The notes under the pieces were generated by a model. That model was not told the origin of the DNA and did no database searches. It was given only the letters and a program-made list of their open reading frames with translations. Of a DNA stretch of 64,000 nucleotides, positions 1-64,000 are shown piece after piece. A program made the translations under genes and the position numbers. The DNA is from a virus. Its lineage: Duplodnaviria > Heunggongvirae > Uroviricota > Caudoviricetes. Numbering within the stretch: the stretch's first letter is position 1; the number at the start of each line of letters is the position of its first letter. The stretch lies in the IMG/VR virus record IMGVR_UViG_2740892442_000004; one strand, given 5' to 3'.

Positions 1-671
1 AGTTTTCTAATATGCTCATCGGCTATTCTGCCAACAAATTCATAACGTTTTGTGTCGGGGCCAAGAGCTATATCCCTTGTAAAGTACTGCTGAGAACCGG
101 CTTTGACCCAGCATTCAATCTGATAAACTTCCATTATTAGCCCACCATATGTAGCGTAGGCATATTTGAGATTCTCGTCTCTTGGAACCTTTGCCCATAC
201 GCCACGCGTAGCTTCATATAATGCCAGAGCGGACATTCCTGACTTGTAGGTGCTGTTTAGCAGGAAGGCAAGACCGGCGTGCTCAGGAGCAATTTCAGTT
301 TCCTCTTGCAGCACTAAGTGATGGTAGGCGTCCAGTGATATTCTGCCCATCATGGAACCACTTCCTCGTACCTTATTCGTAAGCTCTCCGACCCCCATAA
401 GGTCGATGCATGTCGCCTCAACAAGTTTGGCTGTGGTTTCATCCATACCATGACGAAGAATATCTATGCCTAATTTTTTATTAGCCAAAAGTTCTTTGAT
501 CCGCATGGATTTGGGAGAGTCATCGGGATACTTGATGTGATCGAGACAACGAGTCGATTTGCCTTTTCCTATGTAAAACGGTCTTTTCATCTTGTCTTCT
601 GTATCATAGAGACAGTAAACATAGTATTTAGCCTTATCCAATGATCTCGCGTATACCGATAAATCGTCCAT
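1..671 (-). CDS. GIY-YIG-like nuclease domain protein (partial; 3' end lies beyond window start)
   Basis: Reverse translation from ATG at 669-671 gives MDDLSVYARSLDKAKYYVYCLYD...KRPFYIGKGKSTRCLDH, matching GIY-YIG spacing; no stop before position 1. Confidence 0.5.
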   Translation of the reverse strand, partial: MDDLSVYARSLDKAKYYVYCLYDTEDKMKRPFYIGKGKSTRCLDHIKYPDDSPKSMRIKELLANKKLGIDILRHGMDETTAKLVEATCIDLMGVGELTNKVRGSGSMMGRISLDAYHHLVLQEETEIAPEHAGLAFLLNSTYKSGMSALALYEATRGVWAKVPRDENLKYAYATYGGLIMEVYQIECWVKAGSQQYFTRDIALGPDTKRYEFVGRIADEHIRK

Positions 672-781
672 TATTGCATCTCTTAGCTACTGACTAATGC
701 GTTCTATTTTACACATAAGTTTTTAATCAATTTAACAGGCTCAAAGTGTAGAGCTTCTGGGCGTCTAAGACGACAAGTTAT

Positions 782-837
782 GCCTGCTTCTGTATATATA
801 AATAATAAGTAACTTATTAAATATATACGGAAGCAGG
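782..837. repeat. Long imperfect hairpin (about 17 bp arms, AT-rich loop); second copy at 47756-47812
   Basis: gcctgcttctgtatatat ... atatatacggaagcagg; near-identical arms in the second copy. Confidence 0.5.
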
Positions 838-953
838 TCTTTTAAAAGACACCACCAGAACAACTCCCTTCCGTTTCCACTTCCAAAAACTGCCACCAGT
901 CGCTATCATCCGCTCATTGTGATAAGTAAGTAACTACCTACCAGGTGAGACAC

Positions 954-1694
954 ATGAGCCAAATCTTTTTCGATACCATCGACAACGACCAGTACGACTT
1001 CATGACAGAGTGGAATACCGCTGTTATGGACAAGTGGGTCGCTGAAAACATTGGTTTGTCGCGCTGTAAAGACGAGGCTGAACTCTTCGAGACGAAGTGG
1101 TTTGATTACCGCGACATGCATCCTCTCATGGCCACCTGTCTTTTTACGGAGGCATACAAACGTCAGTACTCAAATATCATGCTGACGCACGGTCGTGAAC
1201 ACTTTGAAACAGCTCCGTTCACCACCGGGTTAAAACGCTTGCCTTATCAGGAGTTGTCGACTGCTAATAAAACGTCGCTATGGAAAGCACGCCAGTTTGC
1301 GGATCGCTATTGCTGCTCATACGACTACTTTATCTCCACTGTTCTTTCCGCAGCTGCACGACGTCTGTGGGACAAGCTGCCTCGCCCACAGCATTTGTGG
1401 CAGCCAGAACTGATTGAGATATTTGAAGAGAAATTAGCCAGACGCGCAACAACCCGTCTGGATGACTCTCTGGTTAGCTTTAAGCATATGGGAGACATGC
1501 AGTTCAACCCGATTCAGGAAAGCTATTTTGAGTGGATTCTGGAGCGTTTGCGCACCATCCCTCGCAGTAAGCGCATACGCGCAATTTTCTCCGCTATCTG
1601 GCTAATGGAAATCGTTCCAGAGCGCCTTATTTCCGCCCACTTTCCAGAAGAACTGGAAGAAGCACGGCGGTTTATTGATCCCCTATCTAATTAA
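954..1694 (+). CDS. hypothetical protein
   Basis: ORF with AGGTGAG Shine-Dalgarno 5-11 nt upstream of ATG at 954. Confidence 0.5.
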   Translation: MSQIFFDTIDNDQYDFMTEWNTAVMDKWVAENIGLSRCKDEAELFETKWFDYRDMHPLMATCLFTEAYKRQYSNIMLTHGREHFETAPFTTGLKRLPYQELSTANKTSLWKARQFADRYCCSYDYFISTVLSAAARRLWDKLPRPQHLWQPELIEIFEEKLARRATTRLDDSLVSFKHMGDMQFNPIQESYFEWILERLRTIPRSKRIRAIFSAIWLMEIVPERLISAHFPEELEEARRFIDPLSN

Positions 1695-1704
1695 CTAATA
1701 CTAG

Positions 1705-1718
1705 AAAACAATTTGTTT
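1705..1718 (+). promoter_or_regulatory. Palindromic AAAACAATTTGTTT element upstream of helicase gene
   Basis: One of seven near-identical palindromes about 20-45 nt upstream of start codons. Confidence 0.4.
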
Positions 1719-1737
1719 AAAAAACAAAGGAAAGCAC

Positions 1738-3078
1738 ATGACCGAACTTTGCCATACAGGACGCGGGCTGTCCGAAGAGTTTGATGAAGATTTCCAGAAC
1801 AGACTGACGGCATATTTTTGTCGTGATCACGAGTTTCTTACTCGTGCGGGAGATCTGGTTGTGCCTAGCCAATTTGCCAATGCGGCCAATGCCATATTGG
1901 TTAATATGGTTTCGGGCTATTACCGTATGTACAAGAGCGCGCCCTCTTCATCTGCAATTCTGGATATGCTTAAGCGTGCGAAACGCGATAAGACTATCCG
2001 TGAGGAACTATTCGCCGATGTTGTTGCTGCGTTTAAGCGCATCCTTGCAGAAAAATTGTCCGATACCTCGTACATGGTTGACCAGGTATCAACCTTCGCA
2101 AAAAGCGTAGCGTTTGATGATGCTCTGATTAAGGCTGCTGAACTGAAAGAGAAAGGCGACTTTCAGGGGGCGATGGCAATCATGGCCAAGGTTCAGCAGA
2201 TTGGATCGAACGAAGCGACCGGAATCTATGACTACTACACCTCCGCAAGTGAGCGATTGAAAGCGCGTGAATATGAGGCTTCAGAGGAGTATGTACCAAA
2301 CAGTATTACAACTGGACTCCCTCTTCTCGATAGGTTGCTGTACCAAAAAGGCTGGGCAAAGCGCGAAATGGTGCTCTTCATGGGGTTCGCTAAATCCGGT
2401 AAATCGACCGCAATGGGTGAGTTTTCCATAAACGCAACGCTTGCTGGCTACAATGTTCTGTATCTCTCGCTGGAGGTTCACACCACCATTTTATCCGACC
2501 GTTTTGATGCAAGATTGTCGGAGACGGAAATGTCCAAGCTGGTGGAACGGCGCGATGAGGTTCATCGTAAGTTGGCAGAGTTGGGAGCCACGAAGGGGAT
2601 TGGTAGTTTGTGGGTTGTCGAGCGTCCGTCAGGAAGTATGTCACCGGCAGACCTGGATCGTATGCTTAACAGCATGAAAGCCAATGGCATGGTGCCTGAC
2701 ATGGTTGTTGTCGACTACGCAGATTTGATGCGTGCCAGTTATGACCTTCGTGATGATCGCGCCAACATTCGTAGTATCTACACCGATTTACGTGCTCTTT
2801 ATGACAAGCATAACGTTGCTGGTATCACGGCGTCGCAAACAAACCGTGAAGGTGGCGCGTCAGAAGTTGCCACAATGATGCACGCTGCCGACAACATCGA
2901 AAAAGTACGTATTGCTGACCTGGTAATAACGATCAACAAAACCGAAGAAGAAGAAGCGAAAGGAGAGGCTCGTCTCTACTTTGCTGGTTCGCGTAACCAG
3001 CAGGGAGGGATCAGCATTCGCGTTAAACAAAACCTCGAACAAATGCGCTTCATTGAGCGAATCTTAGACGTTACCTAA
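1738..3078 (+). CDS. DnaB-like replicative DNA helicase
   Basis: Walker A GFAKSGKST, Walker B-like VVVDYADLM, RecA-fold C-terminal domain, 446 aa. Confidence 0.75.
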   Translation: MTELCHTGRGLSEEFDEDFQNRLTAYFCRDHEFLTRAGDLVVPSQFANAANAILVNMVSGYYRMYKSAPSSSAILDMLKRAKRDKTIREELFADVVAAFKRILAEKLSDTSYMVDQVSTFAKSVAFDDALIKAAELKEKGDFQGAMAIMAKVQQIGSNEATGIYDYYTSASERLKAREYEASEEYVPNSITTGLPLLDRLLYQKGWAKREMVLFMGFAKSGKSTAMGEFSINATLAGYNVLYLSLEVHTTILSDRFDARLSETEMSKLVERRDEVHRKLAELGATKGIGSLWVVERPSGSMSPADLDRMLNSMKANGMVPDMVVVDYADLMRASYDLRDDRANIRSIYTDLRALYDKHNVAGITASQTNREGGASEVATMMHAADNIEKVRIADLVITINKTEEEEAKGEARLYFAGSRNQQGGISIRVKQNLEQMRFIERILDVT

Positions 3079-3159
3079 AAAATAAGCGTGGAGAACACCT
3101 CCACGCTTGATTCATTGGTGAAACAACTTTTCTTTTGCCAAACCACAAAAGAAAAACAC

Positions 3160-4341
3160 ATGAGCCTTTATGTTATATCAACATTTAGGTTGGTCACAAT
3201 ATTGCCTGTTAAAAGTGGAATTATCGTGAGCGAGCTGAAAGAGCTAATTACCGAATTAGATTTTGAACAATGGTTGGATACTGAAGGTATCGTTTATCGA
3301 CGTGGAAGCGTGAGTGCTCGCGGTCGTGAAGTGAATATCAAGGAGTGTCCGGTATGCGGCAGCTCCAACTGGAAGGTATATTTCAATCTGACCAGCGGCG
3401 TAGGCAAATGCTTCGCTGGTGATCATCCCGAAGAGATTCAGTTCAATAAGCTGGTTTTCCTCAAGCACTACAGCGGCAAATCACGACGACAGTTCGAGGA
3501 ATATGTGCAGAACGCTCTTCTTTCGCAGGGGTGGGCACCAAAGAAAGAAGAAATAGTGCTTGCAAGCACAGTCGAGTTAGAGGGGCCACTTGCACTCCCT
3601 CGTCATTACGAACTTCCTATAGATGGCCGTCTTCCAGACTATCTGGTTGAACGAAACATATCGCCTGAAATGGCAAAGTATTTTGACCTACGATACTGCG
3701 TCGAAGGTAAGCACGCCTATGTAGATCCGTATACAGATCAGGTTAAAGGACAGATATTCGATATGCGAATACTGATACCGGTTTACGATCTGGATGGGGT
3801 AATGAAGACATTTCAGGGACGAGACATTACCGGTACAGCAGAACGCCGCTACCTCTTCCCTATGCAGCTGCCGGCGTCGGGTAAGTTTCTCTACAACGGC
3901 CACAACGCAGTCGGGAAACAAACAGTCGTTGTGTGTGAAGGGGCATTTGACGTAATGGGCGTGAAGCGAGCCATCTTCGACGAAAAGACGCTGAGGGATT
4001 ATGTAGAGCCAATTGGCACGTTCGGGATGCACTTGTCCGGAAATATGAATGAGGACGCTGAAGATCAGTTGGGCGCGTTCCTGACGCTCAAGGCGCGTGG
4101 ATTACGCAACGTCATCATGATGTGGGATAGCGAGAAGCAAGCGATCCGCAACACCATGTCGGCGGCCAAACGCCTCACCAGCATCGGACTAAATGTCAAA
4201 GTGGCCTGTCTGGGCGAAGAAGGTCTCGACCCCGGCGACGCGACGCCAGAGCAGATCCTCAAAGCCTATTATCGTGCCAAGCCTTACTCCAAACAGCTGG
4301 AGTTAAAATGCAAAGTGCTCGGTATCAAGTCACTCGTGTAG
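3160..4341 (+). CDS. DNA primase (zinc ribbon + TOPRIM)
   Basis: CPVCGSS...CFAGDH zinc-binding motif and VVVCEGAFDVMG TOPRIM-like motif; start set at ATG after conserved AAAGAAAAACACATG leader (ORF opens at 3088). Confidence 0.65.
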   Translation: MSLYVISTFRLVTILPVKSGIIVSELKELITELDFEQWLDTEGIVYRRGSVSARGREVNIKECPVCGSSNWKVYFNLTSGVGKCFAGDHPEEIQFNKLVFLKHYSGKSRRQFEEYVQNALLSQGWAPKKEEIVLASTVELEGPLALPRHYELPIDGRLPDYLVERNISPEMAKYFDLRYCVEGKHAYVDPYTDQVKGQIFDMRILIPVYDLDGVMKTFQGRDITGTAERRYLFPMQLPASGKFLYNGHNAVGKQTVVVCEGAFDVMGVKRAIFDEKTLRDYVEPIGTFGMHLSGNMNEDAEDQLGAFLTLKARGLRNVIMMWDSEKQAIRNTMSAAKRLTSIGLNVKVACLGEEGLDPGDATPEQILKAYYRAKPYSKQLELKCKVLGIKSLV

Positions 4342-4342
4342 T

Positions 4343-5395
4343 TTAAGTTGTGGGAGACAGACGGTTCAGGACAAACGCTGCGATATTATTTAGTGCTATA
4401 TTTAGCAAACTTGCATCATATGTTTGGTCGTTATCCTTAGGTTTAAAATTGCTGATACTGACTGTCTCACTGTGCTCATTTTCATAGAAACGTTTACTGC
4501 TTGAATCTAGGCGTTTGAGGACGTAAATTTGCCCAAATTCAATCCACTCACCTTCACCATTGAGTCCGCTCCCTGTTTTGACTGAGATGAAGTACTTTGC
4601 CAGCTTGGTTGTAATGCAGTCTTCATTTTTTTCTATGCAAACCTTAATGCCGGCGGCTTTCAAACTACGATAAATGCTGTTTGGATATGCCCCACTATAG
4701 ATTTCGCTGCTTTCAATGATAATGACGTCGTATTCTTCCTTTGGCTCAATAGATAAAGCTTCAGGCTCCAAATCATCCTTGTGAAAAATAAATCCTAAAA
4801 GACGCTCAAGTTCATCTGTTAATTTGAACATGGGGTTCGCTTGGATCTCGCCAGCCCTGTCTTCGTAGACGAGACCCGAGGTTATGAGCTTATTTAGCGA
4901 TCTCAGAGCCATTCCACTTTTTTGTGATGTGAGGCTAACTTGGGCTAATACAGTTGATTTATAGCCTTTTATTGGCGAGCTTGTTGTGATGTAAAGTTTG
5001 CGCGCATATTCAATATCAAAGCAGGTTAACCCACTCAGTATGTGGATAAAAAATAGTTTTTCATCGTCGTTAAGGCTGCTGCGGGCTAGGCTTACCGTCA
5101 AGCGAATGTAGTATTCTGTTTTCTTGTCTTCATCATCAAGCACGAGCTTTTTGACTAACGCCGAAAAGTGTTCTCTTGAGATATCGACCTCATCGTCGCA
5201 AATTTCACCAATGCCCATAATGTAACGGTTGAATCGATCACGACAAGTCGTCGCATTTATCTCTGAGAACAACGTGAACATTTTTTCCGCTGCCTCAATA
5301 TGAGGTCCAACAAGCGGTATAGATTTGGCAAACGCCAAACCAGTTTCTTTCAATACCTTCCTGTGTTGCATCACGTTTTTGGACAACGTTGTCAT
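4343..5395 (-). CDS. hypothetical protein, AT-rich, opposite strand; possible PD-(D/E)xK-like C-terminal region
   Basis: 350 aa ORF convergent with primase; lower GC than flanks; YDVIIIE...VCIEKNED weakly nuclease-like. Confidence 0.45.
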   Translation of the reverse strand: MTTLSKNVMQHRKVLKETGLAFAKSIPLVGPHIEAAEKMFTLFSEINATTCRDRFNRYIMGIGEICDDEVDISREHFSALVKKLVLDDEDKKTEYYIRLTVSLARSSLNDDEKLFFIHILSGLTCFDIEYARKLYITTSSPIKGYKSTVLAQVSLTSQKSGMALRSLNKLITSGLVYEDRAGEIQANPMFKLTDELERLLGFIFHKDDLEPEALSIEPKEEYDVIIIESSEIYSGAYPNSIYRSLKAAGIKVCIEKNEDCITTKLAKYFISVKTGSGLNGEGEWIEFGQIYVLKRLDSSSKRFYENEHSETVSISNFKPKDNDQTYDASLLNIALNNIAAFVLNRLSPTT

Positions 5396-5578
5396 AGACC
5401 TAAGCCTTGTGTGTTTAACGTATTAGTTAAGTGAAATCATATAGAAGTGACCTGACAGCTACAACTGGACAAGATTAAGAGCATTTTTTATAAACGAAAA
5501 TAAACGCCTACATTGATAAGTAGATACATACTTATATTTCTGTAAGAATATGCTCGACGAAGGAATTGAGGAACCTTT

Positions 5579-6373
5579 ATGAAAGCAGATATTCAGAAGT
5601 CCGTTACCGAAATCATCGACAAATCAGGCGTAGAAATTGATACAGAAGAGCGCCAGAAGATTATCGATGAGGCGATCCAGACTGCGCTGGAGCACATCGC
5701 CACGTCTGTGAGCACCGCACCTCTTTCGGAAGGCTCGAAATACATGCGGGTCTGGGTTCGTTTTGGGGAGTCCCCGGAGCTGCCTGGTGTTAAACAGAAA
5801 CGCGCGGCACTCGTGGCGTTCACTCGCAAAATGAAGGACGCAACGGTCGAAGTACGCGCCGGTGCATGGTACGACGGTCGCGTTGTCTACACCAATCAGG
5901 CAGTGTGCGATGAAGGTGAACGGTTTGAGGAAATTGTCGACGCGACTCTTCGCGCGATCAAAGGCAGGGCTGGCGTAGAGGATGATCCTTCTATCGCGGC
6001 GTTCCTGAGCATTGTCGAACTGCCTGAAGTTACCGAACGCGTTACAGATCTGACAACCCCACCTGGTTTGCTGGAGTTGGTGGTCAGTGGCGATACCAAA
6101 AAAGCCGTTGAGCGCATTCGTGAGGTGGAATACGGCATCATCTGCGATATGTGCCGCAGCGACTTAGACCTGGTGCGCATCATTGTCGACGCGGGTCAGA
6201 CATGTGACGGTGTGCTCGCCAGTTTTGCAGGGCAGGTGGCACGCCTGGCCAACGAGCTGCCGATGATTAAACAGGAGGCAAAATCCTACGCCGTCCACCA
6301 TGCCAACGATTTACTGGAACCATACCGGTTCGAAGCCGCTCAGGACAAAATGACTGGCTGGGCTACCTGGTAA
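5579..6373 (+). CDS. hypothetical protein
   Basis: 264 aa ORF, GAGG Shine-Dalgarno before ATG. Confidence 0.5.
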   Translation: MKADIQKSVTEIIDKSGVEIDTEERQKIIDEAIQTALEHIATSVSTAPLSEGSKYMRVWVRFGESPELPGVKQKRAALVAFTRKMKDATVEVRAGAWYDGRVVYTNQAVCDEGERFEEIVDATLRAIKGRAGVEDDPSIAAFLSIVELPEVTERVTDLTTPPGLLELVVSGDTKKAVERIREVEYGIICDMCRSDLDLVRIIVDAGQTCDGVLASFAGQVARLANELPMIKQEAKSYAVHHANDLLEPYRFEAAQDKMTGWATW

Positions 6374-6390
6374 GCCTTGATAAACCATTT

Positions 6391-6413
6391 AGCCCCCTGG
6401 TGGGGCTTTTTTA
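6391..6413 (+). terminator. Rho-independent terminator
   Basis: agccccctggtggggct followed by a T-run. Confidence 0.55.
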
Positions 6414-6454
6414 AACTGCGCTCAATAAGTAAGTACACGACTACGGTTAGAAGC

Positions 6455-6919
6455 ATGTCCACAAAAACAGATTTGTCGAAAATCCCGTCTATCTCCGGAA
6501 ACAACGGTTATTCGCTGCGCTGTCAGGAAGTGAAGATCAACGGCCATGAGGCCCATTGCAGCTATACAGTCTGCCAGCACACCATCCTCGCCTACAAAGA
6601 GAAGCGTCTCCCAGCGACATCGTTCCAGTCCTGCGCTGCGGCCATTGCTGCTGGAAAATGCCAGGCGCTGAAGATGATGGTCGAAGAGATCCGCAAAGGC
6701 GAACAGCTCTACTTCATCGATATGGCTGCGCTTATCAAAGAAGTGGAAGAGCAAAACGACCACGCCAGAACGCTTACCCGGAAGCGCAACACCATGACGA
6801 TTCAACGCACGAAGAAAACAGAACCAGCCAAACCCGAAACCACGTCCACCGATTCACTGGCGCCTGTCACTGACGTGTACGCGGCACTCATTGAAGAAGC
6901 AACCAAAGAAAACACATGA
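6455..6919 (+). CDS. hypothetical Cys-rich protein
   Basis: ORF opens at 6377; start placed at ATG 6455 downstream of the intergenic palindromic motif. Confidence 0.4.
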   Translation: MSTKTDLSKIPSISGNNGYSLRCQEVKINGHEAHCSYTVCQHTILAYKEKRLPATSFQSCAAAIAAGKCQALKMMVEEIRKGEQLYFIDMAALIKEVEEQNDHARTLTRKRNTMTIQRTKKTEPAKPETTSTDSLAPVTDVYAALIEEATKENT

Positions 6920-6953
6920 AAACTCCCGAGCGACCGATGGAAGTTAAACACTA

Positions 6954-8276
6954 ATGGAAAAACTGATCGCCCTAAAGCACAAGCTGGATGCCATAAAAAC
7001 GATGGGAACCAACGCCAAAAAAGAGGCGCTGGCCAACCTTGATGAATTTGAGCAGAGCATGGTCTCGCTAATGCTCAACCCATTCATTCGATTCGGTGTG
7101 AAGAAGTACAAAGTGGTCGAGCCACTCGATACTTCCGTACCCATCGACCAGAAGGTAGTCGAGCTGCTGGAGAAGCTGGCGGCGCGCGAACTGACCGGGA
7201 ACGCGGCCATTACTGCTGTTGAGTCTATCGTGGCGTCAATGTGCGCCGATGGGCAGGACGTGTTCCGTCGTTTCCTCTTAAAAGACCCGAAAGCGGGTGT
7301 TGGGATTAGCCTATGCAACAAGGTTTTTGAAAATCCCATTCCGAAATTCGAGGTGCAGCTGGCGTCACCGTATAAAGAAAAAGGCGACAAATACCCCTTC
7401 AAGCCAAACCCTAAAGCAAAATGGCCTATGATTGGCAGCCTTAAGCTCGATGGTTTGCGAGTAATTTGCGAGGTTATTGTTGACGAAGAAGAGGTTAACT
7501 TCCTTTCTCGTACTGGTAATCCAATCACGTCTCTCGATCACCTAAAGCCAGCCATGCTCGAATTAGGCAAACTTTCAGGCCACAAACACATCTTCTTCGA
7601 TGGTGAAGGAACTGCCGGTTCATTTAACCAGTCCGTATCTGCATTGCGCAAAAAGAACGTGCAGGCAATTGGCGCTATTTATCATGTTTTCGACTTCTTC
7701 CTACCGGAATGGCGGGCACAGGCTAAATCCAAAGAGTATGCAAAGACAGGTATGAAGCTGAAAGAGCGCCTGGCTATTCTCGTGGCGTTGTTCAAAAACG
7801 ATCGCAGTGAAGGCTACACACAAGACATTCACCTGCATCCGTTCTATATCATCCATAGCCACGAAGACTTCATCGAACGCTTCATGAAACGCCTGGACGA
7901 TAACGAAGAAGGGGAGATGGGCAAAGATCCGAACTCTGTTTACGAGTTTAAACGTACCCGCAGCTGGTGGAAGTTAAAAGACGAAGATTCAGAAGATGGT
8001 GAAATTATCGACTTTGAGCCGGGCGACCCGGACTCTGGTTTTGCCAACACGCTTGGAAAAATTGTTATTCGCCTTGAAAACGGTGTGATTGTTCGTGCGA
8101 GCGGCATTAAGCATAAATATCTGGACGAGATCTGGAACAACAAAGAGAAGTACCGTGGTCGTATTGTCGAGGTTCATTGTCACGAGAAAACGCCGGATGG
8201 CAGCTTACGCCACCCACGACTGAAATGGCCTCGTTGCTTACGCGATACCGAAGATCGAATCGGAGATAAAGAATGA
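6954..8276 (+). CDS. ATP-dependent DNA ligase
   Basis: Nucleotidyltransferase motif I SLKLDGLR, motif III FFDGE, motif V WWKLK, LRHPR motif VI-like. Confidence 0.7.
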   Translation: MEKLIALKHKLDAIKTMGTNAKKEALANLDEFEQSMVSLMLNPFIRFGVKKYKVVEPLDTSVPIDQKVVELLEKLAARELTGNAAITAVESIVASMCADGQDVFRRFLLKDPKAGVGISLCNKVFENPIPKFEVQLASPYKEKGDKYPFKPNPKAKWPMIGSLKLDGLRVICEVIVDEEEVNFLSRTGNPITSLDHLKPAMLELGKLSGHKHIFFDGEGTAGSFNQSVSALRKKNVQAIGAIYHVFDFFLPEWRAQAKSKEYAKTGMKLKERLAILVALFKNDRSEGYTQDIHLHPFYIIHSHEDFIERFMKRLDDNEEGEMGKDPNSVYEFKRTRSWWKLKDEDSEDGEIIDFEPGDPDSGFANTLGKIVIRLENGVIVRASGIKHKYLDEIWNNKEKYRGRIVEVHCHEKTPDGSLRHPRLKWPRCLRDTEDRIGDKE

Positions 8277-8488
8277 TCGTATTAAGTAAACGGGAGAAGG
8301 AAACGCTTCATGAAATCAGTAAGTGGCCGGAGTTCCCTGAGTACTGGAAGCCTAAAACGCGAGCTAAGTTAGAGCGTTTAGGGTTGGTTGCAAACGTTTC
8401 TGAAACGTGGTGTTCGGCCAACTACCAGTTAACTGATAAAGGGAAAGTATTGCTACAGCAATTAGTAGAATCAGGAGCGTTAAAATGA
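8273..8488 (+). CDS. hypothetical small protein
   Basis: 71 aa ORF with ATGA overlap to ligase stop. Confidence 0.4.
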   Translation: MIVLSKREKETLHEISKWPEFPEYWKPKTRAKLERLGLVANVSETWCSANYQLTDKGKVLLQQLVESGALK

Positions 8489-8637
8489 TTCCATACATCT
8501 CATTAGCTTTTATGGGTGGCTTCCTTATCGGCTTCGGCATCTGTCGTGATTTAATTAAGCAGGAACTTAAAACCAAAACACTGTGCATCGGAAAGCGTGT
8601 GTATCGGGTAGTTCATGAAACAAAGGTTAGAAAATGA
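8485..8637 (+). CDS. small membrane protein (50 aa)
   Basis: AGGAG Shine-Dalgarno before ATG; hydrophobic MIPYISLAFMGGFLIGFGI; overlaps neighbours by ATGA. Confidence 0.35.
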   Translation: MIPYISLAFMGGFLIGFGICRDLIKQELKTKTLCIGKRVYRVVHETKVRK

Positions 8638-8924
8638 GCAATTTAACTTCTTGGGACTGGTGGTTGGCCACCTATTTCTTAGCGGCCGGAGTCGCATTCG
8701 CCTTTTACGTAGGTCAGTTAGTCGTAAAACTGTTGCTGATTAAATTTGCTAGTCATAAACGTATCGATGATGGTCTGTGGCGTCTTGGCACCCTGGTGGA
8801 AACTCGCTACGGGCAACTTAAGGAGAACGAAACCATTACTATCCAGGCGAAACGATTCACTGCCACCATCACAAGAACACCTAGTCGTAGAGTGGCCTTG
8901 ATCAAAAAAGTCACAACCGAATAA
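8634..8924 (+). CDS. hypothetical membrane protein
   Basis: N-terminal hydrophobic helix WDWWLATYFLAAGVAFAFYV. Confidence 0.45.
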   Translation: MSNLTSWDWWLATYFLAAGVAFAFYVGQLVVKLLLIKFASHKRIDDGLWRLGTLVETRYGQLKENETITIQAKRFTATITRTPSRRVALIKKVTTE

Positions 8925-9702
8925 AAACATCACGATAAGTATTTACTTACTTATCTTTTATGTATAAGATGACTTTGTTTTCGTTGAGACGCGACTGTTT
9001 GAACTTAAATACAAGTGCAAACGAAGAAGTCTATCTGGCAGTAGCCTAATAAGCCAAACACCAGCGAGGTCAGTTTCCAGCCTCGTTACCGAAATGGGAC
9101 ACACTGAGCGAGTGTGATTGCAGAACGCAGGAGGGAACATGAGTGTTCCCTCCGATGAAGTAACAGAATGGGCGGTTGGTATATTTTCAACTCCATATGA
9201 CTCCCGGATTCTTAGCCACTGACCGCCCATCCTGTTACGTCATTTTGTTCAATTATGTCGTTTATACTGGGTTAAAAAGCGGCGACGTAGCCCGGCTGGT
9301 ATGGTTAGCCAGCACACAACGTTGAGGCCATTACATTTTTATCAATTCTAAGGTTCTATTCACAGAGATACCGGCGAGCGTTGATATGTAACATGTTGGG
9401 CAAACATTCAATCGGAGTAGTGGCCTCAACGTTGTGAAGACGGGATTGTTGTGTAGGTTTAACCACTGTTGCCATTGGTGCCTGTTTTCACAACAAATGA
9501 TTCCATACATCACATTGTATAAATTACAAAGTAGGTGCTGTCCTCAGAAACATCATCTACTTAAAGATTTTGCCTTCTACTATTGAGCGAAGTCGAAAGC
9601 GTCTGGCACTAACGAAAAGTGCAAGTAGCGGTGCGTTTCCTGGCAGAAACTAAACCGTCGCGATTGGCACTGTTGAGTAATAAATACTGGCAGTGCTGAA
9701 TT

Positions 9703-9777
9703 GATGGTGTAGCTCAGCGGTAGAGCAGTTGGCTGTTAACCAACTGGTCGGTGGTTCGAATCCACCCACCATCGCCA
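9703..9777 (+). tRNA. tRNA-Asn (anticodon GTT)
   Basis: Cloverleaf: acceptor gatggtg/caccatc, D-arm tagctcagcggtagagc, anticodon loop ctGTTaa, T-loop ggttcgaatcc, CCA end. Confidence 0.75.
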
Positions 9778-9782
9778 ATTTA

Positions 9783-9869
9783 GGGGAGTTAGTCCGTAGA
9801 GGTAGCGGTGTAGACTGTAAATCTACTGTCATGGCGACTCGGGTGGTTCGACTCCATCACTCCCCACCA
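9783..9869 (+). tRNA. tRNA-Tyr (anticodon GTA), long variable arm
   Basis: Acceptor ggggagt/actcccc, anticodon stem-loop gtagaCTGTAAAtctac, T-loop ggttcgactcc, CCA end. Confidence 0.65.
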
Positions 9870-9873
9870 AATT

Positions 9874-9949
9874 GCCGGTTTAGCTCAGTTGGTAGAGCAG
9901 TCGCTTTGTAAGCGAATGGCCAGCGGTTCAAGTCCGTTAACCGGCACCA
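9874..9949 (+). tRNA. tRNA-Thr (anticodon TGT)
   Basis: Acceptor gccggtt/aaccggc, D-arm tagctcagttggtagagc, anticodon loop ttTGTaa, T-loop ggttcaagtcc, CCA end. Confidence 0.65.
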
Positions 9950-10269
9950 ACACAACAGGTAAGAGCATTGGGCGAATCGGCGATACTGACCCACAAGGCC
10001 GTAAATCGATAGAGTCAGACCAGTGCTCTTACCGTTGTGAGGAAGTGCAGCTCTTTGAAGCAACCAGAAGATAAGCATCTGGCTTCACAACACAACGATA
10101 ATATCATTACGGTTAATCGTCGTTCATGTGCACAATGACTGGTCGAAAGGTAGTGATCTTACCGTTGTGATGAATGCACAGGCTGATGTGCCGCAACTAC
10201 AGTAGTGCGCGCTTTGCGGGGCTTGCTACAACCCTGTGTCGGAGTTCAGCACCGACCATCACAATAGCT

Positions 10270-10356
10270 GGAGAGTAGGGAGCATGGTGCTCAAGCGGTC
10301 TTGAAAACCGTCCCATTGTGCAAACGATGATGGTTCGATTCCATTACTCTCCGCCA
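10270..10356 (+). tRNA. tRNA-Ser (anticodon TGA), long variable arm
   Basis: Acceptor ggagagt/actctcc, anticodon stem-loop gcggtCTTGAAAaccgt as in enterobacterial tRNA-Ser(UGA), T-loop ggttcgattcc, CCA end. Confidence 0.7.
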
Positions 10357-10514
10357 GACACAGCGTTGAGCGGTTTGGCCTTTTAATCAACTCGATTAAG
10401 ACTCCGCTAACATAAACCAGACCGCTCAACGCTGTGATAGATAATTACGGCAGACGTTCTTAACCATAGCTTGCTAACATCCTAGCAACACTTTTTTTCA
10501 GCGCAAAATTCAAA

Positions 10515-10534
10515 GGGGCTTCGGCCCCTTTTTT
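10515..10534. terminator. Rho-independent terminator between convergent transcripts
   Basis: ggggcttcggcccc followed by tttttt. Confidence 0.65.
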
Positions 10535-10549
10535 GTTGAACAGTGCAAT

Positions 10550-11812
10550 TTACTTTGCATAGTCGCCCAATTTTAATATTTCGCGCTTATATTCATTAAC
10601 CATGCTACTGGATTCAGTATAAATTCGATTTAAAAGATTATCGTTATCTTTATTCTCATTTATCTTAATGAGTGATAATTTATATTCATAGTCATCAAAT
10701 GCCACAATCAAATGGTGGCCTGGGATTATATCTTCGTCACTCTTGAAGTATATATCTTCAAGTATGTAATCTAGTTGATTAGATTTTCTTTTCTCGATGT
10801 AATCTTCAGCCATAGCTATTACATCATTCCTGTCATTTAACCTGTTTTTTTCGGAAGGCACATCTTCGTAATGTTGCACGATTGAACAACCAATAAGGCG
10901 TGGGATGTAAACGTCAAAATGAGTAACTCTATCATTCGCGGTTTTAAGTAGTTCCTCAAAGTAGTTTCTTACATGTAAAGGCAACTTCTCAAAGTAATCA
11001 TTAATTATAGGAGAACAAGGAGTTTTATAATTCATAAGAACCGACGGTACGAGCTTTGGGTCTCGAAACATCCAGTCCCTTTTAACGTCCGATGGAACAT
11101 AATAACTTTTAATGATATTATCAAAATAATTTATCATTCGAGATTTGAATATTTTGTTGAATCTAAGGTTTATGAATGCATCCAGATAAGGCATATCTGA
11201 ATAAGCATCATCAAAAAATATTTCATCATTGAAAAAATCATATTTATTTAATAAACAACACAGTTTTCCCGAATTAATATGTTCACAATAATCGATCTTT
11301 AATCCAAAGATAGCAATGATCAACTTCATCTGAGGTGGGATTTTGAAAATTAATTGTGACACATACGCTCTTTTTTCCTTTAGACATTCCCCATCAATAT
11401 AAAATGAACTATCCACATACTCAAAAATATTAATAATATGCTTCACATACTGTATTACCTCATGCTGTTTTACCAATGGGTAATATAGTCTATTTAACTC
11501 ATCGCTGTTTAAATTAATTTTGCGTTTATCGATAATTTGTTTTGCAAGAAGACATAGCTCATCATGTTGATTTAATAAGGAATCAAACCATTGTTTAAAT
11601 GCACTCTTTCGCATTTCGAACAATGATTCTGTTGTTAATTGAAGGGCTGAAAAAGCTGCTTTTGCACTTTTTCTCGCTTCGTAGGCATTCCATGCTGTTG
11701 CTATAAAAGCAAATGCTGTAGCCAATGTTCCAACAATTTGACCATTTAAAACAACCCAATCCCAAAAAATCACGGTGAGCAGTAGTATAATAATGAAAAT
11801 TAAAAAAGGCAT
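10550..11812 (-). CDS. hypothetical membrane protein, strongly AT-rich
   Basis: 420 aa; two predicted N-terminal TM helices; GC visibly far below flanks; opposite strand to neighbours. Confidence 0.55.
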   Translation of the reverse strand: MPFLIFIIILLLTVIFWDWVVLNGQIVGTLATAFAFIATAWNAYEARKSAKAAFSALQLTTESLFEMRKSAFKQWFDSLLNQHDELCLLAKQIIDKRKINLNSDELNRLYYPLVKQHEVIQYVKHIINIFEYVDSSFYIDGECLKEKRAYVSQLIFKIPPQMKLIIAIFGLKIDYCEHINSGKLCCLLNKYDFFNDEIFFDDAYSDMPYLDAFINLRFNKIFKSRMINYFDNIIKSYYVPSDVKRDWMFRDPKLVPSVLMNYKTPCSPIINDYFEKLPLHVRNYFEELLKTANDRVTHFDVYIPRLIGCSIVQHYEDVPSEKNRLNDRNDVIAMAEDYIEKRKSNQLDYILEDIYFKSDEDIIPGHHLIVAFDDYEYKLSLIKINENKDNDNLLNRIYTESSSMVNEYKREILKLGDYAK

Positions 11813-11986
11813 GTATGTATTTCACTCTACTAACTATAAAATATTAGGGTAATGTTAACCAAACAATGCCTTAATTAATAGATTGATCGAGGCTTTAATA
11901 GCTTTATAATGCAGACTGCAAAGATAAGTATGGACATACCTATCTTCTTTGTGAGTAAAGTTGCATATCAATTCTATGAGGTAACA

Positions 11987-12232
11987 ATGACGATCACTAT
12001 CTACGGACGAGATAACTGCTCATACTGCAAACGTGCGGTCGAGCTGGCGAAGCAACTAAAGGGACATGGCTACGGTGATTATGAGTACATCGACATCACC
12101 ACTGCCGGTATCGACAAGGAAAAACTAAGTGAAATTGTTGGTAAACCGGTAGAGACTATCCCCCAGGTGCTGATCGATGGCCAGCCGATTGGCGGATACA
12201 CAGAACTGGCTGCATACGTCAGCACCCTCTGA
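11987..12232 (+). CDS. glutaredoxin (NrdC-like)
   Basis: CSYC active-site motif in an 81 aa thioredoxin-fold protein; GAGGTAA Shine-Dalgarno; ORF opens at 11909. Confidence 0.7.
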   Translation: MTITIYGRDNCSYCKRAVELAKQLKGHGYGDYEYIDITTAGIDKEKLSEIVGKPVETIPQVLIDGQPIGGYTELAAYVSTL

Positions 12233-12238
12233 TTTTAA

Positions 12239-12259
12239 CGGCTCACAGGAGCCGTTTTT
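12239..12259 (+). terminator. Rho-independent terminator
   Basis: cggctcacaggagccg followed by ttttt. Confidence 0.6.
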
Positions 12260-12442
12260 ATTCCCACCAAACTCACTCCCATTTCCCTTAAAATTCAAAA
12301 AACAACGTCAAAATGATTCCATACCTACTATGTATGGAATCATTGCTGAAAATGAGTTACTTTTACTCTTGATCCTATAAGAATCTATGCCTAATATACT
12401 GTTTACTTATACAGTACATCGGCGTAACTCGGTGATTGTCAT

Positions 12443-13545
12443 ATGAAAAATAGCTTTGACAGAGCACGCGCTGCGGAGAACACCTCAAAAGAGGCGATAG
12501 AGTATCTCGAAAGAGCATCTCAAATGCAGGCCGTTATGATCTCGCAGGTTAGCAATGACATGAGATTCTCGGACGCATTCATGTTATTCACTCGCTTATC
12601 TCTGCTGATAACCAGACGTCGGCCAGAGATCGCTGTTCATTGTATTTTGATACATGTTTTGCCGCACATTGCCGATGTAAAAGTAAGTGACATTAATAGG
12701 TTCATGGTGAACCAACTGGTCAACCCACTAATACTGGATGGCAAAATTGTTATGGGCCGCCGCGTTTTCTCTCTGATGAAGCAGTTCCTTAGCTGGTGCG
12801 CCTTCCAGGGGATGATAGACGTGTCACCGTTAAACGATATGTCACTTAACAAAGTTGCCGGTGGCGCAAAGCCCACACCTCGCGAGCGGAAGCTGACCGA
12901 CGCAGAGGTATGGGTGTTCTGGAATATATGGGACTACTTCAATGTGTGTGCTGGTACAAAATGGGCGGCCAGGCTATGTCTTGTATCCGCAAGACGACCT
13001 GACGAAGTACTGCGGGCTAAAAAAAGTGAGTTCAATCTTAAGCGTGGGGTTTGGAATCAAGGCAAGAGGAACAAATCTGCCCGTGAGCATTCTCTGCCTT
13101 TAAGCTCATTAATGCGCACTTGTATTGAAGAGTTGTTCGAATATGGTAAAGACAGCCAGTGGCTCGTGCCTTCGAATAAAAAAATCGGGAAAGACCTTCC
13201 TATGTCTAAAGTGGCAATAGCCAGGCATTACGTCGTATTCTGGAACGACCAGAACTGATGGAGCTTGAGCCATTTACACCCCGAGATTTGCGCCGTACTG
13301 CGCGTAGTTACTTCCCAGCATTAGGCATAAGCCAGGAGGTATCACGTAAAATCATGAACCACAGTCTTGAGGGGATAGATCGGGTCTACGACCGGCACGA
13401 TTATATGGACGAGATGCGAGACGCCTTAGAAAGTTTCTCGACGTACATCGCATCAATCGTAGAGCAACCGGATTTAGACGAAATTGACCACAAATTTAAG
13501 GGAGATCGTCTATCAACAGAGCTTATTCGTGTAAATTTTTCATAG
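12443..13545 (+). CDS. tyrosine recombinase/integrase, apparently frameshifted near 13258 (possible pseudogene or indel error)
   Basis: Upstream ORF has LVSARRPDE box I-like Arg; downstream ORF has TPRDLRRTARSYF and MNHSLEGIDRVYDRHDY catalytic motifs; the two ORFs abut in different frames. Confidence 0.5.
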
Positions 13546-13926
13546 AGACTTTATGGCCTCAACAACCTTTTGTGATGCGCCTTTCTCTTTACCGAATCGC
13601 TCGTTATATGCAGCAAGAACCTGTTTTTCGTCCTCGTTAAGAGGAGCAGTGCCTTCTTTGTATAAAAATGCTGCGAGTTCGGGTTGGCGTTCTTCCAGCA
13701 CCATCATCATAAGACGACTTGGCTCAATACCCAGTGCCAGCGCCAGCGGACGAACCTTATCGATAGGCAAAGGAATTTTGCCGCTTTTAATTAAAGAAAG
13801 GTTGTTGGCGTTTTTATACCCAATTGTTTTGGCTATCTGGGCCTGGCTCATAGGTGAGGATTCAATCAACCCTGCGATAAAAGCAGCGTAGCGACTTTCT
13901 ATAAATTCAATCTTGTTATCAGACAT
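13540..13926 (-). CDS. HTH (XRE-family) transcriptional regulator
   Basis: Helix-turn-helix segment SQAQIAKTIGYKNANNLSLIKSGK, 128 aa. Confidence 0.55.
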   Translation of the reverse strand: MSDNKIEFIESRYAAFIAGLIESSPMSQAQIAKTIGYKNANNLSLIKSGKIPLPIDKVRPLALALGIEPSRLMMMVLEERQPELAAFLYKEGTAPLNEDEKQVLAAYNERFGKEKGASQKVVEAIKSL

Positions 13927-14177
13927 GGTTACAACCTTTGCGCGTTCAATTCTCTCTGGTAAGTGCTTACCGATATTACATCAAAGGTTAGGGTTGTAAA
14001 GCTATTATCATTTTTTTCGATAGGCACTTAAAAGACCGGTTAAAGGCCATTGCACGGAGAAAAATTAGCCCAAAATAGGTAAGAAAATCAACTTGCATAT
14101 GATATGAATGTATTCAGTATTGATACAAATTTTAGTAGTATTCCTTACCATAGTATAAGTTAGAATGGATTGATTGA

Positions 14178-14390
14178 ATGAACACCACTATTTCCAGCCT
14201 AATCGCTCTTGAGATCGGACACGTACAGAAATTAGCTGATGAGTGTGTAGCTGACATCCTCACCGATCTACCGAATGAGCAGATTCAGGTTGGTGTGAAT
14301 GACACAACTGGATTTATATTCGAACTTAACAACAAACGCTTCACGCTTCTCAATACCGGCTCCGGGTCTTTAGCCGTCAGAATCTGTTAA
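14178..14390 (+). CDS. hypothetical small protein, divergent from HTH regulator
   Basis: 70 aa ORF. Confidence 0.4.
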   Translation: MNTTISSLIALEIGHVQKLADECVADILTDLPNEQIQVGVNDTTGFIFELNNKRFTLLNTGSGSLAVRIC

Positions 14391-14488
14391 CCCCTCTTCT
14401 CCCTGCGCGAATGGCTTAGTTCCCTGTTCGCGCAGTGCTACATTAAACACACTAGTAAATAATTTGTTTTCATAACAAAGGATTAGCC

Positions 14489-16597
14489 ATGTCTAAAAAA
14501 CGTTCCATCAAAGAGGTTCAGGACTTCCGTGACAGTGTAAAACGAGTAGTCGCTCTCCTTTCAGGTAAAAACATCCCTGTTGCAGAACGAGGGGACGACG
14601 CTTATGTACGCTATAACGATGATGGAGAGCCAATTCTCGTAAACATCCCATCAATCCCGGATAACGCAACACCGGCATTGATGAATGCTGTGCGCGGATT
14701 TCTCGATCATGAGGTTGCTCACATTTTGTTTACCGATATTCGTGTGTCCAACAAAATGAGAGAAAAAGGACGCGTTCCTTCCTGGTCGCTATGGAATGCC
14801 TTAGAAGACGTGTTCATCGAGCGAAAAATGGGTCAGGTCTTTAACGGAACAAGACGTAATCTGATGGCAACTCAGCGCCTTATAATCGAAAAAGTCTTTA
14901 AACCAAAGGCTTCAGAGGCTATTGCTTATTGTGGCAAAGATCAGCGCGCGCTTTTTCTAAACTTCTTTCTCTGTCCGGTTGTAAGAGCCTGGGATGGCCA
15001 AGCACCGTTCGTAGATTTCATGGATGAATATTGGCCTGTCATTGAGAAACCAATTTCATTATTAAAAGAACATGGTATCGATGTGGCCGTGCGTAACATG
15101 TCTTGCACCGAGGATTGTGTAAAGGTGGCTGCGACCATAGCTAAGATCCTCAAAGACACTGAAAGTGAAAGCAAAGGTAAGGAGTCAGCTCCGGGAAAAA
15201 CTTCCGATCCTTCAGACGCTGACCAGACGGATGCCTCTGGAGAAAACAATGAAGACAACGAAGATCATGAGACACCCTCAGCGTTAGATAATCACAAATC
15301 TATCAAATCAGAATCACACAGTAAGCACAAACATGATAATAACGACGGTGATGATTCAGATAATTCTGAATCATCAGAAACAATATTCGATGATACAGAA
15401 AATGATAAAGAGGTATCAGATTCTGATGCTTCTGATAACGCGGTGTCAGAATCATTTACCGCTGACCACGAAAAAAGAAAAACGACAGAAGACGGCTCTT
15501 CAGATATCCCAACTCCGTCAAAAATGAGTCTGGAAGAGGCTTTAGAGGAGCTGGATAGCATAGAAGATGAAGTCGGAGGCATGACAGAAGATGCTCTATC
15601 CGAAACGATTAAAAGCGAGTTAACAGAAAGCTCGAAAAGCGAATACAGGCCATACAATCGCTCATACGACTTCATCGGCTCGATTGATCAGGCAGAAGCC
15701 CATATCAAACGGCTTATTAAAACATTCTCCGATATTGATTTAGGTGGATATCCAATCAGCCGTTATCGCATCGTTCCTGAAGGCAACCAACTCTTCGACA
15801 AATATATTGAAAAGCACCTTTCGTCAGGTGTTTCGTCGACGCTGGCAAAAGACCTGGAGCGAGCAATAGCAAGCAGAAACAGAGTTCAGTTTATACCTGG
15901 CCAGCGTCGGGGGCGCATTCATGGTTCAAGTATCTACAGATTAACAATGAATGATGATCGCGTGTTTCGTAAAAAAGAAGAATCTAAAGCCGTTAACGCC
16001 TGTGTTCAACAAGTGATTGATTTATCGGGTTCAATGAGTGGCGAAACGATAAAACTAGCTCTTGCAAGTGCATATACCATCGCCGATGCACTTGATCGAA
16101 TAAATGTTCCCAACATTATCACCGGCTTCACTACATTTGGTAGTCATATGGCGGCAGGAGAACTTAAGGCTGTCAAGTATGAGTTCTCTCGCTTTGAATC
16201 TTTAATGCTACCTATCATCAAAAATTGGAATGAAAAGGTAAATTCTCGCGAAGTTCGCTCACGTATGGGGTGCGTAGGCTACACATTCCCACTTCTTAAT
16301 AACGTGGATGGTGAAAGCATAGCCAGCCTTGCATCGTTATTTTCCGGTCGCATGGAGGACAGGAAGATCATGCTTGTTCTGAGTGATGGCGCGCCGTGGG
16401 CTGTTGGGAGAGGTTTTGACGCTCATTTGCGTTCAGTTGCGAAGCAAATTGAAACGCAGACTGATATTGATTTGATGGCAATTGGCATCATGACTGACGC
16501 ACCGGAGAGATTTTACTCAAATCATGCCCTGGTAACGAGCGTTGATAGTCTTGGTTCATCTGTAGTTACTGAACTATCTCGTATCATTTTAAAGTGA
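14489..16597 (+). CDS. vWA-domain protein (CobT-like) with acidic low-complexity insert
   Basis: MIDAS-type DLSGSMSG motif near C-terminus; D/E/S-rich segment around 15180-15560. Confidence 0.6.
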   Translation: MSKKRSIKEVQDFRDSVKRVVALLSGKNIPVAERGDDAYVRYNDDGEPILVNIPSIPDNATPALMNAVRGFLDHEVAHILFTDIRVSNKMREKGRVPSWSLWNALEDVFIERKMGQVFNGTRRNLMATQRLIIEKVFKPKASEAIAYCGKDQRALFLNFFLCPVVRAWDGQAPFVDFMDEYWPVIEKPISLLKEHGIDVAVRNMSCTEDCVKVAATIAKILKDTESESKGKESAPGKTSDPSDADQTDASGENNEDNEDHETPSALDNHKSIKSESHSKHKHDNNDGDDSDNSESSETIFDDTENDKEVSDSDASDNAVSESFTADHEKRKTTEDGSSDIPTPSKMSLEEALEELDSIEDEVGGMTEDALSETIKSELTESSKSEYRPYNRSYDFIGSIDQAEAHIKRLIKTFSDIDLGGYPISRYRIVPEGNQLFDKYIEKHLSSGVSSTLAKDLERAIASRNRVQFIPGQRRGRIHGSSIYRLTMNDDRVFRKKEESKAVNACVQQVIDLSGSMSGETIKLALASAYTIADALDRINVPNIITGFTTFGSHMAAGELKAVKYEFSRFESLMLPIIKNWNEKVNSREVRSRMGCVGYTFPLLNNVDGESIASLASLFSGRMEDRKIMLVLSDGAPWAVGRGFDAHLRSVAKQIETQTDIDLMAIGIMTDAPERFYSNHALVTSVDSLGSSVVTELSRIILK

Positions 16598-16692
16598 ACA
16601 AAACAGCCTTAACGATAAGTAACCACTTACGATAGATAATGATATATTTATATAAGAAGTTGAACGCTCATTAGAAAACAAAGGAAAAACGC

Positions 16693-17928
16693 ATGACTAC
16701 TACTGCACTGCAAAATGAAAAAAATCCTTCTGATTACCTTGTTTGCAAGTGGTGCGGAAAATCATTTCACTATTTTAAGTCCCATGTAGCCAATGGTAAT
16801 TGCGAGGGCATTCCTGAGTCAGTAAAAGATGCCGATCCTGACACCGTACTGAAAATGTACACAACACAGTTTCCAGATGAGCCAACGCTATCGAAAAAGG
16901 CACTTGATGCAATTCAAGCTAAACGTGCCGAGCAAAAAAGCGAAATGGCCAAATCATCTGGCGTGACCAGTAGCCCAGGCTACACAGGCACAGTTGAGTA
17001 CAAGACAGATCTGGTCGCAGCTCACGAACTGCTAAATGTAACGGTGAAAGAACTCGGAACAAAACGTGGGACGCCGCTCATGGTTAGCGTCAACGTCAAT
17101 ACGCCGTTTCCAGAGTTCGTTCCTGAAGTGAAGAAGGGATACGTATATGGCGACTTCGAACTGATCAAAGACATTTTCATGATGCTTGAACTTGGCATAC
17201 CTGGCTATTTGTGGGGTCATGCAGGAACAGGCAAATCTTCATTGCCTACACAACTATGTGCTTTGCTCAATCGTCCGTTAATCCGTGCCCAACATACAGC
17301 ATCAATGGAAGAGGCTCATGTTACGGGACAAATTCTGGCGCGTGATGGCTCTACGTATTTCGAGCCTGGCTTGCTTGCGCTCGCAATGAAGCATGGCTGG
17401 GTTTACCTCGCGGATGAATACGACTTTGCGTTTCCACAGATTCTTGGCGTGTATCAGCCAGTGCTGGAAGGTGAAGCGTTGGTCATCAAAGAGGCGACTC
17501 CAGAATGGCGTCGCATTACTCCGCATGAACGGTTTGCTTTCATTGGCACTGGCAACACGAACGGATCTGGTGATGAAACCGGCTTGTACCAGGGTACAAA
17601 CATCCAGAACGCCGCGAACTTTTCGCGTTTTGGCATCGTTTCGAATGTGAAATACATGAGCAAAGAGGCAGAGATCAACATGTTGATAAATGCCGGTATC
17701 GTGGATGAATACGCAGAAAAGATGGTTAAGTTTGCCGGTATCGTTCGCGATGGATACGAAGAACACCTTATCAGTCAGCCAATTGGCCCTCGTGAACTTT
17801 TGTTGTCGGCCAAGATTGGAATGATGCGAGGCGACTTTGTGACAGGTATTGAGCGTTCTTTCATTAACAAACTCCCTTCAGCTTCTGCACAAGCGGCTCG
17901 TGAAGTTGTTCAAAAAATATTTGGTTAA
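16693..17928 (+). CDS. AAA+ ATPase (CobS/MoxR-like)
   Basis: Walker A GHAGTGKSS, Walker B VYLADEYD; 411 aa. Confidence 0.65.
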   Translation: MTTTALQNEKNPSDYLVCKWCGKSFHYFKSHVANGNCEGIPESVKDADPDTVLKMYTTQFPDEPTLSKKALDAIQAKRAEQKSEMAKSSGVTSSPGYTGTVEYKTDLVAAHELLNVTVKELGTKRGTPLMVSVNVNTPFPEFVPEVKKGYVYGDFELIKDIFMMLELGIPGYLWGHAGTGKSSLPTQLCALLNRPLIRAQHTASMEEAHVTGQILARDGSTYFEPGLLALAMKHGWVYLADEYDFAFPQILGVYQPVLEGEALVIKEATPEWRRITPHERFAFIGTGNTNGSGDETGLYQGTNIQNAANFSRFGIVSNVKYMSKEAEINMLINAGIVDEYAEKMVKFAGIVRDGYEEHLISQPIGPRELLLSAKIGMMRGDFVTGIERSFINKLPSASAQAAREVVQKIFG

Positions 17929-18108
17929 TCGTGCGTAAAGGATGTTTCGGCTCTCTTATCGCTGCTTCTGAAACTGGTAAGGCTTGTCTGGTGTGTCCAG
18001 ACAAGCCCGATTGTCACCAATCAGCAAAAGAAGTTGCGATTTCGATGCATGGGAAGTTCGTAGGCTTCCCCAATGACAAAATCAAAAAAACCAGAAAGGT
18101 AAAAACAC

Positions 18109-21100
18109 ATGAAGGCACTGATGGTTCGAACTGACTTCTCACTTGGGGAGTCGGCTCTAAAAGCAGAAAACGCGGTGAAGATTGCCAGAGAAGCTGGCTA
18201 CACCGCTGTAATTTCAGCAGATAGCATGAATATTGCGAGCGTTATTCCACTACAACGTGCCGCTGGTGACGACATGGCGGTTATTTGTGGTGTGAAACTA
18301 AACATTGTTGATGATCCCACATACGAGCACCGGGCTAAACTTGCTAAAGAATCTATGAGATGTATGGAATCATTAGAGCGGGGACGTAACTACTCGTTTA
18401 CCGCTCTAATTAAAAATGAGCAAGGATATCGCGACATCTGCGAACTAATGACGGCGGCCAACACACGAGAACAGTTCTACTTTGTACCGCGTCTCTCGCT
18501 CGAACAGTTGGTTTCTACATATGCCAAAGGCAACATCATCCTGCTTACTTCCGACATCGGTAGCGTGTTCCAACGCAACGATTTTGCAAAAATCATAAGC
18601 ACACTGATTACAGCGGGTGGAAAAGACAACTTCTATAGTGTGGTTTATCCGCACCCTACTCCATTCTACGACCAGATTAACGTCCGGGCGATGAAAGTCG
18701 CCAGCGCATTGAAAATAGAGCCAGTGGCGTTCTATCCCGCTTATTACGAATCGATCGACGATGCAGACATTAAAGACATTGCGCACATGGTTACGAACAA
18801 CATCAAAATCGACCAGCCGCATCGTCTGCGTATCCCCCACCAGCGAGATAACGCCGTCAATGGTCGCCGCCATCTCCTTGAGGCGCTTAAAGCCTTCTCC
18901 GTTCGCATGGATGTGCCGGTAACAGCTGCAATGGCCTCAACAACGCAGGATACCATTATCGATGCCTGCACATGGCGCTGGCATGAATTGCCGCCAGCAC
19001 TGCCAAAGATGGCAGACGACGAGCCTGCAACGCTTATGAAACTGGCTGTTGCAGGGCTGCGTAAACGTCTTACCACAAAAGAGTTTGGCTACACACCACC
19101 TGCTTCTGAGAACAGGGTTTATGTTGAGCGGCTAAAGTACGAAATGGACACGCTGACTCGCCTGGGATTTTGTGGTTACTTCCTGATGGTACGCGATCTG
19201 ATGAATCATAGTCGTGAAACTGGCATTCCCGTTGGGCCTGGTCGTGGTTCCTCTGCCGGTTCTCTGGTGGCGTGGTGCATAGGCATAACCAACGTCGACC
19301 CAATCCGTCACGGTCTTCTGTTTGAGCGTTTCATCAACCCTGAGCGTCTCGACTTGCCGGATGCGGACTTGGACTTCAGCCAGGCACGTCGCCATGAGGT
19401 GATCGAGTATCTGAATGAACGCTACGGCGAAGATTACGTTGCGGGTATTCCGAACTTCACCTACCTGGGCGCAGCCTCTGCACTACGTGATACCGCTCGT
19501 ATTTATGGTGTGGAGTCCGCAGATATGGCGGTATCAAAAGAACTGAAGAACGTCGAGGATGATAGCCTTCCATTGGAAGAGCTGCGCGAACAACTGGCAA
19601 GTCTCGACAAATACGCAACAAAATATCCTGATGCATTCAATGCAGCCTGCAAGTTACAAAGCCTTATGCGTGGCTTTGGTAGACATGCGGCAGGGATGAT
19701 CGTAGCAGGTGTTCCTCTGACAGAACGTACACCGGTTGAGCGCCGTGGTGACGCGCGTTGTATCGCATTTGACAAGCGTTACTGCGAGGCTATGGGCCTA
19801 ATTAAGCTGGACGTGCTTGGCCTGGCAACTCTCGATTTGCTCGATAGTGCAAAACTCTACATAAAAGAGAACACAGGTGAAGATATCAATCTTGATGCCA
19901 TTTCTCTTGAAGATCGCAAGGTGCTGGATGGTTTTGCTGCTGGGTACAGTCAAGGTGTTTTCCAGCTTGAATCAGGCCCAATGCGCAAGCTGCTTAAAGA
20001 TTTAGGTGGTGGAATTGAGCCAATGAGCTTTAAAACGGTCGTCGCTACAACTGCGCTCTTCCGGCCGGGGCCAATTCAATCAGGCATGTTGGATGACTAT
20101 GTTTCTGTCGCCAAAGGCTTTATGACGCCGGAATCATTACACCCCGTTCTTGATGAACTTACCGCGGAAACAAATGGCGTGATTCTCTATCAGGAACAGA
20201 CGATGAACGCGACTCGATTGCTTGCCGGCTTCACAATGGCTGAAGCTGACGCTGTGCGTTCCGCAATCGGTAAGAAGAACATGGAAAAAATGAAGAGCAT
20301 GGGCGAGAAGTTCATCGTTCAGGCTCAAGCTGGCTGGATAGACGTTGAGCTGGAAGATGGCACTACACAGCGCATTCACCGTGCGGAACATTTTAAATGC
20401 GAAGACGGAACTCTGAAAACTGTCGAAGAGGCACTTGAGCACGGCGCAAAACTACCTATAAACGCAGTACGCGTTACAGCGTCACATCCAGGGCTATCAG
20501 AGATGAAAGCGAAGGAGATCTGGACCGCATTTGAGAAAAACGGAGCCTATCAGTTCAATAAATCACACTCCGTTGCTTATTCTTTAATCAGTTATCAGTC
20601 TATGTGGCTAAAGACGCACTACCCTGCTGAGTTCTTCGCAGCTGCGCTCACCATTCTGGGCGAGGATAAGCATCAGGGGCTGGTGAAGGATGCGCTGACC
20701 TATGGCATTCGCGTATTGCCACCAGACGTTAATGTGTCATCTAACCGAATTGAGATCCGCACACTCGAAGACGGCAGTCAGGCACTGTATGCGCCATTCT
20801 CTGCTGTGAAAGGCTGTTCTGAAAATGGTTGTCAGGCAATTATGCGTGCGCGTGAGAAAGTTGGTGGCAAATTCGAGTCAGTGGCACAATTCGATGAAGC
20901 GGTCGAGAAGCGTGCATGTAACAGTCGTGTACGCGAGTCGCTTCATAAAGTAGGGGCTTTTGCGTCAATTGAGCCAGGCAGTCTGCCAGCAACTGATCCT
21001 GAACGACTGCGCGACCAGGCTGAGCTGATGGGCAATCTCATCATTGACGCTGTTAAAGCATCACGTCCGTTCGAAATGAATCCTAAGCGTTCTGCCGAAA

Positions 21101-21627
21101 TCAACGTACTCATGACACGTATGGCGGCTGAAATGGGCTTGGGTGAGGAGTTGATACGCCCGACTATTGGTATTAAACCCAAAATCATGATCATTCTGGA
21201 CAATGCGAACGGCAATGACGCTCGTACCGGCTACTTCATGGAGAACGGATACGACGACTTTAAGGCAAAACTACTGACAGTTGGAGATCTGCGCATGGGC
21301 GATCTTTATGTCACGGGTGTTTGTAAGAAGGTTAAGGACAAAGAGAAAGACTATACCAAAGACGAGATAGGCCAGTTCACAGACTTTATGCGGGAAGAAA
21401 TTAATCTTGTACGACCAACCTACATTTTGACGTGTGGTAGTCGTTCAACCGCACTATTTAACAATAAGAGTAAACCATCAGATCTGATTGGTCGTAAGGA
21501 GTACTTCCCAGAGCTTGATGCAACCGTCTTCTACGGATTTAACCCGAATATCCTGTACTTCCGACCGGAAGAAGGAGAGCGACTGGAGGCCATTCTGGCT
21601 GATATCGCGGAGACAATAAATAAGTAA
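18109..21627 (+). CDS. dnaE: DNA polymerase III alpha subunit (DnaE-type)
   Basis: PHP N-terminus; catalytic GPGRGSSAGSLVAWCIGIT motif; 1172 aa; conserved AAAGGTAAAAACACATG leader. Confidence 0.85.
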   Translation: MKALMVRTDFSLGESALKAENAVKIAREAGYTAVISADSMNIASVIPLQRAAGDDMAVICGVKLNIVDDPTYEHRAKLAKESMRCMESLERGRNYSFTALIKNEQGYRDICELMTAANTREQFYFVPRLSLEQLVSTYAKGNIILLTSDIGSVFQRNDFAKIISTLITAGGKDNFYSVVYPHPTPFYDQINVRAMKVASALKIEPVAFYPAYYESIDDADIKDIAHMVTNNIKIDQPHRLRIPHQRDNAVNGRRHLLEALKAFSVRMDVPVTAAMASTTQDTIIDACTWRWHELPPALPKMADDEPATLMKLAVAGLRKRLTTKEFGYTPPASENRVYVERLKYEMDTLTRLGFCGYFLMVRDLMNHSRETGIPVGPGRGSSAGSLVAWCIGITNVDPIRHGLLFERFINPERLDLPDADLDFSQARRHEVIEYLNERYGEDYVAGIPNFTYLGAASALRDTARIYGVESADMAVSKELKNVEDDSLPLEELREQLASLDKYATKYPDAFNAACKLQSLMRGFGRHAAGMIVAGVPLTERTPVERRGDARCIAFDKRYCEAMGLIKLDVLGLATLDLLDSAKLYIKENTGEDINLDAISLEDRKVLDGFAAGYSQGVFQLESGPMRKLLKDLGGGIEPMSFKTVVATTALFRPGPIQSGMLDDYVSVAKGFMTPESLHPVLDELTAETNGVILYQEQTMNATRLLAGFTMAEADAVRSAIGKKNMEKMKSMGEKFIVQAQAGWIDVELEDGTTQRIHRAEHFKCEDGTLKTVEEALEHGAKLPINAVRVTASHPGLSEMKAKEIWTAFEKNGAYQFNKSHSVAYSLISYQSMWLKTHYPAEFFAAALTILGEDKHQGLVKDALTYGIRVLPPDVNVSSNRIEIRTLEDGSQALYAPFSAVKGCSENGCQAIMRAREKVGGKFESVAQFDEAVEKRACNSRVRESLHKVGAFASIEPGSLPATDPERLRDQAELMGNLIIDAVKASRPFEMNPKRSAEINVLMTRMAAEMGLGEELIRPTIGIKPKIMIILDNANGNDARTGYFMENGYDDFKAKLLTVGDLRMGDLYVTGVCKKVKDKEKDYTKDEIGQFTDFMREEINLVRPTYILTCGSRSTALFNNKSKPSDLIGRKEYFPELDATVFYGFNPNILYFRPEEGERLEAILADIAETINK

Positions 21628-21636
21628 TAAAGAAAA

Positions 21637-21658
21637 CCCGCCTGTTGGCGGGTTTATA
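21637..21658 (+). terminator. Rho-independent terminator after dnaE
   Basis: cccgcctgttggcggg followed by tttat. Confidence 0.6.
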
Positions 21659-21930
21659 AAGAATTATGGCGCTTGTTGAGGAAGTCACTCCTCTTACGCA
21701 CTTTGTTTTGCCATGCCGGCAGTTAGCTTCTGCCTTTGACTATTCATGCGGCAACCCCGCATTTCGCCACAATGGGCAATTCACTTTTATGGAATAAACT
21801 GGCCGTTGTGTCGATTTAATTAGCATGGCCTTACCATGCTAATTTATTCAACTTGTACAATCCTACAAATCTATCCACTCAGGCTTACACCGTCTTCGTT
21901 ATTGTAGAAATGAGGATCATCAGCGTTGAA

Positions 21931-22146
21931 TCAGCTTAGAGCAACGACATTTGCTGCTGCTGGGCCTTTAGCCCCATTCTCGATAGAGAATTCGACCTGC
22001 TGGCCTTCTTCCAAAGTGCGGAAATTATTACTCTGAATTGCCGAAAAATGTACAAAAACATCTTTACTGCCATCAGCAGGAGAAATAAAGCCAAAGCCTT
22101 TATCAGAGTTAAACCATTTTACTAAACCAGTCATTTTATTAGACAT
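21931..22146 (-). CDS. cold-shock protein (CspA family)
   Basis: [21 protein letters not shown]...[11 protein letters not shown] motifs; close to enterobacterial CspA. Confidence 0.8.
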
Positions 22147-22475
22147 AGATATTACCTTCTTAATTTTGTGAGCCACATAGTGCGGCGAGAATTTGATCTG
22201 TATAGATTGGGACTTACTTAGGCACTTAAGGAGGAGACTCACGAAGAAGGGAAATCAGAAGATAACACTGAACTGAGACTGCTTTACTAAAACTGCTTAC
22301 ATAAGGTCTGTCTTGCAAACCAACGATGCTATTAACGCATACCCCTTCTTTTCATGCAACCTTTATTTTTCAAAGATAACTAATTTTTGTCACCATTGGT
22401 TTAGTAAACGTTAACGAACCAGACGATGCCAGACACCTTTACAGAGAACAGATGCCCGCCAATTGGCGGGCATCA

Positions 22476-23075
22476 TTATGCGCATTTCGCAATATCTTTG
22501 CGGCGTTTAATCAGTTTCTCCGCAATTTGCTCTATTTCGTTGAAATCTTTCGAGACGCTGTTTCGAAGCGCCAGATTCCATTTACTCAAAGTTCGGGCAT
22601 TTTGGACAATTTGATCGCCCTCTTTAAGTCGTCCGTTATTCATGAGCCATTCAGCCACATCAGCCCAATCCCAGAGAGGAGACTGGCCTTTTATGCGTTG
22701 TACAGGGCAAGGGAAGTCGCCGCTTCCGCGCTTACCGTCTTTGAGCAACGCCACTGCCTGGCGAGACAGGTCTGTCAGTTCCGCGATATCGCTTAAGCCC
22801 ACAAGAGCCGAGTCGACGGATTCAACAATTGCACCGATACCGGCTGATTCAATATTGTCGACCGCAGATGCGATAGCTGCATCAAGTGATTGTGCTTCGC
22901 GGTCAAATTCTACATAGACGGAGTTTCCATATGCGCAAATTAGCGCATCGTCACAGCCGTTTTGGTACAGCGCGTCTTCCAGTCCTTCCGTCTCATACGA
23001 TACGCCTGAGAGCGTCAGAGTGAAGTTATAAAGCGCCATAGTTTTCCTTTGAAGATAGTTGGACAGTTTCTGCAA
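22476..23075 (-). CDS. hypothetical protein (possible DNA-binding C-terminus)
   Basis: 199 aa ORF co-directional and 25 nt downstream of the small ORF 23100-23324. Confidence 0.45.
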   Translation of the reverse strand: MQKLSNYLQRKTMALYNFTLTLSGVSYETEGLEDALYQNGCDDALICAYGNSVYVEFDREAQSLDAAIASAVDNIESAGIGAIVESVDSALVGLSDIAELTDLSRQAVALLKDGKRGSGDFPCPVQRIKGQSPLWDWADVAEWLMNNGRLKEGDQIVQNARTLSKWNLALRNSVSKDFNEIEQIAEKLIKRRKDIAKCA

Positions 23076-23099
23076 AAGGCGGCTAATGCCGCCTTGAAA

Positions 23100-23324
23100 T
23101 CATTTACAACGATCAACCATTCGTTTGATCTGTTTGGCATGGTTTTCGGGATTACCCGGAGTCGACCATACGCTCATTTGGTGAGTTTTGTGTTCACCTT
23201 CTGGATTACCGCATCGCAGTCTGCAAAAACAATGTGCAGCACCACCAGCTGCTACCCAGATCCAGCCTTTACTTAATGCATAGTCAATGGCTGCTTGAAT
23301 ATGCTTATTCGGATGTTGCTTCAT
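23100..23324 (-). CDS. hypothetical small basic protein
   Basis: 74 aa ORF; His/Cys/Lys-rich. Confidence 0.4.
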   Translation of the reverse strand: MKQHPNKHIQAAIDYALSKGWIWVAAGGAAHCFCRLRCGNPEGEHKTHQMSVWSTPGNPENHAKQIKRMVDRCK

Positions 23325-23578
23325 TCGCCTCCGATAATAGTATTCTATTCACAGTGTTGACATCTGTCAACGGCGACTGAATTTCATCCGTTCATGCCAC
23401 ACCCCCATCCATCTCATGTATGTGACCTAAAGATGGTCAGCACAGCTTACCAAAATAAGACAACTAATTATCTTCGGTGATCTCAATATTTTCCCCTGAA
23501 CAAAGTTGACATGACGCCATAAACCCGTTCTCTGTTTGATATAATTGATACAGATTTTATAAGTAGGAACCTATTAGA

Positions 23579-24010
23579 GTGAACACTGATATTTTTTCTA
23601 AAATCATGGCCGATCTGGAGTTCGACCGCGACAACCTTGAGGAAGTATGGCGTAAACAGCCACGGCTTTTAATGGAGTATGGGTCAAAACTAGCGCAGGC
23701 AGATCGAGATGTCGCAGAGGCAAAACTTAACCTTGAAGCTGTTGAAGCAAAGCTATACGACACAGAGCGTAAGAACTTGAGTATGAACGGCATTAAGTTC
23801 AACGAGTCTGTACTGGACGCTAAGGTTAAAACAAACCCACAGTATCTGTCTAAACGGCAGAAGTTGGATGAAGCACGGCACATCGCAGACATATACAAAC
23901 ATGCTGTCGCCGCCTTTTCGCATCGCCGAGACATGATCGTTCAGGCGTCAAAGATGGCCATCGTTGAATTAGAGCGATTAGGCTCTGAACGCTTTATTAC
24001 TCCCCGTTGA
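23579..24010 (+). CDS. hypothetical coiled-coil protein
   Basis: 143 aa ORF, GTG start with AGGA upstream. Confidence 0.45.
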   Translation: MNTDIFSKIMADLEFDRDNLEEVWRKQPRLLMEYGSKLAQADRDVAEAKLNLEAVEAKLYDTERKNLSMNGIKFNESVLDAKVKTNPQYLSKRQKLDEARHIADIYKHAVAAFSHRRDMIVQASKMAIVELERLGSERFITPR

Positions 24011-24127
24011 TTTTTGATAGATAATAAGTAAGCACTGATCTATCATTTAACAGCTCGAAAGAGCCACGAATGAACGAAAGCCCAACGCGCATAGCGCCAT
24101 CGGCCAAATCACAACAAGGAGAAACAC

Positions 24128-25156
24128 ATGTCTAAGACATTACTTGATTTGCTTAACAAAACTCGTGAAGACATTGCCGCCAAACGTGGCAACAACGTTG
24201 ATCTGACTCGCTTAAAAGACGGCGTCAACTATATCCGCATCTTCCCGAATAAAGACGACCCAAACGGTAAGTTCTTCCAGACTTTCGGTATGCACTACGT
24301 TAAGTATCAGAACGAGGAAGGTAAAGAAGCAACCAACGCTTATATTTGTGAGCAACATACTCACGGTCGCGCTTGTCAGCTATGCGAAATGGTTATGGAA
24401 GGTCGCGCTCGTCACAAGGGTAACAAAGCAATGGAAGAACGCATCGGTCAAATGCGTGCCACTCCTCGCTACCTGGTCAACGGCATTCTTTCTGCTCGTG
24501 AGGATTTCGCAGATGCTGAGAAATGCCAGTTAATCGAGCTGCCGTCTACTGTATTCGATGATATCTGCAAAGCAATCACCGAAGACATCGCTGATGATAT
24601 CGGCAATCCACTGAGCAAAGAGGAAGGCTACGCATTCCTGATTAAACGTACTGGCTCTGGTCGCGATACCAAATATGACGTCTCGCCTAAGCGTAAAGTC
24701 TACAAAGGCGATATCGAAGATAAATTCTGGAACACCCAGCATGATCTGATCGCATACGCAAATCAGGCTGATGAAACTCGTCTTCTGTCGACAGTTCGCA
24801 CTATGGGTCGTCTGATTGGCATCGCTGCACCAACTGCCGCAGCATCTGCACCAGCAATTTCCTCAACCGCGAAAACATCGGCTGCGGCACTACCTGGATT
24901 TGGCTCTGTCACTGGTCATACAGAAGGAGCGACGGCTGTAGCAACCGCGCACACACCGGCTTCTGAACCAACCAGTCTGGTTGATGAAGAAATCCTCCGT
25001 GCCGTTGAAACTGAATTTAAACCAGAGGCAAGTTCCGCTGCCGTTGCCGTATCAGTCAAAGAGTCTGAAGCAGTCGCAGCGACATCTGTAGCAACCGCAT
25101 CTGCGACGGAAGATGAAGGTCTGGATGACCTACTGAGAGAGCTGGACTCTCTGTAA
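24128..25156 (+). CDS. ssDNA-binding protein (gp32-like) with Ala/Ser/Thr linker and acidic tail
   Basis: Putative zinc site CEQHTHGRACQLC; acidic C-terminus EDEGLDDLLRELDSL. Confidence 0.5.
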   Translation: MSKTLLDLLNKTREDIAAKRGNNVDLTRLKDGVNYIRIFPNKDDPNGKFFQTFGMHYVKYQNEEGKEATNAYICEQHTHGRACQLCEMVMEGRARHKGNKAMEERIGQMRATPRYLVNGILSAREDFADAEKCQLIELPSTVFDDICKAITEDIADDIGNPLSKEEGYAFLIKRTGSGRDTKYDVSPKRKVYKGDIEDKFWNTQHDLIAYANQADETRLLSTVRTMGRLIGIAAPTAAASAPAISSTAKTSAAALPGFGSVTGHTEGATAVATAHTPASEPTSLVDEEILRAVETEFKPEASSAAVAVSVKESEAVAATSVATASATEDEGLDDLLRELDSL

Positions 25157-25172
25157 TCCCATTACGTGACCA

Positions 25173-25201
25173 GTAAGGCGTCTACGGACGCCTTACTTTT
25201 T
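25173..25201 (+). terminator. Rho-independent terminator
   Basis: gtaaggcgtctacggacgccttac followed by ttttt. Confidence 0.65.
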
Positions 25202-25216
25202 GGAAGGAATGTACCG

Positions 25217-26160
25217 GTGAATTATCTCTTCGTAGATGGCAATAGCTGGGTTATTACCATCAACAATCTGACAAATTGCACAACGGCGAAATGGAAGTAC
25301 AGGCTGCTTTCGGCTTTGTTAAGAACGTCCGTCGTTATGCCTCCATCCTCCATGCCCGACCTATGATTCTTTGGGATGGATTTAGTGACAAGCGTCGCGA
25401 CTTTTACCCGGACTACAAAGCAAATCGCGACGACGATCCTGATATGAAAAAGATGAAGGAAGGCTTTGCTATCCAGAAGCCATACATCCTCAAAATGATG
25501 ACCGCGCTTGGAGTTACCCAACTCATTGCAAAAGATGCAGAAGCGGATGATCTGGCCGGGCTGCTGGTATCCCGCATGGCACCGCAGCCAACCGTTGAAC
25601 ACATCTATCTGTTAACAGGCGATAGCGACTGGCTTCAGTTAGTTCGTGAAAACGTAAGCTGGGTAAGCCTGCGTGAAGACGCCAAAAACAAGCAGGTTAA
25701 TTTTGAGCAATTTGCGGAGCTGACAGGATTCGCCACGCCTCGCGCATTTTTGGAAGCAAAAGCATTACAAGGAGATAACTCGGACAACATTAGCGGTGTT
25801 GGTGGCATTGGTGCTGGCGGTGCGAAAGAGCTGCTGCATGAATGGGGAAGTGTCGCAACGATGGTACGCGGCATCAACGACGGCTCAATCGTGGTTAATA
25901 AAGGGCGTCATAAGACCGCCTTCAACAAACTAGCGAAGAATGCCTTCAACGAGAAAACAGGCTGTCGAATGCTCGAAGCGTTCAAGAGAAACATCACGCT
26001 AATGAACCTGATTGAGACGAAGTTTCCGCCTACCGAAATCGAAACAATCAAAGGCAATCGTGACGTGAAAGCATTCGAGCAACTGTGCTACGAGCTGAAT
26101 TTCCGTTCGTTCCTTGAAGACCTTGAAGTGTTTGTTCTTCCATTCGAAAGGTATTGCTAA
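25217..26160 (+). CDS. 5'-3' exonuclease / flap endonuclease, apparent frameshift near 25245-25280
   Basis: N-terminal VNYLFVDGNSW in one frame; remainder (AEADDL, GDNSDNISGVGGIG H3TH) in another. Confidence 0.6.
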
Positions 26161-26426
26161 TGCTTAAATCGATTATCAATGGCGCTACAACCACCCCTGC
26201 CCAACTGGCAAAAGAGATTGTCTTTTATCACGGTGAGTACGCTGTCATCGCACTGCCGTCAATTCTAGGCGCTGCCGGAATGAAAGCGACAGATCGCGAG
26301 TTTGGATTAGTCAGCGAGCAGGTCGTAAAAATCCTCGCTCGTGTATCCAGACTCCTTAACCACGATGCGATTGTATTCGATGAATCCGCCGCTTTAAAAC
26401 GAATCAACGAAACAAAAGGAGCCTGA
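26160..26426 (+). CDS. hypothetical protein
   Basis: ORF overlapping FEN stop. Confidence 0.4.
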   Translation: MLKSIINGATTTPAQLAKEIVFYHGEYAVIALPSILGAAGMKATDREFGLVSEQVVKILARVSRLLNHDAIVFDESAALKRINETKGA

Positions 26427-26428
26427 TC

Positions 26429-27502
26429 ATGGCAAAAGGAAAATCCGCACTGGCACTTGCTCTGAAAAAGAAAATCGGTAGCAACGACGAAATTCAGAAA
26501 GTAACTCATTGGATTGATACAGGCTTTCCACCGTTAAACAAAGCTATTTCTGGTCGTTACGATGGCGGCTTCCCATGTGGTCGTATCGTCGAAGTATTCG
26601 GTCCTCCAAGTGCAGGGAAAACGTTCCTTGCAACAGCAGCGATGATCTCCGCTCAAAAACAAGATGGTCTGGCGGTATTCCTCGATCATGAAAACAGTTT
26701 TGACGTTGGCCTGGCTGTCGCCAATGGCCTGAACGCAGATGAGGATGACGGTCAGTGGGTATACAAGCAGCCAGATACCTTCGAAGACTCTGTAGAGTTG
26801 ATCGGCACAATACTTAAATTGGTTCGTGATGAAGAGCTTATCCCCGAATCAGCACCAATCTGTATCGTGGCTGACTCTCTTGCGTCTATGGTTCCGAACT
26901 CCAAAGCCGAGAAGTTCGAAAAGATGGCTGAAGGCACTGCCAAAGACAAAGATCAGCTAAACATGAACGACAATACGGCACTGGCTCGTGCGACGAGTGC
27001 GAACTTCCCTACTCTGGCTTTGTGGGCACGCAAATACAACGCCTGCATCATCTTCTTGAATCAGGTTCGCACAAAAATCGGTGTAATGTTTGGCGACCCT
27101 ACTACGTCGCCAGGTGGAGATTCACCGAAGTTCTACGCTTCTGTACGTATCCGTCTTGGTGCATCGGTGATGAAGGATGGTAAAGAGAAGATCGGCCAGG
27201 ACGTAGGCGCAGAATGCATCAAAAACAAAGTTGCACCACCGTATGGCAAATGCACCTGGAAATTCTACTTCGATCCTACTCGTGGCCTCGACGTTATCGA
27301 ATCGCTCGTCGAGTACATGCTGGAAGAAGGATACCTGCCAAAGAACGCCAGCGGGCGAGTTGAAATTGGTGACAAGAAATACACCAAATCGCAGATCGTC
27401 GAGATGTATCGGGAGAAGCCACTGGCTGAAATCATTGCGGCTTTGCAGGCAATCGACGACCGAAGAGCAAAAGACAACCCCACCGAGTCAGTAGAAGAGT
27501 AA
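26429..27502 (+). CDS. RecA/UvsX-like recombinase
   Basis: Walker A GPPSAGKT; RecA-fold core; 357 aa. Confidence 0.7.
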   Translation: MAKGKSALALALKKKIGSNDEIQKVTHWIDTGFPPLNKAISGRYDGGFPCGRIVEVFGPPSAGKTFLATAAMISAQKQDGLAVFLDHENSFDVGLAVANGLNADEDDGQWVYKQPDTFEDSVELIGTILKLVRDEELIPESAPICIVADSLASMVPNSKAEKFEKMAEGTAKDKDQLNMNDNTALARATSANFPTLALWARKYNACIIFLNQVRTKIGVMFGDPTTSPGGDSPKFYASVRIRLGASVMKDGKEKIGQDVGAECIKNKVAPPYGKCTWKFYFDPTRGLDVIESLVEYMLEEGYLPKNASGRVEIGDKKYTKSQIVEMYREKPLAEIIAALQAIDDRRAKDNPTESVEE

Positions 27503-27506
27503 ACAC

Positions 27507-27531
27507 AAGGCGTCCTGTGGACGCCTTTTTT
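27507..27531 (+). terminator. Rho-independent terminator
   Basis: aaggcgtcctgtggacgcctt followed by tttttt. Confidence 0.65.
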
Positions 27532-27594
27532 ATCTCTTGAAAATATATAAGCACTTACTTATTATTTTCGCATAACAACCACATAGGAAAACAC

Positions 27595-27795
27595 ATGATC
27601 AAAATCTATCTATTGGCAGTAGCCACAGGCCTTTCAGTGGCTCTCATCTACGGTTTACTGGTTCCGTCGCTGATTTCTACCAAGAGTGATTTAGCCGTCA
27701 TGTTTGGAGTTATCGTTGGTTTTGGTGCTCCTGTAATCGGTCTTATTGCTGGTCGTAAGTTTATCAACTCATTAATCAAAGCAAAGGGGAAATAA
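27595..27795 (+). CDS. small membrane protein (possible NfeD-like partner of SPFH protein)
   Basis: 66 aa, two hydrophobic helices; immediately upstream of SPFH gene. Confidence 0.4.
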   Translation: MIKIYLLAVATGLSVALIYGLLVPSLISTKSDLAVMFGVIVGFGAPVIGLIAGRKFINSLIKAKGK

Positions 27796-27798
27796 GTA

Positions 27799-28628
27799 AT
27801 GAAGAAAGGTTTACTTGCAGTTGCTCTGGCGGCTATTTGCACAATGGGTCTTACTGGCTGTGATCGCGTGGAGCTGGATACGTTGGCATCAAAGTAAACA
27901 AATTAGGTGAAGACAAAGGGATTGGTGAAGTGGTTGGCGTTGGTCGCCAATGGACAGGTCTTAACACCGAACTTTACGTATTCCCGACCTTCAAACAAAT
28001 GAAGACCTACGACGAGCCGTTCACATTCCAGATGAGTGACGGTACTGCTATTGGTCACAAAATTGGCGTTGCGTATCTGGTTAATCGTGACAAGGTAACG
28101 ACGGTGTTCCAGACCTATCGCAAAGGCGTAGACGATATCACCGAATCAGATCTGCGTCAGAAAATTGCCGACTCTCTAAACCGTTTGGCCAGCCGTATGA
28201 CCACTGACTCATTTATCGACGGTGGTAAGGCACAATTGCTGGACAACGCACTGAAAGATATTCAGAAAGAGATGTCTCCGGTTGGTATTGAGGTACTGAG
28301 CCTGTCATGGGTTGGAAAGCCTGATTACCCAAAAACTGTCATTGAATCTATTAACGCCAAAGTAACGGCTAACCAGCGTACTCTGCAACGTCAGCAGGAA
28401 GTTGAACAACGTAAAGCTGAGGCGAATATGCTACGTGAACAGGCTAATGGTGAAGCTGATGCTATCCGTGCTCGTGCGCAAGCAGAAGCAGACGCCATTC
28501 GTCTGCGCGGTGAAGCTCTGCGTCAAAACCCGAACGTTATGGAACTGGAAGCCATCAATAAATGGAATGGCCAGTTACCGCAGTACATGACTCAAGGGGC
28601 TAACACTCCTTTCATTACAGTGAAATAA
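27799..28628 (+). CDS. SPFH/band-7 domain lipoprotein, apparent frameshift near 27862-27870
   Basis: Lipobox signal MKKGLLAVALAAICTMGLTGC stops after 32 aa; SPFH body continues in another frame (…QRQQEVEQRKAEANMLREQANGEADAIRARAQAEADAIRLRGEAL). Confidence 0.5.
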
Positions 28629-28644
28629 CTCCCCTAAAAAGTTC

Positions 28645-28669
28645 AGGCGTCCAGTTGGACGCCTTTTTT
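28645..28669 (+). terminator. Rho-independent terminator
   Basis: aggcgtccagttggacgcct followed by tttttt. Confidence 0.65.
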
Positions 28670-28689
28670 ATCGCAATTATCTTATTAAG

Positions 28690-28703
28690 AAAACAATTTG
28701 TTT
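28690..28703 (+). promoter_or_regulatory. Palindromic AAAACAATTTGTTT element
   Basis: Same palindrome family, 17 nt upstream of ATG 28720. Confidence 0.4.
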
Positions 28704-28719
28704 AAAAGGATAAGAAAAC

Positions 28720-29145
28720 ATGACAGCTATTAAGAAACTCTACGATGCCGCAAACGTGGCTCTGGATGTTATTGATGATGAAGCAGCAAAAGGCTTTCCT
28801 GAACCTGATTGGGCGCATCAGCTACGAAACGCTATCGCCGAAATGAATCCACCAGATCCGACCACCGACGAGACAGACTGGCAGCGATTTATCCGTATGT
28901 ACGCTCAGGAAATAGGTCCAACGCCAACGGCAGAGCAAGCAATGCTGCTGAAATACTTCAAAGAGGCGGGAGAGGATTTACCAATTGATGACTCAGCATA
29001 TTGGTTCCACTGCGCATGGCGTAAGTATGACGTGATATTCACACAAGGCATGGGGAGCAAAGATATGGTTGTGTGGCATCTACTCCATATAGACACAGCC
29101 GTTGACAGAGTTATTGAACAGTTTTTCCCTAAACAAGAAGATTGA
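28720..29145 (+). CDS. hypothetical protein
   Basis: 141 aa ORF. Confidence 0.45.
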   Translation: MTAIKKLYDAANVALDVIDDEAAKGFPEPDWAHQLRNAIAEMNPPDPTTDETDWQRFIRMYAQEIGPTPTAEQAMLLKYFKEAGEDLPIDDSAYWFHCAWRKYDVIFTQGMGSKDMVVWHLLHIDTAVDRVIEQFFPKQED

Positions 29146-29200
29146 TCGCCTATTCATAACTAACAAAATAAGTAAACACTAACCACAAAAGGAAAAACAC

Positions 29201-29476
29201 ATGAGAGTTTTAGTTCGAATCGTTACCAGCACTGTCTATGACGTGTTTCCGCTTTTTATGGTCAAAGCCGATGGCCTTAACGACGAAGAAACTGACGCGC
29301 TGATCCAGCGTATTCTCGTTGAATATACAGGTCATGACGCTGATTCAGTGATGGTTGATGATGATGGTGTTTGTTGGCATAACGGCAACTGTTGGTACGT
29401 AGAAGAGACTCAACAAATCAGTGATGAAGATGCCGCACATCTTGAGCGTATTTTAAGCATCAGCACTTTTGAGTGA
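29201..29476 (+). CDS. hypothetical acidic protein
   Basis: 91 aa ORF after AAAGGAAAAACACATG leader. Confidence 0.45.
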   Translation: MRVLVRIVTSTVYDVFPLFMVKADGLNDEETDALIQRILVEYTGHDADSVMVDDDGVCWHNGNCWYVEETQQISDEDAAHLERILSISTFE

Positions 29477-29691
29477 GTTTACAGTAAAATTTATATAAGT
29501 TAGTATCTACCTATCATGAAGATTTTTATTGAATACTTGTTACTCATCGTTTCAATAGCTTTTGTCATCGACTGCATTTTCACCGGTGTCATTCGTAAAG
29601 TCTTTTCCCCGGTGAACGACGTAGTCATAAACGCTTTGGCTATCGTGCTCGTATTTAATTCAGCATTTGATGTAATCAAAGAGGTGGCAGC

Positions 29692-30027
29692 ATGAAGGCC
29701 ATCCCATTCGCGCTGTTGTTCCTTTCTTCGATCGTTGTGGCCGACACCACTGTTTATCAGTGTGAAATGTCTGTAGCCGACGTTAAGAATGGCGCTCTTA
29801 CCGACGTCATAAAAGCACCATATGGAGCGATGGTCGTAGACAGCGGCGACCAGTTCTATGTTGTGCGTGACGATCGAGTGTTGTCATCCCCATATCTCAC
29901 AAATCGTAATGGCAAATTAACCGGCGTCGGAGAAGACCACTTCGTATACAACAAATACAAGGGCTTCTATGGTGTTCACGCTTCTCAGCAAAGCTACCTT
30001 TTCGATGACTGCAAGGAGGTTGGATAA
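29692..30027 (+). CDS. hypothetical secreted protein
   Basis: Signal-peptide-like N-terminus MKAIPFALLFLSSIVVA. Confidence 0.45.
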   Translation: MKAIPFALLFLSSIVVADTTVYQCEMSVADVKNGALTDVIKAPYGAMVVDSGDQFYVVRDDRVLSSPYLTNRNGKLTGVGEDHFVYNKYKGFYGVHASQQSYLFDDCKEVG

Positions 30028-30224
30028 TGGCATTAACACTGGCAGGTCTGGAAATCGAGAAAACAAGCGGCTACTGGCGTGCTAAGGGTTTCAAGCAGCC
30101 TGGCATTCTTGAGCGTCTGGAACGTGAAGATGGGTATATCGTCCACCAGCGGCGTGAATGGCGTATGTACGATCCAGAAACAGGAAAACTGACTACAAAA
30201 GCCGGAACACTTTGGGTCTGTTAA
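30027..30224 (+). CDS. hypothetical small protein
   Basis: 65 aa ORF overlapping upstream stop. Confidence 0.35.
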   Translation: MALTLAGLEIEKTSGYWRAKGFKQPGILERLEREDGYIVHQRREWRMYDPETGKLTTKAGTLWVC

Positions 30225-30284
30225 AGAAAATACACTAAATGCAAACTGACTGCGGCACGTTCCGCAGTCATATTTCATAGTCGT

Positions 30285-30695
30285 CACCGCTGACAGCATA
30301 CACAATCAACTACCGCTGATAGCATATCGAGAGTCTATCTCACCGCTCACAGCATACTTTACTCGATTTTTTACCGCTGACAGCATACTTAAGACATTGC
30401 ATGAATAATGTGTACCGGTATGGGTATAACCAGAACAAAATTACCGCTGGCAGCATACGAAGGTCTGACATATACCATTAATTACCGCTGATAGCATATC
30501 CAAACTGGAATGCACTCTTCGAGGTTAGTAACCACTGGGGAGGTATGACAGAGCATTGAGTGGTGATAGATGATTTACCGCCCACAGCATACGTTCATCT
30601 CACTATACCGCTGGTAGCATATATTTAACCGTTTACAGCATACTTTTCAGAAAAATAGCCGCTGATAGCATACATTTCACCGCTGACAGCATATC
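30285..30695. repeat. Iteron array, about 11 copies (consensus ACCGCTGACAGCATAC), downstream of repA
   Basis: Degenerate direct repeats at irregular 20-70 bp spacing. Confidence 0.75.
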
Positions 30696-31788
30696 AAAGC
30701 AGTTTGAGACTATTGGAAAGGATCTCAATCATCTTGATATTTTCAGGCGTCAAATTCTGCGAAAGTTCGGTTATCTTGTTGATAATGTTCTGTTTGGCAT
30801 CAATTTCCCCAGCTTTCTCATCTAGTTTTTTGGGTTCGATGTCTTCAGGTTTTGGCGGTGCGACTTTGAGTTTTGGATTGCGGCTGTGAATCTGGATATA
30901 GATCGACCGCCCTCGCTTAATCTCGCTGTATTCGAGATAACCCAAATCTTGGAGAGCTTTTAAGCCGTTGCGTATAGTCTGATTCTGCGAGCTGACATTC
31001 CTGCTACTCAAATTGAGTCGCGCACGCAATCGAGCAAGCGATACCGGCGCAGGCTTGGTTGGAAGACTTTCGATGAAGGTGTACAGAGCCTGTGCTGTTT
31101 CTTTGCGTGGTAGCTTATTGATAACCTTTAACTGCAAAAGAACCTTATGGTCAAAGCGATATAGTTCGGCCAGCTTCGGTTCTGCATAGAACACCACCGT
31201 ATCTTTCTGCTCGTTGTAGTCCACGCTATTGATGAGGTGCACCATCAGAAGCGAGATCTTGTTAGAGCCGTCGACGTTCTTTTCTTCATACGTTCTCTGG
31301 AAAGACAGAGTTGTACGCATGATCTTCAAAAGACTGTTTGTAAGCCGGTCGCGGAGTGTTTTGCGGATCTGTGACGATGGATAGCCACAAAACTTCGCAA
31401 ATTTCGTGATGCTTAACTCGACACGACCGTTAGGTTCGCCGTATTCTGCCAGCGAACGCACAACGCCCACCCACGTTTTGAAATCATGATCCATGTCGAG
31501 ACGAGGACCGGTTATCTTGATATCGGAATAGCCTTCAGAACGGGCTACTTCGAGCTGAACAAGCTCCTTTGAAGCATCGATCTCATTTGGCTTGTTACGC
31601 TTGCTGTATTTTGTCCCCTTGAGCGTGGGCACGAACAATCCCAGCCGCATCAACGCAATTGGTTGGACTGTATTGTTGCTATTAGGGACAAGTTCCCCTG
31701 TGTACAATTCAAGGGAACCTTCTTCAAAGTTGTCGAGATTATCTTCTACTTCTTTGTTATTTTTACCTTTTTTATTTTTTGTGGACAT
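30694..31788 (-). CDS. repA: Replication initiator RepA-like protein
   Basis: Gene bracketed by iteron arrays; start set at MSTKNKK (AAGG Shine-Dalgarno) because ORF N-terminal extension to 31908 overlaps upstream iterons. Confidence 0.6.
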   Translation of the reverse strand: MSTKNKKGKNNKEVEDNLDNFEEGSLELYTGELVPNSNNTVQPIALMRLGLFVPTLKGTKYSKRNKPNEIDASKELVQLEVARSEGYSDIKITGPRLDMDHDFKTWVGVVRSLAEYGEPNGRVELSITKFAKFCGYPSSQIRKTLRDRLTNSLLKIMRTTLSFQRTYEEKNVDGSNKISLLMVHLINSVDYNEQKDTVVFYAEPKLAELYRFDHKVLLQLKVINKLPRKETAQALYTFIESLPTKPAPVSLARLRARLNLSSRNVSSQNQTIRNGLKALQDLGYLEYSEIKRGRSIYIQIHSRNPKLKVAPPKPEDIEPKKLDEKAGEIDAKQNIINKITELSQNLTPENIKMIEILSNSLKLL

Positions 31789-31807
31789 GTGGACACCTTT
31801 GTCATTC

Positions 31808-31910
31808 AACCGCTGACAGCATACTTGATTTGCCGCTGACAGAATACCAAAAACAGTTGGCAGCATACGGTGAACCGCTGACAGACTATCAATTACCGCT
31901 GACAGCATAC
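31808..31910. repeat. Iteron array, 4-5 copies, upstream of repA (origin-proximal)
   Basis: aaccgctgacagcatac, gccgctgacagaatacc, accgctgacagactatc, taccgctgacagcatac. Confidence 0.7.
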
Positions 31911-31950
31911 ATGAACATGGCTTCAGACCAGTCGTGGCGCGGCTTACAGC

Positions 31951-32023
31951 GATCGGGGATCTTATTTGATCTATACAAGGATCTATCTATGGATCTCTTT
32001 ATTAGGATCTATCCTGTGGATAT
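31951..32023. promoter_or_regulatory. Origin-like region: six GATC sites plus DnaA-box-like site
   Basis: GATC at 31951, 31958, 31968, 31980, 31992, 32006; tgtggatat at 32015-32023 is 8/9 to TTATCCACA on reverse strand. Confidence 0.5.
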
Positions 32024-32109
32024 GTGAATAATTAAAACAGGCATTTACTACCTTCGGCGCACCTGGTGGGTTATCGTTGCCTCGGCTAACAATCACAGAA
32101 AAATGACAT

Positions 32110-32754
32110 ATGGATCTAAAACGCACGCGCTGGGTTCGTCGTCTTGAAGACGGCTCCTACACTATCGAATCAAATTCCAACCTGAATAAGCAGAAGTTGC
32201 TTTGTGACATCTGCGGTATAGCGGCGAAGTGCCCGATCTACGAAACCAGAATTAAACTTGATAAGGCTGGTGTGAATTTTCATTTAAACAGTTGCATCAG
32301 GTACGTTCCATTACTCGCATTTCGTAAACCGATCATCGGATTGGATGCTCCCTACTTCAACACACTCCGTTCAGGTGTGACGTGGCGAGATCGTTTATCA
32401 CCAGACAAGCTGATTTGCCTCGTATCCGCAGACACAGGGAAAATCATCCGTTTTGGGAAAGTAGACAAGGTTTACTCAGGCCCAGTAGACGAAATGTTGC
32501 GGAAACACAGCCGGTTTAATCATCTCTGTATGGGTGGTGAGAAAATCGAGAAGGTAGAAGAAGTGATCCGCAAATCCTACGGACACTTTCTGACCAAAGA
32601 TAGCCTGCTCACCGCAATCTACATCAGACATGTAAAACGTGAGTTCGACCTCGAATACCACAGCGAAGAAGAGCTTAACCTTGTTGACCCACGTCCAAAA
32701 GCTGGCGTCATAAGCATAAACGCAGCGCGTAAAAAGCCCACTGACGCGCTGTAA
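32110..32754 (+). CDS. hypothetical protein
   Basis: 214 aa ORF next to origin. Confidence 0.45.
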   Translation: MDLKRTRWVRRLEDGSYTIESNSNLNKQKLLCDICGIAAKCPIYETRIKLDKAGVNFHLNSCIRYVPLLAFRKPIIGLDAPYFNTLRSGVTWRDRLSPDKLICLVSADTGKIIRFGKVDKVYSGPVDEMLRKHSRFNHLCMGGEKIEKVEEVIRKSYGHFLTKDSLLTAIYIRHVKREFDLEYHSEEELNLVDPRPKAGVISINAARKKPTDAL

Positions 32755-33008
32755 CCCTCCAGATCGTATATTGGCGTAGATAGAATCTACGCCCCCTCAA
32801 AATAGCTCTCATAGCGTTCTACAGTGATCCTGTCTTATTTTTAGTCATACAGACAAGCAAAGTTGCGCCACGATAAATAGGTATATACTTACTTATAAAT
32901 TTTGTATATTAAGGCGCTCGTTTCATTCCTAACATACCGTTATGCATAGTTGTTTACCTCCTCATTGCTCTTAGAATTTGTATCAAAATAACCACAAAGG
33001 AAAAATAC

Positions 33009-34094
33009 ATGACTTTGCCATACGGCGTCATTTCTGACTGCCACTACCACAAATGGGATGCGTTCTCCACGACGAACGCTGAGGGGCTTAACTCCAGACT
33101 TGAAATACAGTTGGAAGCAACGAAAGAAGCAGCCATCGCCATGAAGAAGGCCGGTTGTAAGTACATGTTGGTTGCCGGTGATACATTTCACGTCCGAGGA
33201 ACTGTGTCCCCTTCTGTTTTGCATTACGTAACTGAAACGTACAAGTGGATTATCAACGAGCTTGATCTGACAGTAGTAATGCTGGCCGGTAATCACGATC
33301 TTGAAACCAACGATTCAGTATATAGCGCCAACGCAGCAGCATCGCTGAGTTCTATCGGCGTGGTAATCGTATGTGGCAAGCGCCCACACTCAATAAAAAT
33401 TGGTGATGTGACTGTCCACCTGATTAGCTGGCGTAACAATCATGCGGAGCTTATCAGCGATCTGAAAGCATTACGTAAGAGCGTAGAAGGTGATAATCAT
33501 GACGTTGTTATCCATACATCCATTAACAAAGCCATTCCAACAATGCCTGACGTCGGTATCGATGCGCAGGAGTTAAAGGATATCGGCTTTCGTCTCGTGC
33601 TTAGTGGGCATTACCACAACCACAAAGAGGTCATTCCTGGAGTTATCAGTGTCGGTGCACTGACTCATCAAAATTGGGGAGATGTTGGATCTCTGGCTGG
33701 CTACATGATCGTAAACCCGGACGGCAGTTTCAGTCACTACGAAACCAGTGCGCCTAAATTCATTAACCTGGAAGATGATGTTGCTGATGACCAAATTCGC
33801 GGCAACTACGTGCGTTTCCGCGCCGTAATTGAGAACGATGAAGAAGGCATTAAGTACCAGAACATCCTCAAAACAATGGGTGCAAAAGGTGTCGTGTGCA
33901 ACTTCATCCGTAAGTCATCAATGATGGAAGGGACAGCCAGCACAACTGAAACCAGCAAAATCGATAGCCTGGGAGAGTCGGTATCTGCTTATTGCAAGAT
34001 TGTCCACGATACTGACGGCGGATTTGATCTGAGCAAATTGGATATTTTGTGTCAGGAAATCCTCACCGAAGCGGAGAGTTCGGAGGCTGTGTGA
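33009..34094 (+). CDS. SbcD/Mre11-like nuclease
   Basis: Calcineurin-like phosphoesterase motifs DCHYH, GDTFH, GNHD, GHYH. Confidence 0.7.
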   Translation: MTLPYGVISDCHYHKWDAFSTTNAEGLNSRLEIQLEATKEAAIAMKKAGCKYMLVAGDTFHVRGTVSPSVLHYVTETYKWIINELDLTVVMLAGNHDLETNDSVYSANAAASLSSIGVVIVCGKRPHSIKIGDVTVHLISWRNNHAELISDLKALRKSVEGDNHDVVIHTSINKAIPTMPDVGIDAQELKDIGFRLVLSGHYHNHKEVIPGVISVGALTHQNWGDVGSLAGYMIVNPDGSFSHYETSAPKFINLEDDVADDQIRGNYVRFRAVIENDEEGIKYQNILKTMGAKGVVCNFIRKSSMMEGTASTTETSKIDSLGESVSAYCKIVHDTDGGFDLSKLDILCQEILTEAESSEAV

Positions 34095-34323
34095 AGCAAA
34101 GTCGTTATGGGAGCTTTCGAGACTTTGCCATCACGATGAAAAGACTTGAACGAGGCCAGACGGTGATGTTTCACAAGCCCTACCCGCCACAAGGAAATCC
34201 CGTAGCGTTTTATCTTGGAAGGTTAACAAGAAAAGGCGTATTGAGGCGCAGATCCTTCCCGGCGCATACGGAGTTCAGATTGAAAGAAGGCCAAAAGCTA
34301 ACACACGGTATCAGAGGTGTTAT

Positions 34324-36240
34324 ATGAAGTTTTTAAAGCTCCAGGTTGAGAATTTTATGGCTATCGCCAGCGCGGAGGTCGAGTTAGATCAGCGTGGTTT
34401 AGTGCTTATTCAGGGTGTTAATAGTGATGATAGTTCCGCATCAAGTAATGGCTCTGGAAAGTCAACTCTAATGAATAGCCTGATGTGGTGTCTTTATGGC
34501 GAAACAGCTCATGGTGTGAAGGGTGACGATGTGTTGTCTACCGACCATGAAAAGAACTGTCGTGTTGCAGTAACCATCGAGGATGAAGGCAAGAGATACG
34601 CAATCATTCGTCACCGTAAACACAAAGAGTTCAAAAATCGTCTTATCGTTCGTGGTGAAGATGGCGATATGACGAAAGGCAAAGATGCGCTGACGCAGGA
34701 GTTCGTCGAGCGTCTGATCGGTGCATCTAAAGAGGTTTTCATGGCTTCCATCTATGCGAGCCAAGAAGCTATGCCAGATTTACCTGGAATGTCCGACAAA
34801 AACCTCAAAACCATCGTAGAAGAAGCCGCTGGCGTTGACAGACTGACACGCGCCTACGCTATTGCTCGTGAGCGAGCTAATGCAGCTGCCGCACGTATGG
34901 ATGTGGTTAAAACCAAATTGGAGTCGACAATCTCGACCATTGAGGCAACACAGTCAGAAATTGAGTCAGCGAAAGCCTCCTCTGAATCATGGGAGCAAGA
35001 GCGTTCTAAACGTTATGACGATGCCCTGGCTGGGCTGGCCAGTGCCGAAGTTGAGTTAACGGAAGTTGAACTTGAGATCCGCACTCTTCCCGAACAGATA
35101 CGTGATACCGAGAAGGCAATCGAAAGTGAGCGCAAAAAGTTAGCCTCAAAAGAAGAACATGACGCCAAGTTGCTCAAAGTTCGTGGTGCGATAACTGATA
35201 TTCGGGCAAGCATCAAAGCTACAGAAAATAGTCAGGCTGATGCAATGAGCCGCGCGCGCAATTTTAAGACCAAAGCAGAAGAGGTTGGTACTAAAGTAGG
35301 ATCACCATGCCCTACTTGTGGCAAAGCCTACTGCGAAGAAGATCTATCAACGGTGAAGGAGAATTTCATTGAACAAGCACGTCAGGAAATTGGTCAGGCG
35401 AAGACACTTGCAGAGGCAATGGCTAAACACAAAACGAATCTTGAGAAAGCGTTAAGCATTGAGTCTGCCCTTGTTAAAACGACACCTGATGTAACGGCTA
35501 TCATTGCCCGGATTGAAGAGCTTACGAAACAACTCTCATCTTTGCGTCATCGTGAGAAGGAGGTTGTTGCTATTGAGTCTCTTGTGACTCGTGCTCGTAC
35601 TGAGGTCGATCGTATATCAAAAGAGATTAATCCGTTTATTGCTCTTATCGCCAGACACGAAGATAACTTGGTATCCAGTAAGTCTACCTTCAAGTCCTTA
35701 AAAGATGAGTTGAAGGCTATTCAGGAACAAACGTTGCTATTGGAAAAAGCTCGTCAGGTCTACTCTCCTGCCGGGGTGCGTTCTCATATTTTGACGTCTG
35801 TTACGCCTTTCCTGAATACACGCACTGCCGAGTATCTCAATACGTTGTCTGACGGGAATATTACTGCTGAGTGGTCGACGATGGATGTCACTAAAAAAGG
35901 TGAGTATCGCGACAAATTCAACATTAGTGTGCAGAAGAAAGGTTCAAGTAAGTCGTTCCAGACCCTCTCTGGTGGTGAGAAGCGGAAGGTTCGCATTGCG
36001 TGTTCTTTGGCATTGCAGGATCTGGTTAGTAACCGGGCGAGTAAAAACATCGATTTGTTTATCGGCGACGAAATTGACGATGCACTCGATACAGCCGGTC
36101 TTGAACGCCTCATGGGTATTCTGGAGTCCAAAGCTCGCGAGCGAGGTACTGTGCTGATTATCTCCCATAAAGAGATGAAGTCATGGTTCCGGGAAACTAT
36201 TACGCTGGAAGTTAAAGAGGGGCGCAGCTATGTCGTTTAA
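34324..36240 (+). CDS. SbcC/Rad50-like ATPase
   Basis: Walker A GSGKST, zinc hook CPTCG, ABC signature LSGGEKRK, Walker B LFIGDEIDDALD. Confidence 0.75.
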   Translation: MKFLKLQVENFMAIASAEVELDQRGLVLIQGVNSDDSSASSNGSGKSTLMNSLMWCLYGETAHGVKGDDVLSTDHEKNCRVAVTIEDEGKRYAIIRHRKHKEFKNRLIVRGEDGDMTKGKDALTQEFVERLIGASKEVFMASIYASQEAMPDLPGMSDKNLKTIVEEAAGVDRLTRAYAIARERANAAAARMDVVKTKLESTISTIEATQSEIESAKASSESWEQERSKRYDDALAGLASAEVELTEVELEIRTLPEQIRDTEKAIESERKKLASKEEHDAKLLKVRGAITDIRASIKATENSQADAMSRARNFKTKAEEVGTKVGSPCPTCGKAYCEEDLSTVKENFIEQARQEIGQAKTLAEAMAKHKTNLEKALSIESALVKTTPDVTAIIARIEELTKQLSSLRHREKEVVAIESLVTRARTEVDRISKEINPFIALIARHEDNLVSSKSTFKSLKDELKAIQEQTLLLEKARQVYSPAGVRSHILTSVTPFLNTRTAEYLNTLSDGNITAEWSTMDVTKKGEYRDKFNISVQKKGSSKSFQTLSGGEKRKVRIACSLALQDLVSNRASKNIDLFIGDEIDDALDTAGLERLMGILESKARERGTVLIISHKEMKSWFRETITLEVKEGRSYVV

Positions 36241-36973
36241 ATTAAGCCGCTCGCAGTTTTTGCAGGTATTTGCAGTGATGCAGTCGATAAAACTGATCAA
36301 TGGGCATACTTCCAATGGTGCGGCTCCACGTATTCTGTGGGGCAGCAACAATATTGACGGAGTACAATTCGCCGCGTTGCTTGGTCTAATATCCGAGACG
36401 CCATTGATGCAAAGTTTGAAATCACTACCACCTGGATGTATTGCGCCGATCCTGATTAATCCTTTTGTTGAGGGGGGATATCTTCCCAACGTCGGGCCTG
36501 GGTTTATTGCATCCCATGAAACTGAAGATCTTAACATTAATAGCGAAGGGTTCTTTGGGGGAATGGGTGCGCATCACTGTATGGCTTTCACGAACCTTAT
36601 TCGACTTGCCAATAAGCGGGTGGATAGTTTGGCATCGCCAGGTGATGCTTTTACTGGTTTCCTTATCCAAAGGAGGGATAAAAAGTACAGTGCGGACAAA
36701 CTACAGTTTGTTGGTAAGTATGGAGAAATGGTAGAAATCGAACTTCAGCTCCCTCATGTTTTAGCAAACGATAGTGCAGACAGTCGGAGGCTATTGGGCA
36801 TCATGCGTCATTTCATAGCAAGTGGTGTTAAACATGCCGCAGATAAACGTGTCACGCAGGAAAATGAGTATTCAGACTTTGCAAACTATCCCCAACCAAC
36901 GTTGCAAACGGCAATAGTAGCCAATTCGTTGGAGGCGAGATTATTGGAAAACCCTATATGGGGAACATGGTAA
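36230..36973 (+). CDS. hypothetical protein
   Basis: 247 aa ORF. Confidence 0.45.
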   Translation: MSFKLSRSQFLQVFAVMQSIKLINGHTSNGAAPRILWGSNNIDGVQFAALLGLISETPLMQSLKSLPPGCIAPILINPFVEGGYLPNVGPGFIASHETEDLNINSEGFFGGMGAHHCMAFTNLIRLANKRVDSLASPGDAFTGFLIQRRDKKYSADKLQFVGKYGEMVEIELQLPHVLANDSADSRRLLGIMRHFIASGVKHAADKRVTQENEYSDFANYPQPTLQTAIVANSLEARLLENPIWGTW

Positions 36974-36982
36974 GGAGACTAT

Positions 36983-37552
36983 ATGAGTAAAAAAATCAGC
37001 GTAGTTGGTGTTGATCCCTCAATGAGCAACTTTGGGCTTGCTGTGGGCACTTTAGACCTTGAGACGGACGAACTTGAGATTCACGGCCTTACTCTTGTTG
37101 AGACTAAAGCGGGGAGTAACAAAAAGACCGTTCGTGTGAACAGTGACGATCTGCGCCGCGCCAGTGAAATATGGCGTGTTGCGAAGCCAATCATTGATAA
37201 GGCAAATATGGTTTTTTGTGAGCTACCGGTTGGGAGCCAAAACTCTCGTTCGCAGACGTCTTACGGTATTTGTATCGGTGTACTTGCGTGTGTGGATAAG
37301 CCATTGATCCAGGTTACTCCAAACGAAATCAAGCATTTTGTCGGCAATAAACTTACTACATCGAAAGAAGAGATTATCCAGTGGGCTACGAAAAAACACC
37401 CTAAAGCACCGTGGCTGCGTCGTAAGCAATCTGGACAGGATGTTCTCGTGAACAAAAACGAACATTTGGCTGATGCGGTGGCTGCCATCCATACCGGTAT
37501 GCAAACAGATCAGTTCCGCCAGGTGCGCGATGTTCTTAAGTCTCTCATTTGA
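36983..37552 (+). CDS. RuvC-like Holliday junction resolvase
   Basis: N-terminal VVGVDPSMSNFGLAV and C-terminal EHLADAVAAIHTG resemble RuvC-fold catalytic motifs. Confidence 0.55.
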   Translation: MSKKISVVGVDPSMSNFGLAVGTLDLETDELEIHGLTLVETKAGSNKKTVRVNSDDLRRASEIWRVAKPIIDKANMVFCELPVGSQNSRSQTSYGICIGVLACVDKPLIQVTPNEIKHFVGNKLTTSKEEIIQWATKKHPKAPWLRRKQSGQDVLVNKNEHLADAVAAIHTGMQTDQFRQVRDVLKSLI

Positions 37553-37625
37553 TTTCATTGATAGGTAAGTGCTTATCTATTAACATGGGCCACTATATTT
37601 AGTGGCCCTCTTTATTTGGTGATAC

Positions 37626-39939
37626 ATGATAAGCATCGTAAAACGTAACGGCCAAACAGAGCCGTTATCCGAAGAAAAATACAACCGCGTCGTAATGTAT
37701 GGCGTAGAAGGCATTCGTGGTGTAAGCGCATCCGCTGTAGCAATGGGAGCTGCGGCCAGCATTTTTGATGGGATTACCACCAGCCAGTTGCATGAGGCTT
37801 TGGTTAAATCTGCCGCTGATTTGATCTCACCAGAAGCACCAAATTACTCACAGGTGCTGCCCGCCTGAACATTTTTAAAATCCGCAAAGATGCCTTCGGT
37901 CGTTACGACTATCCGAACTTCTACCAACACATTGTCAAGAACGTTAACAAGGGCGTTTATGACAAGGATTTGCTGACACATTATTCGTTTGAAGAGATCG
38001 AAGAACTCGGCAATTACATTAAGCCGAAACGTGACGATCTTTTTGGCTATGCAGCTACGGTGCAGTTGCAAAGCAAATACCTCGTTCAAAACCGTGTTAC
38101 TGGTGAGATTCATGAGGGGCCGCAACATATCTATATGCTGGTAGGCATGTGTCTGTTCCAGAATTGGGAAGACGACTGCGCTGGCAAAACACGTATGGAG
38201 ATGGTCAAAGGTTTCTATGACGTTACAAGTACGTTCAAACTGTCTCTGCCCACACCAATCATGGCCGGCGTCCGTACTCCAACCCGTCAGTTCTCCAGTT
38301 GTGTGCTGATTGAGTCTGGCGATAGTCTGAAAGGGATTAGTGCAGCTTCAGCCGCAATTATCGACTACGTTTCACGTCGTGCTGGAATTGGTATTGGTTT
38401 TGGCCGTATCCGTGCGCTGGGCAGCGAGATCCGCAATGGTGAAGCCACCCATACCGGAGTTATTCCATTCCTGAAGCATTTCCAGACGGCTGTTAAATCT
38501 TGTTCGCAAGGTGGTGTTCGTGGTGGCGCAGCAACAGCGTTTTACCCGATCTGGCATCTTGAAGTTGAAAGTCTGCTGGTGGTGAAAAATAACCGTGGTA
38601 TTGATGAAAACCGCGTTCGCCATCTTGATTACGGCGTCATGAGTAACCGTCTAATGTACCGTCGACTCGTCAGAAGCGAGAACATCACTCTGTTCAGCCG
38701 CATGATGTGCCTGATATGTACGAAGCCTTCTTCACAGACCAGGAGCTGTTTGAAAAGCTGTACCATAAATACGAAGCCGATGATTCAATTCGCAAGAAGC
38801 CAGTACCTGCCATTGAGCTGTTCTCATCTCTGATGCAGGAACGAGCGTCCACGGGCCGAATTTATATTGCGAACGTAGATCATATTAACGAGCATGGCGC
38901 TTTCATTCCTGCTCTTGCACCTGTTCGCCAGTCAAACCTGTGCATGGAGATCACTCTACCCACTCGTCCACTGGCATTTACCGACGACCCGAACGGTGAG
39001 ATCGCGCTATGCACTTTATCCGCTTTTAACCTCGGAGCCATCCGTTCACTGGAGTCTCTTAAAGAGGTGGCGTTCTATGCCGTTGCTGCACTGGATTCGT
39101 TACTGGATTATCAAGACTATCCGATGGAGGCAGCCGAAGTGCCTGCCAAAGCTCGTCGTAGCTTGGGAATTGGTGTAACCAACTTTGCTTATTACCTGGC
39201 AAAGAATGGCGTTCGTTATTCTGATACCGCTGGCAATAAACTGGTGCATGAAACGTTCGAAGCTATCCAGTATTACCTTCTTGATGCCAGCTGCCGACTT
39301 GCTGAAGCAAAAGGTGAGTGTGACTGGTTTGAGCAGACCAAGTACGCAATTGGTCAGTTGCCGATCGACCATTACCGTTCTTCATTAGACGAAAGTGGCG
39401 AAACCAACTTTGAGTTAAAGATGCCGTGGGAAGAACTGCGTGAACGTATTGCAAAATACGGCCTTCGCAACTCCACACTGACGGCACAAATGCCATGCGA
39501 GACTTCCAGCCAGATCACTAATTCCACCAACGGCATCGAACCGCCTCGTGGCCCGGTGTCGGTGAAATCTTCTAAGGACGGCATCGTTAAGATGGTCGTG
39601 CCTGAGTTTGAAAAACTGAAGGAACAGTATGAATACCTGTGGGATATGCCGGACAACCGCGGCTATCTGACAAAGGTGGCGATCATCCAGAAGTTCTTTG
39701 ACCAGGCTATTTCAGCCAATACCAACTATGACCCTTCTCGCTTTGAAGGCGATAAAGTCCCAATGATGACGCTACTGTCAGATTTGCTTCTCGCCTACAA
39801 GATGGGAGTTAAAACGCTTTACTACCACAACACCAGAGATGGGGCAGGAAAGCGTGATGACGACGAACCGCAGAATCCACTGACGCAAGCTGTAGCCGTC
39901 GAGCCAGAAGATGAGTGCGACGGAGCCTGCAAAATCTGA
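37626..39939 (+). CDS. nrdA: Ribonucleotide reductase large subunit NrdA, interrupted by two apparent frameshifts (about 37856 and 38695)
   Basis: ATP-cone (37626-37868), catalytic core (37970-38833) and C-terminus (38707-39939) in three frames; each closely matches enterobacterial NrdA. Confidence 0.7.
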
Positions 39940-40002
39940 CATATGGTGGGGGATATCCCCACCTTCTCTTTGATTTGTAAGCCTTGTTTAAACACATAAG
40001 AT

Positions 40003-40014
40003 AACAACTTGTTT
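40003..40014 (+). promoter_or_regulatory. Palindromic AACAACTTGTTT element
   Basis: Same palindrome family, about 30 nt upstream of nrdB start. Confidence 0.4.
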
Positions 40015-40045
40015 AAACGCACCAAAAAAGAAAAAGGAAAAACAC

Positions 40046-41188
40046 ATGTCATATTCAACGTTCCGTTTGGGTGCTAATGATGCAACCAAAGAGCCTATGT
40101 TCCTCGGACAATCTGTCAACGTGGCACGTTACGATCAGCAAAAATACCGTGATTTTGAAAAGTTGATTGAACGTCAATTGTCTTTCTTCTGGCGGCCGGA
40201 AGAAGTTGATATTTCGAGCGATCGTATCGACTTCAACACGAAGCTGCGGGACCACGAACGTCACATTTTTCTGAGCAATCTCCGTTATCAAACGTTACTC
40301 GATTCAGTTCAGGGACGTAGCCCAAATGCAACGCTGCTGCCGCTTATCTCTATTCCTGAACTGGAAACGTGGGTTGAAACATGGTCTTTCTCTGAGACTA
40401 TCCATAGCCGCAGCTACACCCACATTATTCGTGGCATGGTGGACGATCCGAGCATTGTTTTTGACGGTATTGTTACGGATGAAGAAATCATCAACCGAGC
40501 GATCAGTATCTCTGCTGAATATGACAGGCTTTATGGGATGACCTGCGAGCGCCAGTCGTTAGGTGAGAAAGAGTTTGAACGTCTGTACGTAAATGAATAT
40601 GGCTGGGAGCCATACCCTTTGCATCGTCAGCTTTTCCGCACGTTGGTGTCCATTAATGCGCTTGAGGCGATCCGTTTCTATGTAAGTTTTGCATGTACGT
40701 TTGCCTTTGGCGAACGGAAGTTGCTTGAGGGTAACACCAAAATTATGCGCTTTATTGCCCGTGATGAAGCTCTGCATTGCGAAGGAACTGAACGCATGAT
40801 CCGCTTCATGCGTACCGGTCGCGAAGGTTTATTGTGGAAAGAGATTGCTGCTGATGAAGAAAACGTCATTTACGACACCATGAAATCAGTCGCCGAACAA
40901 GAAATGAACTGGGCAGACTATCTCTTCAAAGACGGTTCGATGATTGGTTTAAACGCGGATATTCTGAAGACCTATGTAAAATACCGAACCAATCTGGCTA
41001 TGAATCGTCTTGGCCTGAAGGCTTTATTTCCAGAAGTTACCACTGATCCGCTGGTCTGGATGAACAAGTGGTTGTTAACCGACACACTGCAAATTGCACC
41101 ACAAGAGGCAGAGCAAAGCACATATCTGGTAGGTCAGATCGATTCTACCGTGGATAAGGCTTCTCTAAGCCAGTTTGCAGACCTGTAA
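40046..41188 (+). CDS. nrdB: Ribonucleotide reductase small subunit NrdB
   Basis: Iron ligand and tyrosyl radical context [19 protein letters not shown]; 380 aa. Confidence 0.85.
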
Positions 41189-41265
41189 ACCGATACAAAG
41201 CATTATGTGGCCTGGCAACGCTGGGCCACAATGGATCACAAGAATTAAGAAGGAACAAAACTAGC

Positions 41266-42135
41266 ATGAACTTTACCAAACTGACTGACCACCTGAAACT
41301 TGCCACCGATCGACTCATTGGATTTAAGCCAGAACCATATGAGTTGCATGAAGGCCATGGTGTAGCCACTGAAAGTATTTACAAGATGGTCGATCAGTTT
41401 CATGAACTCTTCCAGCATCCGAGACGCGTTATGCCGACACCAGAGCTGCTTCGTCTCCGTGCAAGCCTGATTCATGAAGAAGCTGTAGTGGAAGGTATTC
41501 CAGCTGCAATGAATGGGGATATTGAGCAACTGCTGGATGCAATGGCCGACTTTTTATACGTTGGTGTTGGTACGATGGTCGCCATCAAAGGTGGTATTTC
41601 TACCGGCATGACCTATTACACGCAGGAACAGAGCATTGATCGCTTTATGCAGACAATTTTTGTGCCCGGTAACACTGTTTTCGATGATATGGCAATGCCA
41701 TTTCAGGAAGCTCGTGAGGCGTCATGTATGCTCGAAGAGCTGGCAGATAAACTTGAGAACAAGACTGTTAAGGATTCTGAGCTGATTCAGGAACTGCGCC
41801 GTGTCATGAACAAAATCTATGTGGCGTGCATGATGACCTATCGACTGGCTGATTTCCTCGGTATCAATGTAGTCGAGCTGGTTGGCGAAATTCATCGGTC
41901 TAACATGACAAAATTATGGCCTGCTGATGTAGAGGAACGTCACCAGGCTGTGGCCAACTGCAAATACGACTCTTCAGACCTGGGATTTCGCCATGCTGAT
42001 GGTACCGATAAGATGATCGGTTTTCGAATTTCCGATGGAAAGATTCTGAAGTCTCCAACCTATAGTGATGTCGATTTATCCTCCTTTGTTGAGCAAGCTA
42101 AAGCCTCAGCAATGTACGGAATGATCAAAAAATAA
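41266..42135 (+). CDS. putative all-alpha NTP pyrophosphohydrolase (MazG/HisE-like)
   Basis: Glu-rich helical motifs IHEEAVVEG...DIEQLLDAMADFLYV; weak. Confidence 0.35.
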   Translation: MNFTKLTDHLKLATDRLIGFKPEPYELHEGHGVATESIYKMVDQFHELFQHPRRVMPTPELLRLRASLIHEEAVVEGIPAAMNGDIEQLLDAMADFLYVGVGTMVAIKGGISTGMTYYTQEQSIDRFMQTIFVPGNTVFDDMAMPFQEAREASCMLEELADKLENKTVKDSELIQELRRVMNKIYVACMMTYRLADFLGINVVELVGEIHRSNMTKLWPADVEERHQAVANCKYDSSDLGFRHADGTDKMIGFRISDGKILKSPTYSDVDLSSFVEQAKASAMYGMIKK

Positions 42136-42203
42136 TTGTAGGTAGTTATCTATCTATGTATATTGTGTTGGCGCGTTAAATTCCTGAAACAACTATTCGT
42201 TTT

Positions 42204-42229
42204 TGGTGGCCTATGGCCACCATTTTTTT
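42204..42229 (+). terminator. Rho-independent terminator
   Basis: tggtggcctatggccacca followed by ttttttt. Confidence 0.65.
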
Positions 42230-42306
42230 ATCTATCTGGCCTTGTTCTCTCAATAAATGTAAACTCACGTAATGAATAAGTGGTTACTTATCTTTGTGAG
42301 GTTTTT

Positions 42307-43410
42307 GTGTCACTCCTTTTGAATCGTGAGCATACGAACGGTCAGGTAACAAACGCATCGTATGCAAAAGTTATTGAGACGGTGCTTAAAAGCGGCGTGC
42401 AGGCTGATGATCGCACAGGCACTGGTACTTTAAGCACCTGCTACGTTCCCTCTTACTACATGCTTACTGGTGGGACTGTGCCGCTTATTTCTGGAAAGGC
42501 GGTAAATCTTAAGCCACTGCTTGTCGAACTTGAGTGGTATCTGAAAGGCACGGGCAACATCCAATTTCTCAAGGATAACGGCGTTAAGATTTGGGATGCA
42601 TGGGCCGATGAGAATGGCGATTTGGGGCCGGTTTACGGTAAGCAGTGGCGTCGATGGGAAGATACCCGCATCGTGAGCCATAGTGAATATCTGAGCAAGA
42701 TCGCTACTTTCCGTGAACGCGGGTACAAAGTCGAGGGATACCTGGGTATCAGTGAAGATCGCGTAGTGCTGTCCCGTGAAATCGATCAGCTACAGCGTAT
42801 TGTCGATACACTGCGCACGAACCCTACCGATCGTCGCATCATGCTTAACGCATGGAACGTAGGCGAGCTTGAGGATATGAAACTGCCACCTTGCCACTTT
42901 GTCTTCTCTTTGTGGAGTCGTGAGCTGGATTTTGAAACCCGTTTAACGATGGCAACTGACATTGGTCTTCAACACAGTCGCCTCGGTTACGAGTCTATCT
43001 ACACCAAGATGCTATACGATCTGGAGATGGACGGCAGTGTTACTGAAGCTGAACTGGATGAACTTGGAATCCCCAAACGCATCCTCAACTCCTGCCTCGT
43101 ACAGCGTAGCGTAGACACTTTTGTTGGTATGCCATTCAATATTGCTGGCTATGGCATTCTCACTCATTTTCTCGCGAAGATTACGGGTCACATGGCCGGT
43201 GCATTTGTGCATTTTGGCTTTGACGTGCATTTGTACAACAACCACATGGAAGGTGTGTGTGAGCTAATGAAACGACAGGCTCCAGAGCATTCAGATCCGG
43301 TCGTTATTTTCCCTCATGAATGGTCAGAGTTGGATGATTTCAAATGGGACGAGGTTTTAATTCTTGGCTATGACCCTCTATCGTGGATCAAGGTTCCAGT
43401 GGCGGTGTGA
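42307..43410 (+). CDS. thyA: Thymidylate synthase (ThyA-like) with internal insertion
   Basis: DRTGTGTLS, GPVYGKQWRRW, catalytic PPCHF, LVQRSVDTF...PFNIAGYG; about 50-65 aa insert after the catalytic Cys; start uncertain (ORF opens 42280). Confidence 0.7.
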   Translation: MSLLLNREHTNGQVTNASYAKVIETVLKSGVQADDRTGTGTLSTCYVPSYYMLTGGTVPLISGKAVNLKPLLVELEWYLKGTGNIQFLKDNGVKIWDAWADENGDLGPVYGKQWRRWEDTRIVSHSEYLSKIATFRERGYKVEGYLGISEDRVVLSREIDQLQRIVDTLRTNPTDRRIMLNAWNVGELEDMKLPPCHFVFSLWSRELDFETRLTMATDIGLQHSRLGYESIYTKMLYDLEMDGSVTEAELDELGIPKRILNSCLVQRSVDTFVGMPFNIAGYGILTHFLAKITGHMAGAFVHFGFDVHLYNNHMEGVCELMKRQAPEHSDPVVIFPHEWSELDDFKWDEVLILGYDPLSWIKVPVAV

Positions 43411-43411
43411 T

Positions 43412-43825
43412 ATGGCAAGAGGTATGTATGTCTTATGCGAAATTGAAGGTGTGCTGGCAAATGCCAGCCATCGTAAATCAGTATCTGACGCGGATGCAGG
43501 CCAGCTCATTGCCGGTGATGAACTCATTTTCCCCACCAGCCGTATGTTGCGTGGTTTTGCTCGCTCAGGGGCTGAAGTGGTGCTTATCAGTAGCCGCTCT
43601 GAAACTCTTGAAGCGCCAACTAAACGATGGCTGAAAGATTTTGGCGTTGATTATGACTGGCTTCATCTCGTACCGAATGGCACCAGTTATGAGAAGCATA
43701 TTAAGCGCACATTAGCGGAGCATAAAGGCGATCTGCTTATCGCTGCGCTGGTGCACGATCCTCGACTCCGTGCCGCTTTAGCCGACTCTCACCATCGACC
43801 GGTCATCTATGAGGTGAGCAAATGA
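43412..43825 (+). CDS. hypothetical protein
   Basis: ORF opens at 43364; ATG 43412 just after thyA stop. Confidence 0.4.
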   Translation: MARGMYVLCEIEGVLANASHRKSVSDADAGQLIAGDELIFPTSRMLRGFARSGAEVVLISSRSETLEAPTKRWLKDFGVDYDWLHLVPNGTSYEKHIKRTLAEHKGDLLIAALVHDPRLRAALADSHHRPVIYEVSK

Positions 43826-44298
43826 AGATGATCGCTGCTGTTGGCCGTAACTATGAGATCGGCATAGCGAATGAACTCCCCTGGCGTTGTTCTACCGATC
43901 TGAAGCTATTTAAGAGACTCACCAAAAACGCCACTGTCGTTATGGGGCGTAAAACGATGGAAAGTCTCAAACGCCCTCTTCCAGAGCGTCATAACCTCGT
44001 TTTGACGCGCTCTCATGGCTTTGTACCAAATGGATTCTACCCTGCTGGTGTGGATGATGTGTTGCGATTACCAGAGCCTGTGTGGGTGATTGGCGGGGAA
44101 CAAATTTACTCGCTATTCATGCCGCATGTTGAAGAGATTTGGCTCTCCCACATCGGCGTTGATGTGCCAAACGCCGATGCATTCTTCCCGGCAAGCATGA
44201 TGCGTAATTTAGGCTTTGTGCCTGTTGAAACAGCTTATACCCAACGAGCCAGCGAGGAAGAGCCTGGCTTTTCGCAGATCGTATACAGAAGGTCGTAA
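43822..44298 (+). CDS. folA: Dihydrofolate reductase
   Basis: IAAVGRNYEIG...LPW...VVMGRKT...RPLPER...VIGG motifs; 158 aa. Confidence 0.8.
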   Translation: MKMIAAVGRNYEIGIANELPWRCSTDLKLFKRLTKNATVVMGRKTMESLKRPLPERHNLVLTRSHGFVPNGFYPAGVDDVLRLPEPVWVIGGEQIYSLFMPHVEEIWLSHIGVDVPNADAFFPASMMRNLGFVPVETAYTQRASEEEPGFSQIVYRRS

Positions 44299-44732
44299 TG
44301 GATTACCGGATTGGGATCACTGGTGCTCAGGGCAGTGGGAAAACAACCCTGGCTAAATATATCGACAAACATTACGGAATCCCTTACGTGGATGCTGGTG
44401 TCGGAAGTTTGATGAGCCGCCTCGGTGTTCGAGTAGGTGATTCTATGCCTCTATATGAGCGGCTTCAGATTCAAATGGAAATAGCAAAGCATATAGAGCT
44501 ACTTACGCGTGGTGTTGAAGGCTTTGTTATCGATCGCACACCTGCTGATGTTATGGCCTACACGTTGGATTTGGTCGGCCATACAAATGAAGATCGGTGT
44601 ATTGAGTTAGCCCTCGATATCGAAAAGTTTTGCCACAAAACTGCTATTTCAAACTTTAACGCCATTGCTGCTTACGCCCGGGAGTCGCTCTCTCAGAGCG
44701 AGATTACTTGCGATCACAACGAGCATCATTAG
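44298..44732 (+). CDS. P-loop nucleotide kinase-like protein (may continue in another frame to about 44941)
   Basis: Walker A GITGAQGSGKTTLAKY; downstream ORF 44708-44941 in a shifted frame could be its C-terminus. Confidence 0.45.
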   Translation: MDYRIGITGAQGSGKTTLAKYIDKHYGIPYVDAGVGSLMSRLGVRVGDSMPLYERLQIQMEIAKHIELLTRGVEGFVIDRTPADVMAYTLDLVGHTNEDRCIELALDIEKFCHKTAISNFNAIAAYARESLSQSEITCDHNEHH

Positions 44733-45002
44733 ACCGTCTGTATGTCGCTCGTATTGATGCGTTGATGTGCGGGGAACTGACAAAAATTCACCTGCATCCG
44801 CAAAGGGGAGATCTGCAAACCTTCGTCGTTTCCAACCGATATCGCACGGTTGAAGCAAGAGCCAGATCAGTGATGAGAATGCTAGATAACGCTGTAGAAA
44901 AGATAGAAAACCGGTTCTGTGGCCGAGTGACCGTTCATTAGAAATTGTTCGCCTCTTCGACATTGCGACAATAAAACTCTCAAAATGGGTTAAGGATAAA
45001 AA

Positions 45003-45421
45003 ATGTTTAGTGAAATGTTGCTTGAAGATGAACTGGATCGGAAAACAACAGAGGCTTTGATTCGTGTAGCGGACGAACATTCCCGGTCGCTTATGAGCGA
45101 TCGAGAGGCTCGTCTGGCTATTCGTGCCATATTCGAACTGCGCAGGGGCTTGTTGGTACACAAGTGGGTGAAGCCATTAACATCGCCATGTCTCAGTTCA
45201 GTGAAGGCAGTAAAAAGCCTCTGTTTCCTATGCATTTGATGCTGGCTGGTGGCACGGTGCTTTATATCTCTGTTTGTCTGGATAGCAACCAAATCAATAT
45301 TCTCAACACTGTGTCAGGTAAGTGGAAAGATCCGATTGTCTGTGAAACCAGTGAAGAAACTTTGAAAAAAGCGGCTCAATTTGTACGTAGCGCACTACTT
45401 AAGGGCGCTAAGAAGTTGTAA
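45003..45421 (+). CDS. hypothetical protein, apparent frameshift at GGGG run near 45170
   Basis: ORFs 45003-45239 and 45164-45421 overlap in adjacent frames across a homopolymer. Confidence 0.35.
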
Positions 45422-45430
45422 GGAGTTCTG

Positions 45431-45988
45431 ATGACAACGATTGTTGCAGGCATCGATATCGAGTCTACGGGACTGGATTTCCTTGCTGGTCATAAAATTA
45501 TTGAAATCGCAATTACCCGCTATGAACTGGAGACACAGAGACATATTGATAGTCTGGAGATGCGTTTTAACCCTCGCAGAAACATAGATCCGAAAGCTCA
45601 AGCCGTTCATGGCATTTCATTGGAACAGCTCGCAGCTGAACCTTTGTTGTCAAATCATGCCAGCGAAATTGGCGCTTATATGGGGGCATGTAGTGTGTGG
45701 GTTGCTCATAACGGCGAAGCATTTGATATACCATTTATTCGACACGAGTTTTCAGGGTATGGAGTAAGACTGCCAGAAGTTCCTGTTATAGATACTATGT
45801 TATCGGGATTGTGGGCCACAGAAGACGGTAAACGTCCCCGCCTTGAAGAGTTGGCCTTCTCTCTTGGCTTTATATACGATCATGCCAAAGCACATAGTGC
45901 CTTATATGACACAAACTTAATGATGCAATGCTTCTTTAAGGCACGTAATAAGTACGGATTTTTTAAATTACCCTCTGAAATTGTGTAA
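45431..45988 (+). CDS. DnaQ-like 3'-5' exonuclease (DEDDh family)
   Basis: Exo I GIDIESTGL; Exo II HNGEAFDIPF; Exo III HSALYD. Confidence 0.7.
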   Translation: MTTIVAGIDIESTGLDFLAGHKIIEIAITRYELETQRHIDSLEMRFNPRRNIDPKAQAVHGISLEQLAAEPLLSNHASEIGAYMGACSVWVAHNGEAFDIPFIRHEFSGYGVRLPEVPVIDTMLSGLWATEDGKRPRLEELAFSLGFIYDHAKAHSALYDTNLMMQCFFKARNKYGFFKLPSEIV

Positions 45989-46146
45989 AACAAAAGCCTA
46001 CTTTAAAAAGTTTAAAGTAGGCTTTCTTTTAAAGAACAGTCGCCTTTCAATCATTTCCTGCCTGTATTTAATACTTTTCCGCCTGATAGGTTTAGTCAAA
46101 ATGTAGCCATCGAAACGCAAATGTAACCAAACAGAAGGAGACTTAC

Positions 46147-46956
46147 ATGAGTTCGGTTGAAAATGTAATGACAAATGATGATCTGGACGAGCTGGCAGCC
46201 ATGTTGCAATCACTTGATGAACCAGTAAAAAAAGCTGCACAGGTTGAAAATACTGATGATATTGACGATCTGCTGCTCGGCCTAGATGCTGGCGTAGCCA
46301 TGAGTTCTGATGATGTTGCCGAAGAACTGTTCAATGAAGAAAAAGCAGGTGATTTCAGCTCAGCTTTAAATGAGTTGGAGTTAGCGCATGAGCCTATAAA
46401 CGTAATTAACGCTGAAAGTGGTGAAGCTGCCGAAAACGAACCAGAACAGTTGGGGATCATCGAGGTTGAAGGGTGTGTTGAGATTAATGATGAATTAAAA
46501 GTTCAACAGTCAAATGATAGCAACACAAATAAAAAAGCGCGTACTGCAAGAGGTCCTCGTTTTGCTCTAAGTGATAAAGATGATGCGTTTTTCAATAAAG
46601 CGGGTTTAGAGAAAGATATTTTTTTAGACGCTTACGATAACGCGCCTGTCAAAGCAAAGGATAAGATATTAAACCTTCTTAATTGGTTTAGCGGAGGTCC
46701 AGATATTAGTGTTTACACGGTAATTTCCATGAGACACCTTCTCACAGAAAAGAAGGCTACAAGTAATAGTATTAAGATTGCTTTAATGAGCAATCCAGAA
46801 AAACCGTATCCGCTTAACACTGCGTCAACTCAGGCTGGGCAAATGATGGCTGTATTTCCAGCGACAGGAATTGCCGTTAGAGACGGTGGAAATCTAACAT
46901 TGAACGAAGAATCACCGATCGTTAAGAAGTTTGTCGCGGAGTACACTATTGGATGA
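46147..46956 (+). CDS. hypothetical acidic protein
   Basis: 269 aa, D/E-rich N-terminal half. Confidence 0.45.
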   Translation: MSSVENVMTNDDLDELAAMLQSLDEPVKKAAQVENTDDIDDLLLGLDAGVAMSSDDVAEELFNEEKAGDFSSALNELELAHEPINVINAESGEAAENEPEQLGIIEVEGCVEINDELKVQQSNDSNTNKKARTARGPRFALSDKDDAFFNKAGLEKDIFLDAYDNAPVKAKDKILNLLNWFSGGPDISVYTVISMRHLLTEKKATSNSIKIALMSNPEKPYPLNTASTQAGQMMAVFPATGIAVRDGGNLTLNEESPIVKKFVAEYTIG

Positions 46957-47014
46957 CGTTCCCCTACTGAAAATAAAGCCCATAGAGAGCTTTATAGTGC
47001 TGGGTAAGCCAATC

Positions 47015-47058
47015 ACATACCCAGCACCACAAAAACGCGCCAGAGAGCTTCTCGTTTG
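47015..47058 (+). terminator. Rho-independent terminator (long stem)
   Basis: acgcgccaga ... tctggcgcgt followed by tttatttg. Confidence 0.55.
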
Positions 47059-47139
47059 CATTTCTGGCGCGTTTTATTTGATTGCCAGACATAAAATCAA
47101 ATGCAAAAATAGGTATTTACTTACCTATCGAGAAAGAAG

Positions 47140-47733
47140 ATGATTGCAGCCGAAAAAATCAAACAGCGAAAGCGCGACAACTCTCTTCGTGACCTCTGGA
47201 GAACACCTGACTGGCTGTTTTCTGCCATTCAACGTTATCTTGGAGTGACATTTGATGTTGACGTTGCCTGCAACAAGGACAATGCAAAGCTGCCTAATTT
47301 CATAGGCGTTGAGCGTGATGCTTTGAAATCTGAATGGGGACAGCCAGGTACAATTGCCTTCCTCAATCCACCCTACTCCAAAATCTCCCCCTGGATTGAT
47401 GCGGCTATACGTGAGCAGGCTCGCGGAGTTACAACAGTGATGCTAATTCCTCAATCCCTAGATACAAAGTGGTATGAGCGTGCAACAGAGTGTGCGAATG
47501 AGACGATTATTCTGTCTGGTGGCCGCGTAGCGTTTGTCGAGCCTGACGTCAATCTGGGTCAGGTAGAAGTAAACATCAACCCAGGTGGCAGTATGCTCGT
47601 TGTTTTTCGAGGATTCTGTCAGGACGCTGGGCACTCTATAAGCAAGATCCCTTTGGACGTCATGAAAAGTCTGGGAGGGTATGATCCTGCGAATGTGATC
47701 AGGAAAAAAAGACCATCAAAGAAGGCTGCTTAG
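47140..47733 (+). CDS. DNA N6-adenine methyltransferase (phage Dam-like)
   Basis: WRTPDWLF N-terminus and FLNPPYS catalytic motif; 197 aa. Confidence 0.7.
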   Translation: MIAAEKIKQRKRDNSLRDLWRTPDWLFSAIQRYLGVTFDVDVACNKDNAKLPNFIGVERDALKSEWGQPGTIAFLNPPYSKISPWIDAAIREQARGVTTVMLIPQSLDTKWYERATECANETIILSGGRVAFVEPDVNLGQVEVNINPGGSMLVVFRGFCQDAGHSISKIPLDVMKSLGGYDPANVIRKKRPSKKAA

Positions 47734-47755
47734 TTTGTTCTGGCGTCTGTAATTA

Positions 47756-47812
47756 GCCTGCTTCTGTATATATAAATAACTACATATTAATTATTAATAT
47801 ACGGAAGCAGGC
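47756..47812. repeat. Long imperfect hairpin, second copy of element at 782-837
   Basis: gcctgcttctgtatatat ... atatacggaagcaggc followed by tgttttg. Confidence 0.5.
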
Positions 47813-47918
47813 TGTTTTGTATCAGAGACTCCAGACCTGAACATCACTACAGAATCCACTAGAACCCCTTCCCAGACGCTTTAAAATCGATTTTATGAAT
47901 CACTTTAAGGAAACTAAC

Positions 47919-48149
47919 ATGTCATACCCGACTAATGTCGTTGCGCTCGTAGAGAGCGATTTTCTGGCCCAGGCCCGTGAAATGATGAAAGACCGCGAGC
48001 AGGCTTTCAACTTGTACGAATGGGCAATTAAGTGCTTGCATCTTGGGGAGCATCGCGAACTTGTTGAACAGCTTTTAGGTGAGTTGATCAACGAGGTGTT
48101 TGCCTTGAATGTTCAACTACATGGTCGAGAAAATAATCAATCGAAATGA
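47919..48149 (+). CDS. hypothetical protein
   Basis: ATG 47919 preceded by AAGGA; ORF opens at 47895. Confidence 0.4.
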   Translation: MSYPTNVVALVESDFLAQAREMMKDREQAFNLYEWAIKCLHLGEHRELVEQLLGELINEVFALNVQLHGRENNQSK

Positions 48150-48169
48150 TAGATAAGTACAAACTATTC

Positions 48170-48650
48170 ATAAAATGAATTGTAAGTGCTAAGATCTGAT
48201 AGTTTCCAGTCGTAGACTGGAGACTCGACCTGATGGGTGGGGGTAAGCGTCACTGGCGTCAGGTTTAAAAAAGCTCACTACCAGCGTAGAACCGGTGCCG
48301 TTTAGGTGTCGGGGAAGGGGGAACCAAAGTGAGCGGAGACAAGGGTCACTTTATGATTGTCGAGTCTGGGGTGTTTCGAGAGGTTGAATCCAGTACTCCC
48401 CTTCATAAAGTGTGGGAAGATCTCGGTTCTGGGGTGCTGTCATCCATAACTTCCCAAGTCTAAGCTGGCAGTAGACTTAGGCCATAACTTTTCAGGTTAT
48501 GAAACGACCAGGTTGGTGAGGGATTTTTATACTCACCTCCCTGGGAGAGTATTACCTGAAAAGACAACCTCTCACTTCGTTCGAGGTGAACTTCACTCAC
48601 TTCGTTCGTTCAGTTCAGGTTTATAAAAACCTGTTCTGGGAAGTAATTTG
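48170..48650. other. ORF-free, GC-rich, hairpin-dense tract (candidate structured RNA or origin-associated element)
   Basis: About 480 bp with no ORF of 60 aa or more on either strand, and several local inverted repeats. Confidence 0.3.
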
Positions 48651-48734
48651 TTTATTTTAATAATTATTAACACGCACGCGTGTGCGCACGCGCGAGGAAA
48701 AAAAATCGGCGCGGCGCTTGATTCAGGAGTTTAT

Positions 48735-49325
48735 ATGACGACGAAGACACCAGCCCGATCGCAAGAAAAAACTCGCAAAAAAGCCAAAAACAAAAATTCT
48801 CCCCGCACCAATTCCACAACGCCTGTCGTAGAGTTCAATCCCCAGCTTAAAACCGTGAAAATCTTCAGTGATGGCTCTTGCCTTAAAAATCCGGGTGGCC
48901 CGGGCGGTTACGGTATCGTTCTTCAGTATCGTGGAGAGGAACGCGAGTTCTCAGATGGTTTTCATAGCACCACCAATAACCGCATGGAGATGATGGGGGC
49001 ACTTATCGGGCTGGAGCGTTTGAAATATCCATGCAACGTTATTTTGCACTCTGATAGCCAGTATCTGAAAAACGGCATGACACAGTGGATGAAATGGTGG
49101 AAACGCAATGGATGGGTGACTTCTGACAAAAAACCGGTAAAGAATGTTGATCTGTGGAAGCGTCTGGATGAGGCTGCAAGTCGACATAATGTTCGCTGGA
49201 AGTGGGTTAAAGGTCACGCCGGGCATCGTGAAAATGAAATATGTGATCGACTCGCGAAGATCGCAGCTTTTTCCGCAGCAGATATGCCTCACAAGAAAGA
49301 TATTGGTTTTGTTTACAACAAGTAG
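48735..49325 (+). CDS. rnhA: Ribonuclease HI with Lys/Arg-rich N-terminal extension
   Basis: [49 protein letters not shown] RNase H motifs; AGGAG Shine-Dalgarno. Confidence 0.8.
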
Positions 49326-49473
49326 TAAGTAAGTGTTTACCTATCATTTTAAATCATGTATCTTATCGGCGTCAGGATGACAATGTGTCGGTAAGACACA
49401 GTTCCAGGATGGAACGAGAAAGGCGGCTGGCAATCGCCAGCCGCAACTCTTTCTGACACTGGATGGAGTCCAC

Positions 49474-49968
49474 ATGGCACGTCAAACCTATTTCACTTCT
49501 GCAACTAAACGTCCTCGTTCACTACGTCAAATTTTGGCCGAATTATTTAGCGGTCGTGTTCTGTCACGTCTTGATGAACTAGAGACTGCCGTTCGGTTGA
49601 TGAATGAACGTTTAGATAAGCAAGCGTCAGTTGTTGCGAACGTGGGGGCGATTGTTACCTCTGGTTCTTCACGCGAAGCGAAAAGTACACGGCCTTTAGT
49701 GAAGGAGAAAAACAACAAGGACAGTTCGAATGGAAAATTTTCAAAGAAAGAGGCTGAAACCAATGGCCTACGTTCTCATTATAGTTTCACTGGCGACGGT
49801 AGCCGTTCCAGCCGGCCAGAGCCTTTTGATGCCGGGTTCATCCATCACCACACCTCCGTCGACGACAATTACCACCACTCCAGTAGAGCGTCCTGTCACT
49901 CTGGATGGGATGACGGTGGATGCGATACCTCAAGTTCATCCAGTTACTCAGGATCATGCTGTGACTAA
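49474..49968 (+). CDS. hypothetical protein
   Basis: 164 aa ORF; Ser/Cys-rich C-terminus. Confidence 0.4.
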   Translation: MARQTYFTSATKRPRSLRQILAELFSGRVLSRLDELETAVRLMNERLDKQASVVANVGAIVTSGSSREAKSTRPLVKEKNNKDSSNGKFSKKEAETNGLRSHYSFTGDGSRSSRPEPFDAGFIHHHTSVDDNYHHSSRASCHSGWDDGGCDTSSSSSYSGSCCD

Positions 49969-49977
49969 GGCGGTTGT

Positions 49978-50175
49978 ATGAACTGGTTTTCAAATCACTT
50001 TGGAAAAACTTGGCTGGCGATTCTGGCTTTCATAGCTCTCATGGCCGCCGGTTGGGTATCGAACATTGTAAAACTCGTTTGCTCTGGTGATCTCCAGTTT
50101 CAGGCTGGTATGACCTTGGCTCGTGTTGTTGGGATTTTTGTTTTTCCAGTCGGTTCGGTACTTGGTTATTTCTGA
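49978..50175 (+). CDS. small membrane protein
   Basis: 65 aa with two hydrophobic segments. Confidence 0.4.
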   Translation: MNWFSNHFGKTWLAILAFIALMAAGWVSNIVKLVCSGDLQFQAGMTLARVVGIFVFPVGSVLGYF

Positions 50176-50230
50176 CGGTTGTTAGTGCATATGCATTGAC
50201 CGTCTTTTCGTAAGCAATTCATGTAACTAG

Positions 50231-50245
50231 AAAACAACTTGTTTT
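50231..50245 (+). promoter_or_regulatory. Palindromic AAAACAACTTGTTTT element
   Basis: Same palindrome family, upstream of ATG 50269. Confidence 0.4.
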
Positions 50246-50268
50246 AACAAATAACAAAAGGAAAGCAC

Positions 50269-50694
50269 ATGTTAGGTTTATTCAAAAAGAAAACTCGTAA
50301 AGCTGTTATCGAGGTCAAAAAAATGGAGAACCGAGATGCGGTTGAAGCCACCGTGTGGGGCGCGTACATGATCTCCTATGCCGATGGCACATGCGACGCA
50401 AAGGAAATTTCCATTCTTGAGAAAACAATTGCAGCTCTGCCTGCGTTTTCTCCGTTTGCTGGTGAGATTGCCCAAATGAGCGCCAATATCCGTGCTCAAT
50501 ACGAAGCCTCACCGCGCCGCGCTAATGCCCAGGCTTTACGTGAGCTGGCTGATGTGGCCGGGACTAATGATGCAGTAGATGTACTGTGTCTGTGCCTTGA
50601 TATTGCCGACCAAGACGGTATTGGCGAACAAGAAGAGCTGGCCCTGAAAAAGATCGCACAGGCGCTTCAGTTGTCACTGGATGCTTATCTCTAA
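50269..50694 (+). CDS. hypothetical protein (possibly TerB-like)
   Basis: 141 aa helical protein; weak resemblance only. Confidence 0.3.
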   Translation: MLGLFKKKTRKAVIEVKKMENRDAVEATVWGAYMISYADGTCDAKEISILEKTIAALPAFSPFAGEIAQMSANIRAQYEASPRRANAQALRELADVAGTNDAVDVLCLCLDIADQDGIGEQEELALKKIAQALQLSLDAYL

Positions 50695-50852
50695 TGCTTG
50701 AGAGATTCCGGCTTGTGACCGTCATTGCTCTTCTGGTGATGGCGGTGTTGGTGGATTTTACGGGAAAGATGATGTCTGTCATTTCTGATGGCGTCCTCAT
50801 TGGTCTGGCGATCTACTTCGCTTATCCGCTAGTCCGTAAAGCAACGTGTTAA
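50694..50852 (+). CDS. small membrane protein (52 aa)
   Basis: MLERFRLVTVIALLVMAVLV...; TAATG overlap with upstream stop; followed by terminator. Confidence 0.4.
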   Translation: MLERFRLVTVIALLVMAVLVDFTGKMMSVISDGVLIGLAIYFAYPLVRKATC

Positions 50853-50856
50853 TGAC

Positions 50857-50882
50857 AAGGGCCAAATGGCCCTTGTGTTTCG
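50857..50882 (+). terminator. Rho-independent terminator
   Basis: aagggccaaatggccctt followed by a T-rich tract. Confidence 0.55.
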
Positions 50883-50991
50883 TTGACCGAAATAGAGAGT
50901 TTGCACCTTTACGTTTAGCTTGCTCCCCTTTTATGCCACATCACAATAAAGCCAATAAGAAAACAACTTGTTTAAGCATTAGGAAAAACAC

Positions 50992-51561
50992 ATGTGCAAG
51001 AAATGCAAAGCGATAGCTGATGAACAAAACGCCTTATTCGAAGAAATGGATGCTAATGAACTGGTCAAAATGTTAGCCATTCTTCGAGGAATAGAAGACG
51101 TTTCCATATTTGAGAGAGTGGTTACAGCACTTAATTTTGAGTCCACCTTTGAAGAGCCAACTCAGGTTGTAGCTTTAGCACATCATTTCGGTGTTCATTA
51201 TCTTGCTGAAAAAGAGCGCGCTGATAAGTTGCAGGCGACTTTGGATATGGTGAGCGAGACTCAACGAACTGATGACACTAACAAGAGTGAGGCGATTATT
51301 GCCAGCAAAGATCGTGAAATTGCTGGGCTTAAATCCTCTCTAACGATGTTGATGTCTGCGTTCAATCTTATGTCTTCTCAGGCGGGTTATAAAATGCCAT
51401 CACTAAACAGCGATGATCCGATGGCCGTTCGTCAGCTTTTGGGAGCAATGGCCGACCAACTCGACGACACAAAGAGTCGGCTTGAAGACATGATGCGTGA
51501 GTTAAGCCATCGACATAACCTCGCAACACAGCCACACAAAGCCTTTCAAAGCTCTAATTGA
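50992..51561 (+). CDS. hypothetical protein
   Basis: 189 aa ORF with palindrome + AGGAAAAACACATG leader. Confidence 0.45.
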   Translation: MCKKCKAIADEQNALFEEMDANELVKMLAILRGIEDVSIFERVVTALNFESTFEEPTQVVALAHHFGVHYLAEKERADKLQATLDMVSETQRTDDTNKSEAIIASKDREIAGLKSSLTMLMSAFNLMSSQAGYKMPSLNSDDPMAVRQLLGAMADQLDDTKSRLEDMMRELSHRHNLATQPHKAFQSSN

Positions 51562-51616
51562 TCTGATATGGCCGCATGATCGGCCATATTGTGTTGATAA
51601 AAAACAAGGATGAAAA

Positions 51617-51898
51617 ATGGCATACGGTACAGGGATTTACAACAATAAAGGAATTAACGTTACTGGCTTCCTTACTCCTATTTTTTTTCTTGATCGATTT
51701 ACTGCGTCATCAGGCTCTAAGACGTACTCCAATCCGCCACCGGGTAAATCGCTACATGCCGTGTGGTCATTGATGCCTCTTAACAACGACAACTACATTA
51801 ATTTACCTGTTCCAACAGTTACTATTAATGGAAATACGGTTAGTTGGTCAAATTTATATACGGGGCTTGGTTCTTACATATACACATACTGGGGATAA
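51617..51898 (+). CDS. hypothetical protein, AT-rich, Tyr/Asn/Gly-rich
   Basis: 93 aa ORF. Confidence 0.4.
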   Translation: MAYGTGIYNNKGINVTGFLTPIFFLDRFTASSGSKTYSNPPPGKSLHAVWSLMPLNNDNYINLPVPTVTINGNTVSWSNLYTGLGSYIYTYWG

Positions 51899-51900
51899 TT

Positions 51901-52515
51901 ATGTTCGGGATGTCAATTACTCAATCAGATGGAAGTTTGTGGATGAGTCCAGAATTTACTCCGCAAAATCTGATTAATAAAGGGACAATGTCTACATCTA
52001 AAGGTTCTGTTTTTCAAACATCAATCCCATCAAACAAATCATGCTTTTTCTTCATAAAAAGCAGTAATAAGGCGAACATGATGTTTATTCATGAGCATAG
52101 TAACGGATACAATGCTCTCAGATTGCATCAGGTAAATGGTAGCCCCGGAACAATAACAGTTTATGCTTTTTCTGATATGGTGTTACCACATTCTGGCTAT
52201 GGCATTGCCATGTATAACAGCGCAGGCGCAATGGTGTATCACGGTGAGATGATGCCCCTTGATGCGAAACTTATCACTATTTCTGACCCTCAATTTACAA
52301 TAGATATGGGGTATCCATGTGCGGTAATGCCTGCTATGGTTGGGGTATATAACTATAGACGAACCGATTACGACAGACCTGTCTATGTAACAATGACAGG
52401 TGCAACTGGAAACCAAGTATATAACGGTCAATGGTATTCCGGTAATGTCACATGGGATATTAAGAAGATTTATACAAACAAAATTCTGGTGATAAATACC
52501 TCCAAGTATGATTAG
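51901..52515 (+). CDS. hypothetical protein, AT-rich, beta-rich composition
   Basis: 204 aa; ORF opens at 51844. Confidence 0.4.
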   Translation: MFGMSITQSDGSLWMSPEFTPQNLINKGTMSTSKGSVFQTSIPSNKSCFFFIKSSNKANMMFIHEHSNGYNALRLHQVNGSPGTITVYAFSDMVLPHSGYGIAMYNSAGAMVYHGEMMPLDAKLITISDPQFTIDMGYPCAVMPAMVGVYNYRRTDYDRPVYVTMTGATGNQVYNGQWYSGNVTWDIKKIYTNKILVINTSKYD

Positions 52516-52618
52516 CCAATGCCTTTATTTGAAGGATTGCCTGTTTATTTCTATTTAGTACCTTTTCATTTTTGAAATAATTGCACCATTAAACAAATCA
52601 CTTCTTAATGGTGCAATT

Positions 52619-54304
52619 ATGAATACAGCCCTTTCCATCATCGACGATGCCAACTCAAACACTGCTATCGACTATCGGCAGGAAATGAACGTCATCCACG
52701 AAATTGTGGCCGAGTGCGAGAAAGAGATCGCCTTCATGTATCAGGTACACGACTTCGTTTATGGCGACGAACGCCACAACATGATTAATCGCCTGCTGAG
52801 ACTAAACCATCGACCAGATGAAGATCGCTCGCGTTTAAATCGAGGTTGGTTGGATAAAGTCGATCTGGAATGGGTGAAACAGAATATTTGGGCCGAGTAC
52901 TGGAGGAAGGTCACGGACATGACTAACGTTTTGCTGATCATGCCAGCTTCCCGTCGAGATGAGTGGCGCGAGCAGTTTATAGAGGGCAAACAGGAAGTCA
53001 TCAAAACTGACAGAACCGGCTACCAGATGAAGGTTAAAGAGTTCGTTGGTGTACCGGAGTTCAAAGCAGAAACGGTCATACCCACGATGCTTAATTTGCT
53101 GAATGACAGGCACAAATATCTCTCTGAGCGCGTGTATGGCTTGTTTAAGGCGCTGAGTCCTGCGCACAAGACAAATAAGACAAACGGTTTCAGCGAACGT
53201 CTGATAATCGCTGACTGCATTTCTGATTTCTGGCGGGACAGCGTTAGTGTGAACTATCGCAAAGAGGACTATATCGACGATCTGCGTGTCTTGCTTCATT
53301 TCTTCGCGCACAAAGAATTTATTACCATCAACCGCACTGCTGAGGTGCTATCAGCTGCGTATCGGGCAAACGACTGCCAGACCGGTGACTGGATGAACGT
53401 CGATGGAAATCTAATGCGCGTGAAGATGTTCAAGAACGGCAACGTTCACTTTGAAATACATCCTGACGTGGCCTGGAAGTTGAATGAGGTGCTGGCTTAC
53501 AGTATGCCTGCTGCAATCCCCGCGCCATGTCGCACCGCGCCAAAAACACGGGCACCAAAGCAGTTCGGGTTAATCCAGAAGACGATCTCCGTGCCGGTTC
53601 GCACTGCGCTTCGTGACGGGCGATTTAGCAAAGACAAAGGCGTATGGTACTTCTCTGATTCAGCTCTCCAGAAGTCGCAGGTGGAAGAGCTTGAGCGCAC
53701 ACTGAGCTTCATTGGCGGCGTGCAGGAGAAAAAGCACTGGCAGTTCCCGTATGAGATCGGCCATACGCTAAATACGATTGTGGCTACCGGTTTAATACCG
53801 GATACAAAATCACACCAGTTCTACCCTACCCCACGCTTGATTGCTGAGTACGTTGCCAGAGCCACTGAATTGAAGCCTGGTGAGAAGTTGTTGGAGCCTC
53901 AAGCCGGACGTGGGGATCTTCTGGCCTATATTAACGCCGATCTGGAAGATGTTACCTGCATAGAAATCGCACCTCTCTTCGCTGATATCCTGCGTGGAAA
54001 AGGGTATACGAACACGATTTGCTGCGACTTCATAAAGTGGTCTGAGGACAACGCAGGTTATCAGTTCGACAAAATCGTTATGAACCCGCCGTACTCGCTT
54101 GGTCGTCATAGAGAGCACACGCTGGCTGCGCTGGGGCATCTGAAAGTCGGCGGGCGTCTTGTAGCAGTATTGCCGGGCACTGCGCCAATACTGGACTGGA
54201 TGACGATGGATAATTACGTTTATGCCAGAGGGAAGTCGTTTACCAACGAGTTTGAAGACACAGGGATCACAGTCAGCGTATACGTTTTCAAACGCGTTAA
54301 ATGA
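52619..54304 (+). CDS. N6-adenine DNA methyltransferase with about 380 aa N-terminal domain of unknown function
   Basis: C-terminal FYPTP, EPQAGRGDL (motif I), MNPPYS (motif IV). Confidence 0.6.
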   Translation: MNTALSIIDDANSNTAIDYRQEMNVIHEIVAECEKEIAFMYQVHDFVYGDERHNMINRLLRLNHRPDEDRSRLNRGWLDKVDLEWVKQNIWAEYWRKVTDMTNVLLIMPASRRDEWREQFIEGKQEVIKTDRTGYQMKVKEFVGVPEFKAETVIPTMLNLLNDRHKYLSERVYGLFKALSPAHKTNKTNGFSERLIIADCISDFWRDSVSVNYRKEDYIDDLRVLLHFFAHKEFITINRTAEVLSAAYRANDCQTGDWMNVDGNLMRVKMFKNGNVHFEIHPDVAWKLNEVLAYSMPAAIPAPCRTAPKTRAPKQFGLIQKTISVPVRTALRDGRFSKDKGVWYFSDSALQKSQVEELERTLSFIGGVQEKKHWQFPYEIGHTLNTIVATGLIPDTKSHQFYPTPRLIAEYVARATELKPGEKLLEPQAGRGDLLAYINADLEDVTCIEIAPLFADILRGKGYTNTICCDFIKWSEDNAGYQFDKIVMNPPYSLGRHREHTLAALGHLKVGGRLVAVLPGTAPILDWMTMDNYVYARGKSFTNEFEDTGITVSVYVFKRVK

Positions 54305-54365
54305 TAGGTAAATGCTTACTTAATTTGTGTAAGAATGTAATAACTAAACGATAAGAGAAAAACAC

Positions 54366-55070
54366 ATGAACAACCTCCAGTTAGAGCATTTTAACGTCAC
54401 AGGCCATTCTGATTTTCCTTTCAAGTTTACATTGAAAGGTTATGCAGAGGATGCGGTAGGCCAGATCATTATTGATAAAGGCATCGTTAAGTTTGAGGGG
54501 GATTTTGATGAATCCGCGAAAACATTCATAGACTTCGTTGCCAAACGTTGGAGCGAGCAATGGAAAGACCTGGAAAAGCGCGCTAGTGAGTTTGATCGGT
54601 TCATGGATGCAATGGATACAGCAAAAGAGGCTCTTGCTGCCGGGACTCCGTTAGATCTGGAGTCACTTTTCAACGGCGAAGTGGCCTCTGCGATGTTCGC
54701 CACCATGTTCGCGGGTGAGTTCGTCCGCAGCGGTGCCAAAAACTACCTTGAGCTGGATTACAACGTCCCTGCAATTGGCGATTTCGTCGTTACCATCCAA
54801 CGCAAAGAAGGTAAGACGCCAGGTGAACGCGTCGCAGAACTTGAGGCTGTTGTGGATCAGCGTAACGGAGAGTGTGACCGTTTGATCAACGAGCTTCATG
54901 CACTTCGGGAAGAAAGAATATGCGAGGGTAGTAATACACGTAATGCAGCGGATATCTACTTCCAGTTAGTTGAGGAATGCCAGATTCCACCAGGTGGCTC
55001 TCTTGTCGATTACGTCGGACATTTAATGGCGGAAGTTAACTCCAGCCATAAAGATGGTGAGGTGCGCTGA
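54366..55070 (+). CDS. hypothetical protein
   Basis: 234 aa ORF after AGAGAAAAACACATG leader. Confidence 0.45.
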   Translation: MNNLQLEHFNVTGHSDFPFKFTLKGYAEDAVGQIIIDKGIVKFEGDFDESAKTFIDFVAKRWSEQWKDLEKRASEFDRFMDAMDTAKEALAAGTPLDLESLFNGEVASAMFATMFAGEFVRSGAKNYLELDYNVPAIGDFVVTIQRKEGKTPGERVAELEAVVDQRNGECDRLINELHALREERICEGSNTRNAADIYFQLVEECQIPPGGSLVDYVGHLMAEVNSSHKDGEVR

Positions 55071-55450
55071 TGTTTGGCATTGACGCACAGCGTATAGCCG
55101 CTTTTGCAAAAAGCCCTCTTGATAATCCCTTGTCTCGTAGTGAGCAAATGGAGCTGGCAAGGCTTTTTCTTCACATTCAAAAACAGGCAGACATTTTCAA
55201 TAACATGCCTAATCAACCTATTCTGGATGGCCACATCCAGATGGTCATTAACAGTCATGAGAAAGGCTGGGCTGCAATCGTCCCCTGCACAATTACATAC
55301 AAGTTGGCGAAAGAGGTTCAAGAGTTTCGAAAAGCCAGTGTCGAATCGGAGTCTACCAAAGCCGCAATAAACACTCTTATTCGCATGGGGTTCACATGGA
55401 CCGGTGGAGCCTACTGGCAAGCACCTCACCCCATTTTATCCGGCAATTAG
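55070..55450 (+). CDS. hypothetical protein
   Basis: 126 aa ORF. Confidence 0.4.
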   Translation: MFGIDAQRIAAFAKSPLDNPLSRSEQMELARLFLHIQKQADIFNNMPNQPILDGHIQMVINSHEKGWAAIVPCTITYKLAKEVQEFRKASVESESTKAAINTLIRMGFTWTGGAYWQAPHPILSGN

Positions 55451-55587
55451 ACGCTACAAATCCTTCGGCATGAATAAATAAAGGCCATAAGTTGTGGCCC
55501 TAAATAAATTGTTTTCTACCTTTTCTTATTTGTGAAAATAACCAGCACTTGGTAGTGCTTATGTAACAGCAAAGAAGAGAAAAACAC

Positions 55588-56139
55588 ATGAGTAACAAAA
55601 TCGAAAATCCCGTAGTTCTCATTCACAAGCGCGAGAACCACGACTCCTATGCGGTGGCGATCACCAATGGGAGTCACGATTTTTACGATGGCCTGCTAAT
55701 GGCCTCAGTGTCGCCTGATGAGGCAGACAACTCTTTTGCCGTCTTCGCTATGGTTGGTTACTACATGGCTGCCGAAATTGAGAAGTTGCGGGCGCAGAGA
55801 GACGCATTAGCGGCGGAGAATGTGGCATTGCGATCTAAGGCTGCGGAACTGGCACATGAAGCGTCAAAAATTTACTCGGCATATAACGCCACTATCACAG
55901 AGCCTGACGGGGATTTTATGGACATGCAGACATTGCATGAAATGCAGTGCATAGAAACTCCAGCCACCGATGCTTTTCTGGCTGAAGTACGTGCGCAGGG
56001 CGTGGATATGGCTCGTAACGCGATGATTGATTTTGTTGATGGTGAAGTTGGGCCAAACAAGAACGTTCCGGGGCTGATTAGAGGCGCAGAGATATGCGTA
56101 AGTATTGCTGAACTGCTTCGTAAAGGAGTCATCCAGTGA
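55588..56139 (+). CDS. hypothetical protein
   Basis: 183 aa ORF after AGAGAAAAACACATG leader. Confidence 0.45.
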   Translation: MSNKIENPVVLIHKRENHDSYAVAITNGSHDFYDGLLMASVSPDEADNSFAVFAMVGYYMAAEIEKLRAQRDALAAENVALRSKAAELAHEASKIYSAYNATITEPDGDFMDMQTLHEMQCIETPATDAFLAEVRAQGVDMARNAMIDFVDGEVGPNKNVPGLIRGAEICVSIAELLRKGVIQ

Positions 56140-56780
56140 GCAAGATTGACTATCAGGCACTGCGTGAGATAGCAGAGAAAGCAACGTGTGGTGTGTGGTC
56201 GCTCGAATATGGAGAGGGCCGATTTGATGGTGATGATGCACTAATTCATCGCGAGGCTGCTGGATATATTCCCATTTGCAGAATTGAAGGAGCGCATCCT
56301 GAAAGCGGTTTCGATGAAGATTTCCAAATGGAACAGCAGGCCAATGCTGAATTCATCGCCGCAGCCAGTCCGGCTACTGTGCTGACGCTGCTGGATGAAC
56401 GGGAAAGAAACCAGCAATACATCAAAAGCCGTGACCAGGAGAACGAGGAAATTGCGCTAACGGTAGGGAAGCTGCGTGTTGAGCTGGAAGCCGCAGAGAA
56501 GCGCATAGCAGAACTGGAGGCACGGGAAATAAAACCAGCCAAAGGCGAAGTTCTTGTCGTTGTATCTGGTTTTACTGGTTGCGGAAAAAGCGCCATTGCC
56601 GGGGAAATAGAAATCGCGATGAAGGCTATTGGTGTACCGGTTCAGTGGACTAATGGCGATGCGGAAAAGCGCATGACAGGAGCTGACTGGCTGACAGCGA
56701 TTGAGATGTACAAACCAACAGTGCGCATCGTGGAAGTTAATGTGCCACGCGCCCCTGGCATTCGCATCAAAGGAGAGTGA
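56136..56780 (+). CDS. hypothetical protein (possibly Ead/Ea22-like)
   Basis: 214 aa; N-terminal [14 protein letters not shown] segment; weak. Confidence 0.35.
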
Positions 56781-56781
56781 G

Positions 56782-57108
56782 ATGGCCACATCGCATTATG
56801 CAATCACCCAGGAAAAAGTATTTCGCTTGCTCGAACGTCTGGAGGCGCTCGCCACGGAGGAGGATATATCCCCGGAGATGCTGGTTGAGTGCAGCCGTGT
56901 GATATTGCGTCGCAAGAACGACATCGCGCGGTTGACATCTGGCGCACCATCCGTATCAGCCAGTCCAACGCTTTATTGCAGCTTCTGCAACAAATCCCAG
57001 CACGCCGTCAAAAAGTTAATTGCTGGGGACGCCGTTTTTATCTGCGACGAGTGCGTGGATGTGTGCAACAGAATTATCCGGGGAGAGAAAGAGGGATCAG
57101 CACGATGA
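56782..57108 (+). CDS. Small protein with ClpX-type zinc-binding motif
   Basis: C-terminal [37 protein letters not shown] closely parallels the ClpX N-terminal ZBD; four Cys conserved; AGGAG Shine-Dalgarno. Confidence 0.55.
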
Positions 57109-57290
57109 GAAAACTAGAGGTTCGCGCTGAAGACGTAATCCCTGGTGATGTGCTCATAACATCTAAAGGTCAACAATGTGCGGTTAAATCTTTCTGGATG
57201 GACGGTGACAAAGTGACTCTGTTCGGTACGGATGGTTCCGAAACTGATTATGACTACGACGAATTGCTTGTTGTTGAGAGAGCTGCCTAA
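57105..57290 (+). CDS. hypothetical small protein
   Basis: ATGA overlap with upstream stop; 61 aa. Confidence 0.35.
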
Positions 57291-57916
57291 TGACCACGGT
57301 TAACAATAAGAAATGCTACCCAAGCGAGAAATATCTTAATGAGCTGATCACCAACATAGAGTTTGCGGCAAGGGCACCAGTTGAAGTCGTGAGAGCAATG
57401 GCAGCAGAGCTACAGAAGCGGCGCGAAGCTGATAGTGCCGAACCTGCAAGTAATCATGAAGAGTTGCCGCTTGATTATCTCCAAGGTCAAAAAGATGGTC
57501 TTGAATGGGCTGCGCAGCTTGCAGAAGCAAATCACCCACAAACTGGCGACTGGCTTTACGATGACCCGCTGGAGCTGGCTAAAGCTATCAGAAAAGGTCC
57601 TGACATGCCCGAATTCGATGGGCCAACTCCGGTAACTCCGGATGGTTGGATAAGCTGTAGTGAGCAGATGCCTGTAATCGGCGAGCTAAATTGGAGAACT
57701 GGTTTTCCTTTGCTGATTACGTGTGAGATCGGCGTTATACCAGCTTATTACGGCTTTGTGAGCGTTAATGGGGATAAGCATTATGGTTTTATGGAAAGTT
57801 TTAAATACGGAGACGATCGCGGCGGCCATCCTAAAACTAATGAATATGGTCTGATTAGCAATGTCACACACTGGATGCCGCTACCAGAACCTCCGCAGGA
57901 GTCGAAGAGTGAATAA
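57290..57916 (+). CDS. hypothetical protein
   Basis: 208 aa ORF. Confidence 0.45.
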   Translation: MTTVNNKKCYPSEKYLNELITNIEFAARAPVEVVRAMAAELQKRREADSAEPASNHEELPLDYLQGQKDGLEWAAQLAEANHPQTGDWLYDDPLELAKAIRKGPDMPEFDGPTPVTPDGWISCSEQMPVIGELNWRTGFPLLITCEIGVIPAYYGFVSVNGDKHYGFMESFKYGDDRGGHPKTNEYGLISNVTHWMPLPEPPQESKSE

Positions 57917-58130
57917 AGCAGAGTTATTTCAGAAAATATCGGCTCTCGCGACTGAATGCCACGCTATAGCATCTGAGCTTGATGTTGGCGATGAACGAAC
58001 CGAGATGTTCGAAATATACAGTGTGCTGCGCAATCTCTGTCGGCGTGGCTACGCCACTCAAGTAGGGCGAATGACTAACCCACTACTCTCATCCTGTGAT
58101 GAGGATGACTCGGATGAGGATGACGAATGA
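57909..58130 (+). CDS. hypothetical small acidic protein
   Basis: GTG start with AGGAG 6 nt upstream; ORF opens at 57861. Confidence 0.35.
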   Translation: MNKAELFQKISALATECHAIASELDVGDERTEMFEIYSVLRNLCRRGYATQVGRMTNPLLSSCDEDDSDEDDE

Positions 58131-58510
58131 TGCATAAATCAGTAGCCGGTGAGTTTCAGAAGGAAGTCGATAATACCACTGATCTATTGGACGATATTTT
58201 AAGCATTCTCGCGCTGCTTGAGGCTGGCGATTGGTCAGAACATTGCACTAAAACAGAGCTAGGCGGTCGGCTTGAAAGAGAGATTACACGACTGATTAGC
58301 GATGCCCAAAATGATTTGTCACCTGAGCATCTCCCCTGCGATGTAGTTCTTGTGCCAGGGATGAGGATACACGAAGGCGTCAGAACGAAAACATTATTAA
58401 CCGCATTACAGAGAAGAGCCGAACTAAGCTCGCGGATAAAGTTGATGCCATCCAAAATATTTGATGTCGTCAAATTTATGCCATCGCAACATACTGAGAG
58501 AGATAAATGA
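58127..58510 (+). CDS. hypothetical protein
   Basis: 127 aa ORF, ATGA overlap. Confidence 0.4.
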   Translation: MMHKSVAGEFQKEVDNTTDLLDDILSILALLEAGDWSEHCTKTELGGRLEREITRLISDAQNDLSPEHLPCDVVLVPGMRIHEGVRTKTLLTALQRRAELSSRIKLMPSKIFDVVKFMPSQHTERDK

Positions 58511-59133
58511 GCACGGTAGCGAAAGATCTCACAGAAGATATTCTCAATGAAATTATTGCTGGTGCAAATACCTCGCTTGAGCAACTTCTTGCGTTAGCAC
58601 TGAGAGCCGAACGTCGAGACAGAAATCGTTTTTATGAGCGATTACCAGGGAAGCGACCAGATAGATCGGATGAAGAAGGTTGCGATATAGACTACATGGA
58701 GCCTTCAGAGATTTATCAACTTGGTAAAGATGACGGCTGGAACGCTTATCACGATGCTGTGATGAAGTTGGATGAAAAAGTTAAACCTCTTTCTCGACCG
58801 GTAGATCACGGTTTCCGCGATAACTGCGAATGCTCTAGTTGCCAGACCACGGCCCGTATTTGTTCCGAATTGACAGATAAGTCCAGCCTAATCTACGAAG
58901 TTAATGTAGGCGGTAATACATGGGTCGAATGCACAAGAGCTGCATACGTAAGAGCAAAAGACAAGGGTGAATTAACCAGAGTTGTTACCAATCACCCAAA
59001 TAATGAGCTTAAAGATCACCAGATTCGAGAACTGGTGAACGAGTTGAGAGATATTGCGGTTCAGTACCACGGAACGCAGCAATTGCGGGAGAAGATTGCC
59101 AGAGCAGTGAACAACTCAGTCCGTAAAAAATAA
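58507..59133 (+). CDS. hypothetical protein
   Basis: 208 aa ORF. Confidence 0.45.
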   Translation: MSTVAKDLTEDILNEIIAGANTSLEQLLALALRAERRDRNRFYERLPGKRPDRSDEEGCDIDYMEPSEIYQLGKDDGWNAYHDAVMKLDEKVKPLSRPVDHGFRDNCECSSCQTTARICSELTDKSSLIYEVNVGGNTWVECTRAAYVRAKDKGELTRVVTNHPNNELKDHQIRELVNELRDIAVQYHGTQQLREKIARAVNNSVRKK

Positions 59134-59188
59134 GCAATAGTACGATAAAGAGGCCCCATGCTCTTGATGGGGCCTGTAGCAACTAGCG

Positions 59189-59272
59189 TTATGGACGCTG
59201 GTTTACGTACTCAATGATCGCTTTGATAATCGCGAACATCGGCGGCACGATTTTGAACAGTAAGTTAACCAT
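59189..59272 (-). CDS. candidate small hydrophobic peptide (27 aa)
   Basis: MVNLLFKIVPPMFAIIKAIIEYVNQRP with GAGG Shine-Dalgarno about 8 nt upstream; below the ORF-track size cut-off. Confidence 0.25.
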   Translation of the reverse strand: MVNLLFKIVPPMFAIIKAIIEYVNQRP

Positions 59273-59572
59273 AACAGGCCTCACTTAGTTTTATCGCGCC
59301 TAGCTGCAAATACCTTTGGGCTTGCCTTTGCAGTTGCAATATCTGTAGTCGCCAGATACTTACGGCACGATTTCGAGTTAAGGTAAGGTTTTAGAGTCAC
59401 CAAAAACCTGGACTTAAATCTTCTTTGAGAACAACGATGTTTAGTAAATGGTCATTATTACCTGGTATGACCACTCAACGTTTCTTGATGAATCCAGTAC
59501 ATTCGGTTAATCTTAATTCAGTCGCCAGATACTTATGGCTCAGGAACAGAGCCGCAAACTCTGTTTCCTTTT

Positions 59573-59604
59573 AAAAAGCCCAGCCTAGTCAACTGGGCTT
59601 TTTA
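59573..59604. terminator. Bidirectional rho-independent terminator
   Basis: agcccagcctagtcaactgggct flanked by A-run and T-run. Confidence 0.55.
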
Positions 59605-59701
59605 ATGTCTATTTTTAACCCAATGAACCTTCAATACCGCAACATCAGTGTCTTGCGAATTAAGATAGTGTGTATAGGTTATGCATGCAAGTGCATAACT
59701 C

Positions 59702-59710
59702 TGTGGATAA
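59702..59710 (-). promoter_or_regulatory. Perfect DnaA-box sequence
   Basis: tgtggataa is the exact reverse complement of TTATCCACA. Confidence 0.35.
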
Positions 59711-59898
59711 CTCAGGAAGGAAAAAGTAGCTTCCGCGCAATTTAGGCCAGACAAGGCTTTCGCAAAAGTCAACAGAGAGAAAAAATTTGTTAAAAATAAC
59801 GTTTGTTGGAATTATATATATTTATGCCTTTCAATAGTTAGCATCTTATTAACATCTTTTTTAAGAGATAGAGTTCAAAAATATATAGCTTCAACATA

Positions 59899-59918
59899 TA
59901 CTGTATGTATATACAGTA
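59899..59918 (+). promoter_or_regulatory. LexA (SOS) box upstream of UmuD'-like gene
   Basis: TACTGTATGTATATACAGTA matches CTGT-N8-ACAG perfectly; 17 nt upstream of ATG 59935. Confidence 0.75.
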
Positions 59919-59934
59919 TTAAGAGGCGAGTATT

Positions 59935-60324
59935 ATGGGCTTCCCTTCTCCTGCGGCGGATTATGCTGAGAGCCGTATTTCTCTTGATCAGCAGATAATT
60001 AGACATCCTTCAGCGACCTACTTCATGAGGGCAGCTGATAGTCATCATCGTGAGGGAATATTACAGGGTGCATTGCTGGTGGTCGATTCCTCACTTACCC
60101 CGGTTGATGGTTCTCTGCTTGTATGCGCTCTGGATGGGGAATATCGCGTAAAAAGATACCGGAAGTATCCACGTCAGCATCTGGAGGATTTAAGAACCGG
60201 TAAGAAGGAAGCATTGCCAAAGGATGACGATGGATGCACGGGCAGCAATGCCGTGTTTGGTGTGATCACTCACATTATCAACGACGCAAGAAGTGGCGAG
60301 TTTGATGATTGTCCCGTGATGTAG
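59935..60324 (+). CDS. UmuD'-like S24 peptidase-fold protein (resembles phage P1 HumD-type UmuD' analogue)
   Basis: Begins MGFPSPAADY, i.e. at the position of the UmuD Cys24-Gly25 cleavage site; Ser (ADSHH) and Lys (RVKRY) dyad positions retained; no umuC-like gene follows. Confidence 0.65.
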   Translation: MGFPSPAADYAESRISLDQQIIRHPSATYFMRAADSHHREGILQGALLVVDSSLTPVDGSLLVCALDGEYRVKRYRKYPRQHLEDLRTGKKEALPKDDDGCTGSNAVFGVITHIINDARSGEFDDCPVM

Positions 60325-60336
60325 GAGAACTGATTA

Positions 60337-60360
60337 GGCGGTGCAATGCACCGCCTTTTT
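60337..60360 (+). terminator. Rho-independent terminator
   Basis: ggcggtgcaatgcaccgcc followed by ttttt; ends 2 nt before apbC stop codon. Confidence 0.65.
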
Positions 60361-60361
60361 A

Positions 60362-61462
60362 TCACACTGCGCGGAATGCGATTTCGCCAGGTATTACTTC
60401 ACCTTGCCAATACATTTGGGCAGCAACGCGATCTGCGAGGTCACGATAAATAGCCGTAAATTCGCTATCTGGACGACTAATAACGGTTGGTGTTCCGTTA
60501 TCCAGATCTTCACGAAGAGAGATATGAAGTGGCATTTGGCCTAACAACTGCGTGTTGTATTTCTCGGCCAGTTTCTGTGCGCCACCGGTGCCAAAAATTG
60601 GCTCGTGATGACCGCAGTTACTGCAAATATGCACACTCATGTTTTCGACGATACCCAGTACCGGCACTTCGACTTTTTCGAACATCACAATGCCTTTCTT
60701 CGCATCGATCAGCGCGATGTCTTGCGGCGTAGTTACCACAACCGCACCAGTTACAGGAATGTTCTGCGCCAGCGTCAACTGAATATCACCAGTGCCCGGC
60801 GGCATATCGAGAACGAGATAGTCCAGATCAGGCCATAGAGTTTCCTGCAACATCTGCATCAGCGCCTTGCTGGCCATCGGTCCACGCCACACCATTGCAT
60901 TGTCGTCGGTGACCAGATAACCAATAGAGTTGGTTGCCAGGCCATGAGACATGATAGGTGCCATGTGAGTACCGTCAGGTGAGGTTGGACGTTGGTTTTC
61001 CGCGCCCAGCATGGTTGGAATTGATGGACCATAGATATCGGCATCCAAAATACCAACTTTCGCACCTTCAGCAGCCAACGCCAGTGCCAGGTTTACCGCC
61101 GTGGAGGATTTACCCACGCCGCCCTTGCCTGAGCTGACGGCGATAATGTTCTTAACGCCATTAATGCCTGGTTGGTTTTTGACGCGCTTAAGCGTGGCAA
61201 TGTTGTACGACAGCTTCCAGTCAATAGCCTTTGCGCCAGTGATACGGAGCAGATCACCACTACATTGCTCTTTCAGGTCTTCAAAAGGCTTATTCCACAC
61301 GAAAGGCATGATTAGTTCGACATGCAGTGTGTCATCCATCAACGCAACATGGTGTAACGCTTTAAGCGTAGTCAGGTTGTGTTTCAGGGTTGGGTGCTGA
61401 AAATTAGCCAGCGTACCGGCTACCATTGCTCTCAGGGCATCCGGCGATTTGGACTCGCTCAT
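60362..61462 (-). CDS. apbC: Fe-S cluster carrier ATPase ApbC/Mrp
   Basis: 366 aa; essentially collinear with E. coli Mrp as recalled; P-loop SSGKGGVGKSS; CxxC-containing ICSNCGHHEP. Confidence 0.9.
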   Translation of the reverse strand: MSESKSPDALRAMVAGTLANFQHPTLKHNLTTLKALHHVALMDDTLHVELIMPFVWNKPFEDLKEQCSGDLLRITGAKAIDWKLSYNIATLKRVKNQPGINGVKNIIAVSSGKGGVGKSSTAVNLALALAAEGAKVGILDADIYGPSIPTMLGAENQRPTSPDGTHMAPIMSHGLATNSIGYLVTDDNAMVWRGPMASKALMQMLQETLWPDLDYLVLDMPPGTGDIQLTLAQNIPVTGAVVVTTPQDIALIDAKKGIVMFEKVEVPVLGIVENMSVHICSNCGHHEPIFGTGGAQKLAEKYNTQLLGQMPLHISLREDLDNGTPTVISRPDSEFTAIYRDLADRVAAQMYWQGEVIPGEIAFRAV

Positions 61463-61619
61463 CCCGTCTCCTTTATTTTAATTTGCGCAATTGTCGCCTT
61501 GTAGTGTACTCCAGCTACGACATTTAATCATTTATGAGAAATGCTGTTATCACATGGCAGACATAAGGCCATTTTGTTACTATCAAGCCCCTTTTCACTA
61601 CAAAGAAGTAATGCCTACT

Positions 61620-63653
61620 ATGACCCAAGTCGCGAAGAAAATTCTGGTGACGTGCGCGCTGCCGTACGCTAACGGCTCAATCCACCTCGGCCATATGCTG
61701 GAGCACATCCAGGCTGATGTCTGGGTTCGTTACCAGCGAATGCGCGGCCACGAGGTTAATTTCATCTGTGCCGACGATGCCCACGGTACGCCGATCATGC
61801 TGAAAGCACAGCAGCTTGGTATCACACCGGAGCAGATGATTGGCGAAATGAGTCAGGAACACCAGACTGATTTCGCAGGCTTTAACATCAGCTATGACAA
61901 CTATCACTCGACGCACAGCGAAGAGAACCGTCAGTTGTCTGAGCTTATCTATACTCGCCTGAAAGAGAACGGTTTTATTAAAAACCGCACTATCTCTCAG
62001 TTGTACGACCCGGAAAAAGGCATGTTCCTGCCGGATCGTTTTGTAAAAGGCACCTGCCCGAAATGTAAAGCGCCAGATCAATACGGCGATAACTGTGAAG
62101 TCTGCGGCGCAACATATAGCCCGACTGAATTGATCGAGCCGAAATCGGTGGTTTCTGGCGCTACCCCGGTAATGCGTGATTCCGAACACTTCTTCTTTGA
62201 TCTGCCTTCTTTCAGCGAAATGTTGCAGGCATGGACCCGCAGCGGCGCGTTGCAGGAGCAGGTGGCGAACAAAATGCAGGAATGGTTTGAATCCGGCCTG
62301 CAACAGTGGGATATCTCCCGAGATGCGCCTTACTTCGGTTTTGAAATTCCGAACGCGCCGGGCAAATATTTCTACGTCTGGCTGGACGCGCCGATTGGCT
62401 ACATGGGTTCCTTCAAGAATCTGTGCGACAAGCGCGGCGATACCACCAGCTTCGATGAATACTGGAAGAAAGACTCCACCGCCGAGCTGTACCACTTCAT
62501 CGGTAAAGATATTGTTTACTTCCACAGCCTGTTCTGGCCTGCCATGCTGGAAGGCAGCAACTTCCGCAAGCCGACCAACCTGTTTGTTCACGGCTATGTG
62601 ACGGTGAACGGCGCGAAGATGTCCAAGTCTCGCGGCACCTTTATTAAAGCCAGCACCTGGCTGAATCATTTTGACGCCGACAGCCTGCGTTACTACTACA
62701 CTGCGAAACTCTCTTCGCGCATTGATGATATCGATCTCAACCTGGAGAATTTCGTTCAGCGCGTGAATGCCGATATCGTGAACAAAGTGGTTAACCTGGC
62801 CTCCCGTAATGCAGGCTTTATCAACAAGCGTTTTGACGGCGTGCTGGCAAGCGAACTGGCTGACCCGCAACTGTACAAAACCTTTACTGATGCCGCTGAA
62901 GTGATTGGCGAAGCATGGGAAAGCCGCGAATTTGGTAAAGCTATCCGTGAAATCATGGCATTGGCTGACCTGGCTAACCGCTATGTCGATGAACAGGCTC
63001 CGTGGGTGGTGGCGAAGCAGGAAGGACGCGATGCCGATCTGCAGGCGATTTGCTCTATGGGCATTAACCTGTTCCGCGTGCTGATGACGTACCTGAAGCC
63101 GGTACTGCCGAAACTGACTGAACGTGCAGAAGCATTCCTGAATACAGAACTGACCTGGGATGGTATCCAGCAACCGCTGCTGGGCCATAAAGTGAATCCG
63201 TTCAAGGCACTGTATAACCGCATCGATATGAAGCAGGTTGAAGCACTGGTGGAAGCATCCAAAGAAGAAGTGAAAGCCACAGCCGCACCGGTAACTGGCC
63301 CACTGGCTGACGACCCGATTCAGGAAACTATCACCTTTGACGACTTCGCCAAAGTTGACCTGCGCGTGGCGCTGATTGAAAACGCAGAGTTTGTAGAAGG
63401 TTCTGACAAACTGCTTCGCCTGACGCTGGATCTCGGTGGTGAAAAGCGTAATGTCTTCTCAGGCATCCGTTCCGCTTATCCAGATCCACAGGCACTGATT
63501 GGTCGTCACACCATTATGGTGGCTAACCTGGCACCACGTAAAATGCGCTTCGGTATCTCTGAAGGCATGGTGATGGCTGCTGGCCCCGGCGGGAAAGATA
63601 TCTTCCTGTTAAGCCCGGATGCTGGTGCTAAACCTGGCCACCAGGTTAAGTAA
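61620..63653 (+). CDS. metG: Methionyl-tRNA synthetase
   Basis: 677 aa from [26 protein letters not shown] (HIGH) with KMSKS; near-identical to E. coli MetG as recalled; track ORF opens upstream at 61491 with non-native extension. Confidence 0.92.
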
Positions 63654-63673
63654 TTAAACAACCTCTCTTCGCA

Positions 63674-63699
63674 ATGCCCGGCAACACGCCGGGCATTTT
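63674..63699 (+). terminator. Rho-independent terminator after metG
   Basis: atgcccggcaacacgccgggcat followed by ttt. Confidence 0.65.
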
Positions 63700-63736
63700 C
63701 ATATAGACACAATCCCTTCTGATTTACACAGTACCT

Positions 63737-63802
63737 AAAACAATTTGTTTTCTGCCTTTTGTTGATGGAGATAATAAACCACATAAGAAAACAACTTGTT
63801 TT
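63737..63802 (+). promoter_or_regulatory. Two tandem phage-type palindromes (AAAACAATTTGTTTT, AAAACAACTTGTTTT) plus ACCACATAAGAAAAC leader
   Basis: Same elements as upstream of genes in the phage-like region; located downstream of metG. Confidence 0.45.
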
Positions 63803-63814
63803 GGAGTGGTTGAA

Positions 63815-64000
63815 ATGTTGAACATTACCCAAGCCTACCAGGTGGCATTGATCAGCTCATCTCATACATCAGAGGAAGATGCTCGCCGATTCATGATCGC
63901 AAGCAATGAGCTGGATTGGGTTTCACAAATTGAGTACGGTTGCATTGTCCACGCCGGGTTACAGGACGATGACTGGAAAGATGAGTTGCGTCGATATGGT
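63815..64000 (+). CDS. hypothetical protein (partial; 3' end beyond window end)
   Basis: ATG 63815 after the tandem palindromes; open to the window end. Confidence 0.4.
   Translation, partial: MLNITQAYQVALISSSHTSEEDARRFMIASNELDWVSQIEYGCIVHAGLQDDDWKDELRRYG

Follow-up and report, generated by a model that had tools for sequence, protein, structure and literature searches.

The window (the whole stretch of DNA analysed, 64,000 nucleotides long) carries two long hairpins, which are members of an undescribed, widely distributed and clade-specific family of boundary elements, akin to known kinds of element. A core of 55 nt is the only sequence common to all members of the family at the borders of gene blocks. 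With a probability of about one half, these hairpins, formed in + strand RNA, end or insulate three gene blocks and are possibly RNase III substrates upon read-through, the core also anchoring the exchange of modules. Both the termination and the processing are what we infer from the elements; that the conserved core also provides a patch of homology at the cargo slot is supported directly, by comparison of genomes.

Megablast analysis against phage records revealed 96-98% identity of window positions 1-6000 and 45000-51000 with Escherichia phages CMS-2020a, PhiR41_1 and Cyrano, and the same segments are 79-82% identical to Salmonella phage SSU5 and ~77% identical to several Klebsiella phage-plasmids. 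These identities identify the window as part of an SSU5/pHCM2-type phage-plasmid; judged in this way, it is 64 kb of a circular E. coli replicon of ~108 kb, of which the + strand carries nearly all genes. The GIY-YIG cargo gene at the left end of the window (Table 1) sits in a variable slot, bounded by the partition genes on one side and by hairpin copy 1 on the other. Downstream of copy 1, a block of the form CTTCCAAAAAC...AGTCGCTAT(C/G)AT is kept in the E. coli, Salmonella and Klebsiella lineages; this block, a candidate, is a possible promoter of the replication genes, and a consensus promoter scan gave no call for it. The small proteins flanking the hairpins, searched for a partner factor, matched no Pfam families.

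The preliminary description had reported two hairpins with near-identical arms around an AT-rich interior, and both are confirmed. In a repeat-finder alignment, 782-837 and 47756-47811 are 82% identical over 56 nt; the two copies have identical arms, of 17 nt each, and different interiors. The 18-mer GCCTGCTTCTGTATATAT occurs on the + strand at exactly two places, 782 and 47756, and its imperfect complement is located at 821-838, and at 795-812 of the second site; this amounts to four matches at ≤3 mismatches, against 0.01 expected from shuffled sequences. The inverted arms (783-799/821-837 and 47755-47771/47797-47813) contain one T..G position per pair. In copy 1, the lower stem of 17-18 bp (783-799 with 821-837, including the wobble T791..G829) is surmounted by an internal loop rich in A, above which 803-809 pair with 813-819 in a 7-bp upper stem capped by a loop of 3 nt. 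The inner 7-bp helix had been overlooked earlier, and each hairpin is thus about 25 bp long. Five of the lowest 8 bp of the stem are G-C pairs, which makes it a stable stem-loop with a GC-rich base. The + strand RNA folds with an energy of −30.2 kcal/mol (z −7.1) for copy 1 and −30.8 kcal/mol (z −5.8) for copy 2, and none of 200 shuffles is as good. Copy 1 is situated, as had been described, in a divergent intergenic region, the neighbouring genes starting at 671 (−) and 954 (+), and copy 2 just past the Dam-like methyltransferase gene and before a T-run.

Table 1. Coordinates of the hairpins and of the features around them in the window
Feature	Start	End	Strand	Details
Cargo gene, LEM-3-like GIY-YIG domain	1	671	−	Pfam PF22945, E 4e-7; runs off left end of the window
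Extended palindrome, copy 1	755	860	+	TTCTGG 755-760 with CCAGAA 855-860; GTCT 763-766 with AGAC 847-850
Inner hairpin, copy 1 (type 1)	782	838	+	covariance model 83.8 bits, E 1e-14
T-run after copy 1 stem	838	843	+	TCTTTT
Conserved block 3' of copy 1	881	909	+	-10-like TATCAT 904-909; weak -35-like TTCCAA 881-886
First gene 3' of copy 1	954	1694	+	246 aa, without Pfam family; heads DnaB-like helicase and primase block
Adenine methyltransferase gene	47140	47733	+	stop codon 22 nt upstream of copy 2
Extended palindrome, copy 2	47737	47837	+	GTTCTGG 47737-47743 with CCAGACC 47831-47837
Inner hairpin, copy 2 (type 2)	47755	47813	+	covariance model 75.2 bits, E 7e-13
T-run after copy 2 stem	47814	47819	+	GTTTTG

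The search for further copies, which had been recommended, located a third one outside the window and none extra inside it. In the closest relative, CP053388.1, this copy precedes the genes for the small (terS) and large terminase by ~100 nt, and over the 55-nt core it does not differ from copy 1. A covariance model, for which 23 distinct variants of the element were used, detects exactly two copies in the window and three each in CP053388.1 and SSU5, every one in gene orientation, and no diverged extra copies above noise in these three sequences. The copies are named type 1 (before the helicase/primase block, window 782), type 2 (after the methyltransferase gene, 47755) and type 3 (before terS). 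Between them, the three hairpins delimit three blocks on the circle: one with the genes for virion, lysis and partition, one with those for replication and nucleotide metabolism, and one with regulatory and miscellaneous genes. Besides the third copy, the preliminary description had missed the conservation across genera and an outer inverted repeat, which makes the element ~100 nt long.

This outer repeat, of consensus GTCTGGGAG...CTCCCAGAC, surrounds all three types, at a distance from the core of 10-14 nt on the upstream side and 14-30 nt on the downstream side, and the extended palindrome around each core measures ~100-125 nt. The region of copy 1 (143 nt) folds with −45.2 kcal/mol (z −6.6), and the homologous repeat in relatives of copy 1 reads GTCTGG(GAG)/(CTC)CCAGAC. 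The outer repeat of copy 2 is degenerate in the window and far clearer in the Salmonella and Klebsiella lineages; the outer pairs of both window copies are weaker than those of their relatives. For all types, regions of ~140 nt fold with −43 to −60 kcal/mol (z −6.4 to −10), with outer stems of 9-19 bp, the best and most continuous extended stem being that of the terS copy (−53 kcal/mol, z −8). RNAalifold also predicts the outer stem in types 2 and 3, and a few double changes occur in it, such as G-C to A-U just beyond the core in type 3 and GAGTG/CACTC versus GAGTT/AACTC in type 2. In SSU5, the outer stem of type 2 reaches ~19 bp, and the T-run is contained in a one-sided bulge of 15 nt. The one-sided bulge enclosed by the outer stem measures up to 24 nt, which suggests that the extended structure suits a single strand better than a cruciform. 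A genome-wide protein-binding motif was considered for CCAGAC/GTCTGG and rejected, as its 27 and 24 copies in 64 kb cluster only at the hairpin flanks; it is better read as outer stem.

The core is 79-98% identical between lineages and genera as compared to 46-86% for its flanks, and 85-100% identical between the copies of one genome as compared to ~50% for the flanks. Both the pairing and the sequence of the core appear to be constrained. In one Klebsiella genome, the arms of type 1 carry TGTTTC/GAAACA and those of type 2 CTTTCG/CGAAAG, each being self-complementary; since the arms match their own partner and have no common half-site, intramolecular pairing is favoured over a dimeric protein site. 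The alignment of 23 sequences has 94% of the lower-stem cells paired, as compared to 29-45% when the partner is slid. The support from covariation is modest, because most stem pairs never vary (9 of 17 in the lower stem, with double changes at four) and at least as many pairs with a double change turn up in 69 of 500 shuffles. At two variable stem positions, 10 U.G cells were counted against six C.A cells, with no clear + strand bias of wobble pairs; this wobble criterion gives no proof of + strand RNA rather than DNA.

In PLSDB, 812 plasmids match the element, including 315 of Klebsiella, 240 of Escherichia, 92 of Enterobacter, 62 of Yersinia and 56 of Salmonella. Among complete E. coli genomes, the element is present in 256 of 5,426 (4.7%), all copies being on plasmids and none on a chromosome, and no annotated feature lies beneath any match. 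Scanning viral contigs with a degenerate pattern yielded many SSU5-like contigs, from which 46 distinct variants of element plus flank were collected. Seven matches were obtained in species-representative genomes, five of them clear copies, located on Kluyvera and Yersinia (pestis) contigs of phage-plasmid size; the other two are an identical terS-type copy in a Bacillota-labelled MAG and a bare motif without a recognisable right arm in a Chitinophaga MAG. Y. pestis plasmids of 96-137 kb (pMT1 size) are among the matches listed, and in these only the hairpin core matches the query, at a single place per record (for example, NC_017169.1, 5349-5405, where 57 nt are 94.7% identical). In the Escherichia, Salmonella and Klebsiella lineages, the three copies occupy orthologous positions. 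In Aeromonas and Acinetobacter plasmids, which carry distant homologues of the gene after copy 1, unrelated ordinary terminator-like hairpins occur at the type 1 position, and the family is therefore confined to the core SSU5 clade. Rfam 15 gave nothing at gathering score (the best sub-threshold score was 25.8 bits against 62, from generic microRNA-precursor hairpins), and no published description of the hairpin family was found in the literature on SSU5/pHCM2-type phage-plasmids. A small RNA, which had been another early suggestion, is unsupported, there being neither an Rfam family nor a convincing promoter.

The suggestion of a strong terminator stands in part: both window copies fit it, having a co-directional gene and a T-run, but termination alone fails to explain the conserved sequence. 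A run of 3-7 T follows the stem in all seven distinct lineage variants of type 1, and a run of 3-5 T in all seven distinct variants of type 2 (TCTTTT, TCTTTTT, TTTTTTT, CTGTTTT and CTTTTT are examples from the two types), and the opposite strand of these types has no T-run. In the first 8 nt past the stem, types 1 and 2 have 3-7 T, as compared to the U-rich tract of ~7-9 nt taken as the mark of a terminator. Type 3 never has more than 2 T in a row (8 of 8 distinct variants). In most genomes, the stop codon of a co-directional gene lies ~20-25 nt before each copy. This strand-specific position downstream of a co-directional gene is seen for copy 2, and for type 1 of SSU5 and Klebsiella, where it follows a + strand gene; in the window, the upstream neighbour of copy 1 is divergent, so that there is no adjacent gene to terminate. 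A consensus terminator scan called neither window copy, because the loop exceeds the limit of the scan and the T-run is short. The window contains many ordinary short GC-rich terminator-like hairpins with good T-runs; a plain terminator, therefore, needs no such conserved sequence, and the long hairpin represents a distinct class. The abundance of ordinary terminators, together with a third copy devoid of a T-run, implies that termination alone cannot explain the conserved sequence. The inner hairpin, folded with 18 + 7 bp, offers the near-continuous double-stranded RNA of about two helical turns or more that is expected of an RNase III site.

The sister plasmid pB-KP1118-1 (NZ_CP155713.1), in which the flanking protein is only ~55% identical, displays hairpins decayed to a common right arm, TATAGGAGCCAGGC, and the covariance model gives a weak match at the terS site only. 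At its post-methyltransferase site, the left arm is lost, and a canonical GC hairpin with TTTTT directly follows the remnant; this canonical terminator looks like a functional replacement of the post-Dam hairpin. All three sites of this plasmid (segment coordinates 13020-13100 and 36475-36540, and ~100-160 in another segment) retain the derived right arm, one of them slightly varied, with decayed left arms, and these half-sites seem to co-evolve even without good pairing. Promoters inside the hairpins were also considered and rejected. For sigma-70, the -35 candidates are inconsistent between types, the scan gave no call at copy 1, and at copy 2 it gave only a minus-strand match at chance level. 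For a T4-late-type promoter, + strand TATAAATA occurs in the window only inside the two hairpins, and the interior tolerates a probable flip. In CP053388.1 (segment ~33425-33455, minus strand), which is outside the window, a canonical GC hairpin with T-run, AGAGCGCATGGACGCGCTCTGTGTGTTTT, is located directly before the terS ribosome-binding site, and suggests control of the late operon by a leader terminator or by antitermination.

The breakpoints of homology were surveyed with a 601-nt query spanning copy 1 in 60 plasmids, sampled evenly from the 812 PLSDB matches. In 48 of the 60 (~80%), homology with the window begins at window 779-783 (query 280-284), the first base of the hairpin, and 10 others have the cargo gene of the window and match the query throughout. 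The core is the joint between variable cargo DNA and the conserved replication block. Across genomes, the slot to the left of copy 1 holds at least five different cargo genes, the GIY-YIG gene in the window and a DUF2971 gene or various hypothetical genes, on either strand, elsewhere. The recombination site envisaged earlier is therefore supported as a mosaic junction, with no sign of a dedicated site for a site-specific recombinase; likewise, the breakpoints looked for among relatives are found at copy 1 and not at copies 2 and 3, which lie inside continuously homologous DNA. Core sites of lox, dif or cer type consist of 11-13 bp inverted binding arms around an asymmetric spacer of 6-8 bp, normally in one copy per replicon. 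Such a site was rejected for the hairpins, whose arms of 17-25 bp surround a 3-nt loop and whose three direct copies would delete essential DNA. Deletions from hairpin to hairpin were rejected as well: relatives of 62 kb and 72 kb keep parAB and the cargo upstream of copy 1, and have, therefore, no deletion end at copy 1.

In the E. coli lineage, the cores of copies 1 and 3 match at 100%; in SSU5, their identity is 91%, a difference which indicates gene conversion, and the core copies are apparently kept alike by this process. At one stem position, C-G, T-A, T..G and C..A all occur, which is the outcome expected from crossovers between variants. In Cyrano and one metagenomic contig, the type 1 interior is 84% identical to other type 1 interiors when flipped, as compared to 69-72% unflipped; the flip is suggestive only, because the interior itself is 67-79% self-complementary. 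An exonuclease and a recombinase are encoded by SSU5.

In the favoured explanation, the hairpins would be cis-acting elements at the borders of three large same-strand gene blocks of SSU5-type phage-plasmids. At copies 1 and 2, the 25-bp hairpin with its T-run would stop RNA polymerase factor-independently and thereby insulate block from block. On read-through, the downstream half (CCAGAC...) would pair with the upstream half (GTCTGG...) and close across the T-run. The result would be a bulged duplex of ~40 bp, well suited either to cutting by RNase III or to stabilising the 3' end, in the manner of lambda tI/sib and the T7 R sites. The terS copy, since it has no T-run and the most continuous extended stem, would act in this second mode only, in which read-through and the extended stem are required. 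It is also conceivable, though distinctly unlikely, that the three hairpins are sequence-specific switch sites, which would terminate and insulate in the plasmid state; read-through in the lytic state would then complete the hairpin of 100-125 nt, to be read by a host or phage factor. Such a switch may consist in sib-like RNase III retroregulation of the block just transcribed, or in DNA extrusion seeding recombination-dependent replication or packaging near terS. In either version, this would be the reason for the core sequence, beyond its pairing, being held constant across genera and copies.

The primary role of the 55-bp near-palindrome may, instead, be exerted in DNA, as a portable homology patch at module borders through which the phage RecT/exonuclease or a host system would swap cargo and whole modules between phage-plasmids, with secondary effects on transcripts. 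This proposal, which overlaps partly with the favoured explanation, is rather unlikely. The breakpoint at window 779-783 in 48 of 60 plasmids and the five or more cargo genes left of copy 1 are in line with it, as are the identity of copies 1 and 3 in the E. coli lineage along with their difference in SSU5, and the T..G and C..A combinations expected from crossover of C-G and T-A variants; the probable flip of the interior in Cyrano and one metagenomic contig, and the exonuclease and recombinase of SSU5, agree too. However, the breakpoint occurs only at copy 1, with copies 2 and 3 in continuous homology, and a breakpoint beside a cargo hotspot is expected at the first selected element, whatever its function. 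The shortened plasmids of 62 kb and 72 kb without a deletion end at copy 1 also speak against it, and the conserved T-runs and outer stem are left unexplained. Mobility of the element itself fares far worse. A neutral small mobile palindromic repeat (of MITE, ERIC or Correia-like kind), inserted three times, is highly improbable even though the elements are imperfect palindromes of ~100-125 nt with terminal inverted repeats, intergenic and multi-copy: the copies keep to three orthologous positions across the Escherichia, Salmonella and Klebsiella lineages, none is chromosomal in 5,426 E. coli genomes, and the clear copies of the species-representative scan (5 of 7 matches) are all in phage-plasmid-sized Kluyvera or Yersinia contigs. 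Moreover, no target-site duplication is visible at the element ends, and the core is more constrained than the flanks.

If the hairpins were sites of RNA processing or stability without termination, RNase III (or another endonuclease) would cut long polycistronic RNA into block-sized mRNAs with protective 3' hairpins, in the way of the T7 R sites. The near-continuous helix of ~25 bp (~40 bp with the outer stem), the repeated, conserved and intergenic occurrence in gene orientation, the terS copy which combines the lack of a T-run with the best extended stem (−53 kcal/mol, z −8), and the ordinary terminators elsewhere in the genome all accord with such a role. But RNase III has little sequence specificity, by which the conserved core sequence would go unexplained, and the conserved T-runs of types 1 and 2 suggest that termination matters there; processing alone is, on balance, distinctly unlikely. 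A cruciform or single-stranded DNA hairpin acting in lytic DNA metabolism is very doubtful. It would serve the initiation or priming of replication, a resolvase break for recombination-dependent replication, or a packaging signal at the terS copy. The (TA)n-rich centre between GC clamps favours extrusion; copy 1 immediately precedes the helicase/primase block, as copy 3 does terS; the records of SSU5 and Cyrano were both opened inside copy 3, 1 nt apart; and the wobble pairs have no clear strand bias. Against this, one-sided bulges of up to 24 nt are unfavourable in the extended structure, identical cores at three places would mean three cuts or three origins, and the plasmid origin with its iterons is elsewhere, at 30.3-31.9 kb. 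The record starts are easily explained by assembly breaks at the repeat or hairpin, or by re-orientation to SSU5, and a sister lineage retains the look of a complete phage-plasmid even though its hairpins have decayed.

The elements share several features with intrinsic terminators of enterobacteria and their phages, namely a stem-loop close behind a gene, a T-run confined to the transcribed strand, a GC-rich base (CCTGCTTC/GAAGCAGG) and the apparent replacement of the hairpin by a canonical terminator in the sister lineage. They differ from them in the length of the stem (~25 bp, where 5-12 bp is usual) and the AT-rich composition of its upper half, in the T-run of only 3-7 nt, in the hairpin sequence being conserved between genera and copies, in one member having no T-run and in being nested in a longer palindrome. 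At lambda tI/sib, the lower stem is completed only by sequence past the T-run, so that the fold of a transcript depends on whether it was terminated or read through; phage T7 has repeated RNase III sites, its R sites. The nested hairpin architecture and the repeated, conserved and intergenic placement in the direction of transcription are shared with these systems. However, there is no sequence similarity to them; unlike the T7 sites, which lie between individual genes, they number three per 108 kb and lie at block borders.

In the PeSL cassettes of T4-type phages, a short conserved stem-loop repeat flanks variable genes and provides homology for module shuffling; PeSLs are numerous and have a defined early promoter. 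The cargo slot ending exactly at the hairpin is similar, but here there are three copies, with no demonstrated internal promoter, and one copy borders the variable slot. The ERIC, REP and Correia elements are imperfect palindromes of ~100-150 nt in transcribed intergenic DNA, which can terminate transcription, be cut by RNase III or stabilise mRNA. The hairpin elements resemble these in size and shape, but whereas those are dispersed in chromosomes and variable in presence and absence, the hairpins are limited to one phage-plasmid group and three fixed positions. The protelomerase targets (telRL of N15, PY54 and phiKO2) are, likewise, palindromes of ~55 bp in enterobacterial phage-plasmids; the present elements differ in being three direct copies with an AT-rich rather than CG centre, and have no sequence similarity to them. 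A protelomerase site was rejected, since related records are circular and the SSU5 annotation, which alone was consulted, lists no protelomerase.

SSU5/pHCM2-type phage-plasmids are common in clinical Enterobacterales, and some of them carry resistance genes. The hairpin family is useful for their annotation and for understanding their modular evolution, and represents no new kind of biology. As a three-copy landmark, it shows annotators the borders of three transcription blocks, and copy 1 marks the exact right edge of the cargo slot in which accessory and defence genes are exchanged. Read-through-dependent processing, if true, would give a simple handle on how lytic genes stay quiet in the plasmid state. 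The triple repeat of 55 nt with its hairpin is also a warning for assembly, as contigs and record starts tend to break there. The linear records NC_018843.1 (SSU5) and OV696614.1 (Cyrano) have their ends within the loop of the terS-proximal hairpin (segments 1-21, 3260-3299, 1-20 and 2540-2580); these record starts in copy 3 could reflect an assembly break, re-orientation to match SSU5, or a hint of physical ends.

Several other elements were observed in the window. An iteron of 16 nt, ACCGCTGACAGCATAC, is present in at least 10 copies in two clusters ~1.1 kb apart (30283-30702 and 31806-31918), as expected for a plasmid replication origin flanking a rep gene. The palindromic AGAAAACAAyTTGTTTAA, probably a phage promoter or operator motif, occurs at 1703, 14451, 28688, 39999, 50229, 50958 and 63773, and such sites lie just 5' of the ribosome-binding sites of many + strand genes; it is found twice more upstream of terS in CP053388.1 (segment near 33460-33510, minus strand). 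A second, operator-like quasi-palindrome, ATAAGTAnnnTACTTAT / TAAGTAAGTnnnTACCTAT, is located at 5514, 8933, 27541, 32875, 47107 and 54302, with related sequences at 923-944, 29496 and 49326, and the hairpin loop of copies 1 and 3 (AATAAGTAACTTATT) resembles it. A cluster of four tRNA genes (Asn, Tyr, Thr and Ser) occupies 9703-10356, with long inverted repeats on either side, at 9155-9243 and 10359-10436. A full-length Rfam match to the cspA thermoregulator (185.7 bits) at 21906-22324, on the minus strand, indicates that the phage-plasmid carries a cold-shock protein gene with a regulatory 5' leader.

Follow-up and report, generated by a model that had tools for sequence, protein, structure and literature searches.

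A dispersed palindrome at promoters of SSU5/pHCM2-type phage-plasmids is a putative operator for the element's own regulator

Results

The DNA analysed here (a stretch of 64,000 nucleotides, "the window") comes from an E. coli phage-plasmid of the SSU5/pHCM2 type and represents part of it. It is ~98% identical to Escherichia phage Cyrano (pLF82), and it contains no host/element boundary: all of it maps to Cyrano. The metG and apbC genes are not host flank but a chromosome-like, chromosome-derived cargo block inside the phage-plasmid: all 5,426 complete E. coli genomes have a chromosomal locus to which the block is ~90% identical, and copies at at least 95% identity are present on ~216 plasmid records. 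The palindrome that reappears after metG, proposed to mark the downstream DNA as element-derived, marks the return to the element backbone and not the edge of the element.

The palindrome has the dyad form AAACAA-n-TTGTTT, 13 bp, often lengthened to AGAAAACAAnTTGTTTTCT on one side. Exact matches to AAAACAAYTTGTTT occur six times in the window (1705, 28690, 50231, 50960, 63737 and 63788; 0.02 expected), a number reached in 0 of 100 shuffles, and the 13-bp core, AAACAAnTTGTTT, occurs nine times at ≤1 mismatch, always in intergenic DNA. Six of the seven palindromes listed initially are thus exact; the seventh is real, but starts at 40001, not 40003, and has one mismatch (ATAACAACTTGTTT). Three further sites were absent from that list: 14456 (TAAATAATTTGTTT), 55502 (inverted sense) and 3121 (degenerate). 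A position 17–45 nt upstream of a start codon, as first described, applies to six of the seven (core-to-ATG gap 13–31 nt), but not to the palindrome at 63737: 64 nt separate it from the downstream ATG at 63815, and it is paired with the site at 63788.

The first palindrome (AAACAATTTGTTT, 1706–1718, + strand) precedes the DnaB-like helicase gene (ATG 1738), for which the predicted promoter has the −35 element TTGATC (1675–1680) and the −10 element AATACT (1697–1702). Because this −10 element ends 3 nt before the core, the core covers the predicted start site; four divergent phage-plasmids show no variation in the palindrome or in the TTGA of the −35 element. A degenerate copy with two mismatches (AAACAACTTTTCT, 3121–3133, + strand) lies upstream of the primase gene and is followed by AACCACAAAAGAAAAACAC and an ATG, and the true start of the primase gene is likely 3160. 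Before the cobT-like gene (ATG 14489), palindrome AAATAATTTGTTT (14457–14469, + strand) follows a predicted extended −10 element, TGCTACATT (14436–14444); alignment of six phage-plasmids gives the order terminator with compensatory changes, TGnTAnATT, 12 nt, almost invariant palindrome and Shine-Dalgarno (SD) sequence, with AAATAA in the window in place of AAACAA. The palindrome at 28691–28703 (+ strand), 3' of an intrinsic terminator and before the DUF7238 gene (ATG 28720), has a −10-like AATTAT at 28675–28680, and at its orthologues in SSU5, Klebsiella and Cronobacter the hexamer 11 nt upstream is TATTAT or CATTAT. At nrdB (ATG 40046), the palindrome (TAACAACTTGTTT, 40002–40014, + strand) is abutted by the −10 element TAAGAT (39997–40002) of a predicted promoter with −35 TTGTAA (39975–39980), and TTG-N19-TAAGAT with the palindrome is kept in the window, SSU5 and Klebsiella phi12.3.

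The remaining sites lie in the last quarter of the window. Palindromes on the + strand precede the TciA-like gene (50232–50244; ATG 50269) and the gene at 50992 (50961–50973), the latter with a −10-like CACAAT (50942–50947) 13 nt upstream. The inverted-sense copy (AAATAAATTGTTT followed by TCT, 55502–55514, − strand) overlaps the −35 position of the predicted promoter of the gene at 55588, with a −10-like GAAAAT (55534–55539) 19 nt downstream. After metG, a predicted dual-site promoter (63738–63801, + strand) precedes the DUF5983 gene (start 63815) and comprises a distal palindrome (63738–63750, centre ~−38), a −10 element GATAAT (63770–63775) and a proximal palindrome (63789–63801, centre ~+14). 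The same 51-bp pair is present in Cyrano, SSU5 and both Klebsiella relatives.

A second signal, a leader, stands directly before many start codons. AAAGGAAAAACAC at ≤1 mismatch occurs at five sites (0.12 expected), and RAAARCACATG occurs at 11 sites on the + (gene) strand and none on the reverse strand (0.27 expected); palindrome and leader alike are far above chance and strand-specific. The leader AAAGGAAAGCAC (1725–1737, + strand) precedes ATG 1738, and leaders of the same kind directly precede ATGs 3160, 6916, 16693, 18109, 24128, 27595, 29201, 33009, 40046, 50269, 50992, 54366 and 55588. Ten of the 12 starts listed initially match RAAARCACATG exactly, 16693 and 33009 being off by one base; those at 24128 (a gp32-like SSB gene) and 6916 (a 12-codon upstream ORF) are additional. 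Because each of these starts follows 44 nt or more of intergenic DNA, apart from that of the 6916 upstream ORF, which shares sequence with the end of the ORF before it, the leader genes are operon-first cistrons. The leader supports the proposed standardised translation-initiation region, as the short, element-specific SD region of operon-first genes. It is a feature separate from the palindrome and would form a short, A/C-rich, unstructured 5' UTR with the SD sequence GGA 7–8 nt before the ATG, and cistrons that open a transcription unit would use it because they need their own ribosome recruitment. The idea that palindrome and leader form one module does not hold: only four of the ~14 leader genes in the window also have the palindrome.

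Both signals belong to the element. A generic host promoter element is ruled out, because each signal has 0 occurrences in 100 kb of E. coli K-12 MG1655 and is present 6–20 times in every enterobacterial SSU5-like phage-plasmid examined. Palindrome density is 10–19 sites per 100 kb in the phage-plasmids vs. 0 in 100 kb of MG1655, and the leader occurs 6–11 times per enterobacterial relative and once in a distant Providencia element, in which the palindrome was not found. A de novo search ranks the palindrome as the top dyad in the window, Cyrano, SSU5, the Cronobacter relative and Klebsiella STEFF14; among the Klebsiella relatives, it is the top dyad in two. Orthologous promoters keep the dyad while their flanks have diverged: it is kept at cobT in six elements (pHCM2-like plasmids of S. 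Typhi and pMT plasmids of Y. pestis among them), at the helicase gene in four and at nrdB in three. In Cyrano, annotated intergenic DNA makes up 13% of the genome and holds 15 of 18 sites; the other three comprise two in starts mis-annotated according to PHROG coverage and one in a dubious TTG-start ORF.

Conservation and distribution bear on the reading that the dyad is a KorB/ParB-type site, that is, a putative centromere and silencing element for partition or global plasmid control by the ParB-like proteins CYRAN_119 or 120 or the ParA partner CYRAN_29. An odd 13-bp palindrome repeated 15–20 times over a plasmid recalls RK2, which carries 12 OB sites; the parA promoter of Cyrano, SSU5 and Cronobacter contains one site; and the family conserves two proteins with a ParB_N domain. 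However, the Providencia relative lacks the dyad although it has the ParA partner (33% identity) and the ParB-like proteins (47% and 69%), the sites form no centromere-like cluster, and KorB OB sequences are not enriched in the window. We regard this reading as very improbable.

Site geometry was surveyed at 75 sites in six genomes, counts that overstate the number of independent events because the sites are related by paralogy and orthology, with −10-like hexamers taken as predicted promoters. Of 47 gene-sense sites, 18 have a −10-like hexamer that stops exactly 13 nt short of the core, and in 30 this gap is 10–14 nt; of 27 inverted-sense sites, 13 have a −10-like hexamer beginning exactly 19 nt past the core. 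In four genomes, paired sites keep a distance of 51 bp. Relative to conserved sigma-70-like −35/−10 elements, a site covers the start site or is placed at ~−38 or at +12 to +14. Between 49000 and 64000, none of the window's sites coincided with a promoter in a generic sigma-70 consensus scan (9 of 12 matches), and promoter assignments therefore rest on weaker but conserved hexamers. The flanks are asymmetric: in 59 of 75 sites, AGA stands on just one side.

Some features of this geometry could suit a positive promoter element, at which a putative element-encoded activator or sigma-appropriating factor turns on early and middle transcription, as at the Lpa-dependent late promoters of P1 and the MotA boxes of T4. 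Poor −35 hexamers at many sites, together with the generic scan's lack of a strong promoter, are typical of activator-dependent promoters; inverted-sense sites centre at ~−38, near the class II activator position; and a whole promoter of ~60 bp is kept as a cassette. Activation would require fixed phasing, however, and the distance from the −10 element to the dyad varies (0, 3–5 or 10–14 nt downstream, or 19 nt upstream), with most sites downstream of the −10 element, where activators do not act. Neither Cyrano nor SSU5, moreover, has an annotated RNA polymerase, sigma factor or Lpa/MotA homologue. An activator site is quite unlikely.

According to a further reading, the gene-sense motif is an RNA operator, lying in the 5' UTR directly before the SD sequence and bound by CYRAN_114, a putative FljA-family protein encoded in Cyrano outside the window, which would repress early genes globally at the level of translation, in the manner of Salmonella FljA, which binds the fliC 5' UTR. 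CYRAN_114 matches Pfam Flag1_repress at 1e-80, and FljA-like proteins are present in 831 PLSDB plasmids, including 341 from Klebsiella and 62 from Y. pestis. Klebsiella and Y. pestis are non-flagellate, and the target of the protein is therefore probably inside the element; the Providencia relative has no such protein and, apart from a single leader copy, neither dyad nor leader. The 36% identity in Klebsiella STEFF14 need not alter specificity, because chromosomal FljA is itself only ~40% identical. In several genes the SD sequence starts 1–3 nt after the dyad, and the AGA flank is strand-specific. The Salmonella fliC 5' UTR (sequence from primers in PMC3410353 and PMC5056187) resembles dyad-bearing upstream regions (maximum score 18 vs. 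12.0 ± 1.6 for shuffles, P = 0.003), and resembles them more than it does other Cyrano upstream regions (P = 3e-5, with sites that are not independent). However, this similarity comes partly from the common SD region, and that of the E. coli K-12 fliC 5' UTR is not significant (P = 0.06).

RNA structure and promoter position also argue against recognition as RNA. No stable structure was found: 11 predicted 5' UTRs gave z-scores of −0.9 to +1.3, with a hairpin of at most −2.3 kcal/mol, and variant sites disrupt pairing without compensation. About one-quarter of sites have the inverted sense, at a constant distance of 19 nt upstream from a −10 element, and so would not be in the regulated transcript; at the helicase gene and nrdB, the conserved −35/−10 elements place the start inside the dyad, and the RNA would therefore carry only half of it. 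A strict 6+6 dyad is, moreover, needed by dimers that bind double-stranded DNA, not by Sm proteins. We consider an RNA operator for the conserved FljA-like, Sm-fold protein less likely than a DNA operator, and the reading as a whole, including the proposed role of CYRAN_114, unlikely.

Discussion

The palindrome AAACAAnTTGTTT is most likely the binding site of one of the element's own regulators, present on ~20 promoters. This promoter-proximal class of sites fits the common operator proposed initially. In our preferred reading, to which we give a probability of about 0.55, the dyad is a dispersed DNA operator of SSU5/pHCM2-type phage-plasmids, at which a putative dimeric, element-encoded repressor would bind at sigma-70-type promoters and sterically block RNA polymerase. 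The repressor would cover either the −35 region (centre ~−38) or the start site, or would lie at +12 to +14 in the manner of lacO1, and at several promoters would occupy sites at −38 and +14, 51 bp apart, flanking the −10 element. The predicted regulon comprises helicase-primase, cobT/S-PolIII alpha, nrdB, tciA, a series of small early genes, parA and the terS late operon, so that replication, nucleotide-metabolism, early, partition and late operons would be shut off in the plasmid state. These are lytic and replicative functions to be held low during plasmid life.

Published expression data for the LF82 lysogen (PMC9928086) bear on repression. The dyad-led first cistrons (helicase, cobT, nrdB, tciA, CYRAN_87, 101, 105, 106, 110, 111, parA and terS) are not above background, which favours repression. 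Two par operon genes that follow a site, CYRAN_29 and CYRAN_30, are expressed in this lysogen, which counts against a repressor (PMC9928086). The one-sided AGA flank is not predicted for a symmetric dimer and also counts against a repressor, as does the negative outcome of the generic promoter scan.

The leading candidate for the binding protein, put forward tentatively, is the XRE-type helix-turn-helix regulator at 13543–13926 (− strand), the homologue of CYRAN_45, which is expressed above background in the LF82 lysogen (PMC9928086). The candidate is absent from SSU5, which is termed virulent in a genome announcement and which is without the integrase/XRE module yet keeps 20 sites. The putative recognition helix varies (KNANNLSLIKSGK, KNPNILSLIKKGR, ENANNLSNIKTGR, ENANNISLIKSGR) among 80 loci with the same dyad, and the region upstream of the XRE gene has a different dyad, GGTAAGTGCTTACC, and not the palindrome.

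Palindrome and leader are both ordinary kinds of signal, and neither seems to have been described previously. Several known systems resemble them in part. The KdgR box (consensus AAATGAAACAnTGTTTCATTT) has a similar half-site, GAAACA/TGTTTC, but its spacing is off by 2 bp, and the KdgR-type sequence GAAACANTGTTTC is not enriched in the window (five matches vs. 3.9 expected). The 434 operator (ACAA-N6-TTGT) has half-site letters similar to the ACAA/TTGT of the dyad, but has N6 spacing where the dyad has N1 (or AAACA-N3-TGTTT), and the dyad is genome-wide rather than confined to one immunity region. Like the dyad, Salmonella FljA and the fliC 5' UTR pair a regulator that has a homologue among the core genes of the family with a motif and leader just before the SD sequence; the fliC similarity is significant but modest, the homologue is ~40% identical to chromosomal FljA, and site geometry suggests DNA recognition. 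KorB OB and KorA OA of RK2 (IncP) offer an odd 13-bp palindrome found ~12 times at promoters in a single global regulon, but the OB sequence differs (TTTAGCSGCTAAA) and KorB belongs to the ParB family, whereas a relative without the dyad still has the ParB-like proteins typical of these phage-plasmids. In P1, a phage living as a plasmid, the single immunity repressor C1 acts at scattered operators at lytic and replication operon promoters, and both systems thus have operator-like sites dispersed at lytic and replication promoters of a phage-plasmid; the C1 operator is, however, an asymmetric 17-mer (ATTGCTCTAATAAATTT) with no match in the window at ≤3 mismatches, the dyad is 13–19 bp, and a C1 homologue is not annotated. 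In placement, the dyad resembles lac O1 and the lambdoid operators, where a dyad at ~+11 or over the −35/−10 region acts by steric hindrance and same-face pairs permit cooperative binding.

Identity of the window

A 24-kb stretch of the window is 98% identical to Escherichia phage Cyrano (OV696614, plasmid pLF82 of E. coli LF82) and ~76% identical to Salmonella phage SSU5 and Klebsiella phage-plasmids. Mapping of all 123 Cyrano proteins shows that CYRAN_31 to CYRAN_101 are collinear on the window without a break; the series comprises genes for replication (helicase, primase, ligase, PolIII alpha and RepA), recombination (gp32-, UvsY- and RecA-like proteins and SbcCD) and nucleotide metabolism (NrdAB, ThyX and DHFR), together with four tRNAs, an integrase with an XRE (helix-turn-helix) regulator, cobT/S and many small genes. 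Because the series is unbroken, we conclude that the entire window is a single SSU5/pHCM2-type phage-plasmid.

The genes apbC (mrp) and metG, in their chromosomal divergent arrangement, occupy 60362-63653. In each of 5,426 complete genomes of E. coli the chromosomal apbC-metG locus is ~90% identical to this block. The metG-bearing form found in the window is also on ~216 plasmid records of complete E. coli genomes, where the block is at least 95% identical; SSU5 and the Klebsiella relative do not have it. It is host-derived housekeeping cargo of one phage-plasmid branch, inside the element. The proposal of the initial annotation, that reappearance of the gene-start motifs after metG marks the downstream DNA as element-derived, is not supported in that form: the metG block is cargo, not host flank, the whole window maps to Cyrano, and the motif 3' of metG signals a return to the element backbone.

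Several further features were seen along the element. RepA (Rep3-type; 30694-31908, minus strand) is only 52% identical to that of Cyrano, with flanking genes at 98-100%, which looks like a replicon (incompatibility) swap among otherwise near-identical elements. The tRNA cluster adjoins a low-GC (36%) stretch at 10001-12000 holding a 420-aa ORF (10550-11812, minus strand) that has no Pfam match and in place of which Cyrano carries CYRAN_41 and 43; a 350-aa ORF (4343-5395, minus strand), also without Pfam match, follows the primase gene at the SSU5_041 position; both ORFs resemble insertions of an accessory or defence type. Between PolIII alpha and hicAB lies a cold-shock protein gene (21906-22324, minus strand; CSD domain, 4e-33), without annotation in Cyrano, that gives a full-length match to the Rfam cspA thermoregulator (186 bits). 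A canonical LexA box (TACTGTATGTATATACAGTA; 59899-59918), the only one found in the window, lies directly 5' of the Shine-Dalgarno (SD) sequence of a gene for a 129-aa UmuD-like S24 peptidase (59935-60321), and fits the induction of Cyrano by ciprofloxacin (PMC9928086).

A dyad that belongs to the element family

The initial annotation had listed a 14-nt palindrome, AAAACAAyTTGTTT, at seven sites. Six of these (1705, 28690, 50231, 50960, 63737 and 63788) are exact copies, against 0.02 expected in the window; the seventh starts at 40001, not 40003, and has one mismatch. The real unit is a 13-bp dyad, AAACAA-n-TTGTTT; with up to one mismatch allowed, the window has nine of them, and a further, degenerate copy lies at 3121. 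The core has a 6+1+6 layout in which the central base is free and one side is extended to 8-9 bp (double-stranded 19-mer form, AGAAAACAAGTTGTTTTCT), a symmetry that suits a dimeric DNA-binding protein.

When inverted repeats were sought blind, this dyad headed the ranking in Cyrano, SSU5 and the window, as well as in a plasmid from Cronobacter and a divergent one from Klebsiella. At the same threshold of at most one mismatch there are 18 copies in Cyrano, 20 in SSU5, 13 in Klebsiella phi12.3, 15 in Klebsiella STEFF14 (82 kb) and 4 in the Cronobacter plasmid (40 kb), and none in 100 kb of E. coli K-12. A distant Providencia relative, a syntenic plasmid with proteins 40-60% identical, has four copies, none exact, which is chance level; no replacement dyad or repeated 11-mer was found in it, and therefore no operator/regulator swap is readable there. 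The leader, the near-invariant stretch directly 5' of the ATG, is distributed in the same way, with 6-11 copies per enterobacterial element, one in Providencia and none in 100 kb of K-12. We conclude that dyad and leader belong to the element family, not to the host; the alternative named at the outset, a generic host promoter element, is not seen in these 100 kb of K-12.

In Cyrano, 15 of the 18 dyads fall in the annotated intergenic 13% of the genome; two of the other three lie in gene starts that, by PHROG profile coverage, are annotated too far upstream, and one in a dubious TTG-start ORF. Inspection by eye led us to reject a TTG-initiated mini-ORF inside the dyad as a general feature, since only one paralogous subgroup has one. 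A conserved dyad at Cyrano 94611, SSU5 90746 and Klebsiella phi12.3 (reverse complement) 44660 is followed by neither SD nor start codon; it sits in a CA-rich conserved stretch and overlaps an ORF of doubtful status that starts with TTG (CYRAN_103), and might serve as the promoter of a non-coding RNA or have a role at an origin. Shortly 5' of terS (Cyrano 57-100, which is outside the window; SSU5 62-100), two dyads 25 bp apart precede a GC-rich hairpin and its T-run. This is an arrangement of predicted promoter, operator and terminator, and suggests that antitermination is needed for the late operon as well.

The leader and gene starts

The short form of the leader, RAAARCACATG, occurs 11 times in the window, against 0.27 expected, always on the plus strand, and every copy ends in a start codon. 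The leader, ATAACCACAAAGGAAAAACAC, is A/C-rich and unstructured and places GGA 7-8 nt from the ATG; it is a standardised translation-initiation region, in line with the earlier view. At least 44 nt of intergenic DNA precede each leader gene, the sole exception being an upstream ORF at 6916 that overlaps the end of the preceding ORF; the leader genes are therefore first cistrons, unable to rely on translational coupling. Good sigma-70-like promoters at the genes starting at 27595 (TTGAAA-17-TATTAT) and 33009 (TTGTTT-16-TAGAAT) have predicted start sites ~25 nt 5' of the ATG, so that the conserved leader would be essentially the entire 5' UTR.

Dyad and leader had been described as one module; they are independent, both being present at only 4 of ~14 window leader genes. 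A further motif, AACCACAWARG, has five copies against 0.16 expected, four in leaders and one inside a dyad module, so that leaders and dyad modules have ancestry or constraints in common.

The upstream ORF (6916-6954) has 12 codons (MKTPERPMEVKH) and a canonical GAAAACAC-ATG leader; its stop codon and the start codon of the ligase gene overlap (TAATG), SSU5 has the same arrangement, and it may serve translational coupling or encode a leader peptide. Motif position and PHROG profile coverage (window 3160; Cyrano 95826, 97262 and 97972) indicate that CYRAN_105 and 110 start 3' of the dyad and are mis-annotated in the public record, and that CYRAN_108 starts 12 codons later than recorded there; for primase the probable start is at 3160, at the canonical leader, 22 codons upstream of the recorded one. 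The leader is thus a compact, portable initiation region that helps to mend gene starts.

Position of the dyad relative to predicted promoters

Upstream regions of the cobT-like gene were aligned for six elements (the window, SSU5, an S. Typhi pHCM2-like plasmid, Y. pestis pMT, a Klebsiella plasmid and the Cronobacter plasmid). All have a common terminator, the stem of which varies by compensatory substitutions, followed in order by an extended -10 element (TGnTAnATT), 12 nt, the dyad and an SD sequence; the dyad is almost invariant (the window has AAATAA for AAACAA) and the remainder drifts. Upstream of the helicase gene, four elements keep the TTGA of a -35 hexamer, with a -10-like hexamer 16-17 nt on and the dyad beginning 3-5 nt past it. 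The conserved sequence 5' of nrdB is TTG-N19-TAAGAT, with a -10 that directly adjoins the dyad. At both helicase and nrdB the dyad lies over the predicted start site.

To generalize, we analyzed 75 sites from six genomes, defining a -10-like hexamer as one with A at position 2, T at position 6 and at least 4/6 matches. At sites in gene sense, the hexamer ends exactly 13 nt 5' of the dyad in 18 of 47 cases and 10-14 nt 5' in 30 of 47; of the 27 sites in the inverted sense, 13 have it start exactly 19 nt 3' of the dyad. If the start site lies at the usual distance of 7 nt from the -10, predicted dyad centres fall near +14 (gene-sense) and -38 (inverted-sense), and the conserved -35 and -10-like hexamers together predict positions of -38, about +1 to +5, or +12 to +14. 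Where +14 and -38 sites occur together they are 51 bp apart, as in the window (63744 and 63795), Cyrano, SSU5, Klebsiella phi12.3 and Klebsiella STEFF14. One oddity is the flank: 59 of the 75 sites have AGA as the three bases beside the core on a single side, which is always the side toward the -10. A strict sigma-70 consensus scan of 49000-64000 recovered none of the predicted dyad promoters.

A protein bound at any of these predicted positions would keep RNA polymerase out or trap it, and the spacing from dyad to -10 is too variable for an activator. The best explanation is that the dyad is a DNA operator of an element-encoded repressor, a reading to which we give a little better than even odds (roughly 55%). 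As a dispersed repressor operator, it would govern replication, nucleotide supply, early genes, partition and the late operon. None of the cistrons that come first after a dyad figures among the Cyrano genes expressed in the lysogen; the downstream par genes CYRAN_29 and 30 do (PMC9928086). A promoter for a phage-type RNA polymerase was also considered and rejected, no such polymerase being annotated in Cyrano or SSU5.

Recognition as DNA or as RNA

As RNA, the dyad would form a 5-bp A-U-rich stem at most, and variant sites (TTATTT, TTGGTT, ATGTTT) break the pairing without compensation. The 11 predicted 5' UTRs fold no better than shuffles (z-scores -0.9 to +1.3) and Rfam has no match at the dyad, its only matches in the window lying elsewhere, to tRNAs and the cspA thermoregulator; by these measures no structured cis-regulatory RNA was found. 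At helicase and nrdB, the predicted transcript would hold only half of the dyad. For these reasons, we favour recognition of the dyad as double-stranded DNA.

The alternative ranked second is that the dyad and the GGAAAACAC-AUG leader form the RNA operator of an FljA-family global translational repressor with two tandem Sm/Hfq-like domains. The replicon encodes an FljA-family protein (Cyrano 100780-101301, outside the window; Pfam Flag1_repress at 1e-80), with homologues in SSU5, in both Klebsiella elements and on 831 plasmids, including those of the non-flagellate hosts Klebsiella and Y. pestis, and none in the dyad-less Providencia element. Primers given in PMC3410353 and PMC5056187 supplied the sequence of the Salmonella fliC 5' UTR, which aligns better with leaders that bear a dyad than shuffles do (P = 0.003, the SD region giving part of the signal) and better than with other Cyrano leaders; for the E. 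coli fliC 5' UTR, P = 0.06 against shuffles. If the upstream -10 elements are promoters, gene-sense dyads lie in the 5' UTR beside the SD, but this placement fails for the inverted sites, helicase and nrdB, and because of the dyad geometry we consider an RNA operator unlikely. If it were true, the Salmonella FljA-fliC phase-variation switch would be an offshoot of this mobile-element circuit that had become domesticated, with a fliC 5' UTR that mimics the phage-plasmid's own leaders.

Candidate regulators

For the favoured DNA operator, one candidate repressor is the XRE regulator (13543-13926, minus strand; CYRAN_45 homologue). It is present in all temperate relatives and expressed in the LF82 lysogen (PMC9928086); PLSDB contains 865 plasmids with a homologue beside an integrase. 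SSU5, called virulent in a genome announcement, lacks the regulator and keeps its 20 dyads. Across 80 IMG/VR loci with the XRE regulator the presumed recognition helix varies and the dyad is the same in all 80, which is uninformative or mildly negative for this candidate; the region upstream of the gene has another dyad, not AAACAA-n-TTGTTT. ParB-like proteins and CYRAN_123 are 47-69% identical in the dyad-less Providencia element. A single-sequence structure model of a 71-aa 'putative regulator' (8273-8485) is unusable (pLDDT 58), and Pfam, PHROGs and NCBIfam give no function for this protein, CYRAN_123 or CYRAN_29. The small genes behind dyads all belong to unknown-function families, and no autoregulated Cro-like candidate was found among them.

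The dyad upstream of the XRE gene is one copy of a second family-wide dyad, ATA-GGTAAGT-N2-4-ACTTACC-TAT, often preceded by a three-frame stop run, TAAgTAAgTAA. It occurs in the window at 13958-13971 (32 nt 5' of the XRE gene), 49324-49341 and 54307-54320 and in Cyrano at 9021, 15532, 22451, 72602 and 77439, and the blind dyad search ranked it second in Cyrano, SSU5, Cronobacter and Klebsiella STEFF14. It precedes genes for a tail protein (CYRAN_12), tail L, tail fibre, ThyX and Dam, with looser copies before portal, major capsid and ParB genes, and may be an operator for the XRE protein itself or, within operons, an RNA hairpin.

Significance and relation to known systems

Full-text search for four 13-mer variants and shorter cores found no paper with the motif, and the literature on SSU5, pHCM2 and phage-plasmid repressors yielded no regulation study and no description of the switch between plasmid life and lytic growth in these phage-plasmids. 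Dyad and leader are a real, conserved and apparently undescribed cis-regulatory system of the family, though of an ordinary kind, in which a probable dispersed operator is combined with a consensus translation-initiation region. The family is an important one: SSU5/pHCM2/pMT1-type phage-plasmids are common in clinical Enterobacteriaceae, and homologues of the XRE-type and FljA-like core genes are found on >800 PLSDB plasmids, including S. Typhi pHCM2-like plasmids and Y. pestis pMT. The dyad offers a ready-made map of the regulon that probably makes the plasmid/lytic decision, and its analysis leaves a short list of candidate regulators.

The half-sites of the dyad recall the 434 operator and the KdgR box, from which it differs in spacing; a KdgR-like pattern shows no enrichment in the window, and none of the LexA, Fur, IHF, DnaA-box, KdgR and parS sites is known to have the half-site spacing of the dyad. 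The asymmetric 17-bp consensus of the P1 C1 operator, ATTGCTCTAATAAATTT, has no match in the window at up to 3 mismatches, and the KorB OB palindrome, TTTAGCSGCTAAA, has one at up to 2 mismatches against 1.4 expected and is not enriched. Functionally, the nearest analogues are found in phage-plasmid P1, with its many C1 operators, and in RK2, with its KorB and KorA sites.

What the first reader, a model, noticed from the sequence alone, without database searches (positions are those of the whole stretch)
4343..5395. Opposite-strand AT-rich gene wedged between primase and downstream replication genes
This 350 aa ORF is convergent with primase and divergent from the next gene, breaking an otherwise uniformly plus-strand block, and has lower GC than its neighbours. 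Its C-terminal half contains a D...IEK pattern weakly reminiscent of PD-(D/E)xK nucleases. This is the pattern expected for an inserted accessory gene.
Basis: partly seen in the sequence, partly recalled or inferred. Interest (0 to 1): 0.5.

Follow-up and report, generated by a model that had tools for sequence, protein, structure and literature searches.

The report
Swappable Abi-alpha-like cargo gene in phage-plasmid
The backwards-facing gene is a real, self-contained accessory cassette in a variable slot of an SSU5/pHCM2-type phage-plasmid, and it looks like a distant relative of the Abi-alpha phage-exclusion proteins, not a nuclease or a replication gene.

Summary
A 350-aa ORF lies at 4343-5395 on the minus strand, with 41% GC against 48-55% in its flanks. 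It is wedged between the primase gene and the next plus-strand gene of an E. coli SSU5/pHCM2-like phage-plasmid.

It is a cassette (4329-5503) carrying its own upstream region, in a variable slot. The slot is empty in some relatives. In others it holds unrelated minus-strand genes: a Sel1/TPR protein, a DUF4145 protein, or a membrane protein.

The cassette is 99.6% identical to the one in S. Typhi pHCM2, while the backbone genes are only 80-88% identical. Its dN/dS is 0.1-0.18, so it is a functional gene.

The PD-(D/E)xK idea fails. The E and K are not conserved, and the C-terminal domain is an alpha/beta fold of the LptE or anticodon-binding type.

The protein family is small: 90 clusters among 1.84 billion proteins. 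It has an invariant DDExxKxxxY motif, a winged helix, and a fast-evolving C-terminal domain that has been swapped between alleles.

Eleven of 65 members give sub-threshold Pfam Abi_alpha hits. A profile-profile comparison with genuine phage DUF4393 proteins gives 62% probability (E 8e-5).

Best reading: an Abi-alpha-like anti-phage gene. Its function is inferred, not shown.

The parts
4329..5503 (-). Accessory cassette: the stretch that replaces 18 bp of an 'empty' SSU5-like relative. It holds the ORF, about 108 bp of its own upstream region, and the last codons and stop of the primase gene.
   Evidence: blastn against the empty-site relative L002 loses homology at 4328 and regains it at 5504. 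The right junction (5504-5507) is shared with L003 and pMT1 L005. The cassette is 99.6% (ORF) and 99.1% (upstream region) identical to pHCM2, while dnaB, primase and ligase are 80%, 88% and 85% identical.
4343..5395 (-). 350-aa ORF (WP_000209842.1, phrog_22938), an Abi_alpha-like protein of unknown function.
   Evidence: The protein is 100% identical in pHCM2. dN/dS is 0.10-0.18. The AF2 model has pLDDT 87.8.
4751..5248 (-). Conserved core, residues about 50-215: a helical region plus a MarR-like winged helix. This is the part that aligns with Abi_alpha (PF14337).
5108..5137 (-). Signature motif DDEDKKTEYY (family consensus DDExxKxxxY). K92 and Y96 are invariant in 65 of 65 members.
   Evidence: In hhalign the motif aligns with the xEExIRxMFAxLIA motif of phage DUF4393 proteins.
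4346..4750 (-). Fast-evolving C-terminal alpha/beta domain, residues 216-350.
   Evidence: Identity is 30-35% here against 66-84% in the N-terminal part of the same protein pairs. P0006 and L042 are chimeras, with a breakpoint near window 4863. Fold hits are aaRS anticodon-binding, LptE, PelC and CadC types.
5396..5503 (-). The cassette's own upstream region (33% GC across 5396-5578), presumed to hold its promoter and ribosome-binding site.
   Evidence: It travels with the gene. It is 99% identical in pHCM2. Positions 5396-5465 align at 74% with the upstream region of the homologue in a lambdoid prophage (L043). The consensus scan called no promoter here, so the promoter is inferred.
5504..5578 (+). 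Conserved backbone region upstream of the phrog_4248 gene. It contains a perfect inverted repeat ATAAGTA-N6-TACTTAT at 5516-5535 and forms the fixed right edge of the variable slot.
   Evidence: About 94% identical in all relatives compared, whatever occupies the slot. The repeat was read directly from the sequence.

Best explanation
The window is part of an SSU5/pHCM2-type phage-plasmid. Between the primase stop codon and the conserved promoter/operator of the next replication-region operon lies a variable slot. Related elements carry different counter-oriented cargo genes there.

In this window the slot holds a 1.18-kb cassette with its own upstream region and one gene. The protein has three parts:
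- an N-terminal pair of long helices;
- a conserved helical plus winged-helix core with an invariant DDExxKxxxY motif, distantly related to the Abi_alpha (DUF4393) family of prophage-encoded abortive-infection proteins;
- a rapidly diverging C-terminal alpha/beta domain that has been swapped between alleles.

The most likely working model is as follows. The gene is transcribed against the direction of the lytic replication genes, so it is made while the element sits as a plasmid. The variable C-terminal domain recognises a component of a superinfecting phage. The conserved core then aborts that infection, which protects the lineage carrying the element.

Shown here: the cassette nature, the variable slot, independent horizontal exchange, purifying selection, the domain architecture, and the remote similarity to Abi_alpha.

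Inferred: expression in the plasmid state, anti-phage activity, the sensor role of the C-terminal domain, and any DNA binding by the winged helix.
For: Identity of the element. The window is 100% identical to E. coli pMB3825A_2 and related to SSU5 and pHCM2.

Variable slot.
- It is empty in L002 and L004.
- It holds a Sel1/TPR protein in L003 and a DUF4145 protein in pMT1.
- It holds an unrelated 388-aa protein with a hydrophobic C-terminal stretch that I read as transmembrane helices in a Klebsiella element.
- 756 plasmids match the 4-kb region, but only 58 cover at least 80% of it. Only about 60 carry a homologue at 57% identity or more.

Sharp, shared junctions.

Separate history from the backbone.
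- The cassette is 99.6% identical to pHCM2 against 80-88% for backbone genes.
- Against the K. oxytoca allele, dS is about 0.8-1.4 while the neighbouring gene is 96% identical.

Mobile cargo in other settings.
- At a prophage end, after the tail spike gene (L015).
- In a Lelliottia chromosome beside a DNA methylase, HATPase_c_3/HEF_HK and Response_reg_2 cluster.
- Between two P4-type integrases, with a GNAT gene and a Fic gene, in Pectobacterium.
- On plasmids beside Ppl plus a P-loop NTPase, retron Ec78, an AIPR/AbiU-like gene, and an AAA_15/21 ATPase plus a ParE toxin-antitoxin pair.

Link to Abi_alpha.
- 11 of 65 members hit PF14337 (best E 8e-6). No other Pfam family is hit by more than 2 members.
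- The matches cover profile positions 3-147 of 196.
- hhalign of the family against nine phage DUF4393 proteins gives probability 62%, E 7.7e-5. The alignment is colinear over about 190-250 columns at relaxed settings, and the motifs correspond.
- Four unrelated control comparisons gave 0.05-0.2%.

What is known about Abi_alpha.
- Abi-alpha of E. faecalis prophage 6 is an experimentally shown abortive-infection gene (PMC6356687).
- A DUF4393 protein is the most abundant phage protein in phiNM1 lysogens (10.1101/2025.10.23.684294).
- In seven of the eight Gram-positive temperate phages whose context I inspected, the DUF4393 gene is likewise counter-oriented to its immediate neighbours; in five of these the neighbours are early or replication genes. 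In the eighth, Streptococcus phage Javan149, it lies in a region of mixed orientation.

Modular C-terminal domain.
Against: The window protein itself has no Pfam, NCBIfam or PADLOC hit. All Abi_alpha hits in relatives are below the 29-bit gathering score.

The close-relative alignments A1 and A3 alone give no signal against DUF4393 (probability below 1%). The link therefore rests on the more distant members of the family.

The family profile hits MarR/SlyA at a similar E-value, so part of the similarity may be generic winged-helix resemblance.

The C-terminal motif conserved in phage DUF4393 proteins (KGxIxLTxFGxxFxxxC) is absent here.

The mechanism of Abi-alpha itself is unknown. No effector domain is recognisable in this protein. 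DefenseFinder reported no defence system in pHCM2-like elements (10.1101/2025.09.12.675607).

Some plasmid homologues sit in an operon with a KfrA-type gene, which points towards plasmid maintenance.

There are no expression or phenotype data for this gene.
Confidence: 0.45

Rival explanations
1. The protein is a DNA-binding maintenance or regulatory factor. In this reading it is a winged-helix protein that works with KfrA-type coiled-coil proteins, or alone, in plasmid positioning, replication control or lysogeny control of the phage-plasmid.
For: The protein has a MarR-like winged helix. It lies among replication genes. In K. pneumoniae IncFIA/IncR, Erwinia and K. oxytoca plasmids, the homologue lies directly downstream of a KfrA_N gene, with a 4-bp overlap in L006. 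Several plasmid homologues lie near par and rep genes.
Against: The gene is absent from more than 90% of SSU5-like replicons, which replicate and segregate without it. There is no KfrA-like gene in the 64-kb window. The family has no similarity to IncP KfrB or KfrC. The KfrA partners are 65-87% identical to each other, so they represent one or two lineages and not a general association. Homologues also occur alone in a prophage end, a chromosome and an integrase island. No operator-like repeat was found in the cassette's own upstream region.
Confidence: 0.2
2. The protein is another kind of conflict or conversion cargo. It could be an anti-defence protein or a host-directed regulator carried as a moron, and not itself a defence.
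For: It sits in the same kind of variable, counter-oriented, AT-rich slot that holds many sorts of morons. No effector domain is recognisable. A winged helix could act on host promoters.
Against: The only family-level sequence link is to an abortive-infection family. Homologues sit beside defence genes on plasmids and chromosomes, where anti-defence genes are not typical.
Confidence: 0.2
3. The protein is a PD-(D/E)xK nuclease.
For: The letters D223 and I254-E255-K256 are present. D223 is kept in 42 of 65 members. There is a weak hit to the Hjc-like protein ST1444 (E 0.3).
Confidence: 0.03

Closest known systems
Abi-alpha / Abi_alpha (Pfam PF14337, formerly DUF4393). Examples: EF2833 of E. faecalis V583 prophage 6, and gp17 of S. 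aureus phages phiNM1 and 80alpha.
   Same: Both are single genes carried by temperate elements. Both are typically transcribed against the surrounding early or replication genes. The cores are colinear and share motifs: an acidic patch followed by an aromatic residue (xEExIRxMFA against DDExxKxxxY), L[ST]xxD, and SIxNLxRLGL against SLNKLITSGL. Relatives give sub-threshold PF14337 hits.
   Different: The window protein gets no PF14337 hit. It is 350 aa, against about 260-300 aa. Its C-terminal alpha/beta domain replaces the KGxIxLTxFG...C tail of the phage DUF4393 proteins. The hosts are Gram-negative and the carrier is a phage-plasmid. No phenotype is known.
Belisama (a DUF2806 protein from Vibrio chromosomal integron cassettes)
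   Same: It is a single-gene anti-phage cassette whose domain is reported to have detectable homology with Abi-alpha (10.1101/2024.07.02.601686). This is a second example of the superfamily acting as mobile defence cargo.
   Different: It was not compared here because no sequence was at hand. No member of the present family hit the DUF2806 Pfam model.
kfrA-kfrB-kfrC plasmid survival operon of IncP-1 and IncU plasmids
   Same: Some plasmid homologues occupy the position downstream of a KfrA_N gene.
   Different: There is no sequence or profile similarity to R751 KfrB or KfrC. There is no kfrA in the window. The gene is dispensable in most SSU5-like elements.
MarR/SlyA winged-helix transcription regulators
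   Different: No Pfam MarR-type hit appears in any of the 65 members. The flanking domains are different. Size and architecture do not match a MarR dimer.

Membership tests
Abi_alpha (PF14337 / DUF4393) | Match to the Pfam model at or above its gathering score (29 bits) | tested here: not met
   The window protein has no hit at E<=0.1. Eleven of 65 relatives hit at E<=0.05 (best 8.1e-6), and all those checked are below 29 bits: P0088 17.6 bits, P0060 13.8 bits.
Abi_alpha (PF14337 / DUF4393) | Profile-profile similarity to genuine DUF4393 phage proteins, colinear over the domain | tested here: inconclusive
   hhalign of A2 against A6 gives probability 61.8% and E 7.7e-5, over 88 columns, or 248 at mact 0.1. 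A5 against A6 gives 48.7%. The close-relative alignments A1 and A3 give below 1%. Four unrelated controls give 0.05-0.2%.
Abi_alpha (PF14337 / DUF4393) | Single gene on a temperate element, counter-oriented to its neighbours | tested here: met
   Window. DUF4393 genes counter-oriented to their immediate neighbours: phiNM1, StB20-like, StauST398-5, Latilactobacillus P1, phi4B1 and IPP23. Javan149 lies in a region of mixed orientation.
Abi_alpha (PF14337 / DUF4393) | Conserved C-terminal KGxIxLTxFGxxFxxxC tail, as seen in the phage DUF4393 alignment | tested here: not met
   The motif is present in all nine phage proteins. In the window protein the C-terminus is a different alpha/beta domain.
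Abi_alpha (PF14337 / DUF4393) | Abortive-infection phenotype: premature lysis and loss of plaquing | not testable with these tools
   Shown only for EF2833 (PMC6356687).
PD-(D/E)xK nucleases | Conserved catalytic D...(D/E)xK residues | tested here: not met
   D223 is kept in 42 of 65 members, E255 in 12 of 65, and K256 is not conserved.
PD-(D/E)xK nucleases | Restriction-endonuclease-like alpha-beta-beta-beta-alpha-beta fold | tested here: not met
KfrB/KfrC (IncP-1 kfrABC operon) | Sequence or profile similarity to KfrB or KfrC | tested here: not met
   hhalign probability is 0.1% or less against R751 KfrC and KfrB.
KfrB/KfrC (IncP-1 kfrABC operon) | Location downstream of kfrA in one operon | tested here: not met
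   There is no KfrA-like gene in the window. The feature is met only for some plasmid homologues.
MarR-type regulators | Winged helix-turn-helix fold | tested here: met
MarR-type regulators | Match to a MarR-family sequence model and MarR-like size and architecture | tested here: not met
   No MarR-type Pfam hit appears in any of the 65 members. The protein is 350 aa with extra N- and C-terminal domains.
Catalogued anti-phage systems (PADLOC-DB 2.0) | Match to any model | tested here: not met
   The window protein has no hit. Relatives give only scattered single weak hits.

The most novel reading that the evidence does not exclude
This small family (phrog_22938) is a previously unrecognised Gram-negative branch of the Abi-alpha superfamily. 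It pairs the conserved DDExxKxxxY plus winged-helix core with an exchangeable C-terminal recognition domain, and it acts as a single-gene anti-phage system. If so, the gap between the primase gene and the phrog_4248 gene in SSU5/pHCM2 phage-plasmids is a dedicated defence hotspot. That would give the 'cryptic' S. Typhi plasmid pHCM2 a phage-exclusion function.
Probability: 0.4. Interest if true: 0.55.

Novelty: new variant of a known kind. Interest (0 to 1): 0.4.

Why it matters
pHCM2-like phage-plasmids are common in S. Typhi, and related SSU5-group elements are common in Shigella sonnei. They are usually called cryptic. A recent survey found no known defence system in the pHCM2 clade.

If this cassette excludes phages, it would give these elements a selectable function. 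It would matter for phage therapy and phage typing of typhoid strains. It would also extend the poorly understood Abi-alpha family to enterobacteria, with a naturally modular pair of core and variable domains. That pairing is convenient for working out how the family senses phages.

Whatever the function, the sharply bounded slot is a useful marker for cargo turnover in SSU5-type elements.

If the gene turns out to be an ordinary regulator, the finding is routine accessory-gene variation.

Tried and rejected
- Direct family assignment failed. Pfam, NCBIfam and PADLOC gave nothing for the window protein. PHROGs gave only an unannotated family. phmmer against PDB sequences gave nothing.
- The word-indexed protein search found only close relatives, even with profiles.
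- The search for related loci with the broad alignments failed because no stretch was conserved enough. With A4 it found one genome locus.
- The KfrC/KfrB hypothesis was rejected by hhalign.
- phiNM1 gp03 was tried first as the DUF4393 protein and did not match. gp17 was the right one.
- tblastn with the distant member P0088 found no record annotated as Abi-alpha among plasmids or phages.
- No operator-like repeat was found in the gene's own upstream region, and the consensus scan called no promoter or terminator there.
- A replication-initiator (Rep, two winged helices) reading was considered. It was dropped because only one winged helix is present and the BFVD Rep hits had probability below 0.3.
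- A HEPN Rx4-6H motif was looked for by eye and is not conserved.

Full report
**What the window is.** The 4-kb stretch around the finding is 100% identical to E. coli plasmid pMB3825A_2 (NZ_CP103696.1, 114 kb). It is related to Salmonella phage SSU5 and to the S. Typhi plasmid pHCM2. The element is therefore an SSU5-type phage-plasmid. The local gene order is a phrog_2500 gene, a DnaB-like helicase, a primase, the target ORF, a phrog_4248 gene, a phrog_5055 gene and an ATP-dependent ligase.

**The observation.** It is correct.
- ORF 4343-5395 on the minus strand encodes 350 aa. RefSeq annotates it as hypothetical protein WP_000209842.1.
- Its stop codon is one base from the primase stop. It diverges from the next gene across 183 bp.
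- GC is 41.4% against 48.5-54.7% for the neighbours, which is the 7th percentile of the window.
- It is a real gene. dN/dS against the K. oxytoca allele is 0.10 for residues 1-215 and 0.18 for residues 216-350. An AlphaFold model built on 65 relatives reaches pLDDT 87.8 and pTM 0.82.

**It is a cassette in a variable slot.**
- Against an 'empty' Enterobacter relative (L002), homology stops at 4328 and resumes at 5504, and 18 bp stand in for 1175 bp.
- The right junction is the same in three different contexts (L002, L003, pMT1). It abuts a conserved stretch containing a perfect inverted repeat, ATAAGTA-N6-TACTTAT, at 5516-5535, upstream of the phrog_4248 gene.
- The slot is empty in L002 and in E. 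coli pTHO-010-2.
- In other relatives it holds unrelated genes:

| Relative | Occupant of the slot | Strand |
|---|---|---|
| pKM35_DHA | 417-aa Sel1/TPR protein | minus |
| Y. pestis pMT1 | DUF4145 protein | minus |
| Klebsiella element (L033) | unrelated 388-aa protein with a hydrophobic C-terminal stretch I read as transmembrane helices | minus |
| pLR-46_1 | a 344-bp unannotated gap after the primase gene; two small ORFs stand where phrog_4248 would be | plus |

- Of 756 plasmids matching the region, only 58 cover at least 80% of it. Only about 60 have a homologue at 57% identity or more.

**The cassette has its own history.**
- Against pHCM2, the ORF is 99.6% and its upstream region 99.1% identical, while dnaB, primase and ligase are 80%, 88% and 85% identical.
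- Against SSU5, only the half coding for the N-terminus aligns at the DNA level (76%), although the flanks are 85-95% identical.
- Within the protein, the N-terminal 215 residues are 66-84% identical among close relatives. The C-terminal 135 residues fall to 30-35% in the same pairs.
- P0006 and L042 are chimeras, with an N-terminus of the window type and a C-terminus of the SSU5 type. The breakpoint is near window 4863.
- A homologue at the end of a lambdoid prophage shares the N-terminal coding half and about 70 bp of upstream DNA (L043). The gene therefore travels with its own expression signals.

**What the protein is.**
- No Pfam, NCBIfam or PADLOC model matches it. PHROGs places it in the unannotated family phrog_22938.
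- An exhaustive profile search of 1.84 billion cluster representatives finds only 90 relatives, nearly all 330-390 aa.
- Across 65 of them, K92 and Y96 are invariant inside a DDExxKxxxY motif. L170 and G174 are nearly invariant.
- The model shows two long N-terminal helices, a helical bundle, a winged helix (residues about 125-205), and a C-terminal alpha/beta domain.
- The family profile hits SlyA/MarR structures at E 8e-5 over the winged helix.

**The nuclease idea fails.** D223 is kept in 42 of 65 members. E255 is kept in only 12, and K256 is usually R, P or L. The two motif halves sit on strands separated by a helix.

**The link to Abi-alpha.**
- When all 65 relatives were scanned against Pfam, 11 hit PF14337 (Abi_alpha, formerly DUF4393), with a best E-value of 8e-6. 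No other family was hit by more than two members. All hits are below the gathering score.
- Two examples cover profile positions 3-147 of 196. These map to window residues about 52-181 and include the signature motif and the winged helix.
- To test this independently, I took phiNM1 gp17. RefSeq names the identical protein in 80alpha and other phages 'DUF4393 domain-containing protein'. I aligned gp17 with eight diverse phage homologues.
- hhalign of the family against that alignment gives probability 62% and E 7.7e-5. It is colinear over about 190-250 columns at relaxed settings. DDExxKxxxY lies on xEExIRxMFAxLIA, and SLNKLITSGL lies on SIxNLxRLGL.
- Four unrelated control comparisons gave 0.05-0.2%.
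- The alignments of close relatives alone give no signal, so the evidence is moderate and not decisive.

**Why this link fits the biology.**
- Abi-alpha (EF2833) of E. faecalis prophage 6 is an experimentally shown single-gene abortive-infection system that causes premature lysis. Its mechanism is unknown (PMC6356687).
- A DUF4393 protein is the most abundant phage protein in uninduced phiNM1 lysogens.
- In seven of the eight Gram-positive temperate phages whose context I inspected, the DUF4393 gene is transcribed against its immediate neighbours. In five of them the neighbours are early or replication genes. In Streptococcus phage Javan149 it lies in a region of mixed orientation.
- Homologues of the window protein elsewhere are lone cargo genes:
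  - after the tail spike gene at a prophage end;
  - in a chromosome, next to a methylase and HATPase cluster;
  - between P4-type integrases;
  - on plasmids, beside Ppl, retron Ec78, an AIPR/AbiU-like gene, or an AAA_15/21 ATPase.

**The main rival.**
- In K. pneumoniae IncFIA/IncR, Erwinia and K. oxytoca plasmids, the homologue follows a KfrA_N gene. This suggests a maintenance role like that of kfrABC.
- However, the family is unrelated to KfrB and KfrC.
- The KfrA partners are close relatives of one another, at 65-87% identity.
- The window has no KfrA gene.
- Most SSU5-type elements do without the gene.

I give the maintenance or regulator reading about 0.2. An unspecified moron or anti-defence role also gets about 0.2, and the nuclease reading about 0.03.

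**Verdict.** The finding is a genuine accessory cassette in a cargo hotspot of an SSU5/pHCM2 phage-plasmid. The best-supported function is an Abi-alpha-like phage-exclusion protein with a conserved winged-helix core and an exchangeable C-terminal domain (confidence about 0.45). Its function is inferred from remote homology, gene position and neighbourhood, not demonstrated. It is best classed as a new variant of a known kind, and its interest is moderate.

Noticed in passing
window 10550-11812 (-): A second counter-oriented cargo-like ORF of 420 aa. It has the lowest GC in the window (31.8%, GC3 29%). It belongs to phrog_18168 (unknown function) and has no Pfam or PADLOC hit. It lies just after a tRNA cluster.
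   Followed up: partly
window 9703-9949 and 10270-10356 (+): Four tRNA genes carried by the phage-plasmid: Asn-GTT, Tyr-GTA, Thr-TGT and Ser-TGA.
   Followed up: partly
window 5516-5535: A perfect 7-nt inverted repeat, ATAAGTA-N6-TACTTAT. It is conserved in every SSU5-like relative compared and sits exactly at the fixed right edge of the variable slot, upstream of the phrog_4248 gene. It is probably an operator or promoter element of the downstream operon.
   Followed up: partly
L033 5392-6558 (-) (K. pneumoniae pKp_SB617_1), L003 3332-4585 (-), L005 5098-5820 (-): The same slot in relatives carries unrelated minus-strand genes. These are a 388-aa protein with a hydrophobic C-terminal stretch that looks like transmembrane helices, a Sel1/TPR protein, and a DUF4145 protein in Y. 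pestis pMT1 with a weak PD-T7-4 hit (E 0.009). All are candidate conflict genes.
   Followed up: partly
L024 829-1686 (-) (phiNM1 gp17); L025-L028, L031, L032: In Gram-positive temperate phages, the DUF4393/Abi_alpha gene is usually transcribed against the genes around it. This positional signature could be used to find more such genes.
   Followed up: partly
L006 5297-6978, L008 4778-7032, L009 5100-6786: On some enterobacterial plasmids, the homologue forms an operon with a short KfrA_N coiled-coil protein. In K. oxytoca there is also an extra 167-aa protein. The operon lies next to an AIPR/AbiU-like gene or to Ppl plus a P-loop NTPase. This could be a multi-gene version of the system.
   Followed up: partly
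window about 13.3-14.9 kb, 21.3-22.7 kb, 45.1-47.3 kb, 50.8-53.0 kb, 58.8-60.4 kb: Further stretches with GC below 42% in 1053-bp windows. They may mark other cargo slots.
   Followed up: no
L001 6708-7506 (just upstream of the window in the same plasmid): A GNAT/DUF1778 toxin-antitoxin pair on the minus strand. Similar pairs sit near homologues of the target gene in K. quasipneumoniae. In Pectobacterium a GNAT gene lies nearby.
   Followed up: no
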